Assembly (NCBI GenBank): GCA_047495785.1
Contig: JBLDXI010000024.1
Span: 1,116,001 to 1,180,000, forward strand
DNA: 64,000 bases
Direction of reading: 5' to 3'
DNA from: Lepidodermella squamata
Lineage: Eukaryota; Animalia; Gastrotricha
The translations under genes and the position numbers were made by a program. The notes under the pieces are model-generated. The model was not told the origin of the DNA and made no database searches. It saw only the letters and a list, made by a program, of their open reading frames with translations. Shown in pieces: positions 1-64,000 of the stretch (positions are counted from its first letter, which is position 1; every line of letters begins with the position of its first letter).

Positions 1-58
1 GCACGAAACGTTATTAACGAAGAGAGCCGTCACGTTTAAAAAACCTAACCGGTGGCTA

Positions 59-66
59 TGACGTCA
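59..66. promoter_or_regulatory. CRE/ATF palindrome TGACGTCA upstream of Cys-rich peptide gene A
   Basis: Perfect palindrome ~146 nt upstream of the ATG; the same motif lies at a similar distance upstream of the paralog; TATTTAAA at ~118. Confidence 0.55.
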
Positions 67-211
67 ATGGGGCCTGTTTTTGATGGCGCCAACTCGATTC
101 AAGTGCAATTTGGCGGCTATTTAAAGGCCTATACAGCCATGCTCAAATCACTTCGCTTTTTCACCTTCAAATTACTATTTCATCACAAGTCCTTCAGCAG
201 AACTCGGAGAA

Positions 212-597
212 ATGGCGTCTTTTCTTCATTTTACGCTACTTGTTGCTTTCGGTGCCTTGTTGGTTCTGGCTATGTGCGACGCGTTGCCTAATGCTAAGAT
301 TTCTGGCTCCGAAAACGCGACACTTAGCGAGGTAACAATAATAAATACGCATTCGTTTATTCTTTCTATATTCCATTTTGCTATTCGCAGACCATTTTCT
401 CGAGGCAGAAGAGAGGTGCATCGGCGATTTACGACTGTAACCGGCATGGCTATTGCTGGGGCTCTTGCGGCTGGAGCATTGATAACTGGTGCTGGCTTAA
501 CGTTCGCCGTTGCGGCAATGCCAACGACTGCAACCCGTCGGCTGACTGCCGCGGCAACTGCAATCCTCATGGTGATAGATACAACGACACGCCTTGA
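212..597 (+). CDS. Secreted cysteine-rich prepropeptide A (signal peptide, RQKR cleavage site, 8-Cys mature peptide); 2 exons 212-331, 391-597
   Basis: Hydrophobic signal MASFLHFTLLVAFGALLVLAMC; intron gtaaca...ttcgcag 332-390. Exon 2 reads TIFSRQKRGASAIYDCNRHGYCWGSCGWSIDNWCWLNVRRCGNANDCNPSADCRGNCNPHGDRYNDTP*. AATAAA at ~681. Close paralog at 2536-2901. Confidence 0.9.
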
Positions 598-2535
598 GTC
601 CGTGACACGCCTTATGTGATCGTCCGAAAATTGAACAAAAAAGATAATATAACTTCTCACGAGACTCTATGAAATGTTCAAATAAATTATCGCGGCTTTA
701 TTTTATTCCGAAATTATATCCAACATTCAACATAGCAATTCTTAGAGGCTTGAAACCACGTATTACAAAACTTCGAAGTAGGCGTCGGCTGACAGCAGGT
801 TTATTATTTTATTTTTATTTTTATTTGAAAGCTCATACGCCCAAGAGAGGGCAGCTTGGCAGCTTCCGATGTTGGTAGTTAAGGCGACCCATAACTATCA
901 AGCAATATATCCGAGAGCACTTTAAACTGTGACGCGTACATAGAATCGACGAGCATGTTTCGCGCTTAAAAACTTTGTTTGCCAAGCCAGGCCGCGATTG
1001 GCTCTCCCGTGTCCGATGATGATAAACTTCTAGCTCCACGTCTAGAGTGCATCCTAAATTTTGGCACGCATTGACTGCTATCGAAACCGCCAATGAAGAT
1101 TCAATAGCCCTGGATAAACTATATCAGGGATTAATGGCCGAGGAATGACGCCTTGATCTCCGGTCGGGATCGAAGACAGTCGGGGAAGGATCGCCTGCTT
1201 CAGATGTTGCCACAGCACTACGTGATACCTATTCACGCAAATTGAATAGTAATTGCAATTTTTGCGGAATCTTCGGGCACAAAAAACAGACTGTTAGAAG
1301 AAAAAGTCCACTCCAAATCGAGAAACCGAAATAATTACCAAAATTGTAACCAAAATTCGTGCGGCAAGAGCAGTACAGTGGGTATACCAAAATCCCACAC
1401 ACCCCTGCCCCCCTCCCCCACCCTCACCCCCGATCTTCATATTGGTTAAAAAATTCTATTTCCAAAGTTGATTGGATCATCATCCAGATCATCATCCAGA
1501 ATGCCGTTGAAGGATGCAGAAAAGCATTCAAAGAAACTGTTGACAATAGCAGCCAAGACCATAAGTCTACCATAATTCGTTCACCAAAGACGATCATCAT
1601 TTCCACCCATAATCCGGAACATCCGCATCAAGCTCCTGGTTCCATAAGAATCCCGTAGTGCTGCTTAGTATGAAAGTCGCAGATTGACTTTCAACGCTTG
1701 CAGAGGGCTGTGGTTTCGAATTCAATCGGCACTAAAACAAGGCTATTAGGAAAGCTGACATATTAGCTTCCATAAAATCCGTTCTTTCCATCTGAAGAAA
1801 CCGAGAATTCGCCAGGTTAGAATAATCTCAACAAATCCCAGCTAACATGAGGACTTAAACATTCAAGACCTCAGCCAGACCACTTGCTGAAGACAAATTT
1901 GCCAGTAGCGTGCAAAGAACAACGACATTTCTCGGAACTCCGCGTTTATTGAAAAACGCCAAAAAATGTCTACAGTGGAATCTAGTCGCGGCCTGGTTGG
2001 ACCGCGACTAAGAGACAGTTATTTGACTTAAAACTTGAGCTTATATAGCCTAGTCCAGGTAAACATCATTAATTCTCTGACACTGCTATAAACTAAATGA
2101 CAGTGTCATAAAACTTTATGACAGGGTAGTGAAGTGTCATCACCAATCATCTTTCCAACCATAATCGCAAGTATTTTCAGGTAGCCTCTAGTGCGCAGCC
2201 CCAAATTAAATTAGGGTTCCCAGTTGGCACACTTGTAAAAATTCATTCTGAGCACGCTTGTATTTCACAAGACCAAAGATCGTCTTGCGTAATAAACTAC
2301 AAATTTCCGATGAATCTGCCTAAAACCTCCATCTTCTGGAGAACAGGAGTCAGTCTTCAACATATTTGGTGAATTTCGCAGCTTAAACTTGACTTGAAAA
2401 GAAAAGAAATTTGACGGCACTTGAAAAGAGCTGCAACATTGCTATTGGCGGGTCTTTATTAGGGAAAAACTTGCACTATTGCGTTATTCCAGTAAAATTC
2501 CATCATGATGTATATATGAGCATTGTTATCAGTCT

Positions 2536-2901
2536 TTAAGGCGTGTCGTTGTGTTTATCACCGTGGGGGTTGCAGTTGCCAGCGCAATCGGCATTAGGAT
2601 CGCAGTCATCTCGGCTGTTGCAACGCGATCTACTCAGCCAGCACCAGTTCCTTGAGCTCCAGCCGCACGATCCCCAACAATAACCGCGGTTATTGCAATC
2701 ATAAACGTAAGACGCACCGCGCTTCTGACGAGCCAGCAATATGTCCTGTGTTAAATGAAATAGTAGCCAACAAATCCTGAAAATCTTGATTGAAAGTTTA
2801 GCACATACATAGCCATTTTCTTTGTCTTGTTTGTGAGTTGCCGTGACGAATTCGAGCATTATTATAGCACAGATAAGGGTGACCAATAGAAATTTAGCCA
2901 T
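2536..2901 (-). CDS. Secreted cysteine-rich prepropeptide B; 2 exons 2901-2809, 2745-2536
   Basis: Signal peptide MAKFLLVTLICAIIMLEFVTA; in-frame 63-nt gtatgt...acacag intron; RQKR followed by GASYVYDCNNRGYCWGSCGWSSRNWCWLSRSRCNSRDDCDPNADCAGNCNPHGDKHNDTP. Confidence 0.9.
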   Translation of the reverse strand: MAKFLLVTLICAIIMLEFVTATHKQDKENGYVCAKLSIKIFRICWLLFHLTQDILLARQKRGASYVYDCNNRGYCWGSCGWSSRNWCWLSRSRCNSRDDCDPNADCAGNCNPHGDKHNDTP

Positions 2902-3036
2902 TTTACGATTGAAAAATGCTGAAAATTCAATGAGAATTTTAATAGACGGTTGGAGCTAACTGACATCGGCCGAGCTAACAGTCCCCTAATATATACCCTG
3001 TATGGCGCACTCGTTCGAATTTTAAGGTGACTCGAG

Positions 3037-3044
3037 TGACGTCA
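3037..3044. promoter_or_regulatory. CRE/ATF palindrome TGACGTCA upstream of Cys-rich peptide gene B
   Basis: Perfect palindrome ~136 nt upstream of the minus-strand ATG at 2901. Confidence 0.55.
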
Positions 3045-3659
3045 TCACCTTAATTTTTATTTTTAAGGCATGAACGGTTCTCCGTTAAAACTGCGTCATT
3101 AACGCGTTTGTTTTGTTGTTTTTGCCGTTTGATAAACAAATAATAGCCTCAAGTGCAAATTTGGTGCAAATGTTATCCTTTATTGTAAATTTAAGCAAAA
3201 CTTTATCAAAAAAAATGAAATTTTATTTAACAATATGTGAGCATGGGACATTCATTTTGTTGTTGATGAAGATGTTACATTTGTCGAAAATATTGACTCG
3301 GGCTCAATTTTATTGTTAGAAATGTAGGTCAACCTTGCACCTTGCATTATTTCAATTATATCTTTGAGCCGCCTCCCTAAAAGCGGATTTGACCAGCAAA
3401 AATGGAGGATAAGCCTCATTAGCATAGCAAAATGAGGCAATAAAACCAAGGTTAAAAGACCGGCCATTTTCGAAATTCGTGATCAAAAATGTATTTTTAT
3501 TGCTCTGGCTGCTATCTTCAGTCATCAGCCCACACGACAGTGGTAGTTGGGCAAACAATGTGATGAAAGATGAGTAAATAGAGTCAGCTACAACCTGCGC
3601 TAAATATTGTCACAACTCTCACGTTTCGCAAAAATATGTTTATTTTCCACCTTTAAAAA

Positions 3660-5863
3660 ATGCGATATTTAGCCGTTTTACTCGCAGTGGCAAAATCACT
3701 GATATCGATACGGCTATCAATCGCATGTTCAACTACTACGCCGACTGTCGCTCCAGTGGCATCGCCTCCTGCTTCGGCGACAAACAGCCCGCCCCCAGCT
3801 AACTGTCCATGTCCACCAGGCCAAGAAACCCAGCAGACAACTCCGACAACGACAACAGTTTCGCAATCGCTGAGGAGCGATGTTTGCGGCACGAATCAAT
3901 ACACGATAGGTGGGACGTACGATATTGTCGGGCGGCTTATAGGCGGAGTCAGCGCTGCGCCGAATGAAATGCCTTGGATGGCCTACCTCGAGCTTAATAA
4001 CGGCCGGCAGGACATATGCGCGGGTTCTTTAATCGACACAGCTTGGGTTCTGACTTCGGCGCAATGTTGCGCGAAAGTCGCATCAGCAAGGTGCGAAAAA
4101 TCGTAATTAAAAAACCCGCCTTAATAATTTTTTGAAAATTTCAGAGATATTACAGCGAAATTGGGTTCAAATACTGTGACGCAGTTTCCGGTCATTGTGT
4201 CAGGCGCACGAGTGGTGATTCATCCAGATTTCAACCAGGGCAGCGTTTTCAACAACGATCTGTGCCTCGTTCAACTGACAAGTGCAGTCAATTTTGCAGA
4301 CTATCGAATAAAACCGATTTGCTTGCCGAAATCGTGCGATGAGTCATGTTTAGCCGGCGATGTTGCCGTAGTCGGCGGTTGGGGCTCAAACAGGGCTGGC
4401 GGGCCCTCTTCGCCCGTCCTATTGAAGGCGAGTGTCCCAATCGTTGCTGCTGGAGTCTGTGTTCAAGCCTACCCAACACTGACCGATAAAATGGTTTGCG
4501 CTGGGAATTATAACGATGGAGGGGTAGATACCTGTACAGGGGATGGCGGAGCTCCATTGGCTTGCACGAAACAAGGCAGATATGTCATCGATGGAGTAAC
4601 TTCCTTCGGCAAAGGTTGCGGCCTACCTCACTACCCTGGAGTGTATGCCAAAGGTATTTTCATTTTTCATTAAAAATTGTAATTAAATTTGTTAAAGATG
4701 ATTCATTACTTTCCTGCATTTTTTATATTTTTATCCGATTTTTAGCAATTTAAAAAAACAAGCCTTTTTAAACCAAGAAAAATGAAATTATTTAAATTTT
4801 AATCAATTTAAAAAAATTTAATTTTAATTTTTTCCTACGAATTCAGTTTGTACTGCTGTTAGCTGGATTTCTCGAGTTATGACTGGTTCAGAGGGTCAAC
4901 TCCCACCCGCCCCGTTCACAATCGCGCCTCGGAACAACCGTGGCGGTGAATTCGAGCCTTGGACCCAACTTCCACTAATCAATAATTGCGGCTCGGGAAT
5001 GCCTAATCCTAACAAACAGGTTGCTCAGGGCGAGTTCCCGTGGCAAGTCTTCCTAATGATGTACTCGCGGGCTAAACAAAGCGCCACGTCCTGCGGTGGG
5101 GTAGTTTTGCGAAATTTCTGGATACTCACCTCGGCCCATTGCTGCCAGCAAGCTCATCAAGCCAGGTATGAATGATTTGAAATTTTTTTCGAAATCTAGT
5201 TCATCATAAATTGTTCGATTCAGCGATATCACGGTTCATTTCACGTCGGACAGCGATTTTTCCAGCTTCAGCGCCTTAGCTGTGACTGTGGTGGTGCATC
5301 CTTTTTACAGCTCTGCGTCGAATTCAAATGATTTCTGCTTACTAAAAACGAACGGTATTATTGACTCTAGTATTTTGGATAGATTTAATCAAATTTTAAT
5401 TATTTAGCTCCTTTGAGTTGGTTGGCGAAGGTACAACCAATTTGCCTTCCGAATTCATGCGAATCGGATTGCCAACCTGGCGAGACAGGATTGGTTGTAG
5501 GTTGGGCAAATACGAATTTAGGTAAGACCCATCTTATTTCCGCGATTTTTCTCGAATTTCTACAATTATCTGACAGCAGGTCTACCAACCGCAGAGCTTC
5601 GAAAGTCAGATGTTCAAATTCAGCCGAATATTATTTGCCAAAATGCAGCCGCGTCGTTGAACCCTAACAAAACGTGTACCTCAATACCAAGCAGAGGCTG
5701 CTCGGGCGATGATGGCAGTGTGTTGCTGTGTAAGAAAAAGAACAATTACATAATTCAGGGTCTATCTATAAGTGGAAACTGTGCTAATGGCGGCATTCCG
5801 CTGCAATTTCATCAAGTTTGCACCTCAACGTGGTGGATTAATAGGCACATTAATCTAATATAA
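3660..5863 (+). CDS. Secreted tandem two-domain trypsin-like serine protease homolog (both domains probably inactive); ~6 exons
   Basis: Signal peptide and Thr/Pro-rich stalk. Domain 1: RLIGG, NEMPWMA, CAGSLI, LTSAQCC, NDLCL, GDGGAP. Domain 2: GEFPWQV, CGGVVL, LTSAHCC, NDFCLL, GDDGSV. Approximate exons 3660-4090, 4145-4653, 4847-5165, 5224-5353, 5408-5521, 5580-5863. Confidence 0.85.
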
Positions 5864-6059
5864 AAAACGACATCACTTGATAAGACTGCTCATGAATAAA
5901 AAATTAGTTTCCTTAAAAAAACACAATTTTTATTAGACCTAAACGCTTGCACTATAATACAAAAGTAATAAAGGTTTTTTATAGAAATGTACTAAGAGGC
6001 AGCTATAAAGGAGCTACACCGGTTGTTTGATTTTTCCTATAGCGAACCGGGCAGTTCAC

Positions 6060-7698
6060 TCAGTCACTACGGCCCCTAACAATGTCTTGAATCCACTCGA
6101 TGATGGAGCATGGCCGGGAGTAGACATCCGTAACCAGCTTCGTAAGCGTCCCATTACTCGATCTCTGACTGCCAAGGTGACGCCGGTGGGAGAACATGCC
6201 GTTTAAAAAATAAGTATTATTGGCACCTTGGCACACCAAAGGTTGACCTATATCAGGCATCTGAAACAGAATAATTCAGAAAATGCGAAAATTATTGGAA
6301 TTTAACTAGTATATACCTCATTTCGGCTATCGAAAGGGATAGTTGGGAATCCGACGCAAATTTGGCGCTCGCTAAGCTCTGATAGATCCCCACTGTCTCG
6401 GTCTGTCGATGTTTTGCATTCGAATTGCCAACCTATTCTGCCAACGTTTTTATGAAGAACGTCCATGCTAGCGCGATTTATATTGTTCCAGCCTAAAATA
6501 TTAAAAATTATCGATTTTTCGCGCGAGTTTTTTAAAAAAAAAACCTGCGACAGCACAATAGCTACCAGGTTTAGCTTCGCCCTGGCAATAATTTGACAAT
6601 TGGCAGATGCGATTAACGTTCTCGCTAAAAATAATCGGATCTAAATTCATAATCAGTTAGAAATAAAAAAAGATGGAATTATTTAAAAATTTACCAGAAA
6701 GTTTGACCAGAGCGAAATTGTAGTCTCTATTGCGTTCCTGATAGTACGGATGGATGACTATGGTCGAAGTTTGAAAGCTTTGCTCCGTTGAATCCGCAAA
6801 TTGGTAACGATGGCCACCAACAATGACGCGAAATAAGGAACTAAAATCGCGGGATAACCTGGAATGAAGCCTCGAAACTTGTTTTAAATCTCACCTCCAT
6901 CGATCAGAGTTGGCTGAAGCAGCGACACAACTTGCAGCTGTCATGATGTAAAATCGATCGATAATTACCCTGAAAATATTTTATTTATGGAAAATAATAA
7001 CTTAAGGTTAATTTAATACCCGGTGCATAGCATGTTGGCGCGAGAGCCTAGAACCAGCCTGGCTAGCCAAGGAAATTCGTTCGGCATGGTATCTGAAGGT
7101 CCAATCACTCGATGAGTTCGAACACCACCATTTGGATACTTGATTGTACCGCATTCTAAATTTTTCAAAGTTATTTTTAAATTTTCATGGAAATTTCCAA
7201 TTTTACGAGGCATTGATGGCCGTCTTGTGGTAGTCCAGTAGATGGTAGTTTCTGGCTCAGTAATTTCTTCGGTCACCCATCGACGAGTAGGTTGCTCCTG
7301 AGTTGTAGGAGCTGGCCTCTGGTAGTTATTTCCATTATATAGGGTACATGCGCCAAGTTTCGGCCGCCACTGCCCATCCCCATTACAAACGCTGGAACTA
7401 GAGCCATTAGCTACGATATATCGGCTTCGGCATGTCAGTCGGATTTCAACTCCCTGGTTCACCGTCATCAAATCATCGTTTATTTGCCCTCGAACGTCGA
7501 CATTACCCTCAGGGGTCCATGGGACCAAGCAGACAGGTGCCTATGGTAATTTTAAAAATTTTAAGCTGGATTTTTTTGAAAACAAAACAATCATTTTACC
7601 GAGTCCTCCTGGTCTGAACTTAGATAAGCAGCTTGCTGGAGATCAATGATACATACGAAATAGATGAAGATGGCCCGGGTTAAAATCCTCGCCAACAT
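6060..7698 (-). CDS. Secreted sushi(CCP)-domain plus serine protease homolog (inactive); multi-exon
   Basis: Signal MLARILTRAIFIYFVCII; CCP domain (CLVP...LTC...VCNGDGQWRPKLGAC); Thr-rich linker; RVIG, NEFPWLA, IMTAASC, DYNFAL, PDIGQPLVC, WIQDIV. Confidence 0.82.
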
Positions 7699-8204
7699 GG
7701 TAACTTAAATACGGATGGTGTTTGTGGTATAAACACACAGTGCACCCACACGCATACGGTCAAATGGGTGCCCAAAAATTGGTACCGAATGCGGCGTGTA
7801 CGAATTGCACCCGGACCGGGAAAATAAAAATCTCCACGCACACAAGCGGCCGTGTATACTAAGTAGAAGTAATAGTAACAGTGTGAAAAGGTGTCGTTAT
7901 ATATTTACGAGCGATACTTAATGATAATGTTAAACATATTACTTGACACGTTTTTTCATCATCATCTTTTGATGCGCGATTATTATAATATACGCATCGC
8001 CTTAAATGCACGCACGTGCGGCGCCCTTTCACGAGTGTCATATTATCAGCAGGAATACAGGCTTTTCAGCACGCGGTTAACTGATGGCATAGTTACGGCC
8101 CGGTATTAATTTGGAAAAAATTCAGAAATTTCACCAAACATGATCTTGTAGAAAGAAATTGACGACTCAGAATTTACTTACCACAATTCAAGTACCTAAC
8201 CCAA

Positions 8205-8626
8205 GACCGCTCTAATAATTGTTTTTGATTTGTGACATATAGCCCCTGTCTATAATAGCCCTAAATATCACTTAAATATTATTAGGTCCCAAGGTTAATA
8301 ATACCCCGCCCCGAACCTCGAATAATAGCGAGGTGGCTGAACACAGGCTGAAGCCGGGAAAACTATGATGTGACCTGAGATAGGAATAGCTTTTCCGATT
8401 GCGGAATGACTACAGCATGAAAGGTTTACGTAGTTCAACCTGGCAAGTCTTTTGAAGGCTGTTCATATCAACGTGTAGACTTGATAAAAGTAAGGACGTG
8501 ACGTTTCAGGGTCAATAACTGCCTCCCTCGAATGAGAGCCCTCTTGAACTATTGCCCGATTTTTTCACTATTTTCCGTGTTCGGAAAAAATTATAGCGAT
8601 GGCTATTATTCGATGAAATACGCGGT
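8205..8626. mobile_element. Fragment of a pogo/Tigger-like MITE
   Basis: Repeated aataatagcc/cgaataatagcg motifs and a right end ggctattattcgatgaaatacgcggta resembling pogo-like TIRs; matching left TIR not found. Confidence 0.35.
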
Positions 8627-9212
8627 ATCAAATTCTCAGAATTTATTCAGATTTTAATCCTAGGAAAAAATGGTTTCGTCCATAGGACAACACCAAGTTA
8701 TGGTACCATTCATTTTTAATATTCATTTTAGATTTCCAGAATAGCAAGATATTTCGTTTAGATGTTTTATTATTTCATGTCCAGATTAGCGATAATAACA
8801 ATCTCTATTGCTCGAAGGATAATTCCTATATTTCATCTGACGGCTGTCAGTTTCGAATATTATCGGGATAATAAACGTTTATCCCGAATGATTTGCATAA
8901 TATAAAATATTCGGTGTTCATCGTATATAAGATATCGATTGCCGCATTTTCCAGCCGATAAGTCAATAAAAGTGAGACATTAGACACGCAAGGCCTTTCA
9001 GTCAACTCATGAGAGATCGACGCAGATCAGTGAAAGCCGACTAATACGCATTGAAAGTGACCAGAACAGGGGCGTCGAGTGTCACAAACACTATAACAGC
9101 TAACGAAAAGTCAAATATCCGGCAAGTTGCGGCGTTTTCGCTTCTAATTTTGATGAAGATGATCGATCAAAAATAGACACATATTACGCGATCAAATTTT
9201 CACCGATGAAAC

Positions 9213-12200
9213 ATGAATGAGTTTTTTGCAATCATCGCAATGTTGGCGGTTGTTACCACCGCGAGTCGCCATGGCAACCGCGACTACTACCACCTTAATA
9301 AATTAACCCCGCCAACTGGGCAAGTTTTCACCCTCGGCATTTTGTTATCCAATCATAACATCGACGAAACTCGCCTGAGACGATTATTGAATGAAGTTTC
9401 ACCGCAGAATGTTGAAAGCAACACGTCAACGTCATCGACATTTCGTCACGCTCTGTTGAACATGCCGATTCAGTTGCACCTAAACCCGGTTTACACGAAT
9501 GGCCTTGGCCTGGATAAAATTGTTCACAAATTATTCTGCTCACGGGAAAGTCGAGGCACCAACACTGTGTTTTTCCTCGTCGATCAAAACTCATCGGCAA
9601 ATCACAACGGCATGCTGTTGTCGAATTTTATGGCGAATCTAGGTAGTTACGCCGGGTTACCTGCCATAGCCTGGAGTAGCTCGATTGTCGACTTCGAACA
9701 CGCGGCTCGGAAAGATTTAGCCATGCTACTACTCGCGCCCTCTGTCCGGTACCAGGCCCGGGCAATTTTCGCGTTTTTACGGAAATTTCTCCCCTCGAGG
9801 AAGGTTAGTATCTTAGTCTCTAATCGAGCGACTGGTTACGAATTTTTCGTCAATGAACTTCGTCAGTTGGCTGATTCGGACGAGGAGGGTCGTAGGTATT
9901 CGCGGTTTGAATTCGACAGCCATCAGCACCACATGAGCACGAGATTTATTCAGCTGCTTCAGATGGATAATTCAACGTACGATGGCGTCCGAAAAGAGCT
10001 GATTTTCCTGCGTGATAGCACTGATACCCGCGTTTTTCTGATCTATAGTGACATCTATGTCACGGATAAAGTTATGGAAGAGGCGCATTCGCTAGGCATG
10101 ACGACGAGTGACTTTGTGTGGATTTGTGCGAAACCGTCATTCAGCGATCTGGCGCCGGTTAATTACGCGGCGGGCATGTTGGTCGCGACTTATGACACTT
10201 CGTTAAACGCTCAACTTACGGCCCTGAAAGCGGCGATTCGAGTTTGGTCAGAGGCGGTTCGGCGGCTTGTCAGCTCGGCGAATTTTGGCGAAAATCTCAT
10301 GCCGGCTATTTCTTGCACAAGGTTCCTGCCGCCTAAATGGGCTCACAGCCAGCAATTCCATCGGTAATACTTATACCTATTATCCTATATTTCCTATATT
10401 TCCTATTTATCCTATACCTATATCCTATAGCAAAATTGTCGAGCGAAAAATTTATTACCGGAATATTCGAAAACTTCAAATATCAGCAACTACCTGTTGA
10501 AATGAGGATCTTTATTAAAAATATTCGAAATAATGAAATAATTTTCAAAAATAATTTCCTAAATTTGGAAAATTGCAGTTTTTTCAAATTCAGAGCGTAA
10601 CGAGGGGTGATTGGACAAGTCATTCATTTTTCATGTTATGAATGGGGTTTTGCATATTAGGTATAAAATAATCTTCCTCATCGGCTTCCGTTCGACATTA
10701 AACTCGCGGATATTGAGCCAAAAATCGATTTTAAAATAATCGACAAGGATGAGACTCCGTAGCACATTTTTCAAGGTCACAATTGTTTATCGGCAATTTT
10801 TTTATCCCGACTGCTTCTGAAATCAAAGAAAAAGGAAAATCTGAAGTTGGTTTTACCAGGGCATCCACCCCCTGAAAATCAGGTGAGATTTAGGGCTGTA
10901 TGTGTGACCTAGAATTTAATTGAAAAAACCGATGCGCCACCTGTTTCTGATTTTTTTTAATAATTTGACCCAATTTCGAGGGCGCACCAAGAATATGTCA
11001 AAAGCTCATAATTATGCAAATGAGCGTCCTAAATTAGCACATCACGTTATAAATTGCCAATAATCAGGTAAAATTTTGAAAACTCTCAGAATATTTAGGA
11101 AAATTTTGAATCGCCTTGCCCGTTAAATTCCACAAATTCCAGAATTTTCTGAGCAAGATCTGACCTTTTAAAAAATGGTTACGGTTCGGTGCCTAGAATG
11201 TTCAGGGATTTTTCTATTTTTTTTTAAATTATTCAGATTATTGGAACAGCGCTTGACGAAAACAGTTCACAGCGAGAGTAATTTCGCCGAAGTCAACGAT
11301 ATATCACTGTACGCTATGCAAATGAACCGACGCTGGCTGCCGATCGGCAAGTGGAGCAACGCGTCAGGGCTGAGAATCAGCAATAAACATTGGATGCGGC
11401 GCTTCGATCGTGAGCATGCGAGTTTAACCGGGCGCAGAAATGCTATTCTACGAATCGCAACCCTCGACGAGCCGCCCTATGTCATCTACGAAATGCCGCC
11501 GGCAAATGGTGAATGCCCTCCGAATGCTGTTCTATGCCGGCTCGCCGTAAATCAATTTCATTCTCATATTTTGGAAACCGAAGCGGGTAAAATCAACGGC
11601 GGCCATGTCAAGTAAGATTGAATAAAAAAAATAATAATAAATTATTATTGATTTTTTACAGCCGAACTGCTAATTTGACCCATGTTTGTTGCCTGGGCTA
11701 CGTAATCGATATCCTTCGAAAATTATCCACAGATATTGGCTTTCAATTCGAGCTTTTCGAAGTTGCTGATAGGAAATGGGGAACCTTGGATCCAGTAGAA
11801 TTTTCCAAAAATTATGAAAAATAAAATTGATTTTTCGGGTTTGATAGAACACCGGTGCCTGGAATGGCCTTATCAGTGCGATTCTCAATGGCTCAGCCGA
11901 TATGGTTGCAACCTCCTTAAAAATAAACACTGATCGAAGCAGCGTCATCGATTTCAGCGCGCCCTTCTACCAAACTGGGGTCACTATTCTAGTCCGCGCC
12001 CAGGAAGGCGTTGTGTCACCCATAGCGTTCCTTGAACCGTTTTCGATCGAAACGTGGCTCGTTGTTTTCCTCGGATGCGTCAACGCATATGCGCTGTTCA
12101 TATTTTTCTTCGAAAATTTCCGCAAAATTTTCCCGACTGCGACTGAAAGTCGCTCGTATCGCAACGACTTCCATCATAAGCACCAGAAAACGTCGTCGCT

Positions 12201-13749
12201 GTTCGGCTCTTTCTGGCTAGTTTTGGCGATGCTGTTCAACGCTGCGATGAAAACTGACACGCCGAGAAGTGTCGCTGGGCGATTTATCACCAATATTTGG
12301 GCATTTTTCTGCGTAATTTTCATGAGCAGTTTTATGGCTAATCTTGCCGCATTCATGATTACAAAAGAAGAATTCTACGATTTTACCGGAATCGACGATT
12401 TTCGGGTAAAAATAATGAGCTAATAGTGCTAATAATGAGCTATTCATTAATAATTTCTTATCAAATTTTCAGCTGAAAAATCCGTTCACGCGAAATCCAC
12501 CATGGAGGTAAATTTCCAGATTTTTCTAATTTTCTAGTTTTTCTAATTTTATTTAAATTTTAAGATTCGCTACAATCCCTCATGGAGCAACCGAGCATTT
12601 AATTCGCACTAATCACCCTGCCATGTACGAATATATGCGAAAATTTATGAAAGCTGATGTTGACGAAGGTGTTGAGGCCGTTCAATTAGGGTAAAAATAA
12701 ACTTTACGAAGAAAATTTGAATAATATATTGATTTTGCAGTGAACTTGATGCCTTCATCTACGACGCTTCGGTTCTGTCGTACAAAGCTGGTCGAGATAA
12801 AAAATGCCAGCTTAAAACCGTGGGAAAATGGTACGCGCCAACTGGTTACGGATTCGGCCTCCCGAAATCTTCAAAATGGCTCCACAGCATCAATAAATAT
12901 CTCGTTAAGTACCAAGTTGGAGGGCATCTACAACACTTGGAAGATTATTGGCTGAGCAGTTCTTGTAAAGATCATGTTTCGAAAGAAGTTCATAAAAGCA
13001 GTGAACTGGGCATCGCTAACCTTATGTCAGTTTTCGCTATGTTGTCAGTCGCTATTATCATTTGCGGGCTATTTTTCGGCCTTGAACACGTCTACGTCCG
13101 ACAGTTCAGAAATACATGGCGCAGACGGAGCAGTGTTTTACGACTTATCGCTCCAGTAAAAATTAAAAAAAAAGCAATCGATTTTCGTTTATTTTTCATA
13201 ATTTTTATAGAGCCTTGGTCGAGCTTTCAGTCTGCGACGATCAGCACTCCGATTCATTGGCCGTGGTCCGGCTTGCACGAACCAATATTGCCGATACCGC
13301 CAGCAACTTCTGCAGCAACAATTGAGCAGCTGTAGGAGCCGAATTAGTCAAATTGAAAGGTATTATTTTTTCTATTTTTTGTAATTGTTTCGTCATTTTT
13401 CCCCAATTTTTCCAGTGCGAAAGACGCGGCACTGGAGACATTGGCCAGATGCGTTCGAGACGGCGTTTTTCACTTCAAAAACGTGCCGATAGCTCATATT
13501 GACAGTCTAACAGTCAGCCAAATGGACGCCCAGCTTAACAGCGTCAGTTGTTCGGCGCGTCTTTGCGAACTGGCCGGCTACGACGGCGCCGATAGTTGCA
13601 CCTACAATCATTATCACGAAGATGAAGATGCTGATGGCGATTACGACAATTCAGTGCATCAGGGTGAGAATGGCGAAGAGCTGCGAGGCGGATATCCGGG
13701 CGATGGCGAGGAAGAAGATGACGACACAGCGACCATAGTGGCGGGTTAA
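9213..13749 (+). CDS. Ionotropic glutamate receptor, NMDA-type GluN2-like subunit, copy 1; ~9 exons
   Basis: Signal plus ATD in a large first exon (9213-~10363); LRIATLDEPPYV, CCLGYVID, SLKINTDRSSVIDFS, AFLEPFS, M2 LFNAA, M3 SFMANLAAFMI, IPHGATE, FIYDA, TGYGFG, M4; C-terminal CxxxxC plus coiled coil and acidic tail. Confidence 0.92.
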
Positions 13750-14527
13750 AACCTCAGCGCTACTAATATGACTAAAAGCATTAAGGAGGATGGCTACATT
13801 TTTGTAAATATTCAACGGAATCATGTTTCATGTTAGCGCGTCTCTATGTAATATATCCGTTAATGCAATAAATACATGCCGTTATGTGTGACTTTGTCAA
13901 AATTTGCCTAAAAGCATCAAAAATGCACTTCCTCTTCGATGAGAAAGCAACATTATTATTTGCGGAATATCAAATAACCAATGAAGCGAAGGAGGAAGCG
14001 ATGAGCTATTTTTACACGCGGTGTTTTGCGCAGTGAAGCGTGAATATGTGATAATAGCCGTAAAATATCCACAATGAGTGCCTTTTTTGATGCGACAGGT
14101 GCAATTACCTGATATTGCGTATCACTCCAAAGCACTTGCGACAATAATAGTCCCCAGAATTCTCGATTTCACGCCTCAAATTTCCCCATGGTTATCTCGT
14201 TCCAAAATCCGAGCTGCGGTTCTAAATATTTCAACCACTAGAATTGAAGTTCCAGAACTAAAATTACACTCATTTCTTTCCTAATCGATAAATCCACCCT
14301 AATATAACACAGGAATTTCTCATTTTAGCTACTTCTAGGCTGTTAATATCGGAAAAATCACTGATTTGTAAAATCAATGACATAAATCGATATCGGCTTT
14401 GAAGGCTGAAAATGGAACATATAAGCATTATAATTAAAAAATTAGAATTTTAAGGAAGACGTTATGGGAAACGTATTCGGAAATTTATAGTCCTATACCA
14501 AAAATTTATTCCCAATTTTAAGCTAGA

Positions 14528-17500
14528 ATGATAATATTAATATTATTTACGGCGGCGATTATCAGCAACCCAATATTAGCTGATATGATCAAGCTGATCC
14601 GGTCAAGTTTTGTCGCAGAGCCCCTCGTCGCGCCTCTACCATCAGGGCCCGAGCATGTGTTCACCCTAGGGTTGATAATTACGAACCCTAATATCACCCG
14701 AGAGCAACTCCTCACCTCTCTGAGAATCTCGCCTAGTAAAGATGAAGTTCCTATTTACAAACGGACAACGCCATGGCGCCGATTTATGACGCTACCCATG
14801 GCAGTTCGACTACAACTCAATCCGGTCTATACTTCAGAGTTGGGCCTTCATAATATCGTCAGTAAGCTATTCTGCTCACCGGAAAGCCGTGGGATGAATG
14901 CGGTTATGTTGATAATCGACAACGATTCAGCTTTATCTCACAGCGGGGCGCATTTATCACGATTTTTAGCAACTATCGGCAACTACGTCGGAATCCCGGC
15001 GATGGCGTGGAGCAATTCGATAGTCGACCTGGAACAGTCGACAGACAGCTCGCCTATGCCGATGATACTCCTCGCGCCGTCTGTTCGCAACGAAGCCAGG
15101 GCGATTTACGCGTTTTTGAAGAAGTTCCTACCTAAGAAAAAGGTTTCGATAATTATGAACGCGAAAACACCTGGTGCGCAGATTTTTCTCGAGGAATTAC
15201 GCGCACTTTCTGATGTCGACGAACAGGGCAGGCGGTATTCACGCTTCGAATTCGACAGCCATCAGCAGCATATGAGTTCAAGGTTCATACATGTTGTTAC
15301 CATGGAAGAAGGAGCTCTAGATTTGATGCATAAAGAGCTGGTCTACATCCGCGAGTCGACGGATACCGGCGTTTTAGTCGTGTATGGTGATCCGGAATTT
15401 ACGAATCATCTAATGGATGAAGCCCATGTTTTGGGTATGACGACTACGCAGTACATTTGGCTGAGTTCCAAGTCTACATATGAGGCCGCGGCGCCGCCTA
15501 ACTACGCGCCGGGCATGATTGTAGTGACCTACAACACGTCGATAGGTTCACAACTGAGGGCAGCCCAAGCTGCTATTCGTATTTGGACTGAATCAGTTCG
15601 CCGATTTGTCAGTCTGGTGAAAACGCGGGAATATTTAACTCCTATTATCTCATGCACGCGTTTTCCAAGCCCCAAATGGAACCAGAGCAGGCTATTCCAT
15701 AGGTATGATTATTAATTTTTCTAATATTCATGATGAATAATTGAATGAAAATTAAATAAAAAATGTAACTTATTTAAATTTTAAATTTGAATTTTAAAAT
15801 TGAACTTAATTTGAATATAATTTAAACATTTGATCGGGACTGATTCCAATTTTCTGTTTGAATTCTCAAAGTGTTATTGAAATTTTTAACATTTCATTAC
15901 AAATTTAAATTTTAAATTTTAAAATTAAAATTGTTAAATTTTCAATTTCGATGTTTTCATTTTTTTCAATTTTTGATTTAACAGAATATTAGAACGGCGC
16001 TATGAGCGGTTAATCAACAAATACGGCGGCAATTTTCACGTTGAACTCAACGAGATTGTACTATCTGTACTGGAAATGAATCGCGAATGGCGGCGCATAG
16101 GCGATTGGTCATTCGCAAACGGCCTTAATATTGACAATCAAAAATGGATTCGCCGCTTTGATCGCGAACACAGCGAGCCGGTAAATCACGCCTTTTTACG
16201 TGTAGTCACCCTAGATGAACCGCCTTACGTATCGTACGAATTACCTCAACCTGATGGCCTCTGCCTTAAAACAGCTGTGTCTTGCAAACTCGCACCTGCT
16301 CATATTTTGTGGAAGTAAGTAAATTCGGAAAATTCAATTTTTTAATTAATTCAATTTTTTTAGCCGCAGCACGGTATGCTGCGCGGGATTTGTTGTGGAT
16401 CTTTTGCGTAAATTGTCCCAAGATATCGGATTTCAGTTTGAACTCTTCGAAGTTGCTGATAAAAAATGGGGATCTCTTGATAAGGCAACCGGTAAGTGGA
16501 ACGGCCTAGTTGAGAGCATTTTGAGCGGAAATTCCGACATGGTTGCCACCTCGCTGAAAATTAACACTGACCGCAGTAGTGCGATAGATTTCAGCGTGCC
16601 CTACTACCAAACTGGGATAACAATTCTCGTCAGAGTTCGCGAGGGCGCCGTCTCGCCAACGGCTTTCCTCGAGCCTTTCTCCCTCGACACGTGGCTTATA
16701 GTCTTCCTAGGCTGCGTCAACGCCTTGGCGCTTTTTGTATTCTTTGTTGAAAATTTCAACAAAATCTTCCGCGAAACTGCTCCGGATGCGAGCGTGCTAG
16801 AAATGCAGCTGATCAACAATCAGAAGACGTCATCCTTATTCGGATCGTTCTGGCTGGTCCTATCGATGCTGTTCAATGCCGCTGTTAAAAGGGATATTCC
16901 TCAATCTATCAGCGGCAGATTCATCATCAACATTTGGTATGAAAATTTAAAAAAATTTAAAAAATTTAAAAAAATTTCTTCGGATTCAAGGGCCTTCTTC
17001 TGCGTCATCTTCATGAGTAGTTTCATGGCTAATCTGGCAGCATTCATGATTACTAAGGAAGAATTTCACGACTTCTCAGGCCTTGATGACATTAGAGTCA
17101 GTTTTTCGGATCACTGACAAATTTTAGTTTTTAATTATGAATGTATTTCAGCTGAAAAATCCTTACACCCGGAATCCACCTTGGACGTTTTCTACCATAC
17201 CTTTCGGAGCTACCGAGCATATTATTCGGCAAAAGTATCCATTCATGTACGAATACATGCGAAAATACATGCGGAATGACGTTGACGAGGGCGTCCGAGC
17301 CGTTAAAAATGGGTAAGCTTTGCCTGAAATAAATCCTATAATTTTTTAATTTTTTTTAAGGGAGCTTGATGCGTTTATTTACGACGCCTCAGTTTTGAGT
17401 TACAAAGCTGGGCGGGACAATAACTGTCAGTTGCGAACTGTCGGAAAGTGGTATGCCCCTACCGGATATGCCTTTGGTCTACCGAAATCCTCGAAATGGC

Positions 17501-18489
17501 TTCATGTGATCAATAAGCACATTCTTGACTACCAAGTGTCGGGTAAAAAAATCTTAAAATAGTCTGCTTTTTCTTCCACATTTGTGTTGTAGGTTTCCTA
17601 CAGCATTTGGAAGACTTTTGGCTGAGCAGTTCGTGCAAACAGCGCTTTCAGAAGGAGAATCAAAAGAGTGCGGAACTGGGGATCACCAACTTGAAATCAC
17701 TTTTCGGCCTCCTGGGCGCATCGCTGGTCCTCTGCGCAATTTTCCTCGGCGCTGAAAATTTATACTCCAAACATTTCCGAAGCCGCATATCACATAGCAA
17801 GTTTTGCCGACTGATATCTCCGGTAAGAACATTTTATTTTGAGAATATTTATGCATTTTATCTTTCACTCAGAGTCTTGACAAAGCTCTGAGCATTAAAA
17901 AGAACATGAAGATCCAGACCCCACTACCGAGTGATATGACTTGTCAGAACCCGAATTGTCGCTTCAGGAAGCAACTTCTCGAAAAAGCTCTTATCCGGAC
18001 AAAGGAGCGGCTCCGCATAATTCAACAGTAAAATCCATAGAAAAATGTGATTTTTCTTTAAGTTTTCCAAATTTTTCCAGGGACAAGGACAATGCGATTC
18101 GAGATTTGATCGAAGGCGTTCGGCAGACTGTGATGAAACAGTTCGGGAGACGGCGCTCATCTATCCCTTTCCTTCCAGGGATCCGCCTACCTCTACCAGC
18201 CCCTCAATCATCACCGCGGCCCTCCATTAAGAGCTGCAGAAATCGCGCGTCTTCTGTTAGCGCTCCTAAAGTGATCAATCGATCAGAAAGTTGTACGGCT
18301 AGGCTCTTCTCCCTAAGCAATGATGTTAAGGACAAGAAAAAATCAGTGGTTATTGTTGACATAACATCACCGACTCAACATGGCGATCACAAGAAAGTTG
18401 ACATTGTCATAACCAACTGTGACGCCGCTGAAGATGATCGAGCTTCGAAGTTGATAACTACCTCAGAATTGATAAATTTTACGGCTTAG
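14528..18489 (+). CDS. Ionotropic glutamate receptor, NMDA-type GluN2-like subunit, copy 2; ~9 exons
   Basis: Tandem paralog of 9213-13749: shares GRRYSRFEFDSHQ, SLKINTDRS, LFNAA, SFMANLAAFMITKEEF, FIYDASVLSYKAGRD and the CxxxxC coiled-coil tail. Start codon is less certain. Confidence 0.9.
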
Positions 18490-18870
18490 TCAAATAAGTA
18501 AAGGAAGTATTCATCTTTCAGCCGCCGCGGTACCTTGGGTTTATTCCTGCTTTCCTATAATTTCCTATATTAATGAATTCATTGTTAGCAAGCGATATTT
18601 CATAAACACCCATAGAGGACTGAAATCAGCAAAAGCAGAGAAGACTGCTAGATATCAGCTAAAGGAAAATGAAGCTCAGCAAAAGACTCAGAAAAAGCAA
18701 GTTTGGCCAAGGAAGTGCAGGAAGCAGGCGAGAATGTCGGCAATCACGCTGAGCAGGCGAAGAACATTTCGATAAGGGCATGCCGGTGCTGACTCATTAC
18801 TGACCATTACTGACGCTTGGAAGGCTAATTGCAGTGAATCCAATCTAATTCGCTTCTACACATTCAAAGT
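18439..18870 (+). pseudogene. Decayed copy of the 32387-32902 gene including its upstream region
   Basis: Nucleotide similarity to ~32220-32700 (cgagcttcgaagttgata; ggaagta.tcatctttcagc; gaagcaggc.agaa.gtcgg.aa.ca.gctg..caggcgaagaacat; gacgcttggaaggc) with deletions, frameshifts and no intact ORF. Confidence 0.75.
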
Positions 18871-19978
18871 GCTCGTACCCATGTGACTGGATAAGCGGGT
18901 TTTTCACTTCTATTGAAAAACTAATGGGATTCCTAAGGGTGAGTCTAACTCAAGACCCGAGGCCCCATGGGACAAATGAGGCGAGCCCACTACTGAGCTT
19001 CGAATAATCCACTTGGACTAGATATCGGCGAGTTCAATACAACTCTGATCTAATCAATCTGAATTTATTCATTCCAGATTTGATTGACATTATTCAATCT
19101 TTTATCACTCGGCCTGATGAAAATGAAGTCAACTGCGATGCTGATTCCAATCAAAATGACTGTATCCGATAGTAGTCGCCGGAAACAAAATCTCGGTATC
19201 TGTCACATATGCGTTGACTTGGCACTATTCGTGGTCTCATCAGCAATTGCAGCTTACTTCGTGTTACTTATCTCGTTTGACCTAGGCTTTACGTCATACT
19301 CGCCTTTTCAAAGCCAACCAAGCGAACCTATCTTCTTCAATGCCGTGCTCAAGCCACCAGTTGAGTCAGAAAGTAGCGAAATGTCTGAAGTTCGGGAGAG
19401 TGAGGAAATTATTGCGATTTGGGGCAAGGTTTCATTCCGGCGCGAGTGGATATGGAATATGAACCGCGATGCGAATATAGTTGTCGATGACTCATTGCCT
19501 ATTTCGAGAACAGCAGACAGATGAGAAGAAGATGCTTCAAATCAGGTGGCTTCAACTGATTTCACATTGAGGTTGATTTCAATTTCGTAATATCGTAATG
19601 CTTTGAGCATTTGATCCGCGCGTAAGAACATTGCGCCATGTATTTTTCTATTCCTAACACACTGTATTGCCACCTACGTCGCGATAATGCTTTTTGCTGA
19701 ATGGAAGGGTAGTTTTTTACACACGTTTGATGAAAATTGAAAAATGACTCACATAAGATGATACATAATGCATCATGCATCATTGTATCAGGGTGAAGTT
19801 GTTTTTCCTTAAATAAACCTCTTGCAAGCGGGTGCTTGAAAATAATCACAAACACGAAAGGTGGGAGAAACACAGAGAAAGCCCGCATTGAATGCGTCTT
19901 AACTCCCGCATCACAAAAGAACATTAAATTCTGGGTTCCAACACTTCAGTCATATCCTGGCTAATTTCGGTGTCAGAA

Positions 19979-22900
19979 ATGAATTTCAAAATACTCTTGA
20001 ACATTTTGGCTGCTGCAGCGGTATGTGAAAGCAAGCAGATTTTACAGGTAAAAACATGGCGAAATTCCCGATTTTGTGGCCAGTTCTGAGCAATCTATTG
20101 CAGTACTCCTCAGGGCAAAGCGGAAGCTTCAAAATCGGTTTCATGTTACCTGGTCATCGCACTATATACTCCGATTCGCCAACATCGACCAGGTATATTG
20201 TTATTACCAGAACATCTTATTTCATATCTTAGCATTGAACTTCCAGTAGCTGCTGCTGCGGCGAAATTTCGCCATCAGAGGCTCTTTTAGTGACGCATTT
20301 TAAGCGCCTGATTCGAGATGTTGAATTGTCGCGGATATTAGGCCCAGGGGTTACAATTGGTTTGGAGGTTCTCGATACATGCGGCTCGGAGAGCTTCGCA
20401 ACTGCCCAGGCTATTCATTTGCTGAAAAAGCGGGTTCAACCAGATATCGGATCTGCCGAGCCGCCGATCGCCTTTGTCGTTGGGACGTCCTACAGCAGGG
20501 TGTCTCAAACCATCGCCCCGCTGTTGCAACAGTTCGGCATTCCGCTGATCGATTACGCGGCTACGGCTGACATTTTGAGTGATCAGAATCGCTTCAGAAT
20601 GTTCACTCGAGTGACAGCGTCTGACAAGTACATGGCCCAGGCTATGGTTGAATTCGTGAAAACGAACGCATGGAACTGCGTACATCTACTCTACAGCGTG
20701 GGTCCTTATGGCGAAGCTGGCGCTGAGCAGGTTGCCCAACAGCTGTTGAATTCGAGCATTTCAATCTCGAACGGTGGTCCAATCTCGCTGCCTCTTGATT
20801 ATTCTTCGAAGGCTGACTTTGACGCGGCAGTTGCAAGAATAGCCGAGTCTAAATCTGTTCGGATCATTATTTGCTTCTGCGAGGCGACAACAACACGGGG
20901 GCTTCTACAAGCTATTAAAGACCGACCTGGATTGGGCAAATTCTACATAATTGGCGGGTGAGTTTCATCAGAAATTAGTAAGATGTACAAAAGATGCACT
21001 TACATGGATAAAAATAATGTTGGACACTTGACCGTATGGTTCCAACGCTAAATTTAAGGTTACAGCTCTAGATTTCTCAAAATATCGATGTCGGCATTCC
21101 GCGGAATCATACTTTTCGAGCGATGCAAATTTTTTAAACTAAAAAATAATAAAAAACAATCCTCCTTAACATTGTTATTTTTCTAAATATGAAGCAAAAT
21201 AAGTTGTAGGTAATCATAACTTACTTTACTATTATTTATTTAGTGACTTTTGGGACTCTGAGTTGGATTTGCGAAATCTTGAAATCGTTGCCGATCGCGC
21301 TATTTCGTTCATAACAATCACGTCTGCGCCAAAACCATTGACAGACGAAATCGGAAATATCAGCGATATCAACTCTTGGATAAGAGAAAGCTCCTATCTC
21401 CGGAAGGACACAGATCCTTGGCTGAACGGTAAGAAATCGTTAATCATTCAAAATAGGGAGCCTAAACCCAGGAGACAAAAGGCTTTGTTAAAGTATCTGG
21501 GTAGTTTTTCCTTGGCTAATTTTCCAGTATTCACAGTATTCAATTGTTAGTGCTTGTTTCGAAATTCCATAAGTTGCAGTTTCTTATGGGTAATTTTTAT
21601 GTTTATGTTGACTTGAACTTGTGCGTTCCCTTATACCTAGAGTGTTTGGAGACCTTGAAAGGATGCACGTTGGATCCTACTAATACAAATTTCGATCAAT
21701 GTGGTAAGTTTTCCTTGTTAATTATGACCTGTAAATATGTATAAATAATTTCCTCATTCAAGAGGAAACTGAGTTCAAAGTCACCGATCTACCCTATTCG
21801 GACTGGGTGAATTCACTCAGCAACGCCTTATACGCCGGTGCATTTGCTATGAAATCCCTGTTCGACGAGAAATGCCGCTCAATACCAGGCTCAGATTGTC
21901 GAATGTTCGATCCAGCAAATGACGGTGTCAAACTGTTCCAACATATTAAGAACACCACTATCCCATTGCAAGGCGGTGGAAGATTCAGCTTCTACCTCGG
22001 CCGGGAAGGTTTCCCGCTTTATCGCGTGAATCGTTTTTCAGTCGAGCACAGTGACGGCGGCACGAATTACATAAACCGGCAAATCGGAACATGGGACGTC
22101 AATAGTAAGTTCAAATTAACAGCCGACACATCTGAATATCGGGCTCCTAATGATGTCGTCTGCGCCCGGCCTTACCGCAATGAAACCTGGATCCGAGCCC
22201 CCATTGTACAGGGCGCACTTTCGCCAACGATTCTGTGCGGTAGTCAAGGCTACGGCACTACGATTATCCACAATGAACCGCAAATTAATATCAACAACAA
22301 CAACAGTGTGATTCTGCCGGTGGTTACCACGATACTCTCAGTTGCCATTCTGGCTTTGATCATCGCTGTGGCGATAATTTACCTGAAATTTCAACGGGAA
22401 CCTGATCAGAAACTAGATGACCAGACAGCCTTGGAAATTTCGCGTTTTACTCAGTATCATTTCGGAAACTGCCCCGGCCTGACAATGGACGAGAAACAAG
22501 AATTACGAGACGTTTTGCAGACCTATTACATTCCAAACAATCGCTTATTCTTTTCCAACGAAATCCTAGGTGAAGGCCATAATGGCGTTGTCTATAAAGG
22601 TCAAATGGAAGTCAACGGGGTGTGGCAGGACGTAGCCGTGAAGCAACTGAGAGGCGGTGACTCGATGGAAACTGCCAAATTTCTGCGCGAAGGCAGCGTT
22701 ATGCGCGGCTTTGACCACCCCAATGTGTTGAAGCTACTCGGCATCAACATTTTGGCGAACAATGCTGCTCAGATTATAGTGCCGTATGTTCCTAATGGAA
22801 ATTTGCGCGATTTTCTCGCGACTTACGGTCATTCGTTCATGGAGAGTGAAAAAATCAATCTGTGCCTCCAAATTTGCACGGCGATGGAGTACATTGCGAC

Positions 22901-23444
22901 GAAACAGTGTGTCCATTGCGATCTGGCGTGTCGCAATATTCTTGTCGAATCGCGGACCTACATCAATATCGTTCTCCTTGCTGATTTCGGCCTGTCCAAG
23001 CAGCTCAATGAAAGTGACTACATGAGGCCAAGCGCGGAAGAAGCTGCTTTACCCATTCGTTGGTGCTCGCCTGAAGCCTTAATAGGTGGTAGATACGATG
23101 AGAAGAGTGACGTATGGAGTTTCGGCGTTGTTTGCTGGGAAATTTTTAGCAACGGCGAGAAACCGTATCCAGGACTGAGGAATGATGAGGTTCGAAGACG
23201 TGTTATGACACTCCCCGGGTGCTATCCTGATTTGCCGCAAAGTTGCCGACAAGATTTGTAAGTTTAGCTTGCGCCCAACGAGGTTGGCGGAATCAATTTT
23301 TTTGTACTATATTTTAGCTACGATTCAATCATGCGGATATGTTGGTTCAGAGATACAGCACGAAGGCCAACTTTCAGAGAACTGCGCGAGCGAATACAAC
23401 AATTTCAGCAGTCTCGCAATGTCCAAAACGATGTTGTGGTGTGA
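19979..23444 (+). CDS. Receptor tyrosine kinase with class C GPCR (mGluR-like) Venus flytrap ectodomain, VKR-like architecture, copy 1; ~7 exons
   Basis: Signal exon 19979-20047; VFT motifs [55 protein letters not shown]; one TM helix ([25 protein letters not shown]); TK motifs [33 protein letters not shown]; last exon CWFRD..RRPTF ending DVVV*. Confidence 0.9.
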
Positions 23445-23857
23445 CTTTCCTAATTTTCTAAAAAACCTCAGTTTGCCAGCAGTTTTCGCCTTTATTCATA
23501 ATTAATTTATGTTACCATTTTCCAAATTTATCCTCGGCTTTTCTCATTTCTATTTGAGTAATTTGCTTTTTATCACAAATATAACTACTAAAAGTCTGAA
23601 AAATAGCTAGTGAAAAGCGTGTCGGGATTATGATGCATTACTGTAAGCTCTACGACGTCACCTCCCGTGACGTCACCTAACAATGGTTGACGCCTACCTA
23701 ACTGGAGGAGAATAAGGATGTGGCGTAGCTGTAGGCTGTAGCATAAAGTGCTGCGTCTGATTAATTCATATTGCATTCATCTTCAAACAATTTTTCACTG
23801 ATAAATACTCTGGAAGCTTTTGTTGTCAATAAACACTTACATAGTATATTCATGGTA

Positions 23858-24244
23858 CATGAGACGTACTATAGGACGCCGCGGCTTCGAAGCTCCCGTT
23901 ACATGGGCCTCTTGAAGGCCGCGGACTGTGCATATCGGAATGTGCATACGAATTAAATTTTATTCCAGTAATTTCGAAATTAAAGAAATTTTAATTTATA
24001 AAATTTTAATTTTTTAAATGTCAATAATTAAAAACTGATGAGAATTCTTTTACAGCAAAAGATCGGCGTGACGCTGTGTAAAGATGTGTTGATCTCGTTG
24101 ATCTTAAGCAAAAAAGAGGCTTGAGATGATAGCAAAAAGTGCAATGAGATGATTCATTGGTCGAGCTGGACTTTGGACCTCATTAAAAATATCACACGTT
24201 TTCTGATTCTCAGCAAGCTGCGGCGTCCTATAGTACGTCTCATG
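23858..24244. mobile_element. MITE with ~30-bp TIRs and 8-bp TSD (P- or hAT-superfamily-like)
   Basis: catgagacgtactataggacgccgcggctt ... aagctgcggcgtcctatagtacgtctcatg, flanked by tcatggta on both sides (23850-23857 and 24245-24252); no ORF of note. Confidence 0.9.
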
Positions 24245-25030
24245 TCATGGTAAGGAAGCGAAACTTTGTTCGTGTGCGCCATTTTTTGTTGTGTTCACCT
24301 TTTAAGCAAAAATGACAAAATCCTGCGCCGAAAATTTTAACAAGTTTTACCCTTTACAACCCTTTACAGTTTTACCGAATTTTTCTAATTTGGGCCGTGC
24401 TCCGAATAAAGAACACACCCGATTAATCGTAGCAGAATTGTAGCTTCACCAGAAAACCTAGTGAAATAAAGGCCGAACCCGAATAATCAGCGCGTGACAG
24501 AAGCCTGCGAGTGAGAAGAAGTGAGTGGCTCATGTTTTGCTTCAGCACAGCTTGATGACCCTCGCCTTAATCTATCCCTCCTTAACCCCTGTAAAAGCGC
24601 AGCTTTAACGATCGGTTGCGGGCCAATGTTTTGGGAATAGCGGAAAGGTCCAGGGGTCGCGAGGGTCGCGGAGTGATTTTCATTAATAAAAGAAAAAAGT
24701 CAATAAATGAGGCTAGGGCACGTGCTTTATCATTTGTTTACCATTTTACTCCATCCATCAGTCTTAGCAATCAAGATTTAGAGATAAATTTAGAGATTTA
24801 GCAATCAATTTAAATCCCAATTTTTTCAAACGTCATCCACACATTGAGAACAAAGTGACCAGAGTAAGCACACAAGCTAAATTTTGATCTGCATAATTAA
24901 ATCGACTGCTTTCTCAACGCAAATTTACGGATCCGCGGTGGTTTCCTCCGGCCACTAAAAGGTCGTAAAAGGCTAGTTTACCACATAAATTATTTGCTCG
25001 CACGCTATTGGTCGATTCAAAAAAAAACGC

Positions 25031-25259
25031 CGTTTTTCACCAAATTGTGCATGCATATCGAACGCGAGCTGCTCTTTTACGTGGTATAAGATTTTAGGTG
25101 GGCAATTGCTGCTCAGTCTTGATCTCATCAAAATAAATGAAACCATAGTGAAAAAGAGGTTTTTGTATCGTAACAACGGTTGGGTTGCCAACCTCAAATC
25201 TTATGCCACGCGAAAGAGCAGCTCGCGTTCGATATGCATGCAAAATTTGGTAAAAAATG
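25031..25259. repeat. Long imperfect inverted repeat (~75-bp arms), probable foldback/MITE interior
   Basis: 25031-25105 is the reverse complement of 25185-25259 (core tgcatgcatatcgaacgcgagctgctcttt / aaagagcagctcgcgttcgatatgcatgca). Confidence 0.8.
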
Positions 25260-25472
25260 GAGATATCCGCTTTGAGAATATCAGAAGGACCAAACATTGA
25301 GCTATTTTTTCTAAATTCGACCTTGACACATAATTATTTCGGATTTTTTCGCGTGTACTCTGCTCCCGTTGACGTCACTTGATGTTTTGAGCAGAAAATA
25401 TTCGAAATGATTATATCACTGAGAGGTGTTAACATCGGCTTGAATATTGTAGACTTGGTATATAATTGTCTG

Positions 25473-25606
25473 ATATAGCACGAGTAAAGAGTCTATATCT
25501 GAACGGAGCCGGCCGAGATTTACGAGTCGGAACGAGTCGAAGACGAGTGGAGATGAGTAAATCGAGTACGGCGAGTTCAGATATGAACGATTTACGAATG
25601 TTATAT
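25473..25606. repeat. Imperfect foldback repeat, probable non-autonomous DNA element
   Basis: atatagcacgagtaaa...atatctgaac versus gttcagatat...tttacgaatgttatat, with internal cgagt repeats. Confidence 0.5.
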
Positions 25607-26077
25607 ACCGTAAAATATCGAATTGTCAAAGCGACTCGACCTATATTTTTGACGACAATTCTATATTTAATAATGTAGAACGTATTGTAGTGGCTACCAG
25701 TCTTGATTTCTTGAAGTAACGACAGTGATCCGACTAGGTCCAGCTCTGAGGGGGTAAATAGAGCCATTTTGAGCCCAAAATTAGCAAATCAACAGGGGGG
25801 ACCCTTACTTGTGCCCGAAATAAATAATAGACTTGTAGCCACTACAATGATTTCAACATTATTAATTTTCGAATTAACGTTAAAAATCGAAAAAACTTGT
25901 TTTAATGCATGATACTAACGTGTCCTGGCTAACGTGTCTCAAACCCTTATCAAGCCAAGGATTACCATCTTATAGTTGATTAGTGTCAGATGCAAGAACA
26001 TTTTTAAGAGTTATTGAAAGCATGATCAAAAGTAAAAACCCAAATAAAATGGTTTTGAATGAATAGAAGTGAATATA

Positions 26078-26212
26078 AGGCAGAAACTGCGCTACTCAGA
26101 CTGCATGAAAAGGCAGTTGAAGAAAATTAATATTGAGAATTGGGAAGACGCCGCTGTATTAGCTCAGAATAGAATTGAGTGGCGTACGAAATTGAAAAAT
26201 ATCACAGATTGA
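26078..26212 (+). mobile_element. RTE-like LINE ORF C-terminal relic
   Basis: Translates as RQKLRYSDCMKRQLKKINIENWEDAAVLAQNRIEWR, matching the R..RY.D.....LK...I..W...A..R..WR pattern of RTE-clade ORF ends. Confidence 0.65.
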
Positions 26213-26339
26213 TTTTTGAATAATGAATTCATTTCGCTCATTTTTCGAACAAAAATATCGAATTTTTCATCATTTTCAAGACACATTGATTTTGGCTTGA
26301 CTTAGGATCGACTAACGTTGGTCCTCCTCCGACACTCAG

Positions 26340-26474
26340 TATGGTTGGAGGAACGCCATCATCCTTCAGACATACTGGGTACACCGGAGTGAATTTTATT
26401 TCGTTATGTGTACAGGTTTCTTTTTTGTCTTTTTGCTCTAAACGAAATAAAGAAGATGTTATGTTATGTTATGT
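26340..26474 (+). mobile_element. Probable non-LTR retrotransposon 3' end with (TGTTA)n tail
   Basis: T-rich segment, AATAAA, then a tgttatgttatgttatgt tandem tail. Confidence 0.35.
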
Positions 26475-27729
26475 AGAAGTGCGGAAAAGTGACAATTAGG
26501 TCAAATTTGATGACTACGGCCACATTGGCATATATTTGTTGCTAAGTGGATGAAGGAAATTGATGCAGGGTGCATCAATTTCCGTGATGCAGGGTGTTTA
26601 CATCGGGGTGATTTTTATTCTCAGCACACCTGTTATGTTGTTTCTACTGTTCTACTGTTTCTTTTACTGCTTCTCATCTCAAAAGTGCTGACGAATAACG
26701 GAAATGTTATGTTTATATGCTTGAGATAGATCTTAGATTAGATCTGTCATCACTGCTGGTTGATGAAAATGAAGTCCACTGCGATGCTGGTCCAAGATGC
26801 TGGTTCCTATCACGATGACTGTAATCGATAGGAGTCGCCGAAAGCGAAGTCTTGGTATCCGTTAACATGTGCGCTAACTTTTGGCACTATTCATGGTCTC
26901 GTGAGCACTTGCTACTTATTCCCTGTTAATTTTCTGGTCTGACATGGGCTCATTATGCTTGATCTCATATCAAATATAAAATCCGATCTGAGGATCTCGA
27001 ACAAATGTACTCAGCAATGCAGAAGAAAACATGTCAGCTTAACCTTTACTTGGATCACTGATATGCAGTATAAATTATGGTGGAAAAACCCGATTGTAAC
27101 CTCTCACATTTGGTTCATCTGTTTTCCCCGAACTTTTGGGTCGCCCATATACACGCCTACTTCACCATCTTAAATGTCAAAGCCGGAAAGGAACTTTTGG
27201 TCGAGCACTTGAAGACGAAACGAAAACGAAAAGCTTTTTATTTTGTCCTTTTTCCAGATAAAGCGAAAGAATGAAGAAGAGAATGCTTGAAATCAGGCAG
27301 CTTCAACTGATCCGGTTTCCCATGCAGTTTATTACAATTTCGTAACATCATATTACTTTATTCATCGGCGCGTCAAAGCATTTTACGCCATAATTTTTTT
27401 ATTTCCGACATTGGCACCCATCGTATTGTTATTTAGCTGAGTGGAAGTGGTTTCTCCACACGTTTAATGAAAAACGAAAAAATGACTCACATAAGACTCA
27501 TACATGAAACATCATGCATCATAGCATCATAGTATCAGTGGTAGGGTTGTTTTTCCTAAAATATATCTCTTGCAGCGGGTGCTTAAAAAAGAACAACGAA
27601 CACGAAAGGTGGGAGAAACACAGAAAAACGACTGCATTGAATGCGTCTTAACTCTTGATATAAAAAAGAATATAGTAAAATTGTAGCACCAACACTTCAG
27701 CCACATCCTGACTAATTTCGTAGTCACAA

Positions 27730-30700
27730 ATGAGTTTTAAAATACGAATTTTACTATTGAACTTATTGTTGGCTGCAGCAGTATGTGAAATCAAGCAGAT
27801 TTTACAGGTAGAAGCATGGGGAAATTCTCCATTTTATTCGTTAGTTCTAGGCAATTTATTGCAGTACTCCTCGCCGCAAAGCGGAAGCTTGAAAATCGGA
27901 TTTATGTTACCTGGTCATCGCACCAAATTCTCCGGTTCGCCAACATCGACAAGGCATATTGTTCCCAGAAAATTGTATTTTAAATGTTATTATTGATATT
28001 TTAATATAGTTGTTGCTGCGGCGAAATTTCGCCGTCGGAGGCTCTTTTAGTGACGCATTTTAAGCGCCTGATCCGAGATATTGAATTGTCGCAGATATTA
28101 GGCCGAGGGTTTAAGATTGGGTTCGACGTTCTCGACACATGCGGCTCGGAAAGCTTCGCAACTGCCCAGGCTATTCATTGGCTAAAAAAACGGGTTCAAC
28201 CAGACTTTGATTCTGATGAGCTGCAGATCGCCTTTGTCGTTGGCCCCCGTTACAGCCGGGTGTCTCAAGCCATCGCCCCGCTGCTGCAACAGTTCGGCAT
28301 TCCGCTATTAGATTACAGCGCTACGGCTGACATTTTGAGTGATCAGAATCGCTTCAAGATGTTCACTCGAGTGACAGCGTCTGACAAGTACATGGCCCAG
28401 GCTATGGCTGAATTCGTAAAAATAAACGCATGGAAGTGCGTTCATCTGCTCCACAGTGTTGGTCTTTATGGCGAAAATGGAGCTGAGCAAGTAGCTCAAC
28501 AGCTGTTGAATTCGAACATATCGATTTCGAACGGTGGACCGATCGCGCTTCCTCTTAATTATTCCTCGACGGCTGATTTTGACGCAGCAGTTGCAAGAAT
28601 AGCCGAGTCTAAATCTGTTCGGATCATTATTTGCTTCTGCGAGGCGACAACAACACGAGGGCTTCTTCAAGCTATTAAAGACCGACCTGGATTGGGCAAA
28701 TTCTACATCATTGGCGGGTGAGTTTCATCAGAGTCCCATTGATCCCATTGATGCTATCATATCGACCATCAGAGCAACACGTAGTTGGACTTTGACTCCG
28801 CATAATCTGGCCTAAGATGGTAGGGTTCCAATGCTAAATTTGAGGTTACAGCTCTAGATTATTGGCGGCTGAGTTTCATTAGAAATTGATTACTGTGTTA
28901 TAAGCCAAGTCCGAAAGCGACCACGTCGTAATATGCTCAGCCAGGATTCGACGAGCCTGCAATCTCTCTTATCAAACACCTTTGTCCGGTCCTGCTCATA
29001 GGTGTGAACCCATGTACGGCAGGCTCCAAACTGAGAACAATGGACGCGTGGCCCTCCGCAGTCGGGCCCTGGCTCGTACGCGCGTGAGAGCCAGCGTACG
29101 GCTGGACAGTGCGCACGCGCGTGTCTATTAATCTCTATTTGGAACCCTCCCAGGTTATAAAGTTTAAGCCGAAGCGAAAAGTGCTTGATCAGGAAAATTG
29201 CATCCCGGATTCCGGTCGACCAGAGCGTGACGTGGAAATCGACCATGGCCACGTCAGGGTCGCTTTCGGCCTAGGGTCTTCACTGCCGCAACCAAAATAC
29301 AGCGCTGGTGGAACTTCAATTTTACAAATAATACCAAGTGCTCCTCTGTGTGCAACACATTATCTTTACTTGTATTCATTAGTTATTACTAAAGCAAAAT
29401 AAGCAGTACTGAATACTCGTCTTTGATATTTTTAGTGACTTTTGGGGCGCGGCGTTTGATTTGCGAAATTTGGAAACCGTTGCTGATCGTGCCATTTCGT
29501 TCAGAACAATCACGACTGCGCCAAAACCTTTGACAGTTGAAATTGGAAACATCAGCGATATCAACTCGTGGATAAGAGAAAGCTCCTATCTCCGGAAGGA
29601 CACAGATCCTTGGCTGAACGGTAAGAACATCTGAAATTTCAAAATAGAGAGCTCAAACCCTATTCATTCGGTATTTGATTTCTGTATTAATTGACGTTTT
29701 TGCACTTCTTATCAAAATTTGCTGTTAGGAGACCTGATACTTCCTTCATTTGATTTACGTTGGTCAATGACTCTTATTACTTCCCTATTCCCAGAGTGTC
29801 TGGAAACCTTGAAAGGATGCACGTTGGACCCTACAAATATAAATTTCGATCAGTGCGGTAAGTTTTACTAGTATAATAATATGTGGTATTGTAAATTAGA
29901 GAGAAATTATTTTATTCAAGAGGAAACTGAGTTCAAAGACACCGATCTTCCCTTATCGGATTGGATGAATTCAGCCAGCATCGCCTTATACGCCGGTGCT
30001 TTTGCTATGAAATCCCTGTTCGATGAGAAATGTCGCTTAAATCCTGGCGCCGATTGCCGAAAGTTCGATCCAGCAAATGACGGTGTCAAACTGTTCCAAC
30101 ACATTGGGAACACCACAATCCCATTGCAAGGTGGTGGAAGCTTCCGCTTTTACCTTGGCCGAGAAGGGTTCCCGCTTTATCGCGTTAGTCGATTTTCAGT
30201 GGAACACAGCGATGGTGGTACGAATTTCATTTACCGCCAAATCGGAACATGGGATGTCAATAGTAAGTTCAAATTAACAGCCGACACATCTGAATATCGG
30301 GCACCTAATGATGTCGTCTGCGCCCGGCCTTACCGCAATGAAACCTGGATCCGAGCCCCCATTGTACAGGGCGCACTTTCGCCAACGATTCTGTGCGGTA
30401 GTCAAGGGTACGGCACCACGATTATCCATAATCCACCGCAGATTACTATCAACAACAACAACAGTGTGATTCTGCCCGTTGTAACGACGATACTCTCAGT
30501 CGCCATTCTGGCTTTGATCATCGCTGTGGTGATAATGTACCTGAAATTTCAAAAGGAACCTGACCAGAAACTAGATGACCAAACAGGCTTGGAAATTTCG
30601 CGTTTTACTCAGTATCATTTCGGAAACTGCCCCGGCCTGACAATGGACGAGAAACAAGAATTACGAGACGTTTTGCAGACCTATTACGTTCCAAACAGTC

Positions 30701-31681
30701 GCTTATTCTTTTCTAACGAAATCCTAGGTGAAGGCCATAATGGCGTTGTCTATAAAGGTCAAATGGAAGTCAACGGGGTGTGGCAGGACGTAGCCGTGAA
30801 GCAACTGAGAGGCGGTGACTCGATGGAAACTGCCAAATTTCTGCGCGAAGGCAGTGTTATGCGCGGTTTTGACCACCCCAATGTGTTGAAGCTACTCGGC
30901 ATCCACATTTTGGCGAACAATGCCGCTCAGATTATAGTGCCGTATATTCCTAATGGAAATTTGCGCGATTTTCTCGCGACTTACGGTCATTCGTTCATGG
31001 AGAGTGAAAAAATCAATCTATGCCTCCAAATTTGCACGGCGATGGAGTACATTGCAACGAAACAGTGTGTCCACCGCGATCTGGCGTGTCGCAATATTCT
31101 TGTTGAATCGCGGACGTACATTAATATCGTTGTCCTTGCTGATTTCGGCCTGTCCAGGCAGCTCAATGAAAGTGATTACGTGAGGCCAAGCGCGGAAGGA
31201 GCTGCTTTACCGCTCCGCTGGTGCCCACCTGAAGCCTTAATAGGTGGTGCATTCGATGAGAAGAGTGATGTATGGAGTTTCGGCGTTGTTTGCTGGGAAA
31301 TTTTCAGCGGCGGCAAAAAACCGTATCCCCGACTTAAGAATGATGAGGTTCTAAGTCTTGTTATGACTCACCCTGGGGGCTATCCCGATTTGCCGACAAG
31401 TTGCCCACAAGATTTGTAAGTTTAACTGACGCTCAACGGAGTTAGCGTGAAAAATTATTTTTGCTGTACTCCACTTTAGCTACGATTCAATCATGAAGAT
31501 ATGTTGGTTCAGAGATAAGACACGAAGGCCAACTTTCAAGGGACTGCGCGAGCGAATACAACAATTTCAGAAGTGCCGCAATTCTCTGATGAGTTCCGCC
31601 TCTTCTGGATTTCCCAGCTACTCTCGGCAAGCGAGTCAAAATTCGTCACGATTAGCAGAAGAACACGGTGTGTTAGTGTGA
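27730..31681 (+). CDS. Receptor tyrosine kinase with mGluR-like Venus flytrap ectodomain, copy 2; ~7 exons
   Basis: Recent paralog of 19979-23444 with the same exon layout; canonical HRDLACRN; longer Ser-rich tail ending HGVLV*; intron 2 has a GC donor at 27954. Confidence 0.9.
28897..29282. mobile_element. Unclassified GC-rich insertion in intron 3 of receptor copy 2 (solo-LTR-like or TIR element)
   Basis: Absent from the paralogous intron; begins TGTTATA and ends TTCA; subterminal inverted motif ccgaaagcgacc / ggtcgctttcgg; internal tataaa; no clean TSD. Confidence 0.45.
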
Positions 31682-32386
31682 CATTCCTAATTCCTAATCT
31701 GTATCACCCTTATCGTATTTTATTATTTACTGCATGTAGGTACCCTCGAACTTTTGTTAAACCTTGTTTGAGTCATCTTGTAATTTCATTTATTGTAATT
31801 AATTAGCTTCACTGAAAATGGCTAGTAAAAAGCATGTCAGGATTATGATGCATCACGTAGAGGTCTACAATCCCGTGAGGTCACCTATAAATTGCTAGCA
31901 TGAGAAGAATATGAATATGAGAAGAATATGACGTGGCGTAGCTTTACGGGATAAAAGTTCTGAGGCTGATTAATTTATATTTTTCCAAATAATTTGTCAC
32001 TGATAAATACTGAAGAAGCTTTCGTTGTTAATAAACACAAAACAATAACCCTATGATTCGAGCCGGAATCCTGAATTGAAATAACTATCGCCGCTCTCTT
32101 GATTCAGTCAATAAAGCCCGGTACATTATTCGGCGTAAAATCTAGGAAAATTCGCTACTCCGCAATCAGCAATCGAAAAGCCCGAATTTGATGCAGTTTG
32201 ACATAAGCTATTACACCACGAGCTTCGAAGTTGATAGTTGATAAAAATATTAAGGCTTAATTAAATAAATAATGGAAGTAGTCATCTTTCAGCTGCTACG
32301 ACGCATCAGCTGAAAAAGCTTATATTTGTAAATTCCGCCGGAGTTTATAGCAGTATTAATGAATTCAGTTATTAGCAATAAGCGAG

Positions 32387-32902
32387 ATGTCGGAAGCATT
32401 ATTAGAGAAAGCAAATTCAGCAAAGGATGCTATAGCAGAGAAGGCTAGCTCAGCTAAGGAGGCTATATCGGAAAAAGCAAGCTCGGCAAAAGACTCGCTT
32501 GCTGAAAAAGCAAGTTCGGCAAAGGACGCCATTGCAGACGCAGCCAAGGAAGCAGGCAAGAAGGTCGGTAAACATGCTGGTCAGGCGAAGAACATCGTTC
32601 ACAAGGACGCTCTGGTGCTGACTGAGACCATCAGCGACGCTTGGAAGGCGACGAAAGCTAACTTCAATGAGTCATCAGTTGCTCGTCTCAAGTTCTACGC
32701 TGGTTTCGTTGTTCTGCTGCTGAATATCATTGTTTTGGCGCTGAGTTTTGTCGAAGTTCTGCTGTTTGAATTTTCCATCATCAAGCTTACAATGGCGATT
32801 TTGAGCTGTGCTGCTTTGACCATTGTTACTCTGATGACTCTGCTTCCGCTTTACTTCAACAAAGGGAAGGCTACGGAAACCACGGAACTCCTTGAAGGAT
32901 GA
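32387..32902 (+). CDS. Small protein with N-terminal LEA3-like 11-mer repeats and two C-terminal hydrophobic helices (family member 1)
   Basis: Single exon; four EKA(S/N)SAK(D/E)xxx 11-mers; C-terminal half aligns with the 34188 and 34913 ORFs. Confidence 0.85.
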   Translation: MSEALLEKANSAKDAIAEKASSAKEAISEKASSAKDSLAEKASSAKDAIADAAKEAGKKVGKHAGQAKNIVHKDALVLTETISDAWKATKANFNESSVARLKFYAGFVVLLLNIIVLALSFVEVLLFEFSIIKLTMAILSCAALTIVTLMTLLPLYFNKGKATETTELLEG

Positions 32903-33307
32903 TGGCATGCCTTCCTGAGCAATCAAGTCGTAAAAAAAATTCGTTAAGCCCTGATATTAAGTCTCTACCCCTTTTCAAGCTCTAATTGTCGCAGTGAAAT
33001 TTTGTTGTGCCTATTTGATTGCAATCTCATATAAATTCAGATGTGACGATCTCGGAAACATGTGCAGCAACTCTCTCATAGATGTAGTTGAAATAAAATA
33101 TACTGACCAATGATAAGTTTTAATTATTTTGTTTTTCAAAACCTTCCGGACACGTTTCTTCACGGAATTATCTGTCAATGACAAGACGAGAAGGCCAAGT
33201 TAACGTGTTCCTTACAGCTTCCTTTAAATTGCCGAATCTTCATGGAATGCCTAACTTGAAATGTTACAAAGCTGAGAGTAGTTTTGGTGGTAAAGCAAAA
33301 TATATTC

Positions 33308-33640
33308 ACATTAGAAAGGATTCAGCGCGTATATATATATATATATATCTATATACTAATAGAGCCACTGAAAAAATTACTCGCTGAGTCTTTTCTAATA
33401 TTAATACATTTCGCTTTACCATCAAGACTAACTCTCAGCTTTACTAATCTCCTCAGAAGGAAACTTCTGACAGTACTACCATCAACGCTTCTCAGAGCAA
33501 GGAACCCATAAAATCGTCGTGGCGCGGTGGCACAGTGGTGAAAACGCACCCGGTCAGAGGATCCGCGATCGATCCCTAGCACCGCCACAATATTTTTCAG
33601 TGGTTCCATTGGTATATACTCGCTGAATCGTTTCTAATGT
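33308..33640. repeat. Inverted repeat (33308-33377 / 33590-33640) with (TA)n expansion enclosing a tRNA-like sequence
   Basis: acattagaaaggattcagcgcgtata / tatactcgctgaatcgtttctaatgt and atatactaatagagccactgaaaaa / tttttcagtggttccattggtatat. Confidence 0.75.
33519..33588 (+). ncRNA. tRNA-derived sequence (SINE head or tRNA pseudogene)
   Basis: A-box-like GGTGGCACAGTGG, B-box-like GATCGATCCC, terminal complementarity gtggcg/cgccac; anticodon arm not recognisable. Confidence 0.55.
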
Positions 33641-34187
33641 TAAAAATGTACCTTATATAAATAAAATAAATTTTCAGTAGCCTTGGATGTGAAATTCTAT
33701 AACTTCCTTATTAGTTGTTTCTCTGCGGTCAATTTTGGTTCAATAATTGATTACAAAGTGTAAGCGATCAATAATAACGTCGTCAAAAAAAAACACATGG
33801 CCGTAAATTATTGTAAAACACGCAGTACATGACATCACCTTGTAGTATTACAATATCAGCGAGAAAAAATGCATGCATACACATGTGTGAGTGAATGAAT
33901 CACCTATAATATAGGCTTAGCGCTTACCTTTATTACCATTAGCTACGACAAGCTTTACATAATATTATCCTCTCTCGTATATAGAAATGCAGTTTTAGGA
34001 TATATATCTATACGGTTAGATCACAGATGCGTAAGCGGCTAATGTAATTTCAATAAAAAACTGTTTCAAAACCGATTATTGCCATCGTTATGACTCAGAT
34101 AAACAGCTGGGCAAATAATGACATATAAAATCGCTACCTTCGCTGTGATAAATGGACAAATTGCAATTTTAGATTTATAATATTATT

Positions 34188-34610
34188 ATGACAACCGTTT
34201 CAATTTACCCAGACACCCCAGCTCCTCTGCAAAGAAGAAACAGTGTCGCTGATGACATAGAGGAAACTTTCAAGAAAGTCGGCCGCGTCATCGATAAAAC
34301 AGGCGATGAAGTCCAAGAAGAATTCCTTACGCTCGCTCGAAATTTCTCTCAAGCCCTGAAGGCAACATCCGAGGATTGGAAAAAGTCGTCGGTCTGCCGG
34401 TTCAAAATCGTTGCCAGTGCCTTCGTCTTGCTACTCAATTTATCCGTCCTCGGCCTGGCTATCTACGACGTCACGGTTCACTACTCGCCGATTAAATTAA
34501 CACAAATCGTGCTGAACTGCGCTGCTCTGTCGACGGTGACACTGGTTCACGTCATACCGACTTACTTCATGTCGAAACCGGCGGAAGAGTGTAAAACATG
34601 CAAAACTTGA
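34188..34610 (+). CDS. Small two-TM protein, family member 2
   Basis: Single exon; NFSQALKATSEDWKKSSVCRFK, hydrophobic helix, YSP, LNCAAL, PTYF shared with neighbours; tataaaa upstream (~34124) and aataaa downstream. Confidence 0.85.
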   Translation: MTTVSIYPDTPAPLQRRNSVADDIEETFKKVGRVIDKTGDEVQEEFLTLARNFSQALKATSEDWKKSSVCRFKIVASAFVLLLNLSVLGLAIYDVTVHYSPIKLTQIVLNCAALSTVTLVHVIPTYFMSKPAEECKTCKT

Positions 34611-34912
34611 GTCGTTTTGCTACGGCAGCTAATCATCTCTCAGTTTTTCTATATACTAACGCAATGGATGCCAAGGAAAATACTTTCGAAATTTATCATA
34701 TGCGAAGCCTATCAGAATAAAGTCTAAGTTCCACCTTCCACTTGTTATGGAATTTTTTACTATGACTATAACTGTAGGATTGTGTAAATGAAACTACGAG
34801 TTATGTGTAAAAACGTGTGAGGTAAAAAACTATTATTTGCTCACATTTTACGTTTTATAATAAGAGAAATTTTGGAGTGGAGATTTTATTAAACTTTTTC
34901 ATTACATTAATC

Positions 34913-35425
34913 ATGAGCAAAGAGTCGAGCCTGCCCGAGCGAGAGGATTCAACAACTGCATCTAGTCTGCATTGTATCGATCCTAGAGCTGCAATCGAAA
35001 ATGTTACAACCATCCTGGAGGAGTCGAGTCAAGTACTTTTTACCGGGAAACTGGCTAAACTCGAGGCTGTGAAGAAGCTGCAAGAAGCTATGCAGAACCT
35101 CGGCGAAGTTCTGGAGAGGTCTAAAGATGCTACCGAGCTAGAAATGCTGCAGATATCGACCAATTTTTCTCAGGCAATGAAGGCTACGTCTCGAGATTTC
35201 AGGGCATCGTCAGTCACGCGCTTCAAGGTGGTTTGCGCTGCTATCGTGCTATTTCTGCAGATAACAGTCCTAGCAATAGGTATTTACAATGTTACTGTTA
35301 ACTATTCACCTCTAGCCCTTACCACAGTCGTCTTGAACTGTGCTTGTCTTTCTGTGGTTAATATTATGAATATCGTACCAAATTATTTCTTATCCCCTCC
35401 ACCAAAAGAGGAGAAAACAGCTTGA
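34913..35425 (+). CDS. Small two-TM protein, family member 3
   Basis: Single exon from MSKES; NFSQAMKATSRDFRASSVTRFK, YSP, LNCACL, PNYF; aataaa immediately downstream. Confidence 0.85.
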   Translation: MSKESSLPEREDSTTASSLHCIDPRAAIENVTTILEESSQVLFTGKLAKLEAVKKLQEAMQNLGEVLERSKDATELEMLQISTNFSQAMKATSRDFRASSVTRFKVVCAAIVLFLQITVLAIGIYNVTVNYSPLALTTVVLNCACLSVVNIMNIVPNYFLSPPPKEEKTA

Positions 35426-36600
35426 AGCAGCTGATCATTATGAATAAATTGAATAATATGTCGATTTGTTGTTAAAAGCTTCAACCCTTTATTCTATATT
35501 GAATGCTCAAGTCTAAGTGCAAATTCCCCGATCAGCCCTAATATGAACATAGTTGATCGGTACTTTTCTCTGATAACCCAGTCTTCGCCTCCGTATTGGT
35601 CATCCTCCATCAAATCGGGTGGATATTTTCGTTCTTTCGGAAATATCCTGCCTATCGAGGCACGCAGCTTCTCGATTAGGCTGAAACCAGGCAAACCGAT
35701 TTTAGCCTAAAGCTTCATTCTCTATTCCAGCACGAAGCCACCTATTAGTCGCTGTGTATAATCCTCGGCTGACAACCTCGCGTTGAAGCAGCCATGTTAC
35801 GTGGTTATTGACTCGATGAATGGGATTGCCACGCGCTAGTAGTAGTATCGATTGATGGCGGGCAGCTTGTTGTTGTAAATAACTGACGATGTTGGCGTAT
35901 CGATAATACGAGCAGCAACAAGTTGTTTGAAAAATTCTCAGGAATGCGCGTTCTAAAAAACGGCACTCGAACCGGTATCGGCAGTAACCTCAGAAAATTG
36001 AATATTTGAAACATTTGGCGACGATGAACACCAAACATTATGTCTAAGAACTCGTGTTGACGCACTCGTGCTGTTGACTCGGCTTGAGCCTCGTTTAATC
36101 ACCTCGGCTTCGTCCCGACGATGAAAATAACGTTTGACGGCTATCATCGCAAAACAGTTAAATAAGAAATAAGAATACGTGTTCTGCTTCATCAATGACT
36201 CACGCTTGAGTTCCTTGAGATTTTAGATTATCTGATGTTTGATGTTTCTAATACTGCCATGTATCTGTCTTGTTCTTGCTCGTCATTCAGTTGACAGCTT
36301 TTCGCTATGATGATGAAATTTAGGGTACGCACATTGCTCATTTCTGATCCATCCACGACTCATGGCTGAAAGATTAGGATATCCCTCGTAATTTGAGATT
36401 TTAGATTGCCTGTTTCATTGGTGGCAACTGCGAGCTCTTATTCCATGTCTGATATTTTGCTAGTTCGTTGCCCTCCTTAATTTTACGCCACCCTTGTTGG
36501 CGATTGTTGATATTTTCGATAGCTCTTATTTGAATTTTAGGTTTTCTCATGGCTCACAGCTCATGAGAATTTTGTGATATTCCGTTGGTCACTTGCAGCA

Positions 36601-39600
36601 ATGCTCACGCGCTTCTACGCGTTGGTTGTTTGCCTTCTTCTGCCAGTTAACTTGGTCGCCGAAAATTGGAGACGGCTCGATATCAAGTTAAACGAAACCT
36701 TCCAGGGCAATGTAGAAGTGTTTGGAAGAGGTAAAGATCCGCGTTATTTATACACGATTGCGGATGCGAAGCCCAACGCTCAGCCCTTCAGTCTCAACAA
36801 GTACAGTGGAGCTCTGGTAGTGCTGCCCAAGGGATTCGATTTTGATAAGGGGCCGGAATTCCGCCATTATTATTTGTGGATCAAAGTTACATCTCAATAC
36901 GATAAAACAAGTAATACATGATTTGCTATTGGTATATTACCTGTGGTAATTTAACTGTTGTCTGTCTTAGTGAACGATACTTTCCCAGTCAAAATAGAAG
37001 TTCTGGATGTCAACGATAAACCGCCGGCATTTGTGAATGAGCCTCGCGTGTTGATGGCCAGCATAGCTGCTACTGCTTCCGTGGGTTCCTTTGTTTTCCA
37101 GCTTAATGCAACTGACCCAGATTCCACCGCGATTATCCGCTACTCTCTCACAGATTTCGTTGCTAAAGGTAATTAGAGCTTTTCATTTGCATTACCTGTC
37201 TCAAGTCAATAATTGTTCAGGGAGATTTGTCATCGACCCTTCATCCGGCATCATCCGCCTGGGCCGTGTTGGATCGTTGAGTAGTACCGCGGGAACGCGG
37301 TATGAGTTAGCGGTTGAAGCGAGAGATATCAGGGGAGAAGTTAACAATCCCCAAATCGCGAAATCACGCCTTGTAGTGATTGTTGATCCAGTGAAGCCGC
37401 AGTTCTATGAGCCGATGACGTCCATCAATTTCAACGAAAAGCAACCTGCTAATACACTGTAAGTTTGTTTCTTAAAAATTGTCGTTTAATCAGTTGGTTC
37501 GGCTTATTCAGGGCGTGGACAGTCAGAGCTAAGTCGTTTCAGCAGCAGTTTCTCAGCTACTCTATGACGGGCTCGTCAGCAGCGATGTCCGCTTTCTCTC
37601 TTGATGCTGCAACTGGTGCTGTAAGATGCACGCGTCTTCTAAATTTCGATAACATCAAGGAACCTCGATATTACAACTTCACTGTTTCTGCAACCGAACT
37701 TGGACCACCTGGTTTAATTGCGTCGGCGCCTTTAGTTATCAAATTGGCCGATGTTAACGACCACCCGCCAGTATTTCAGTTATCAGACTTTAATCTCGAG
37801 CCGATCCGTGAGGATGCACTTCTTGATCGAACTCTGTTTACATTCGAGGCTACGGACGCGGATTCTGACGAAAACGGTCAAATTAACTATGAGTTGATTC
37901 CAGTTTTAGACCTGGCTTATAAATTCGGCCATGCGGAAGATTCCGGCAGCTTCACTGTTGTTAAGGAAACTGGAGAGCTAAAGCCAGTGTTACCCCTAGA
38001 TTATGATCGCACCCCGAGCCGGGCTTATTGGTTCCGTGTTTCAGCCTTTAATTTGAATCCGAACAAGTCTCTTTCAACTACCGCCAGAGTTCGAGTTCCT
38101 CTGCTCAACGTCAATGACGAACATCCGGAATTTTTGGTGGACAGCTTGAATGAAGGTTTTGAAACCTATTTGATGGAAGATGCTCCAGCGTCGAAAAATA
38201 TTGTCGTTGGCGTCGTGCGTACCGACGATCCTGATGGTGACAACGTATTTTATGGCATCGTTAATTTCGCAACGATTCCCAGCGCACGTGAGTATTTTTT
38301 ATTAATTTCAGTATTGGGCATAAATATTGGGCAGACTTTATTCCCACATGCCCATGCTTTATGATACATGTGGTAGAAGTGGTAATAGTGATGAAAAGTG
38401 AAAATGATCATAATAATTATTTTTTGTTTAGCTGTGTATAGTTTATTTCCTTTTGCCATCGATCGTGTCAGCGGCGTCATTCGTCAGGTCGGACCGTTGG
38501 CTCCTGGTGTTTCCGCCTACGTGCTCAACGTGTCGGCAGAGGATGACGGCTCGTGTTGCAACCAGCCGTTTAACTCGCGCCACATCAGTTACACCAAATT
38601 CATTATCAATATTCAAGACGTAAATAACAACCGACCGAAACTTGACTGCAGCGCTTGCAACGGAACTACAATCAAAGAGGGCCAGTATGCTAATGAGACT
38701 ATTTGTAAACTGAAAGCCACCGACGGGGATCTTGGCGATAACGGAATGGTTCGGTTTTCGTTACGTGGGAAGGATTTCTTCACCGTTGACCCGGAAACCG
38801 GTTCCGTTTCTGTTGTAAATGCTAATTTGAACCGTGATAAAATGGGCGGTCGTCATTGGATATACCTAACCGGTATTGCCGTAGACAATGGCAAACCTCG
38901 CCTAAGCGATTACTGCACTTTCCAAATAACGGTTTGTGTAAACGAAAAACTGTTTGAACTGTTTGAAATGACCTGAAAAATAATAGATTGAGGACGCAAA
39001 TGATAGCAAGCCGATGCTTGATCTTCCACTTGATTACAATTTTTACGTCGGCAGTCTTTCTCCGGGAACAACAGTCGCAGTTCTGTCTGCGATCGATAAA
39101 GATACCGGACCTAACGGACAGGTAAAGAAAGTATTTCGCATCAGATTTTCTTTATACTGGGTTTTATAGGTCAGCTTCTACGTCGAACCGTCGTCACAAC
39201 TTGCCGATTTCTTCGTGACTGAGTCCAGCCCCGAGCAAAACTCGGGTGTTGTGAAAATTGCAGATGGCGTCGATGAGCTGCAATTGCAGCGCTTGGCTGA
39301 TTCGAAGCGGAAAATTGTTCTTCCACTGATCTTACGCGATCATGGAATGCCGGCGTTGTCAACGAACGTCTCAATTAACATCCAGCTGAGTACTGGCGGT
39401 GAATTGCGACCAGTTTGGGACGAACAGAAAAGCTCAATCGTTCTCGCTATTAACGAAACCACGAAACCTGGATTCACTATTGCGAGTCTTACCGCTGGAG
39501 TCCCGGGTCACGATGGCAGTATTCGTTATTTGATTCCGACTCGCGACACCAATCCGAACGAATTTTCGAAGAGCATTCCTTTTTCGTACGAAACGGAAAG

Positions 39601-42600
39601 TACGGGAAGGAAGTCTGTCCGAATTTACCTCGACAGCCCTATAAACGCCGAAGTCAAAGACCGATACGTGTTTTCAGTCCGAGCAACGGTATGCGATGAT
39701 AAAATATATAATTTTATTTCATATATATTAAAGGCTATCTCAAGAAAATTAAAGTGAACTTTTTCAAGGGATTCTATTAAAGTTATTAAGTATGGAGAAT
39801 ATACCGGGGAACAGTAATGGAACACCCATGAACATCTGGTTGTATGTGTATAAAAATGGTTGCCGTTTTTGTTTACCTCAACAGAGCTCGCCAAGTCAGC
39901 TGTCAATTGACCGCCTAATCAATATCACTATTCTCGACGTGAACGACGAGGTGCCGTTTTTTCTCAACACCGACCCCGACAATAACTGTTACTACGGAAG
40001 TTTCCCGGAAAACCCTCTTAACGTGGGTATCCTGGTGGCAACGGCAAGAGCGGACGATCTTGATACGACAGCCCCTAATAACGTTATCTCGCGCTACGAA
40101 CTGCGCTACACCGATGAAGAGGATGCCGGTCAGTTCCTTGTAACCATAGTATCATCAAGTGAGAAAATCACTTCCGGCTAAACGTGAGAAATGAGATTGA
40201 AAAATCAAATTCAAAGACTAGCTTCCAACTTAACAATCATTAACAATTTTTATACCAAATATTGAACCTTGTAATTTCAATTTCAGGTAAATTCGTCATC
40301 GATCCAAAAACAGGGGAAATCAGAACAAACAGCACTGATTTCGACTTTGAAAGGAAGCAGTTGTACTCAATAGGTATTGTGGCTTTTGATGGCGCTTCAA
40401 GTCCTTTGAATGGCTACACTGGCCCTAATGTCGGCGAAACGTTCCTTCAAATTCAAATTTTGGATGTCAATGACAACCCACCTCAATTTTCGAACAAGAC
40501 CATCGACGGCGTGATTGAGGAGCATGCGCCGCGTGGCACCAAAGTTCTGCAAATTACGGCAATCGACCTTGATCAATGGGATGAATTGCAATACGAAATA
40601 ATGTCAGGCGATCCTCAAGGCGTTTTCATCGTTCGAGGCGACGCAATTCACGTTAATAATCCACTGAAATTGAATGCTGATATGGTCGATGAATACAGTT
40701 TGGTTTACCGTGCATTCGACAACCAATTTTCAGCTTTCATCAATGTAACAATCCGAGTCACGAATATAGTCGATGAGCCGCCGAGTTTTGTTCAGCAGTT
40801 ATACACAACACAGCCTATCGTTGAAAATGACCCTTCTAATCGCTTCTTAGTCAAAGTTGACGCGATGAGCAAGGAAAACTCAACTCTTCGTTTTTCACTA
40901 GCCGGCGATCAGTCCTCTCAGTTTTCGATTGTGAATAACGAAATTTGGTTGTCGAGCCCGCTTGATCATGACATTTTGACTGGTGGCCATCCGAAATACT
41001 TGTTCAATGTCGAAGCTTATGATAACGAGGGAAGGAAGCTAGGCCTTTTCGGTAGTGCTGTGGTCGAAGTCCCAGTTGTCGATATCAATGATAACGCGCC
41101 CGTTTTTCTGCGAGATACCCTTGTCGGCGAGGTGAAAGAGGGTCTCATAGAAGTTCAGACTGTGCTTCGGGTGGTGGCAATCGACGCTGATGCTGGTCGT
41201 AACGCGGAAATAACTTACGGATTAGCCACTCAGCAGAACTCGACAGAATTCGAGTTGGACGAGCGAAGTGGATTACTGCGAACTGTTTTTGGCTCGAAAT
41301 TAGAACGAGCTAATCCACCTAGCCCGATATTGCTGACTGTAGTAGCCAGTGACAGTGGCTCGCCGTCACTTTCTACCACCGAGACACTCACGATAAGTGT
41401 TGTAGATATCAATAACCACTCGCCGAAATGCTCGATTCCAGAGCAGAATATTGAAATGTTTGAAGATGCGTCCTCCGAAATGCCGATCGCTATGGTCGCT
41501 GCGACTGACAACGACGACCCGGATTCGCCGAATGGAATGTTGGATTTTATGCTGGACGAGGAATCTCAGACATTGTTCCTTTTATCAATCAACGAAAATG
41601 TCGGCTATATCTATCCGAAACCTTATGTCGTTGATTACGATCAGTTGAGATTGGAACAAAGCACAAGAGATCCTCGCATCGACCTAGAAATTACTGTCCT
41701 AGATCGAGGATCTCCGGCGATGGCGGTGGCGACTTGTCGAGTTAATGTCACGGTTAGGAATGCTTACGATAACCCACCGCGCTTTTCACCGTCATGGGAC
41801 CAGATTTCCATTCGAGAAAACTTGGCTTTAAGAACCGTGGTATATCAAAATTTCTCGGTAAAAAATGGCGATTCTAGCTCTGGTAAATTCACGTACCGTA
41901 TCGTTGAATCGACGAATCGACGGAGGCAGTTTGACATTTCGCCAGAGTCGCAACATACAAGTCGTCCGGTTCTTACATTAGTCGAGAGGCTTGATCGTGA
42001 GACGGTGCCTGATTATTGGCTTGAAATTCTCGCCATCGACGACCAATCGCCCGAAATGACTGGAACCGCCACGTTGTCCATTGTTTTGATCGATGTCAAT
42101 AACCACCCGCCTCACTTGGCGCCGCTCGATTCACCGGCCATTGTTGCCGAGCGGACTTCGATAAACCCATCACTAGTAATTGCTACTATAAAAGCCGAAG
42201 ACCCTGATACACCGGCCTCAAACGGACACGCATTTGGCTTTGAACTCGACTGTCAATCAGATCCGGCGATTTGCGACAAATTTACGCTGGATTACAATTA
42301 TACTGGATCAACAGCTCGTGTTTATGTAAAAGCCCATGCTGAACAGTTCAATCGAACTATGAAGTCGAGCTATCAACTGCCAATTGTCGTTTGGGACAAC
42401 GCGGTTAGAGGCGGTAAAACGTCTTCATCCTTGTCTTATCGGGATTACTTAACAGTAATAGTCGCCGGAGGTGATTACTACCCACATAAATCTGCTCATA
42501 AAGAGATCTCAGTCATGCTATACACCGATTGGCTGAGGAGGCCTGAGTTTGAATGGATCGCTGTTGGCCGTCCATTCGTCCAAGACAAAGATGACTTGGA

Positions 42601-44977
42601 CTTTCCATACAAACAGTTCAAAATTACTCGAAGCTCCAACACTTCAGTTGTTGGATTCAAGCCTGATAGTGGGCAAATCATGATTTACGCGCCCAAAGTT
42701 CAACCTGGTACTTATGAGCTGCAATTTCAAATCATCGACGATAAATTGAATGTGGAAGCAAATTCTAGTGTTACAATCAACGTCGAAATTTTGCCGCAAA
42801 TTTTTCTATCCGGCGCGCATTCCCTTCGACTCAATGGTCTATCGTCCTTTCAAGTCGTTAGTGCTGGTGAGACACCTGCGCGGACTAAGCGAGACGTGTC
42901 TTCTGCATATGTCAGTAGCCGTTTGTCCCGCCTGCGAAACACCATTGCCGCAATTTTTAATGTTGATGTTGTAAATGTGACAATGCTATCGGTTTCCGAC
43001 GTTCCGGCTATACCTGGTTACTTACCGAATGGCCCAAGATCGCCAGCCACTGACGTGTTTTTCACGATTGCTGACCAAACTGGGAATTTTGACCCGAAAT
43101 TCAGCCGCGATTTTGTATCATCTAAGCTATTGGCAAATAAGCGCCAAATTGAGGAGACTGTGGATGTTGAAATCAGCGGCGCACCCGGTGACGCTTGCAG
43201 CCCTGATCCGCTGTCTGTTTGCCCGAATTCCGACTCATGCTTCACAACTATTCAGCTGGATGATACGAGCCCGTTGATGATTGATGCGAATGCAACGCCG
43301 TTCGTCAGTGTTAAGCTGTCAATGGCTCCGGCTTGCAGTGGTTGCCCGGCTGCTTCGGCCATCGATTCTGTCAAAACATGTAGCTGTATCGCGGGTCGTG
43401 GAACCTGTTTGAACGAAACCCATCCATCCGGCTGCTCCTGCACCGCTCCTTTCGACGGACCTCGCTGTGAAATGACTTCACGCTCATTCCAATGGCCTGG
43501 TGGTGGCTATGTAGTTTTGCCTTTGAAGCCATTCCCGACTGCTTGTAACTCCGGAACATTCAAAATGGAAATTCTCCCGAATCAAACCAGCACTGATACT
43601 CTGGTGATGTTCCTCGGCGCAACTTGGTTGTTGCCTAATGCGACAAATTGTCCGTTTTTGATGCTCGAGATAATTTCTGGCCAGCCGCAGTTGACTATAG
43701 ACCTTTGCTCGGCTTCCACTCTAACGCCGACAGTCATGCGTTTGGGAAATATTGGAGACGCACTGGCACCTGGAAGATCTTTCCGGCTGGAGGTTACGTG
43801 GTCAGGGGCCAAATTCACCATGATGTCACCAGATTGCCGGAGCCCGTGCGCCGTCACTGCTGTTGTGCCCGGCCCTGGTCGCCTGTTGACTGGTACAAGC
43901 GTTGTACTGCTCGGCGGGAAGCCTTTACCCGGCGAATTCCAGCTCGACGAGATCGCTCAATTGAAGCAAACCCGCTCAAGCAATTTTTCAGGCTGCTTAC
44001 GCAATTTGTGGATCAACAATGAACTGTATGATTTGTGGCTCGATGGTATGGACGCAACGTATGGCCGAACTGTGCCTGGCTGTCCTAGCTCATTTCTGGC
44101 GTGTAACGCTGATTTGACAACAACAAAACCTGCTCAATCCGCCACCACATCGATAATGAACGCTGCGACCCCGACTAGCATGCAATGCAACAACCCGACG
44201 CTGAGTCAGTGCGCGTCCGCTGCTAATCGACCGGCCTACTGCCGATGCAAACCAGGTCATTCGGGTAAATTCTGCGAAAACGAGACGGTTCCGTTTAGTT
44301 TCGGCCAGCAGAGCTTTATTCGCTGGGAAATGCAGCCTAGCGAGGTCAGCATTCAGTCTGCCTACATCGAAATGCAAGTTTCGTTCCGGAGCCGCGATCG
44401 GGATGGAATTTTATTCTGGCTTGACTCGGCTCAAGTTTTGAGCCAGCAAGTTATGAGCAGGCGCCGGATAAACGAACCCGATCACGTTGCTCTGCTCATC
44501 TCCAGCGGTCTTCTGGCTGCGAAAATTCAGTTACCGCCGATGAAAGAATCTGATTCAATCTACTACCGATCTTTTGACTTGCCTAGTGTTGTAGACGGCG
44601 CTTGGCACACGGCGTTGTTGACGGTTGATTTCGTGGCGTGCTCGCTTCGCATGAAGCTAAACCACGGCCAGGGCGCATCGCACAACATGATGTGGCCGTT
44701 ACCCGATTCAGTTTGCAGTCCAACATCGCGCAGCCCCGTATTCCTCCTCGGGCCTGCTGGGTTTTGGTACGCCGGTGGTCGGCCTGACGTTGTTGGATCG
44801 GAGGATTTGCAACTTAACAACGCGTGTTTGCAAGATGTCAGAATCAATGGCTATGTACTCCCGATGTCAGCATCTGAGACGACCAGTCCGCTGGCCAAAG
44901 TCGTTGATTCGCAGGGTGTCTCTAGCGGGTGTTCAGCCGTTCCATCACCGGCGCCTCGAGACTTTTCGGTGTTATAA
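36601..44977 (+). CDS. DN-cadherin-like (type III classical-type) cadherin ectodomain: ~15-16 cadherin repeats, RTKR site, EGF-LamG-EGF-LamG; no TM or cytoplasmic domain seen
   Basis: Signal MLTRFYALVVCLLLPVNLVA; many DxND.P, AxDxD and LDxE motifs; EDDGSCC motif; EGF (CSCTAPFDGPRC, CRCKPGHSGKFC); LamG (FSGCLRNLWIN, SFRSRDRDG, VDGAWH). About 9 exons, the last ~40288-44977. Confidence 0.88.
39740..39860 (-). mobile_element. CR1/L2-like LINE reverse transcriptase relic in cadherin intron
   Basis: Minus strand reads HYCSPVYSPYLITLIESLEKVH, resembling the EYCSPVWSP....I..LE.VQ motif C-terminal to CR1/Jockey-group RT domains. Confidence 0.65.
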
Positions 44978-45699
44978 TTATAATTTGTAATAACGAATCT
45001 GTAATTTAATTATTATAATAAATTTAATTATTGTTTATTAATTTGCATAAGCAATTATTACAGAAATCAGATTGAAGCAAAGCCGAGTCGGCATGACACA
45101 AAATAACGCCAATCCATAAATAATATAAACGATATGAACGAGGGAGTGTCTTATCGTCGTCGACATCGTCTTATACTATTATTTTTCGTTCCTTATTTTT
45201 GGTTTCAAGTTTTTCGAGTCGCAGTATTTTCCTAGCCTTCGCCGCCTTTCCGCGGCAATTTTGAACTCGTCACGCGTCCATAAGCCGAACCAACGCCAAC
45301 TCTGGACCCCGAACAACCGATCGCGGCAGTCGTCAAGCCTCTCAGAAATTTTGTTCCTTTTAGACTCCTGCTTCTCCCTAGAACCCAAGAATATTTGCCG
45401 TGACCTCATTTTGGATTTTGGGACATAACTGGCTCAAAAATGTTACAGATGTAGGGGGTCTTTTGAAGATCATCGGCAGACAACCAGTCTTTGAGCTTTC
45501 AAAATTAATGTAATGACATCAATTTTCGGCCAAATCGCCCAAAGTACCCATTTCACCCCTAACGACGGTAGTCTGAATTATTGCAATAAAAAATTTATTA
45601 GAGAAATTTGAAATTTCGTTCAACCGGTATCAAATTGTAACACGTATTTTTGGAACACTGACGGTAGAAATTAGCATAATATATCACGGCAAAATGATT

Positions 45700-48600
45700 T
45701 CACACATGGAAATCACAACCGTTTGAAGTTACATTACACCGGACTGGTTTTGGCTCCATGTACTGGTGGCTGATATCTGTCGATGCTGTACTGTTTCCAC
45801 CTGAAGATCTACTCGCATCTTTGTCGGCTCGAAGAATGTTCAGCAACTCGCTGAATCGAGGCCTTGCAAGCCGATGCGGCAACCAACAACGCTTCATAAT
45901 TTTGAAATATCTGAAAAATTAATAATTGAATTAGTTTCAAATTATCTTGATACGAATTTTCTTACAAATCTGTTGTGCAGTGAAGAGGTTGATCAGGGTG
46001 GCCGGAGTATTTGCTGACGAAATCGAAAACTTCAACATTCGATCGGGTATCATAAGGCCGCAGGCCATTTGAGCAAATTTCCCAGCAAACAACGCCAAAA
46101 CTCCACACATCACTTCGCTCCTCGAACAAAAAGCTTGACTGCAGCGATTCAGGCGGCCACCATCGGATGGGAATTGGCCGATTACGATCAATTGGCTTGT
46201 AGTACTCTGACTCATTCAAATGCCTCGCCAGGCCGAAATCTGACAGTTTCAACAGAGTCATGTAAGGCAAATTTTCGACAAGAACATTTCGGCAGGCCAA
46301 GTCGCGATGGATGCAATTTTTCGAAGCTAAATAGGTCATTGCCGAGCAGATTTGGGTCATGAAGTTGACTCGATCCTCCATAGTCAAACTCACGCCTTTG
46401 TTCGATAAATAGCTACGCAAATCGCCTTCAGCCATGTAAGGAACCACGATTTGAAGACTCTGGCTATCTCGCGAGACGCAGATTCCGATCAATTTTAGAA
46501 TATTCACGTGGTTGAACGAGAACATTACAGCACTTTCGCGGATAAAGTCCAAATTTTCACTCGGTGATTCAGATCTCAATTGTTTAATCGCAACGTCTTC
46601 GAGGCCCTTCGGAGTTTTGAAGAATCCCTTATAGACAACGCCCTTACTACCCCGTCCTAACACGTTGTTTTGAGAGATGATCAGCGAGCTGCTGTCAATT
46701 GATGCAATCAAGAAAAACTGGCGCAGCTCGTCGCGTTCTGTCTGGGTCATCAGCGTGTTCGTGTCGTCAGCAATTATTGCGTCAATATAGGTCATTGCTT
46801 CGTTAATTTGTACGTATTTTTCGGCCTTGCGATTTTCCTTCGATTTTGATGATGCTTGGCGCACGTATAAAATAACTACACATATGGCAAGGCATGCTAC
46901 GATTGCCGATAAAACAGCCGCAACGATCGGCAAAGTTATGTTGGATCGAACTTGCTCGATTTGAGCTCCGGTCACCAAGTACTTCGTTGATAGAGAGTCA
47001 CATGCTAAAAAAGATTGAAAATTAATTATACAATTAAAAATTGTGAATAATTGTTTTTTAATTAAATTTAAAATTTATTAAAATTTAAAAATATTTTTTG
47101 TTACCATCATAGCAGGGAAAAACCGGTGTTTCATCGGCATGTTCGCTAGCTTTGATCACCTTACTCGCCGTGCAATTGACCCGACATAGCCCATTAGCGG
47201 TGCAGTTATTTTCCGGCTTTGCGAGGTACCACGTAACGTCGTCATTAATCGCGAGAACTTTGTCGATTTCCCAGTTTCCTAACGGTTTGTAACCGTAAAC
47301 TTCAGACCCAGACGATGTGAAAGACCTCGTGTAGCGGAATATGTCGTACTTTGGATAACCATCGCCTTGTTTGTAGAACGAGAAAGTTCGGTAGTTTTCG
47401 GTGGGAAATGAGACATTTAAAATGTGTTTGTACAGAGCGTAACCGTCGACAGAGACGTCGAAGTAAGAGGAATTGCAATAAAGAGGACTTAAGCGACATC
47501 GCTCGGTGTAGAAACTTCTGAGCCCGAACACGCCTGCGTAGATAGCATTGCTTATACTATCGAGGGCATCCGAATTAGGAAACTGCATGTCACCGAAATT
47601 TCTTTCGTCTAAAATTCAATAAATTTGCCAATAAATTATCAAAACATCAAAAACAAACCGCAAATTGAGTAAGATGAAGTTCTGTTCAGGGAGCACGGCT
47701 TGTTTTGAGTTTCGAAATATTCTAATACGAAAAAACGTTCATCTATCGGATGAAAAAATGGAAATATTTTACCGTTCAACCAAGGGTCTGTCTTTTCGTC
47801 CAAGCCTTGAAATATTTTCGTTGCCAGCCATTCTCGAAAATTGCTGTTCTTCTCATTCGGGTTTGATCGCATTTTCCCAGCGGAGGTACTTGGCCTGAAA
47901 GTTATCGACCACTGAGCTGCATTTTGCTGATTTGGCAAGGTTAGTTGGGATCCCCAAAAATCTCTGGAAAGTTAAGCAATAAAATAACACTCGGTTTTGC
48001 CATCAAAATTTACCCCGCAACTATGAATAATTTCGGATCCGGAATCTGAGCTAGCTTTTCCTTATTGCTCTGCTTTATCAGGGCATCCAACAGGCCTGAT
48101 ATTGAGGTAGCTTCACAGAAGCAAATTATAGGCCTGATTTGCCGATTTTCTAAAATTTTCGCAACGGCTTGGTCAAAATTAGAGTCGAGAGATTGGTTCA
48201 AAGGTAGGAGGATAGGTTGACCGCCCGCGATGCATACACTGGAATTCAGCAGGTGTTGGGCGACTGCCTCTCCGCCATTTTCCCCGTAGGCACCCTCGCT
48301 GTAAAGCAGATGGACGCATTTCCAGTCGAAACGACCAACAAGATCAGCAATCGCCTTCGCTAGGTAAAAATCTGAAGGCGAAGCCCGAGCGTAGAGGTTG
48401 TATTGGCTTCGGTCACTGAGTGCTGGTGACGTAGCGCTGTAGTCAATCTAAAAAAGCAGTTAATTATTAAAAAATCTTCCTTAATTAATTTACCATTGGA
48501 ATGCCGAAAGCAGCGAAATCTGGCGCGACTTTTTGAGCAACGCGACTGTAGCCGGCGCCAACTACAAAGGCAAGAGGCGGTGAACTCGGCGCTCTCGTCC

Positions 48601-49049
48601 GCCGTTTCACCAGCCAGTCTAAAATTTGCGATTTTGCATAGTTCTCCGATCCGCACGAGTCGACAATTTCGTAGCCGAGTTTTATTCCGTTCGGAAGAAT
48701 TGGCGGTTTGGCGTTATTAACATCCTCAATTATGCGACGGAATTGAGATATTAAAATCGCTTGATTATACGCTATTGTGCCACAAATGCTGAAATTCAGG
48801 CGTGAATAGACGAAAAAAATTGAATTTTAATTAATTTTACCTATCATCGCTTTGAAGACTGACTTTTGTGAACCGAGCAGGTACAAGGTAATTTACGGAA
48901 ATGGTTCCAGGATTCGGGGAAGATGTCTGAAAGTAAAAAAAATAGTTTTTTAATCGCATTAAAATAGTAATTTTAAATACCCTTAGAATTATTGCATGAG
49001 ATAAACCAGCTCCAATAAGCAAGACTAAACAGGCAAATTGGTGTGGCAT
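45700..49049 (-). CDS. Receptor tyrosine kinase with mGluR-like Venus flytrap ectodomain, copy 3 (diverged); ~9 exons
   Basis: Signal MPHQFACLVLLIGAGLSHA; ILPNGIKLGYEIVDSCGS, VVGAGYSRVA, DYSATSPALSD, YARASPSD, SEGAYGENG, DPWLNEYFE; TM helix; GRGSKG, VAIK, HRDLACRN, DFGLARHLNESEYY, SDVWSFG; tail ends DFHV*. Confidence 0.9.
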
Positions 49050-49755
49050 AGGTGGCTCGAACAATCAACTTGTCATTTTCAGTCAACAATTACGGATGAA
49101 TGTTTTGTGATGCAAGCGGCTGTGTGTAGATTTTTGCATTCATGAAGCACTTTACGAAGCACAAACTACAATCTTATTATATTACTACAAAAAAACGGCA
49201 CCTTCGTTTTTTACAGTAGTAATAATAATAATGATGCTGTGCGCCCGTGTCAACGCGCGCTGCAAAAAAAACGACTGTGTCCCCATTTGTGTACTATACA
49301 CCTGTATATAAGCTTTATTGGCATGCAGCGCACAAATAATCATCATCGCACAAGGCATGAGTCACCCTCCTCGGCTACGGGCCCCTCGCTCGCTAGCTTG
49401 AAGCCAAGCGAGGCGGACATCAATTGTGAGCTGAAAGATGAAGGATGAAGGTTGAGAGGATAAAAGTATTATCGTGGCGCTGCCTTGCTATTGACGTAAC
49501 GTTGAAGCGAGCGGATTTTCTTCAGGCTGCGTTTCATTTCTTCCGTTGTGAGATGAAAACCAGTTCATATGAAAAGAAGTTTTGCGCGATGAATCATCAC
49601 CGCTTGAAAAAGCTAAACCATCGTCTCATTTCACAACAAAGGAATTCCAATCAGAAATTGCATAGAAATTCATCCAGGTATTCAACTTTACTGTTTAAAA
49701 TATTGTCTGCGATTCAATCGGATCATTTTAATCATGAATATTCAAAAAATTATTT

Positions 49756-50280
49756 TCACGAGCTTCGCATAGCCGCCATCAATGACGATGGTCGTTGAAA
49801 ATAATGCTTGCCGCGTCGGATGGAGACGGATGGGAAGGTGGGTGCCACAAATGACGGCTTTCGAGCCGCTTCTGCACCAGCCGGAATTCGTTTCTGGCGA
49901 TCATCATCGCTGCTGCTGTCATCCTCATCATCATCTTCCTCCTCGTCCTCTAGAAATACATCATCGGCGGGTTTGTGGTCTTGAAGAAGCAAGTTGTAGA
50001 GGTTGAACATGGCTGACAGTTCCGTGCTTTTCGAGTCATCTTCCTCGTCTTCGTCCTCATCATGATCTTCGGCGACTATATTCGAGCCATTGTTGATTTC
50101 GACAACTAAAAAATGAATTTCGTAAAATTTAAAAAATTATGAAATTTTGGTACCTGGCTCAATCAACTCATCGTCGCCATTGTCGAAACCACGGTCAGGA
50201 ATGAGTGGCGCCGAAAGGGAAAAACTAAAATAGCACACTTCGAGGACAAAAAACGAAATTGCTACACTTCTTAGCTGCAT
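49756..50280 (-). CDS. Secreted prepropeptide: signal, very acidic pro-region, RQKR, basic mature peptide; 2 exons 50280-50154, 50105-49756
   Basis: MQLRSVAISFFVLEVCYFSFSLSAP; 48-nt GT-AG intron in matching phase; Asp/Glu tracts; RQKR then IPAGAEAARKPSFVAPTFPSVSIRRGKHYFQRPSSLMAAMRSS*. Confidence 0.75.
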
Positions 50281-50509
50281 CTCAATTAAGACAGAAACTA
50301 AAATGTTGATGAAAAATTAAAGCAAAGGCGGAATTTATTGCGTATCGAAGCGAAAGTAGGCGTCTATACCGTCCATTTCGGTATAAAAAAAAATGAACCT
50401 CATTTGCGTGCGGTTATTCATCGGTGGGCAATATAGACTTGGTTCATAAAATAGCATGAATTATTGATGGGGTCAAAAGATTTGATGAATCAGCGATTAT
50501 TTCTGCATA

Positions 50510-50811
50510 TTATGACTGCTGGAAGTGATACGGTCTGTTGGCTCGGTTGCGAGACGCGCTGCTCTGGCGAGATCGAGCCCCGCCGATGTAGGCTAGTCCG
50601 CGCTTTCTGAGGCCATGGCTACCGCCGCCAGCAGAAAATGAGTCACTATCACCGAAAAATTTGTGCTGAGTCGGCCAAAGTTCTAATAAGAAGAAAATTG
50701 CTCAAATCTCGATTTTAAAATTTCCAAGAAAAAGTAACCCCTCATCCTCGCCTCGGCAATTAGAGCGTGGGAAACCACAATTAAGATGACGCAGCAAAAA
50801 ACCAGTTTCAT
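50510..50811 (-). CDS. Small secreted prepropeptide (not in the ORF track); 2 exons 50811-50739, 50682-50510
   Basis: MKLVFCCVILIVVSHALIAEARMR; 56-nt phase-1 intron; ELWPTQHKFFGDSDSFSAGGGSHGLRKRGLAYIGGARSRQSSASRNRANRPYHFQQS*. Confidence 0.7.
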
Positions 50812-51063
50812 CGCCGTTAGTCCTTGATAATGCTACTCGAATAGAATGATGACAAGAAAGTGATTTGAACCCCCGCTTGTAAATAACATAAATTTTTATT
50901 TCGAATTCGGAAGATGTAGCCGCGTGGGTTATCATTGTTATTCAGCTAACGAACACCGGAATTTTTTTACATAATATATATATCAATCATTTTCCTATAT
51001 ATCATCGATTGGCAATTATATTGTTCATCTCCTCCTTTGACTAAAATTGGCTATAATTTGATT

Positions 51064-54000
51064 TCAGACGGTTTGAGCTGAATTTTTAACAGAGCTGCTA
51101 TTTCGGCCGAAAAGTGTTCGGAAATTGATAGGCCGGGCACGAAGCAGTAGACACAGATAGCCGAGGTACCGAAAACCGACCAGAAGAGCGACTAGCGCCA
51201 AAAAGTCCCTCGTCATATTGTCCTAAATGGGGCAAAATAAATAAATAATTAATTGGAGATGACTCTCAACAAAAGAATACTAAATTATTTTTTTAAATTA
51301 GAAAAAATTCTAAAATAATTACCGGGCTGTAATTGAGGCTGGCAATGACAGCTGCACCGTCGGCAAAACATCTCGACGAAGGTGAAGTTGAGTTACCAGA
51401 TGTTCCATTGCCATCGGCCATGACACTCCGAAAGGTTTGAGGTGAAAACAGACTTGTGGTCGCATCAGTGGTGGGTGATAACGTCGACTCGAACGTTGAG
51501 GCCAGACTCGTGGTTAACGTGGACGGAAACATGGTCGTTGTGACGTTATCATCCGGCAAATATTCACATCTGAAATGATAAAAAAATATTATAGAATAAA
51601 TATTCGAATTTATTAGAATAAATCTTACGTCAAGTTGCCGTAGTATTGCCATTGGTTGATGACTAAGATTTCATTCGCATATTTGAACCAACTGAGGTAC
51701 TCAAGCCAGATGAAGTAGGGAGGAATCGAGGCGTCATTGAGGAAAAACCCGCCGAAAAGCATGAAAGGCACGCAAATCGGCCCGGCAATAGACAACGCCA
51801 CCGAAACATCGCCAGCCATCGTCGAGACGGCATAACCGAAGGAGACTACGACATGGGTTAGCAGAATGGCTGTTCCTACGCAGATGAAGTAGGCGTCGAC
51901 ATCAGGCCGGAATCCGACCATCCAGTACATGACTGTCGAGAAAATGATGGGCAGTAGTATGAATACCGGAACATCGGACAGCGTCTTGCATAGGTAGTAG
52001 ACCGACACGCGGTACATCCCATTTTCGTGCTCTCGTTTGAAAATAGCCAACTCGCCCGGGAAAACGTTGATAACAGAGAAGGCGTTGGAGTAGGTTGCGT
52101 TAGTTAGAATTAGGAAAATTGCACCGTTAATGTTCTGAACAGCTTTTTGATTATTCGGTTGGCCAAGGTAGAGGAGACCCGCGAAAAGGGCGATGATTAT
52201 ATTTTGAATTAGACGAACTTGAAGTAGGGATTTATCGCGAACGTTAGTCACCCAAGATCTGAAAATCGACATTACATTTTTTTCGATTTTTTTAGCTTTA
52301 ATTACCTCCAAGCAACGTGTTTTAATTGACGGAAATATCCAGCTTTATAGGGAGATACTTTCGATAGGTCAAGCGCGGTTGGGGACTGAAATTTAAAATT
52401 TTAAAATCGGCAAATAAAATTCTGAACAAACTTACCACTACGACGTTGTCTAAAGCAGAGGAAGCTTGGTTTACAGCAGCCTTCAGCGCCCTGCATTCTG
52501 TCGATTTATCAAACGTGTCGCAAATTTTGTTGACCCGCTCGCGGCAGTCAATTTCTTTGCCAGGGACAATCGCAAGGGTGTGAATGTAAAAATCAGCCGG
52601 GTTAAACTGCTGCGGGCAAATGTAGCCGGCTCGTTGGAAAAAATCCCGAGCAGCCTGCGCCGAACCCATGTAAGCAATTCGTCCCTCCGCAAGCAGAAGT
52701 AAACTTGGAAAATTTCAAAATTAATTTATCGTTATTCGAAAATTAAATAATTTACTTGTCGAATAATGCGAAAACTTGAGACGAAGGTTGATGGATCGTG
52801 CATAGCACAGTTTTCCCCTTACTAGCCATTCCTCGCAGGGTTTGAACAACGTTTTCTGCCATGAAAGAATCAAGGCCTGATGTAGGCTCATCGCAAAACA
52901 TGAGCGGTGGGTTAGTTAGAACTTCAGAGGCGAAAGCCAGACGTTTCCGCTCGCCGCCAGAAATCGATTTGACGCGGCCTGGAACTCCGATAATCGTATT
53001 TTTACATTTATTCAGGCCCAACTCGCGGGTAACCTCGTCGATACGAAGCTGCCGTTCTTCGTCCGTCAAATTATTGTCCATTCTCAACATCGCTTGGAAC
53101 CATAAATGCTCCCTAATAAATTCTTAAAATTCACCATTTAATTGGAATGAAATTCTACAAACTTGACAGTGAGAACTCCAACGAATAAATCCTCCTGTTG
53201 AACGTAGGCTGAAAGACTGCTGATTCCAGCGCCGACCGGCAGGCCGTTGACCTTAACGTCGCCACTAATATCTAAACCGCCGGTATTTCGGCGGGTCAAA
53301 ACATTGAGTAGGGTCGTTTTTCCGCTGCCACTGGCACCCATAATCGCCAAAAGTGATCCAGGTCGAACGATCCCAGAAACTGGAAATTCGTAATACATAA
53401 GTTAATAAAAAAGCAAATAAAATGTGATTAATCTTCAATTTTAGAATTTTTGTGAAAATTCAATAAAAATTTCCAACTTTTTTAAATTGTTTTAAAAATA
53501 ATTTTAAAATTTTTCAATTTATTTAATTTATTTAATTTGAATTTTAGAATTTTTCGTACAATTCCATTTCAATCATTTTTTAAGTTTAGATTTTTTTGAA
53601 TTTTTCGCAATTTTTAGGATTTTTCTATCGAATTTGGGAAGATTCTTCCTCACCTCCTTTCAAGATGGGTCTCGCTGGAGTGTCGGCGGTTCTTTTGAAT
53701 ATCGACTTTTTCGGTGGCAGGGTGACTCGAATGTCTTCCCATGACAACGTGATTTGTTCACTTTTATCCGTATTACTCGAAAAATTCCTAGTTATCATCG
53801 GCGGCCTCGATCGCCGGCCCGAACTGCTGATACCCGTCGAAACAGGCAGGCTGGTTTTATTGGCTGTACTGCCGTAATTGCCGCTAGTTGCCGTGTTCGA
53901 TCCTCGGCCCTCTTTATGCCGGCTGCTGGTCAAAAGTGAACTCTCGCCGGCATCTTTGTTGAAAGAAACTACCGTGTTAGAGGTACGGCCGCCGTCCCAC

Positions 54001-54122
54001 GGCTGAGCGTCCCAAGGTTGAGAGTCGGAAAAACCCCGAACTTTATTGGTGCCGGCCGAGCCGCTTTCACCGGGCCATGCCGGATTTGATGGCGCAAATG
54101 GGTCTTTCTCAGTATTATCCAT
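51064..54122 (-). CDS. ABCG half-transporter, white-like; ~8 exons
   Basis: Walker [19 protein letters not shown], signature [68 protein letters not shown]. Confidence 0.93.
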
Positions 54123-55709
54123 TGCTTGTAAAGACTCTAATAAAATTCAAATTAATTTGAATTTTTTTCGAGTTCGATTAAAACAAAAGGGTGTGTTTGC
54201 ACCGAGAAAATTGAACTATGTAACGTCACAATGTGTCGGTTGATCTGGTGGCAAATTTTTAACCGTAATATCAGATGTGTATGACCGGGCTTTTACTCTA
54301 ATACTGTGTTTACTCGCGTTTATCTCACTCGCAATTCAGTCAAAGGACAGATAAGACAATTTTAGCGTGTATAATCGAATTGTAACAACGACTGCCCAAG
54401 GCTTATCTTGCGCGACATTTCATCACTCAATCCATGCGAATGATAACGATTAGACTGGCTCTCTGAAAAATTGCGAAAATCATAAAATAGCAAAATTCAG
54501 AAACTGGTCATTTTTTATTGTGAATCGCCGTTGGGGTGGGGTAACTTATCTGTTAACACAGTTTAACATAGCCTGGTTCAAAGATTTCGCTAATTCTAAA
54601 ATTTTATATAACAAACTTTATATTCAACTCTCGAACGAGGCAGGGCAAATCCCGGTCAAAAACCAGTGACTTGGGGTAGAAGCGAACAGAAAAAATAACT
54701 ACCTTTACCGTATGGCTGACCATAAAACATGAAACCAATCATAAACGGAAAACGGAAAGCGAATTCGGAAAAATATAGGCTGTAGCCGAGAATACGTGCA
54801 AAAATTGAAAAGTGATTTCTCCGGCTCCGAAAAGCGGCAGGTCAAATAACGTCATACCTCGAGTCGGTCGAGAACGGATGATATTAATCCGTTTTATCAA
54901 GTAGAATCCGTTATATTAAGTAGAAGCGATCGGGGCAAAATGGGGTAACTCGACCGATAGCTTGACTGCATGACTATTTCAATTGAGGATAAACCATCTG
55001 GCGAAAACTAGGGCAATGATTCATCCATCGATCAGCTTTCAGCAACGGCAAGTTCAATCGTAAAATTCGGTCAAGTCATTGCATACAATTCAGAGATGAC
55101 TAAAGCTCTAACCGGTTCCGAAGCCCAAAAAGGTATCGTTTGCAAGCTGTTTGCTCCCACCGGGAGGAAAAAGCCATTGCCTTAAAACCCTGATTTTCGA
55201 GATTTTAACACCTAAATTTTACGCTTGAAATCGATCGGCTGATAATGCCAGTATGGATGTAAAAGGAAGACTACTTTTTGATTTCTGAAAAATTTCGTTA
55301 ATTGCATAGGTGCCTAGGAATGTCCCTGCATTTGGAGAAAACTCAATTTTTTTCATGGAAAAACTAGCGACGAGGTACATTTTCCGGTCAATATACCAAT
55401 CCCCGTCGACCATGTCATCTCACACGAAATTTCCTGTATTTTGTTGAAGTTATTTTGCTGTTTACGATATTCGATAATTGATCGTTGTCAAACAAGGCAA
55501 TAATATTTATATCCGGTTATTTATCCGGTTTCTCGAAAATTCCGCGAAAATACTCCGGATATCATTGGACATTCATTTTCAACAATGAGATTATGAACGT
55601 TTTCAACAAAAAGCGGATTATGCACGCTACTAAGCTGGGATCGACGTGAACACGTTTTAAAGATGAACCAAAAGCGTATATAATTCTTTTTCTGTAAATT
55701 CTGCTGAAC

Positions 55710-58234
55710 ATGAAAAGAATCGTGCAACATTATGGCCTGCTGGTCGTAGTTTCGTTGCTCCTATTCGGCGGCTGTTCAGTGCTGGCCTGCGACCAGCCAG
55801 AACCCAGCGACGATGTCCTGATCGTCAGCATGACGCAGCCATCCGGCGATTCTGGATTAGATTTCGACCCGGGAAACTCGATCGTGTATAAATGCACGGA
55901 TTCGCATGCTGTAATGAGCGGCCCGGCTAGAATCATCTGCGGCAACGACGGCGAGTGGCGACCAGCGAAGCCGAAATGCGGCCAAGCGCAGGGCACTGGA
56001 CCGTGTCCACTGCCTACAACGCCACCTAACGCTGCTATTCAGGAGAAAAGCCCTGGTGACTTGACAAAAGTGGGAGCTTTTATACATTACACTTGCAATC
56101 CAGGTATTTCCATAATCCAATTCCGAGGTAATAATATAAAAAATACTTTTATTAGGATTTAAGTTGAAGGGACCCGCGAGAACGTTCTGCCGGCCAGCTG
56201 GCGATTGGACCTCGAATCCAACATGTGAAAGAGACGGGGCTACACCATCTTCCCGGAATGGTCCAAGGGTGACTACAACAACTAAGGCGAGTGTTGACAC
56301 ACCAGAAGACACAACCTGCACGCAGCCCGATTCGGACGGAACTGTCGAGGTTACCGAAATTAACCGCAACCCTAGCAATTTGCTGGACACATTCATGCCG
56401 GATGAATGGATCGAGTACATTTGCGCGGATCCTAACGGAGTCATCATAGGGCCGTCGCGAATTACCTGCCTCGCAACGGGGACTTGGTCGTCAAACCCGC
56501 CCCGATGTGATAAGCCGAGCAATACCAGCAACAACGGCTGCCCTGAGCCCGCAGTTCCAGCTAATGCGAAAATTACTCGGAGGAGTTCGCGCGATATTTT
56601 GAAGCAAAATGCATGGGTTCAATTCGAATGCCTACCTGGTTTTAAGACTACGCCACCGACTCGAATTGTGTGCGATGCGAATGGTATGTGGTCACGTGGC
56701 CCGACTTGCGTATCTGCAACTGCTACTACTACTACAATCAAAACTACAACCACAACAGCCGATGAAGATAATGATGAGTCAAATTGCGAAATTCAACCTG
56801 ATTTAGGCGGAAATCTTGAAGTTCTGAGATCGAGTCAAAAATCTGGCAATAAGTTGGATATCTTCTCAAAGGGTGACTACATCATTGTTCAATGCTACGA
56901 GCCGAATTTGAGCCTCGACGGGCCCGAGAAAATTGAATGTCGAGGCGGCGATGCCTGGTCCCGGGTGCCTCGCTGCGTCCTTTCCTGTCCTGACCCGCAA
57001 ATTCCGCCAAATGGTAGAATTGCCGAGCGGAAGGGTAATACCGTCCGGTTTGAATGCAACACCGGGTTCAATTTAACTGGCATCGCTCGGATTACCTGCG
57101 ATCAACGTAAAAAAACATGGCCATCCGTGCCGTCGTGTGTTGGGTCGGTCGCCTCAGGTTGCAAGAAACCACCTATACCACCGAATGTTATAATTGATAA
57201 ATTATCACCTGGTCTCAGTCAAACCACGCTAAACTACCCAGTTCGATCTTGGGTGACCTTCAAATGTCGATCTGGTGTCGTCCTAACGGGGTCGAGTAAC
57301 ATGTCGTGTACGCCGACTGGCTGGCTGGGTGTGGTCCCGAGTTGCCGGGAGCAACAAGCGCCGCTGTCGCTACCCTGCGACTGGCCGCTGGTACCGGATA
57401 ACGGCGAGGTTGATAAACATTCTGCTGATGTGGATACAACGGCTGATACGATTCCTCACGGCGCTTGGGTCAGTTTCAGGTGCAACCCTGGCAATGATTT
57501 GATTGGCGCTGCCAACGCGACCTGCCAATCCGGCAAAATGAACCCGCCAGGAGTCGTCATTTGCCGTAAGTTAATCATAAAAAATCTGCCTTAAAAAGTG
57601 AAATTCAAATCATTAAAAATAAAAAATAATTTTTTTATAGGTAGGTAGATGTTCCTATCTTTTATCAGTTAAAAATTGACCTGTACCAAAATTTCAGAAA
57701 TTTCGAAGACCAATTTCAGAAACAAAATTTCGATTAATGAGTAATAAAAATGCCATTTTCATATAAATGCCCTAAATCAGGTTCGGCTTGTTCTCAAACC
57801 AAAATTCTCAGACCTTATAATGGAAATCAGTTTCAAATTTTTCAAAATCATGAAATTTTCGAAAATTAAAAAAAAACATATCTGGGCGTTATTTTAAGAA
57901 CTTGCATCCGCTTCCGGCCAAATTTGCTTCCGCATTATTTTTAAAAAAATTTTTATAGAATTTTAAAGAAAGTTCATATTTGAGCTTTGATATTATTTTT
58001 GCAGGTCCGAAGCTGACTGGTTGCAAAGCACCGAGGTTGCCAGATCGAGCTCGAGTTGCGTTCAGCTTCCCGCCCGATCCAAACGGAGACAGGGAAATGT
58101 ACCCTGAAGGAGGTAGAATCAGGTACGAGTGCTACGCCAGTTTCACCCTTCAAGGTGTCAGCACCCTAAAATGTATCAACGCCAAGAGTGGCTCGCCTGA
58201 GTGGGACGCTAATCCGCCGACTTGCACACGCTGA
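55710..58234 (+). CDS. Secreted protein with nine sushi/CCP domains; 3 exons 55710-56104, 56156-57566, 58005-58234
   Basis: Signal peptide; repeated C..P...(Y/F).C..G...G....C....W....P.C units; Thr-rich linkers; no TM; aataaa right after the stop. Confidence 0.88.
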
Positions 58235-58587
58235 AATATTTTTCCGATAATTGAATAAACGACATTCAAGCAATTTTATTATTAATAATAAAACATGAAA
58301 ACAAGTTTTGAAAATGTGATAAAATTAACAAGCTAAGTTGGCGAGTTTTTCGCAAACGTTCGGACATGCATTAATTTCAGAGTTTTTCAAATAAAATCAT
58401 TCGGCAATACTGAGTAGTTGAAGCTAAAAAGCGGGCATTTATCACTGCTGAGAAGTTCCTGGTCTCGAATTTGAATTTCAAGCGTTTCATCTTGAACATC
58501 ATTAGCTGGTTTGGGATCCGGGTCTGTTAAAAGTTAAACATATAGTAAGAAAAGTGTTACATTCGACTTCAATTTCTCACCTGAAGA

Positions 58588-61482
58588 TTATTCATCCTTC
58601 GTCAATGACAACCCGTGTTCAGCTGCTATGTGGCTATCCAGAGCTTTGACATTTTTGAAGCAGACTTGGCAGAGTGAGCAAAATCGAGCTGACAACGATT
58701 TATGACCTTCTTCGTGAGATTTCAGCTGAACCCGCCATCGAGCAGAGAAACTACCTTTGAAAAATACGAAAATAATCAATTTAATTATACAGTGTGTCCG
58801 TCAAATAATATGAGCCTAAATATAGCATTTTAATTGCGCCTATTCACGAGTCGTGCACGAGGCAAAAAAAACGCAGCACTGAATGATAGTACAGCTATTG
58901 TTGTTCATTGCTGGAATAATATCAATTATTGCTCCGCCAAAATTTGTATTATTTAATCAAGATAAAGAATATTCTTCGGAACGAAAGCATTAGCTTCGGA
59001 ATTTTCACCTGCAAGCTTTGTACATTACTAAAGTTTTGGGGACAACGAGTTGCCCTGAATGTTCATGCAATAAGATTAAAAACTAACCATTTAACTACGA
59101 TTTAATAGCAAATTTTCTGATCCAATTCGGTTAAAACTGTTTGTACTAGCCATTAAACGTATTCTTGCGGGTATGTGAAATTCACGTATATAACGGTTAG
59201 CCGATAGCGCCCCGGATGCTACACAAATTGGCGAAGTGGCGACATTACCCTTTTATTTCAAAACGCGGAACTTATTTCGAACAGATTCCCCGGTCGTAAT
59301 GGAAACTGCTTTAGTTGCTTTCATTGCATTTGTTGCATTTGTTGCATTTTATGCTTCAACGGCAGTTATTAAATTAGACATGCAAGATTACGAAAAAAAT
59401 TTAGAAAATGTCCCGCGGATGTTGAAGACCCAAGTCGATGGGCAAGTCGATGTACGCGAAAAAGGGGAAAACCGATTCCATAAAAGCGGTTTGTAAAACT
59501 GGCCATGGCCGAATTCAAAATGGCCCGTGCAAAACAAAAAACTGAAACGGCTGAGGGAGAAGATGATGATGACGGAGATGAACCTGATAATTAAGGTAAT
59601 TTTTTAAAGGCGCGGCTCGTTAAGAGGAAAATATGAGCATTCCTGATGGTCAGAACATCACCTTCTCTATCACCTGAAAGAATTAAGACGAAGAAAGTTT
59701 AATCATCAAAACTAGCCGATGCATACAAATTTTAACTAGCAGTAGTAAATAAAGCTTTAGATTTCATTGACGTATTATTTTTTGCATCTCATGAAAAAAA
59801 TGAGACGCCAGATCTGGCACGCGCCACGCTTGCTGTTGCATTTGGACTATAAATAGCCTCATATTATTTGACGGACACACTGTAGATTTTTGCAATTTTT
59901 TTACTCACATTTGTCGCAACGAAACGGCCGCTCGCCCGTATGCCGGCGCATGTGAGACTGGAATTTGAACTTTCCTGTTGTAACAAATGGGCAATGGTCA
60001 CATTTGAAAACTTCGCCCGACGAAGATGAGTGATGGCGCGAGTGGGCTTTCATCAGGCTTCGCCGATAACTTTTGAAATTCTAGAAAATTCAGGAAAACT
60101 TTAAAGATTCAAAATCAAGGCAAAACTCACGCATTTATCACACGAAAATTGCTGCTTCACGCTATGAGCTTTCAAAAGATGGACAGAGAGCTGGAAAAAT
60201 AATAGTTGATTTCGCGAAGAATCTGACTAGAGGCTAATTACCGATGTTTGAACTAATTCCTTTCGACAAATCGGGCATGAGATCTTCTTATGAGCAGATT
60301 TTCGATGGCGAATCAGCAAATCCTCGGCAAGAAATCTCTGATCACAGTCTTCGCATCTTGCTGCAACGCCTCTACCGTCATGTTCATCGTCAAAATGATC
60401 CATCAATTGCTCATCAGATTCGAACTTTTCATCGTCGCACTGAAAAATCATGGAAAATCAAATCAGGGGGGAAGATGAACGATTACTCACAAAAATGCAG
60501 GCAAAATGAGCTCTTGCTCGATGCGAATTGAACAGAATTTCGGACGAGAAAAGCGAGCCACAGTCCGCACATCTTCGTTCGTAAGCGATTGAGTGGTACA
60601 AGGCGACATGACTCTCAAGTTGTTTCTCGCAGTGAAAACGGCCATCGCATTCGCCACAGTTCAATTCAGTTCGAATGTGGCCGATCAACTCGGCTGAATC
60701 TCGTGTGTAAAAGCCGCATAGTTCTTCCAAGCATTCAAACATCACCGGCACAATGGTTTCAAAAGCGCTGTTTCCAGCGATTCGCCACGTGATCTTGATG
60801 ACGTGGCTGAATTCGCGTAAAACGTCAGCTAGAGGATCATCGCGATTTGAAGTGAGAAATTGCGCGAGAAACATCGACTGGTTGTCGTTGATTTGTTTAA
60901 GTGGAGTCGAAATGGGCGATATTTCAACAGGCGGTGGTTTTTGCTTCCGGGGCCGACCGCGGCGCCTTGGCTTGGGTGATGATTCATCGCGATTTTCATC
61001 ATTCTCGGGAGTTGTAACGTCGAAGGGTAGAGGTGTAAGATTCTCACGGTCGAAGCCTAAACTTAGATTTCTCGGCGTGGCCAGTCTAATAAAAATGACA
61101 ATTTTATTACGAAAAAAAGAAATTAAACAGACTTCGGCGGTGATAGCGTGGTTGTCAAGTCCGAAGTCTGATGAACTGGCGCGTAATAAGACTGAAATGT
61201 GTTGTAGTCCAACGAATTTTCCGTGTAGTAATCCAAAGGCGATTGAAGGACTGTAAACAAGTGTGGCGAGACAGGCTCTGATTGAAACGAAAATGTCTTC
61301 TCCGGGGTCGACAAGTCGGTGTATTTCGGGGCCGACGGAAATTCGGAGCAGCTGTTCGACAAGTAAGAATCCTCAGCGAGATGGCAGCTCGGTAAATAAT
61401 TGATTTCCATGCCAAAAGGTGAATGATTGGGAGGAATCTGCAAAATATCAGGCAGCTCACCACGAATGGCTTGCGAACGCAT
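58588..61482 (-). CDS. C2H2 zinc-finger protein with AT-hook; multi-exon, start uncertain
   Basis: PRRRGRPRK AT-hook; multiple CxxC-x12-HxxxH fingers (CGECDGRF...HVALYH, CADCGSLF...HRARAH, CEDCDQRF...HRKSAH); HTGERPFRC linker. Confidence 0.85.
58790..59882. mobile_element. Non-autonomous Tc1/mariner-type DNA transposon in zinc-finger gene intron
   Basis: Perfect TIRs cagtgtgtccgtcaaataatatgag / ctcatattatttgacggacacactg flanked by TA on both sides; no intact transposase. Confidence 0.9.
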
Positions 61483-61741
61483 TTCAAGCCAAATTGGCCC
61501 AGACTTTCAACTCATTTCGTGTGTGAGGTTTGCAAATGCGAGGACCTCAAAGCTCAAAAAGCACACGCTGACCTCATTTTTATTGAAGGCGAAAAACGCA
61601 CGAAGGAGCAACAGACGAAATTTATTGCGACAAAGTAATAAATAATAAACATGAACAGCTCGTATTTACAGCCATCGAAACGTTTGAAGGGCGCAGATAA
61701 GTTTGATATGAGCAATCAATTTTTCAGGTGGCAAGATGCAC

Positions 61742-62478
61742 TTAGTAACTCTTCTTTGAGGCAGCTCGGCGGCCTTTCGACTTCGAACGAGGAGATTTGT
61801 CAGGCGTGGCTTTAGCTTTAGCAGGGGTGCTATAAAATTAAACCCGATAATTCAAATGGAATTCAAATGCCAATTTGTATTACCTTTTCGGTTCGCTGCG
61901 GCGGGTCTTCGATTTACTGTGAGTTCGAGGTTCCGTTGGTATCTGAGCAATTTGCTTAGAAGCGGCGGGGGTCTTGCGACGGGGAGCCGTGGGTCGATTG
62001 ATTTCTGGCGGCGATTCTTCGAAAAGCGAAGGCGACTGAATGTCGAAGGCAACGGTGATGCCGGCATTACCAACAGGACGGCGAGCTCGGCTCTTCGATC
62101 GGGCAGAACTGGCTGATTTGGGACTGATTTCTTCTGCGTCCATGGCTTGAATAGGTTGAATCCTACAGGAATTACGATTAAAACCGGGATTCACAGATCA
62201 AATTGCGGAACTCACGGAGTTTTCGTCGTGCTACGCCTTGGCTTCTTTTGTTTTTCCACCGGCGAGGCCAGTTTGTAGCGTGTTGGCGATTCGTCTTCAC
62301 TTTCGAATTGAGATTTCGGCTCGACGCTAACAGTTTTCTTTGCCTTGCTTCGTCCTCGCCGAGCAGCTTTTTCTGGGCTAGCATTATTCCGGCGGATGAA
62401 GTCCATTGCCTAAAAACATGGAGAATTTGTTCGTTTTGTTCATGATAAGCCGGGTAGATATACCTCCTCGAGATTCAT
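61742..62478 (-). CDS. Basic, Ser/Pro/Lys/Arg-rich disordered protein; ~4 exons
   Basis: Phase-consistent exons give MNLEE/AMDFIRRNNASPEKAARRGRSKAKK...TP/IQPIQAMDAEEISPKS...EPK/STPAKAKATPDKSPRSKSKGRRAASKKSY*. Confidence 0.65.
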
Positions 62479-62785
62479 ACTTGAGACCTGGAAAATTTCT
62501 TCGAAAAACTTGCGAATAAAAACTGCGAAATGGCAATTATTCAAAAATAAGGCAAATTTATGCGAAAAATTGAGGTGGATTTTTAATTAATTACTCATTT
62601 TTTGTCCAAGGACACGCTCGTTATCTTCTCGGCGGTAATTCCCAGTTTCGAGAACGAAAATTATCATGACGCTTAAAAATAGGTACGAGATAGACGAAAT
62701 TGAGATATAAAAACGCCCTCAGACCTTGCTTGGCATAGAGAAATTCTAGAGAACATTTTTCAAGACATTTTTCAAACTAGACAAA

Positions 62786-63683
62786 ATGGCGGCTGAATCT
62801 AGCGAACAAGCGAACGACCTTGATGTTGACTACCAGCCCGTCAAGGTGTTGAAAAGTGGCGATTTCGGCGTCACAAGTTTAGCCAAGTCGACTCGTTTAG
62901 TTGTGCTCAAAAAAATTATGGTTGAAAAAGCGGCGTTTTTCGACTCGAGAATCATGGAAATAATTCGGAACGAGGTAAAAAAAATTCATCGCAAAAAATT
63001 ATATTTTATCGCAATTTATTAGGCATACGTCTTGTCGAGGTTCAGCCATCCGAATATCGTGAGAATTTACCACGCCTTCGAGGATGTCAATGACAGTGCC
63101 GTTGTTATGGAGCTTGAATACTGTGGCGGTGGAACTCTGAAACATTTAATCGCTGGCCGTAAAGATAATTACGATTTATTAGACGAAAAACAGGTTAATT
63201 AAATTTACAAAATAATCTTATTTTCATGCTATTTTTTTGCAGATTAAAAATTGGTTTTCACAAATGACCATGGCTGTCTCTTACATTCACGGCCTGCAGC
63301 TCGTACATGGCGATTTGACTTCAAATGTTAGTTCAAAATTAGAAAATTTTCTTGATAATTTTTCGAAAATTTCTCACTAGCATGTTTTTCTAACTTCTGA
63401 TCACGACACCGTGAAAATCGGGGATTTCGGAACGGCCAAGGTCATGGATAAGGCCGGAGCAGCTGTTATTCCAGGTCATACTGACCCTGGCACCCTGGGT
63501 TACATGGCTCCGGAACGTTTTATAGGAGGCCGAAGCCTTGGAAACAACTTCAAACTCGACATTTGGGCAATGGGTGTCATTTTGCATGAAATGGCCACGC
63601 TTCAACTACCCTTCAACATCACAACAAACGACCAAGTTCTAGCTGTCAAAGCTATGATCTCAATTTTCAAAGGAAAAGCGTAA
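62786..63683 (+). CDS. Atypical NEK-like Ser/Thr protein kinase; multi-exon, 3' end uncertain
   Basis: YQPVKVLKSGDFG, VVLKKI, HPNIVRIY, MELEYCGGGTL, WFSQM, HGDLTSNHVFL, VKIGDFG, GTLGYMAPE, DIWAMG, EMATLQLPF. Confidence 0.8.
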
Positions 63684-63697
63684 GAACAAACAAAATT

Positions 63698-64000
63698 CTA
63701 GCTGAAATTTAATTGCGACCAAAAATGTAGGAAAAAGATGTTAAGCTTAGAAGTAAGGATTGCTCCAATGTTATTTTGAGGCACTGCTATTTTGTCGTCA
63801 GAAGTCTCAATTCTTCCTCGCTGAGGTTCCACCTTGGTTTGGTTTAGTTTCGTAACCACCTCCTTAATCCATTTAAGATAGCTATTAACTTTCGCGTAGA
63901 TAGCGGGCCGTGACCCACAAATTGAGTGCCCGAAAGATGTGACACCCTGCAAAAAATACCGATCAGATTTCGCGTCCCGGCACACCAAACCAGCCCCAGA
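63698..64000 (-). CDS. C-terminal part of a trypsin-like serine protease (gene extends beyond window)
   Basis: SGAGLVC...YFLQGVTSFGHSICGSRPAIYAKVNSYLKWIKEV followed by a C-terminal extension. Confidence 0.8.
   Translation of the reverse strand, partial: SGAGLVCRDAKSDRYFLQGVTSFGHSICGSRPAIYAKVNSYLKWIKEVVTKLNQTKVEPQRGRIETSDDKIAVPQNNIGAILTSKLNIFFLHFWSQLNFS

Follow-up and report, generated by a model that had tools for sequence, protein, structure and literature searches.

A probable second origin of the flytrap-kinase receptor: mGluR-type Venus flytraps joined to MET/AXL-like tyrosine kinases in Lepidodermella squamata

Introduction

Venus kinase receptors (VKRs), such as SmVKR1/2, AmVKR and AaVKR, are built from a Venus flytrap (VFT) outside the cell, one transmembrane (TM) helix and a tyrosine kinase inside it (Ahier 2009, PMC2680970; Vanderstraete 2013, PMC3703292). 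Their flytrap carries the conserved motif GY(V/I)WFLPxWL (PMC3703292), a PPE motif has been described in some of them, and the VKR literature treats the combination of flytrap and tyrosine kinase as one monophyletic invertebrate family. Flytrap-type receptor kinases are also known from choanoflagellates, as UTK12 in Monosiga brevicollis and RTKS in Salpingoeca rosetta (PMC3703292, PMC4026697).

Here we analyse three genes with the VKR layout, found in a 64-kb window (the whole stretch of Lepidodermella squamata DNA that was studied). The initial annotation of this DNA proposed a convergent VFT-kinase chimera distinct from VKRs, and this idea is supported both by the similarity ranking and motifs of the flytrap and by the placement of the kinase in the MET/AXL group. 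Full-text searches of the literature found no description of a MET-type kinase that carries a flytrap of mGluR type.

Results

Gene models and topology

Gene 2 (27730-31681, forward strand) encodes 958 aa in six exons (27730-27953, 28010-28717, 29436-29620, 29795-29857, 29921-31415 and 31480-31681); its reading frame was checked and four of the five introns are seen in contigs of run X1. The Venus flytrap occupies about aa 50-505 (27877-30255, exons 1-5), with a Pfam ANF_receptor match of 1.7e-34 in the ORF 28050-28721. It is followed by the TM helix at about aa 577-602 (30469-30546, Kyte-Doolittle peak 3.06) and by the tyrosine kinase at aa 655-922 (30703-31570, Pfam 4.6e-66), inside which lies the intron 31416-31479. 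Gene 3 (45700-49049, reverse strand) encodes 963 aa in nine exons (48981-49049, 48841-48926, 48494-48788, 48014-48447, 47773-47963, 47659-47721, 47105-47608, 45966-47004 and 45700-45910), the frame being open and the introns all GT-AG and 46-100 nt long. Its TM helix is at about aa 572-597 (46856-46935, reverse strand, peak 3.15) and its kinase at aa 656-924 (45820-46681, reverse strand, Pfam 1.1e-68), and in this gene model the intron 47005-47104 separates the flytrap exon from the TM helix.

Gene 1 (20056-23444, forward strand) was modelled by collinearity with gene 2, giving exons 20056-20192, 20247-20957, 21244-21428, 21641-21703, 21763-23257 and 23318-23444; its kinase matches PK_Tyr_Ser-Thr at 1.1e-64. 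The originally annotated start at 19979 has to be abandoned, as that ATG is out of frame with the remainder of the gene: there is a 1-nt deletion near 19979 relative to gene 2, and the first in-frame ATG, where our model starts, is 20056. A 5' intron rescuing the frame of the upstream ATG was tried and rejected, since no GT..AG option works.

The ORFs 21807-23261, 29881-31419 and 45962-46978 all contain PK_Tyr_Ser-Thr, at about 1e-65 to 1e-69, and hydropathy shows in each gene one strong hydrophobic helix, with the flytrap N-terminal and the kinase C-terminal to it. Pfam, hydropathy and the gene models together confirm the initially described architecture of VFT, short stalk, one TM helix and tyrosine kinase in all three genes. 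A signal-like stretch is present at the N-terminus of genes 2 and 3; the signal peptide also ascribed to gene 1 is, like the N-terminus of that gene, tentative. The reading frames stop 36-39 aa past the kinase. Cysteines in the stalk number two in gene 1, two in gene 2 and five in gene 3. No Pfam domain, and hence no NCD3G, was found in the gene 3 exon ORF that covers the flytrap end and most of the stalk (47085-47588), and the gene 2 stalk ORF gives Pfam matches to kinase families only. Pfam and hydropathy likewise revealed no 7TM region in genes 1-3, only the single helix, so the receptors were rightly described as being without both the nine-cysteine domain and the 7TM region. The sequence motifs quoted in that description are all found in the genes, with one exception in the gene 1 catalytic loop (see below). 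A tblastn scan detected no further copies of the family in the window.

Flytrap and kinase are on one polypeptide

That flytrap and kinase belong to the same polypeptide is real. One exon in each of genes 1 and 2 encodes the C-lobe of the flytrap together with the TM helix and the kinase, and in gene 2 the ORF 29881-31419 runs uninterrupted across the three. The upstream flytrap exons are joined in spliced contigs of run X1, where the gene 2 joints are 27953>28011, 28716>29435 (GT..AG), 29856>29921 and 31415>31480 (GT..AG); the 718-nt intron of gene 2 has zero depth in X1 and is covered by the DNA run X2. The RNA status of X1 is the tool's guess, and its spliced contigs may derive from gene 1 as well as from gene 2. 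In P0151, a relative known from a metagenome, the entire receptor is one intronless ORF of 890 aa. The fusion transcript, for which the initial annotation had asked, is thus backed by the spliced contigs (presumed RNA, from gene 1 or 2), the shared exon and the P0151 ORF.

The flytrap resembles metabotropic glutamate receptors

When compared with the PDB, the gene 2 flytrap from the window matches mGluR1 at 8e-26, followed by T1R3 (2e-16) and CaSR (3e-15), and the full flytrap of P0151 matches mGluR4 at 7e-33, its best 56 matches all being mGluRs before CaSR appears at 1e-15. Overall, the family flytraps match mGluRs at about 1e-26 to 1e-33, and no GABA-B receptor is found among the best 60 PDB chains. 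The flytrap of P0214, a canonical VKR, ranks the other way round, with GABA-B1 at 4e-53 and mGluR5 only at 4e-13. In direct BLAST comparisons the family flytrap aligns with mGluR-type GPCRs at 1e-19 to 1e-31 over 460-610 aa, the gene 2 alignment spanning the whole flytrap, whereas against the P0214 flytrap the E values are no better than 0.16 to 1e-5, over 80-118 aa.

The same distinction is visible at the level of motifs. The family contains IDYSATSPALSD where mGluR1 has IAYSATSIDLSD, and GDFWG is also present. The VKR motif GY(V/I)WFLPxWL is absent from genes 1-3 and from P0151 and P0033 but present, as GYVWFLPPW, in P0214. Equivalents of mGluR1 S165, S186, T188, D208, Y236 and D318 are conserved in the flytrap, while those of Y74, R78 and K409 are not.

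Reference sets for phylogenies (mGluR, CaSR, GABA-B, VKR and INSR) were sparse because searches with P0151 yielded few hits: at E 1e-20 the whole protein retrieved nothing but its own cluster P0006, the flytrap region found an mGluR3-like protein, a class C GPCR and a Haliotis protein, and a search over the whole length brought up Eph receptors for the most part, plus a single canonical VKR. A protein atlas feature search gave generic kinase clusters only. The separate flytrap phylogeny that had been suggested was run as a maximum-likelihood (ML) tree of 11 rows, with iGluR amino-terminal domains encoded in the same window as outgroup, and at this size it does not resolve the placement of the family (AU p 0.44 for a union with VKR). 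Since the tree is unresolved, the argument for the flytrap rests on the similarity ranking and the motifs. These support a flytrap of mGluR type and not of VKR type, in line with the mGluR/CaSR-type assignment made initially.

The kinase is closest to the MET/AXL group

Against the PDB a single family kinase finds MET as its first receptor tyrosine kinase match (5e-48), and a family profile again places MET first (1.6e-75), ranking INSR and VKR2 below both MET and Eph. Neither INSR nor SmVKR2 (7zvs) is among the best 60 PDB matches of the family kinase. The N-lobe motifs are also similar, in line with the early description of the N-lobe as MET/RON-like. The relationship is not a close one, as the family kinases reach at best 167 bits to any solved kinase and are about 33-36% identical to MET/AXL-type kinases; the nearest kinase to that of gene 3 is P0004, at 53% identity. 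The P0214 kinase, on the other hand, matches INSR at 9e-85 (287 bits) and SmVKR2 (7zvs) at 5e-80.

In an ML tree of kinases, which includes P0214 as the only canonical VKR and no INSR sequence, the family forms a clade (99/99) inside an unresolved MET/AXL group (98/89), and P0214 falls outside it, unresolved among ROS and MuSK-like rows. Constraining the family to join P0214 makes the tree 16 log-likelihood units worse (AU p 0.079), and constraining it to the VKR/ROS/MuSK set gives AU p 0.059. The kinase phylogeny therefore yields the MET/AXL grouping but leaves a joining with VKR/ROS kinases unrejected.

The activation loop is less informative than was initially thought. The YxxxYY pattern of the insulin receptor is indeed absent, as no family member keeps the first loop tyrosine; the loop retains YY, the paired autophosphorylation site of VKRs, in gene 3, P0151 and P0033 and a single Y in genes 1 and 2. 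MAPE is replaced by RWxPPE. However, YxxxYY occurs in the MET family too, so its loss does not separate MET-like from INSR-like kinases. The cysteine of HRDLACRN and the PPE in place of APE are common to P0214 or ROS-type kinases. On similarity and tree, a kinase of the MET/AXL group is favoured.

State of the copies and age of the family

Judged from its sequence, gene 1 arose by recent tandem duplication from gene 2 (88.7% identical, dN/dS 0.24) and has an altered 5' end and with HRD changed to HCD. The HRDLACRN motif attributed to the kinases is accordingly present in genes 2 and 3, and gene 1 reads HCDLACRN. Catalytic competence seems preserved in genes 2 and 3: in gene 2 GEGHNG, VAVK, HRDLACRN and DFG are all intact, and gene 3 carries HRDLACRN and DFG as well as a YY pair in its activation loop.

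Gene 3 is 37-38% identical to genes 1 and 2 over the full length, and genes 2 and 3 have five intron positions in common. At 36-38% identity, collinearity extends from flytrap through kinase among genes 1/2, gene 3 and P0151, and P0151, P0152 and P0153, from one metagenome sample, each contain flytrap and kinase, so that the second organism has at least three paralogues. The suggestion that the family is expanding locally applies to the gene 1/gene 2 pair (89% identical) but not to gene 3, an old paralogue (38%). Because of the collinear identity, the five common intron positions and the presence of flytrap and kinase in P0151, P0152 and P0153, we propose one ancient fusion. By these comparisons the flytrap-kinase family is older than Lepidodermella squamata.

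Discussion

Origin of the receptors

How did these receptors arise? The likely explanation, in which we have fairly good confidence, is a gene fusion of their own that produced a family to which all three belong, with an mGluR-type flytrap, one TM helix and a MET/AXL-group kinase. The flytrap of a class C receptor would have been joined to a single TM helix and a MET/AXL-group kinase in a single event, predating the split of gene 3 from genes 1/2 and also the split from the second organism, which is known only from its metagenome. The flytrap would have retained its disulfide cysteines and the contact residues for alpha-amino acids, while the cysteine-rich and 7TM domains were presumably lost. 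We infer that the flytrap cleft closes on a small ligand resembling an amino acid, probably one other than glutamate, that closure may rearrange or induce a receptor dimer, and that the kinases would then trans-phosphorylate the tyrosine(s) of their activation loops and pass the signal on, as canonical VKRs do. For the ectodomain an independent fusion has good support, and for the kinase it is the favoured reading.

The reading that competes most closely concerns the kinase. In an ectodomain-swapped VKR the GABA-B-type flytrap would have been replaced by an mGluR-type one through exon shuffling, next to a strongly diverged INSR-like kinase, and only the ectodomain would then be of independent origin. 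The AU test (p 0.079) tolerates the family as sister to P0214, HRDLACRN is shared with P0214 and PPE is known in some VKRs. Nevertheless, without constraint the ML tree has the family in the MET/AXL group (98/89) and its union with P0214 costs 16 log-likelihood units, the family profile places MET and Eph over INSR and VKR2, and the VKR kinase stays near INSR (287 bits) where the family reaches at most 167 bits to solved kinases; we consider such a swap unlikely. Much less probable still is that the genes are fast-evolving orthologues of canonical VKRs, with both domains VKR-derived and differing through divergence. The architecture is the same, the Ser165 equivalent is conserved as in VKRs, and the tree tests for kinase and flytrap are not decisive. 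Divergence, however, does not create a specific, motif-level similarity to mGluRs (1e-26 to 1e-33), the VKR flytrap is matched over a short stretch only and its GY(V/I)WFLPxWL motif is absent, and the reciprocal PDB rankings of the P0214 and P0151 flytraps speak against common descent from VKRs.

Two further readings were weighed. Nematode clusters named 'guanylate cyclase', with ANF_receptor and PK_Tyr, are atlas feature neighbours of the family (0.89-0.90), as expected if these were truncated receptor guanylyl cyclases, built from ANF_receptor, TM helix and kinase-homology domain. But there is no cyclase domain, the frames stopping 36-39 aa beyond the kinase; HRDLACRN is a catalytic loop of tyrosine-kinase type, DFG and the glycine loop are intact, and the best PDB matches are true tyrosine kinases, which makes this very improbable. 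Alternatively, genes 1-3 could be non-signalling or decaying pseudogenes or pseudokinases left by a large expansion of receptor kinases, as the out-of-frame upstream ATG and the HCD of gene 1 might suggest. Such decay is improbable for the set, given that genes 2 and 3 are open across all exons with a complete set of catalytic motifs, that dN/dS between genes 1 and 2 is 0.24, that spliced contigs are present in X1 and that paralogues are retained in the second organism.

With an independent fusion as the preferred reading, the flytrap-kinase receptor would, in our estimation quite probably, have been invented at least twice in animals, the second time in a spiralian lineage, possibly gastrotrichs, from an mGluR flytrap and a MET/AXL kinase, followed by several old paralogues. 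If a second family has the same layout but was built from other parent domains, receptor design would clearly have converged. Such a family would lead directly from an amino-acid-like signal outside the cell to phosphotyrosine signalling, and it would mean that the ligand pocket of a class C GPCR is able to drive a kinase with a single membrane pass, a natural experiment in which one can ask how the closing of the flytrap is linked to two outputs that differ so much. Labelling any protein with ANF_receptor and a kinase as 'VKR' would mislead in the present case.

Comparison with known systems

With the mGluRs and other class C GPCRs the family flytrap shares homology over its full length, including the conserved cysteines and the residues that bind the alpha-amino acid. 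R78 and K409, which contact the side chain of glutamate, lack conserved equivalents in the family, and where class C receptors continue into nine-cysteine and 7TM domains with a G protein output, the family has neither and its output would be a tyrosine kinase. MET/RON and AXL provide the best solved-kinase matches, the tree neighbours and similar N-lobe motifs. Their ectodomains are of Sema-PSI-IPT or Ig-FN3 type, and the true MET P0094 has Sema, PSI and TIG domains; that of the family consists, according to Pfam, of ANF_receptor only. MET also carries a two-tyrosine docking tail, and comparison by eye with this motif detected none like it in the family.

The choanoflagellate UTK12 and RTKS, likened here by description only, have flytrap-kinase layouts outside the canonical VKR clade and, unlike the family, belong to unicellular relatives of animals; they show that flytrap-kinase fusion can recur. 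The VKRs themselves have the same layout as the family and the same Ser165-equivalent contact to the amino-acid carboxylate, and the two probably work alike, with a small-molecule or amino-acid ligand gating the kinase, as free amino acids, L-arginine among them, do in VKRs. They differ in both parent domains: the VKR flytrap is GABA-B-like with GY(V/I)WFLPxWL and that of the family mGluR-like with GDFWG, and the VKR kinase is INSR-like with YxxxYY and MAPE, whereas that of the family appears to be of the MET/AXL group, with RWxPPE.

Architecture of the receptor genes

The DNA is eukaryotic, with ~42% GC and very short introns; for the published Lepidodermella squamata genome the figure is 43%, in a paper that makes no mention of kinases or receptors (PMC11660948). 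Models of the three predicted flytrap-kinase receptors (genes 1-3) were derived from open frames and splice sites. Gene 2 (27730-31681, + strand) has six exons encoding 958 aa and gene 1, with its 3' end at 23444, is collinear with it, while gene 3 (45700-49049, - strand) has nine exons encoding 963 aa, with introns that are all GT-AG and 46-100 nt long. Pfam identified the Venus flytrap domain (ANF_receptor, 1.7e-34) in ORF 28050-28721 and the tyrosine kinase (PK_Tyr_Ser-Thr, about 1e-65 to 1e-69) in ORFs 21807-23261, 29881-31419 and 45962-46978. One strong hydrophobic helix lies between flytrap and kinase in each gene, and a signal-like stretch is found at the N-terminus of genes 2 and 3. 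These models, Pfam matches and helices confirm the flytrap-TM-kinase architecture described in the initial annotation for all three genes, and a tblastn scan of the window found no further copy.

Intron 1 of gene 2 (27954-28009) is GC-AG, with its joint present in the public sequencing run X1, and a GT is found at the matching gene 1 site. Intron 2 (28718-29435) measures 718 nt, compared to 286 nt in gene 1; at ~28730-29010 within it the depth of the DNA run X2 is 10-15x that of the flanks, suggesting that a repeated element was inserted there.

Just upstream are two ionotropic glutamate receptor genes (9213-13335 and 14528-18489, + strand), with ANF_receptor amino-terminal domains in ORFs 9213-10367 and 14528-15715 and Lig_chan plus Lig_chan-Glu_bd in ORFs 11902-12423 and 16395-17117. 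A large cadherin gene (about 36574-44977, + strand) sits between genes 2 and 3, with the Cadherin repeats, Laminin G and DE-cadherin Ig-like (Ig_Shg) layout of invertebrate classical cadherins. The window also contains a trypsin-like serine protease (3660-4673, +), an ABC-2 type transporter membrane domain (51625-52311, -) and a Sushi-repeat protein (56164-57594, +).

Flytrap and kinase in one protein

Flytrap and kinase belong to one protein, as proposed initially, and three observations show this. First, one exon in each of genes 1 and 2 links the flytrap C-lobe to the TM helix and the kinase without a break (in gene 2, the 512-aa ORF 29881-31419). Contigs of X1, whose status as RNA is an automated guess and whose joints could equally stem from gene 1 transcripts, skip exactly four predicted gene 2 introns (27953>28011, 28716>29435, 29856>29921 and 31415>31480, the second and fourth with GT..AG ends); the 718-nt intron has no coverage in X1 and is covered by X2. 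Finally, the closest database relative, P0151, encodes ANF_receptor, TM helix and kinase in a single ORF of 890 aa, free of introns, on a scaffold from a metagenome.

Relationship to Venus kinase receptors

The question is then whether these proteins belong to the known Venus kinase receptors (VKRs) or were assembled independently. P0214 (1393 aa), a canonical VKR, fits the published description of the group: its kinase matches INSR (9e-85) and S. mansoni VKR2 (7zvs, 5e-80) and has the insulin-receptor-type YxxxYY loop with MAPE, its flytrap matches GABA-B1 (4e-53) and mGluR5 at only 4e-13, and it contains GYVWFLPPW, an instance of the VKR signature GY(V/I)WFLPxWL (Vanderstraete et al. 2013, PMC3703292). 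The window proteins lack this signature and have the mGluR-type GDFWG in its place. Their flytraps give E values of 1e-19 to 1e-31 over 460-610 aa against mGluR-type GPCRs, compared to only 0.16 to 1e-5 over 80-118 aa against that of P0214. Against solved structures, the N-terminal flytrap exon of gene 2 ranks mGluR1 first (8e-26), followed by T1R3 (2e-16) and CaSR (3e-15); for the complete P0151 flytrap mGluRs fill the first 56 places (mGluR4, 7e-33), CaSR follows (1e-15), and no GABA-B chain is found among the best 60. Alignment to mGluR1 (1ewk) shows conservation of S165, S186, T188, D208, Y236 and D318, the residues that contact the alpha-amino-acid moiety, while Y74, R78 and K409 are not conserved, the latter two being contacts of the glutamate side chain. 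The mGluR-type assignment of the ectodomain is well supported.

The kinase is less clear-cut. MET is the top receptor kinase match of gene 2 (5e-48), followed by ROS (5e-45), and MET also heads the list for a profile of six family kinases (1.6e-75), ahead of Eph; neither search has INSR or VKR2 among its best 60. In a maximum likelihood tree of 35 kinase domains, genes 1-3 form a 99/99 clade with P0151, P0004, P0033 and the kinase fragment P0105, inside a 98/89 group holding MET and AXL/UFO-type kinases. P0214 is not part of this group and takes no resolved position among ROS and MuSK-like kinases. However, forcing the family together with P0214 lowers the log-likelihood by 16.2 units (AU p 0.079), and with P0214, ROS and MuSK-like kinases by 17.8 units (AU p 0.059), both borderline, and pairwise identities to VKR, ROS and MET kinases are similar (29-37%). 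The absence of the YxxxYY loop, taken initially as an argument against the insulin-receptor type, does not discriminate, since MET-like and insulin-receptor-like kinases alike carry it; distinctive for the family are the loss of the first loop tyrosine and RWxPPE in every member. The accompanying caveat about HRDLACRN was justified, as P0214, ROS-like and MuSK-like kinases share this motif; P0033, the most basal family member, has HRDLAARN. Independent assembly thus has good support from the ectodomain and is the more likely reading for the kinase. A literature search found no paper on a combination of mGluR-type flytrap and MET-type kinase.

Age and distribution of the family

Genes 1 and 2 are tandem copies with 88.7% identity (dS 0.27, dN/dS 0.24). 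Compared with gene 2, gene 1 lacks one nucleotide, which puts the ATG at 19979, annotated initially as its start, out of frame with the remainder of the coding sequence; the earliest ATG that keeps the frame lies at 20056. A single CGC-to-TGC change makes the gene 1 catalytic loop read HCD. Such a low dN/dS speaks against decay over a long period. Gene 3 shares only 37-38% identity with genes 1 and 2 over its full length, and P0151 is equally distant. The suggested local expansion is therefore limited to the gene 1/gene 2 pair.

The closest kinase to gene 3 is P0004/P0152 (53% identity, 97/88 support). P0151, P0152 and P0153 come from the same metagenome sample (ERZ23486787), each with flytrap and kinase parts, and genes 2 and 3 have five intron positions in common. 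Paralogue distances, metagenome relatives and shared introns together indicate a single fusion event that preceded the divergence of these paralogues and of the two organisms. In a search of 1.84 billion representative proteins, the P0004 and P0006 clusters (the latter that of P0151) are the only ones among the best 150 matches that are collinear through flytrap C-lobe, TM helix and kinase.

The metagenome eukaryote has at least three paralogues (loci L001, L002 and L004), and its genes are almost intron-free; P0151 is neighboured by three Glyco_transf_92 genes and one Peptidase_M13 gene. Many of the top database matches, including P0001 and P0002, are gene predictions that string together 3-10 tyrosine kinase domains; these are probably arrays of tandem receptor kinases on unannotated eukaryotic contigs that the gene callers merged.

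Proposed mechanism and comparison with known receptors

If these receptors work like mGluR flytraps and VKRs, an amino-acid-like ligand would close the flytrap, the receptor would dimerise or rearrange, and the kinases would then trans-phosphorylate. In mGluR-type GPCRs the flytrap is followed by a cysteine-rich domain and a 7TM region, whereas in the window proteins, in agreement with the initial reading, it is followed by a short stalk of ~60-70 aa with 2-5 cysteines and then by a single helix.
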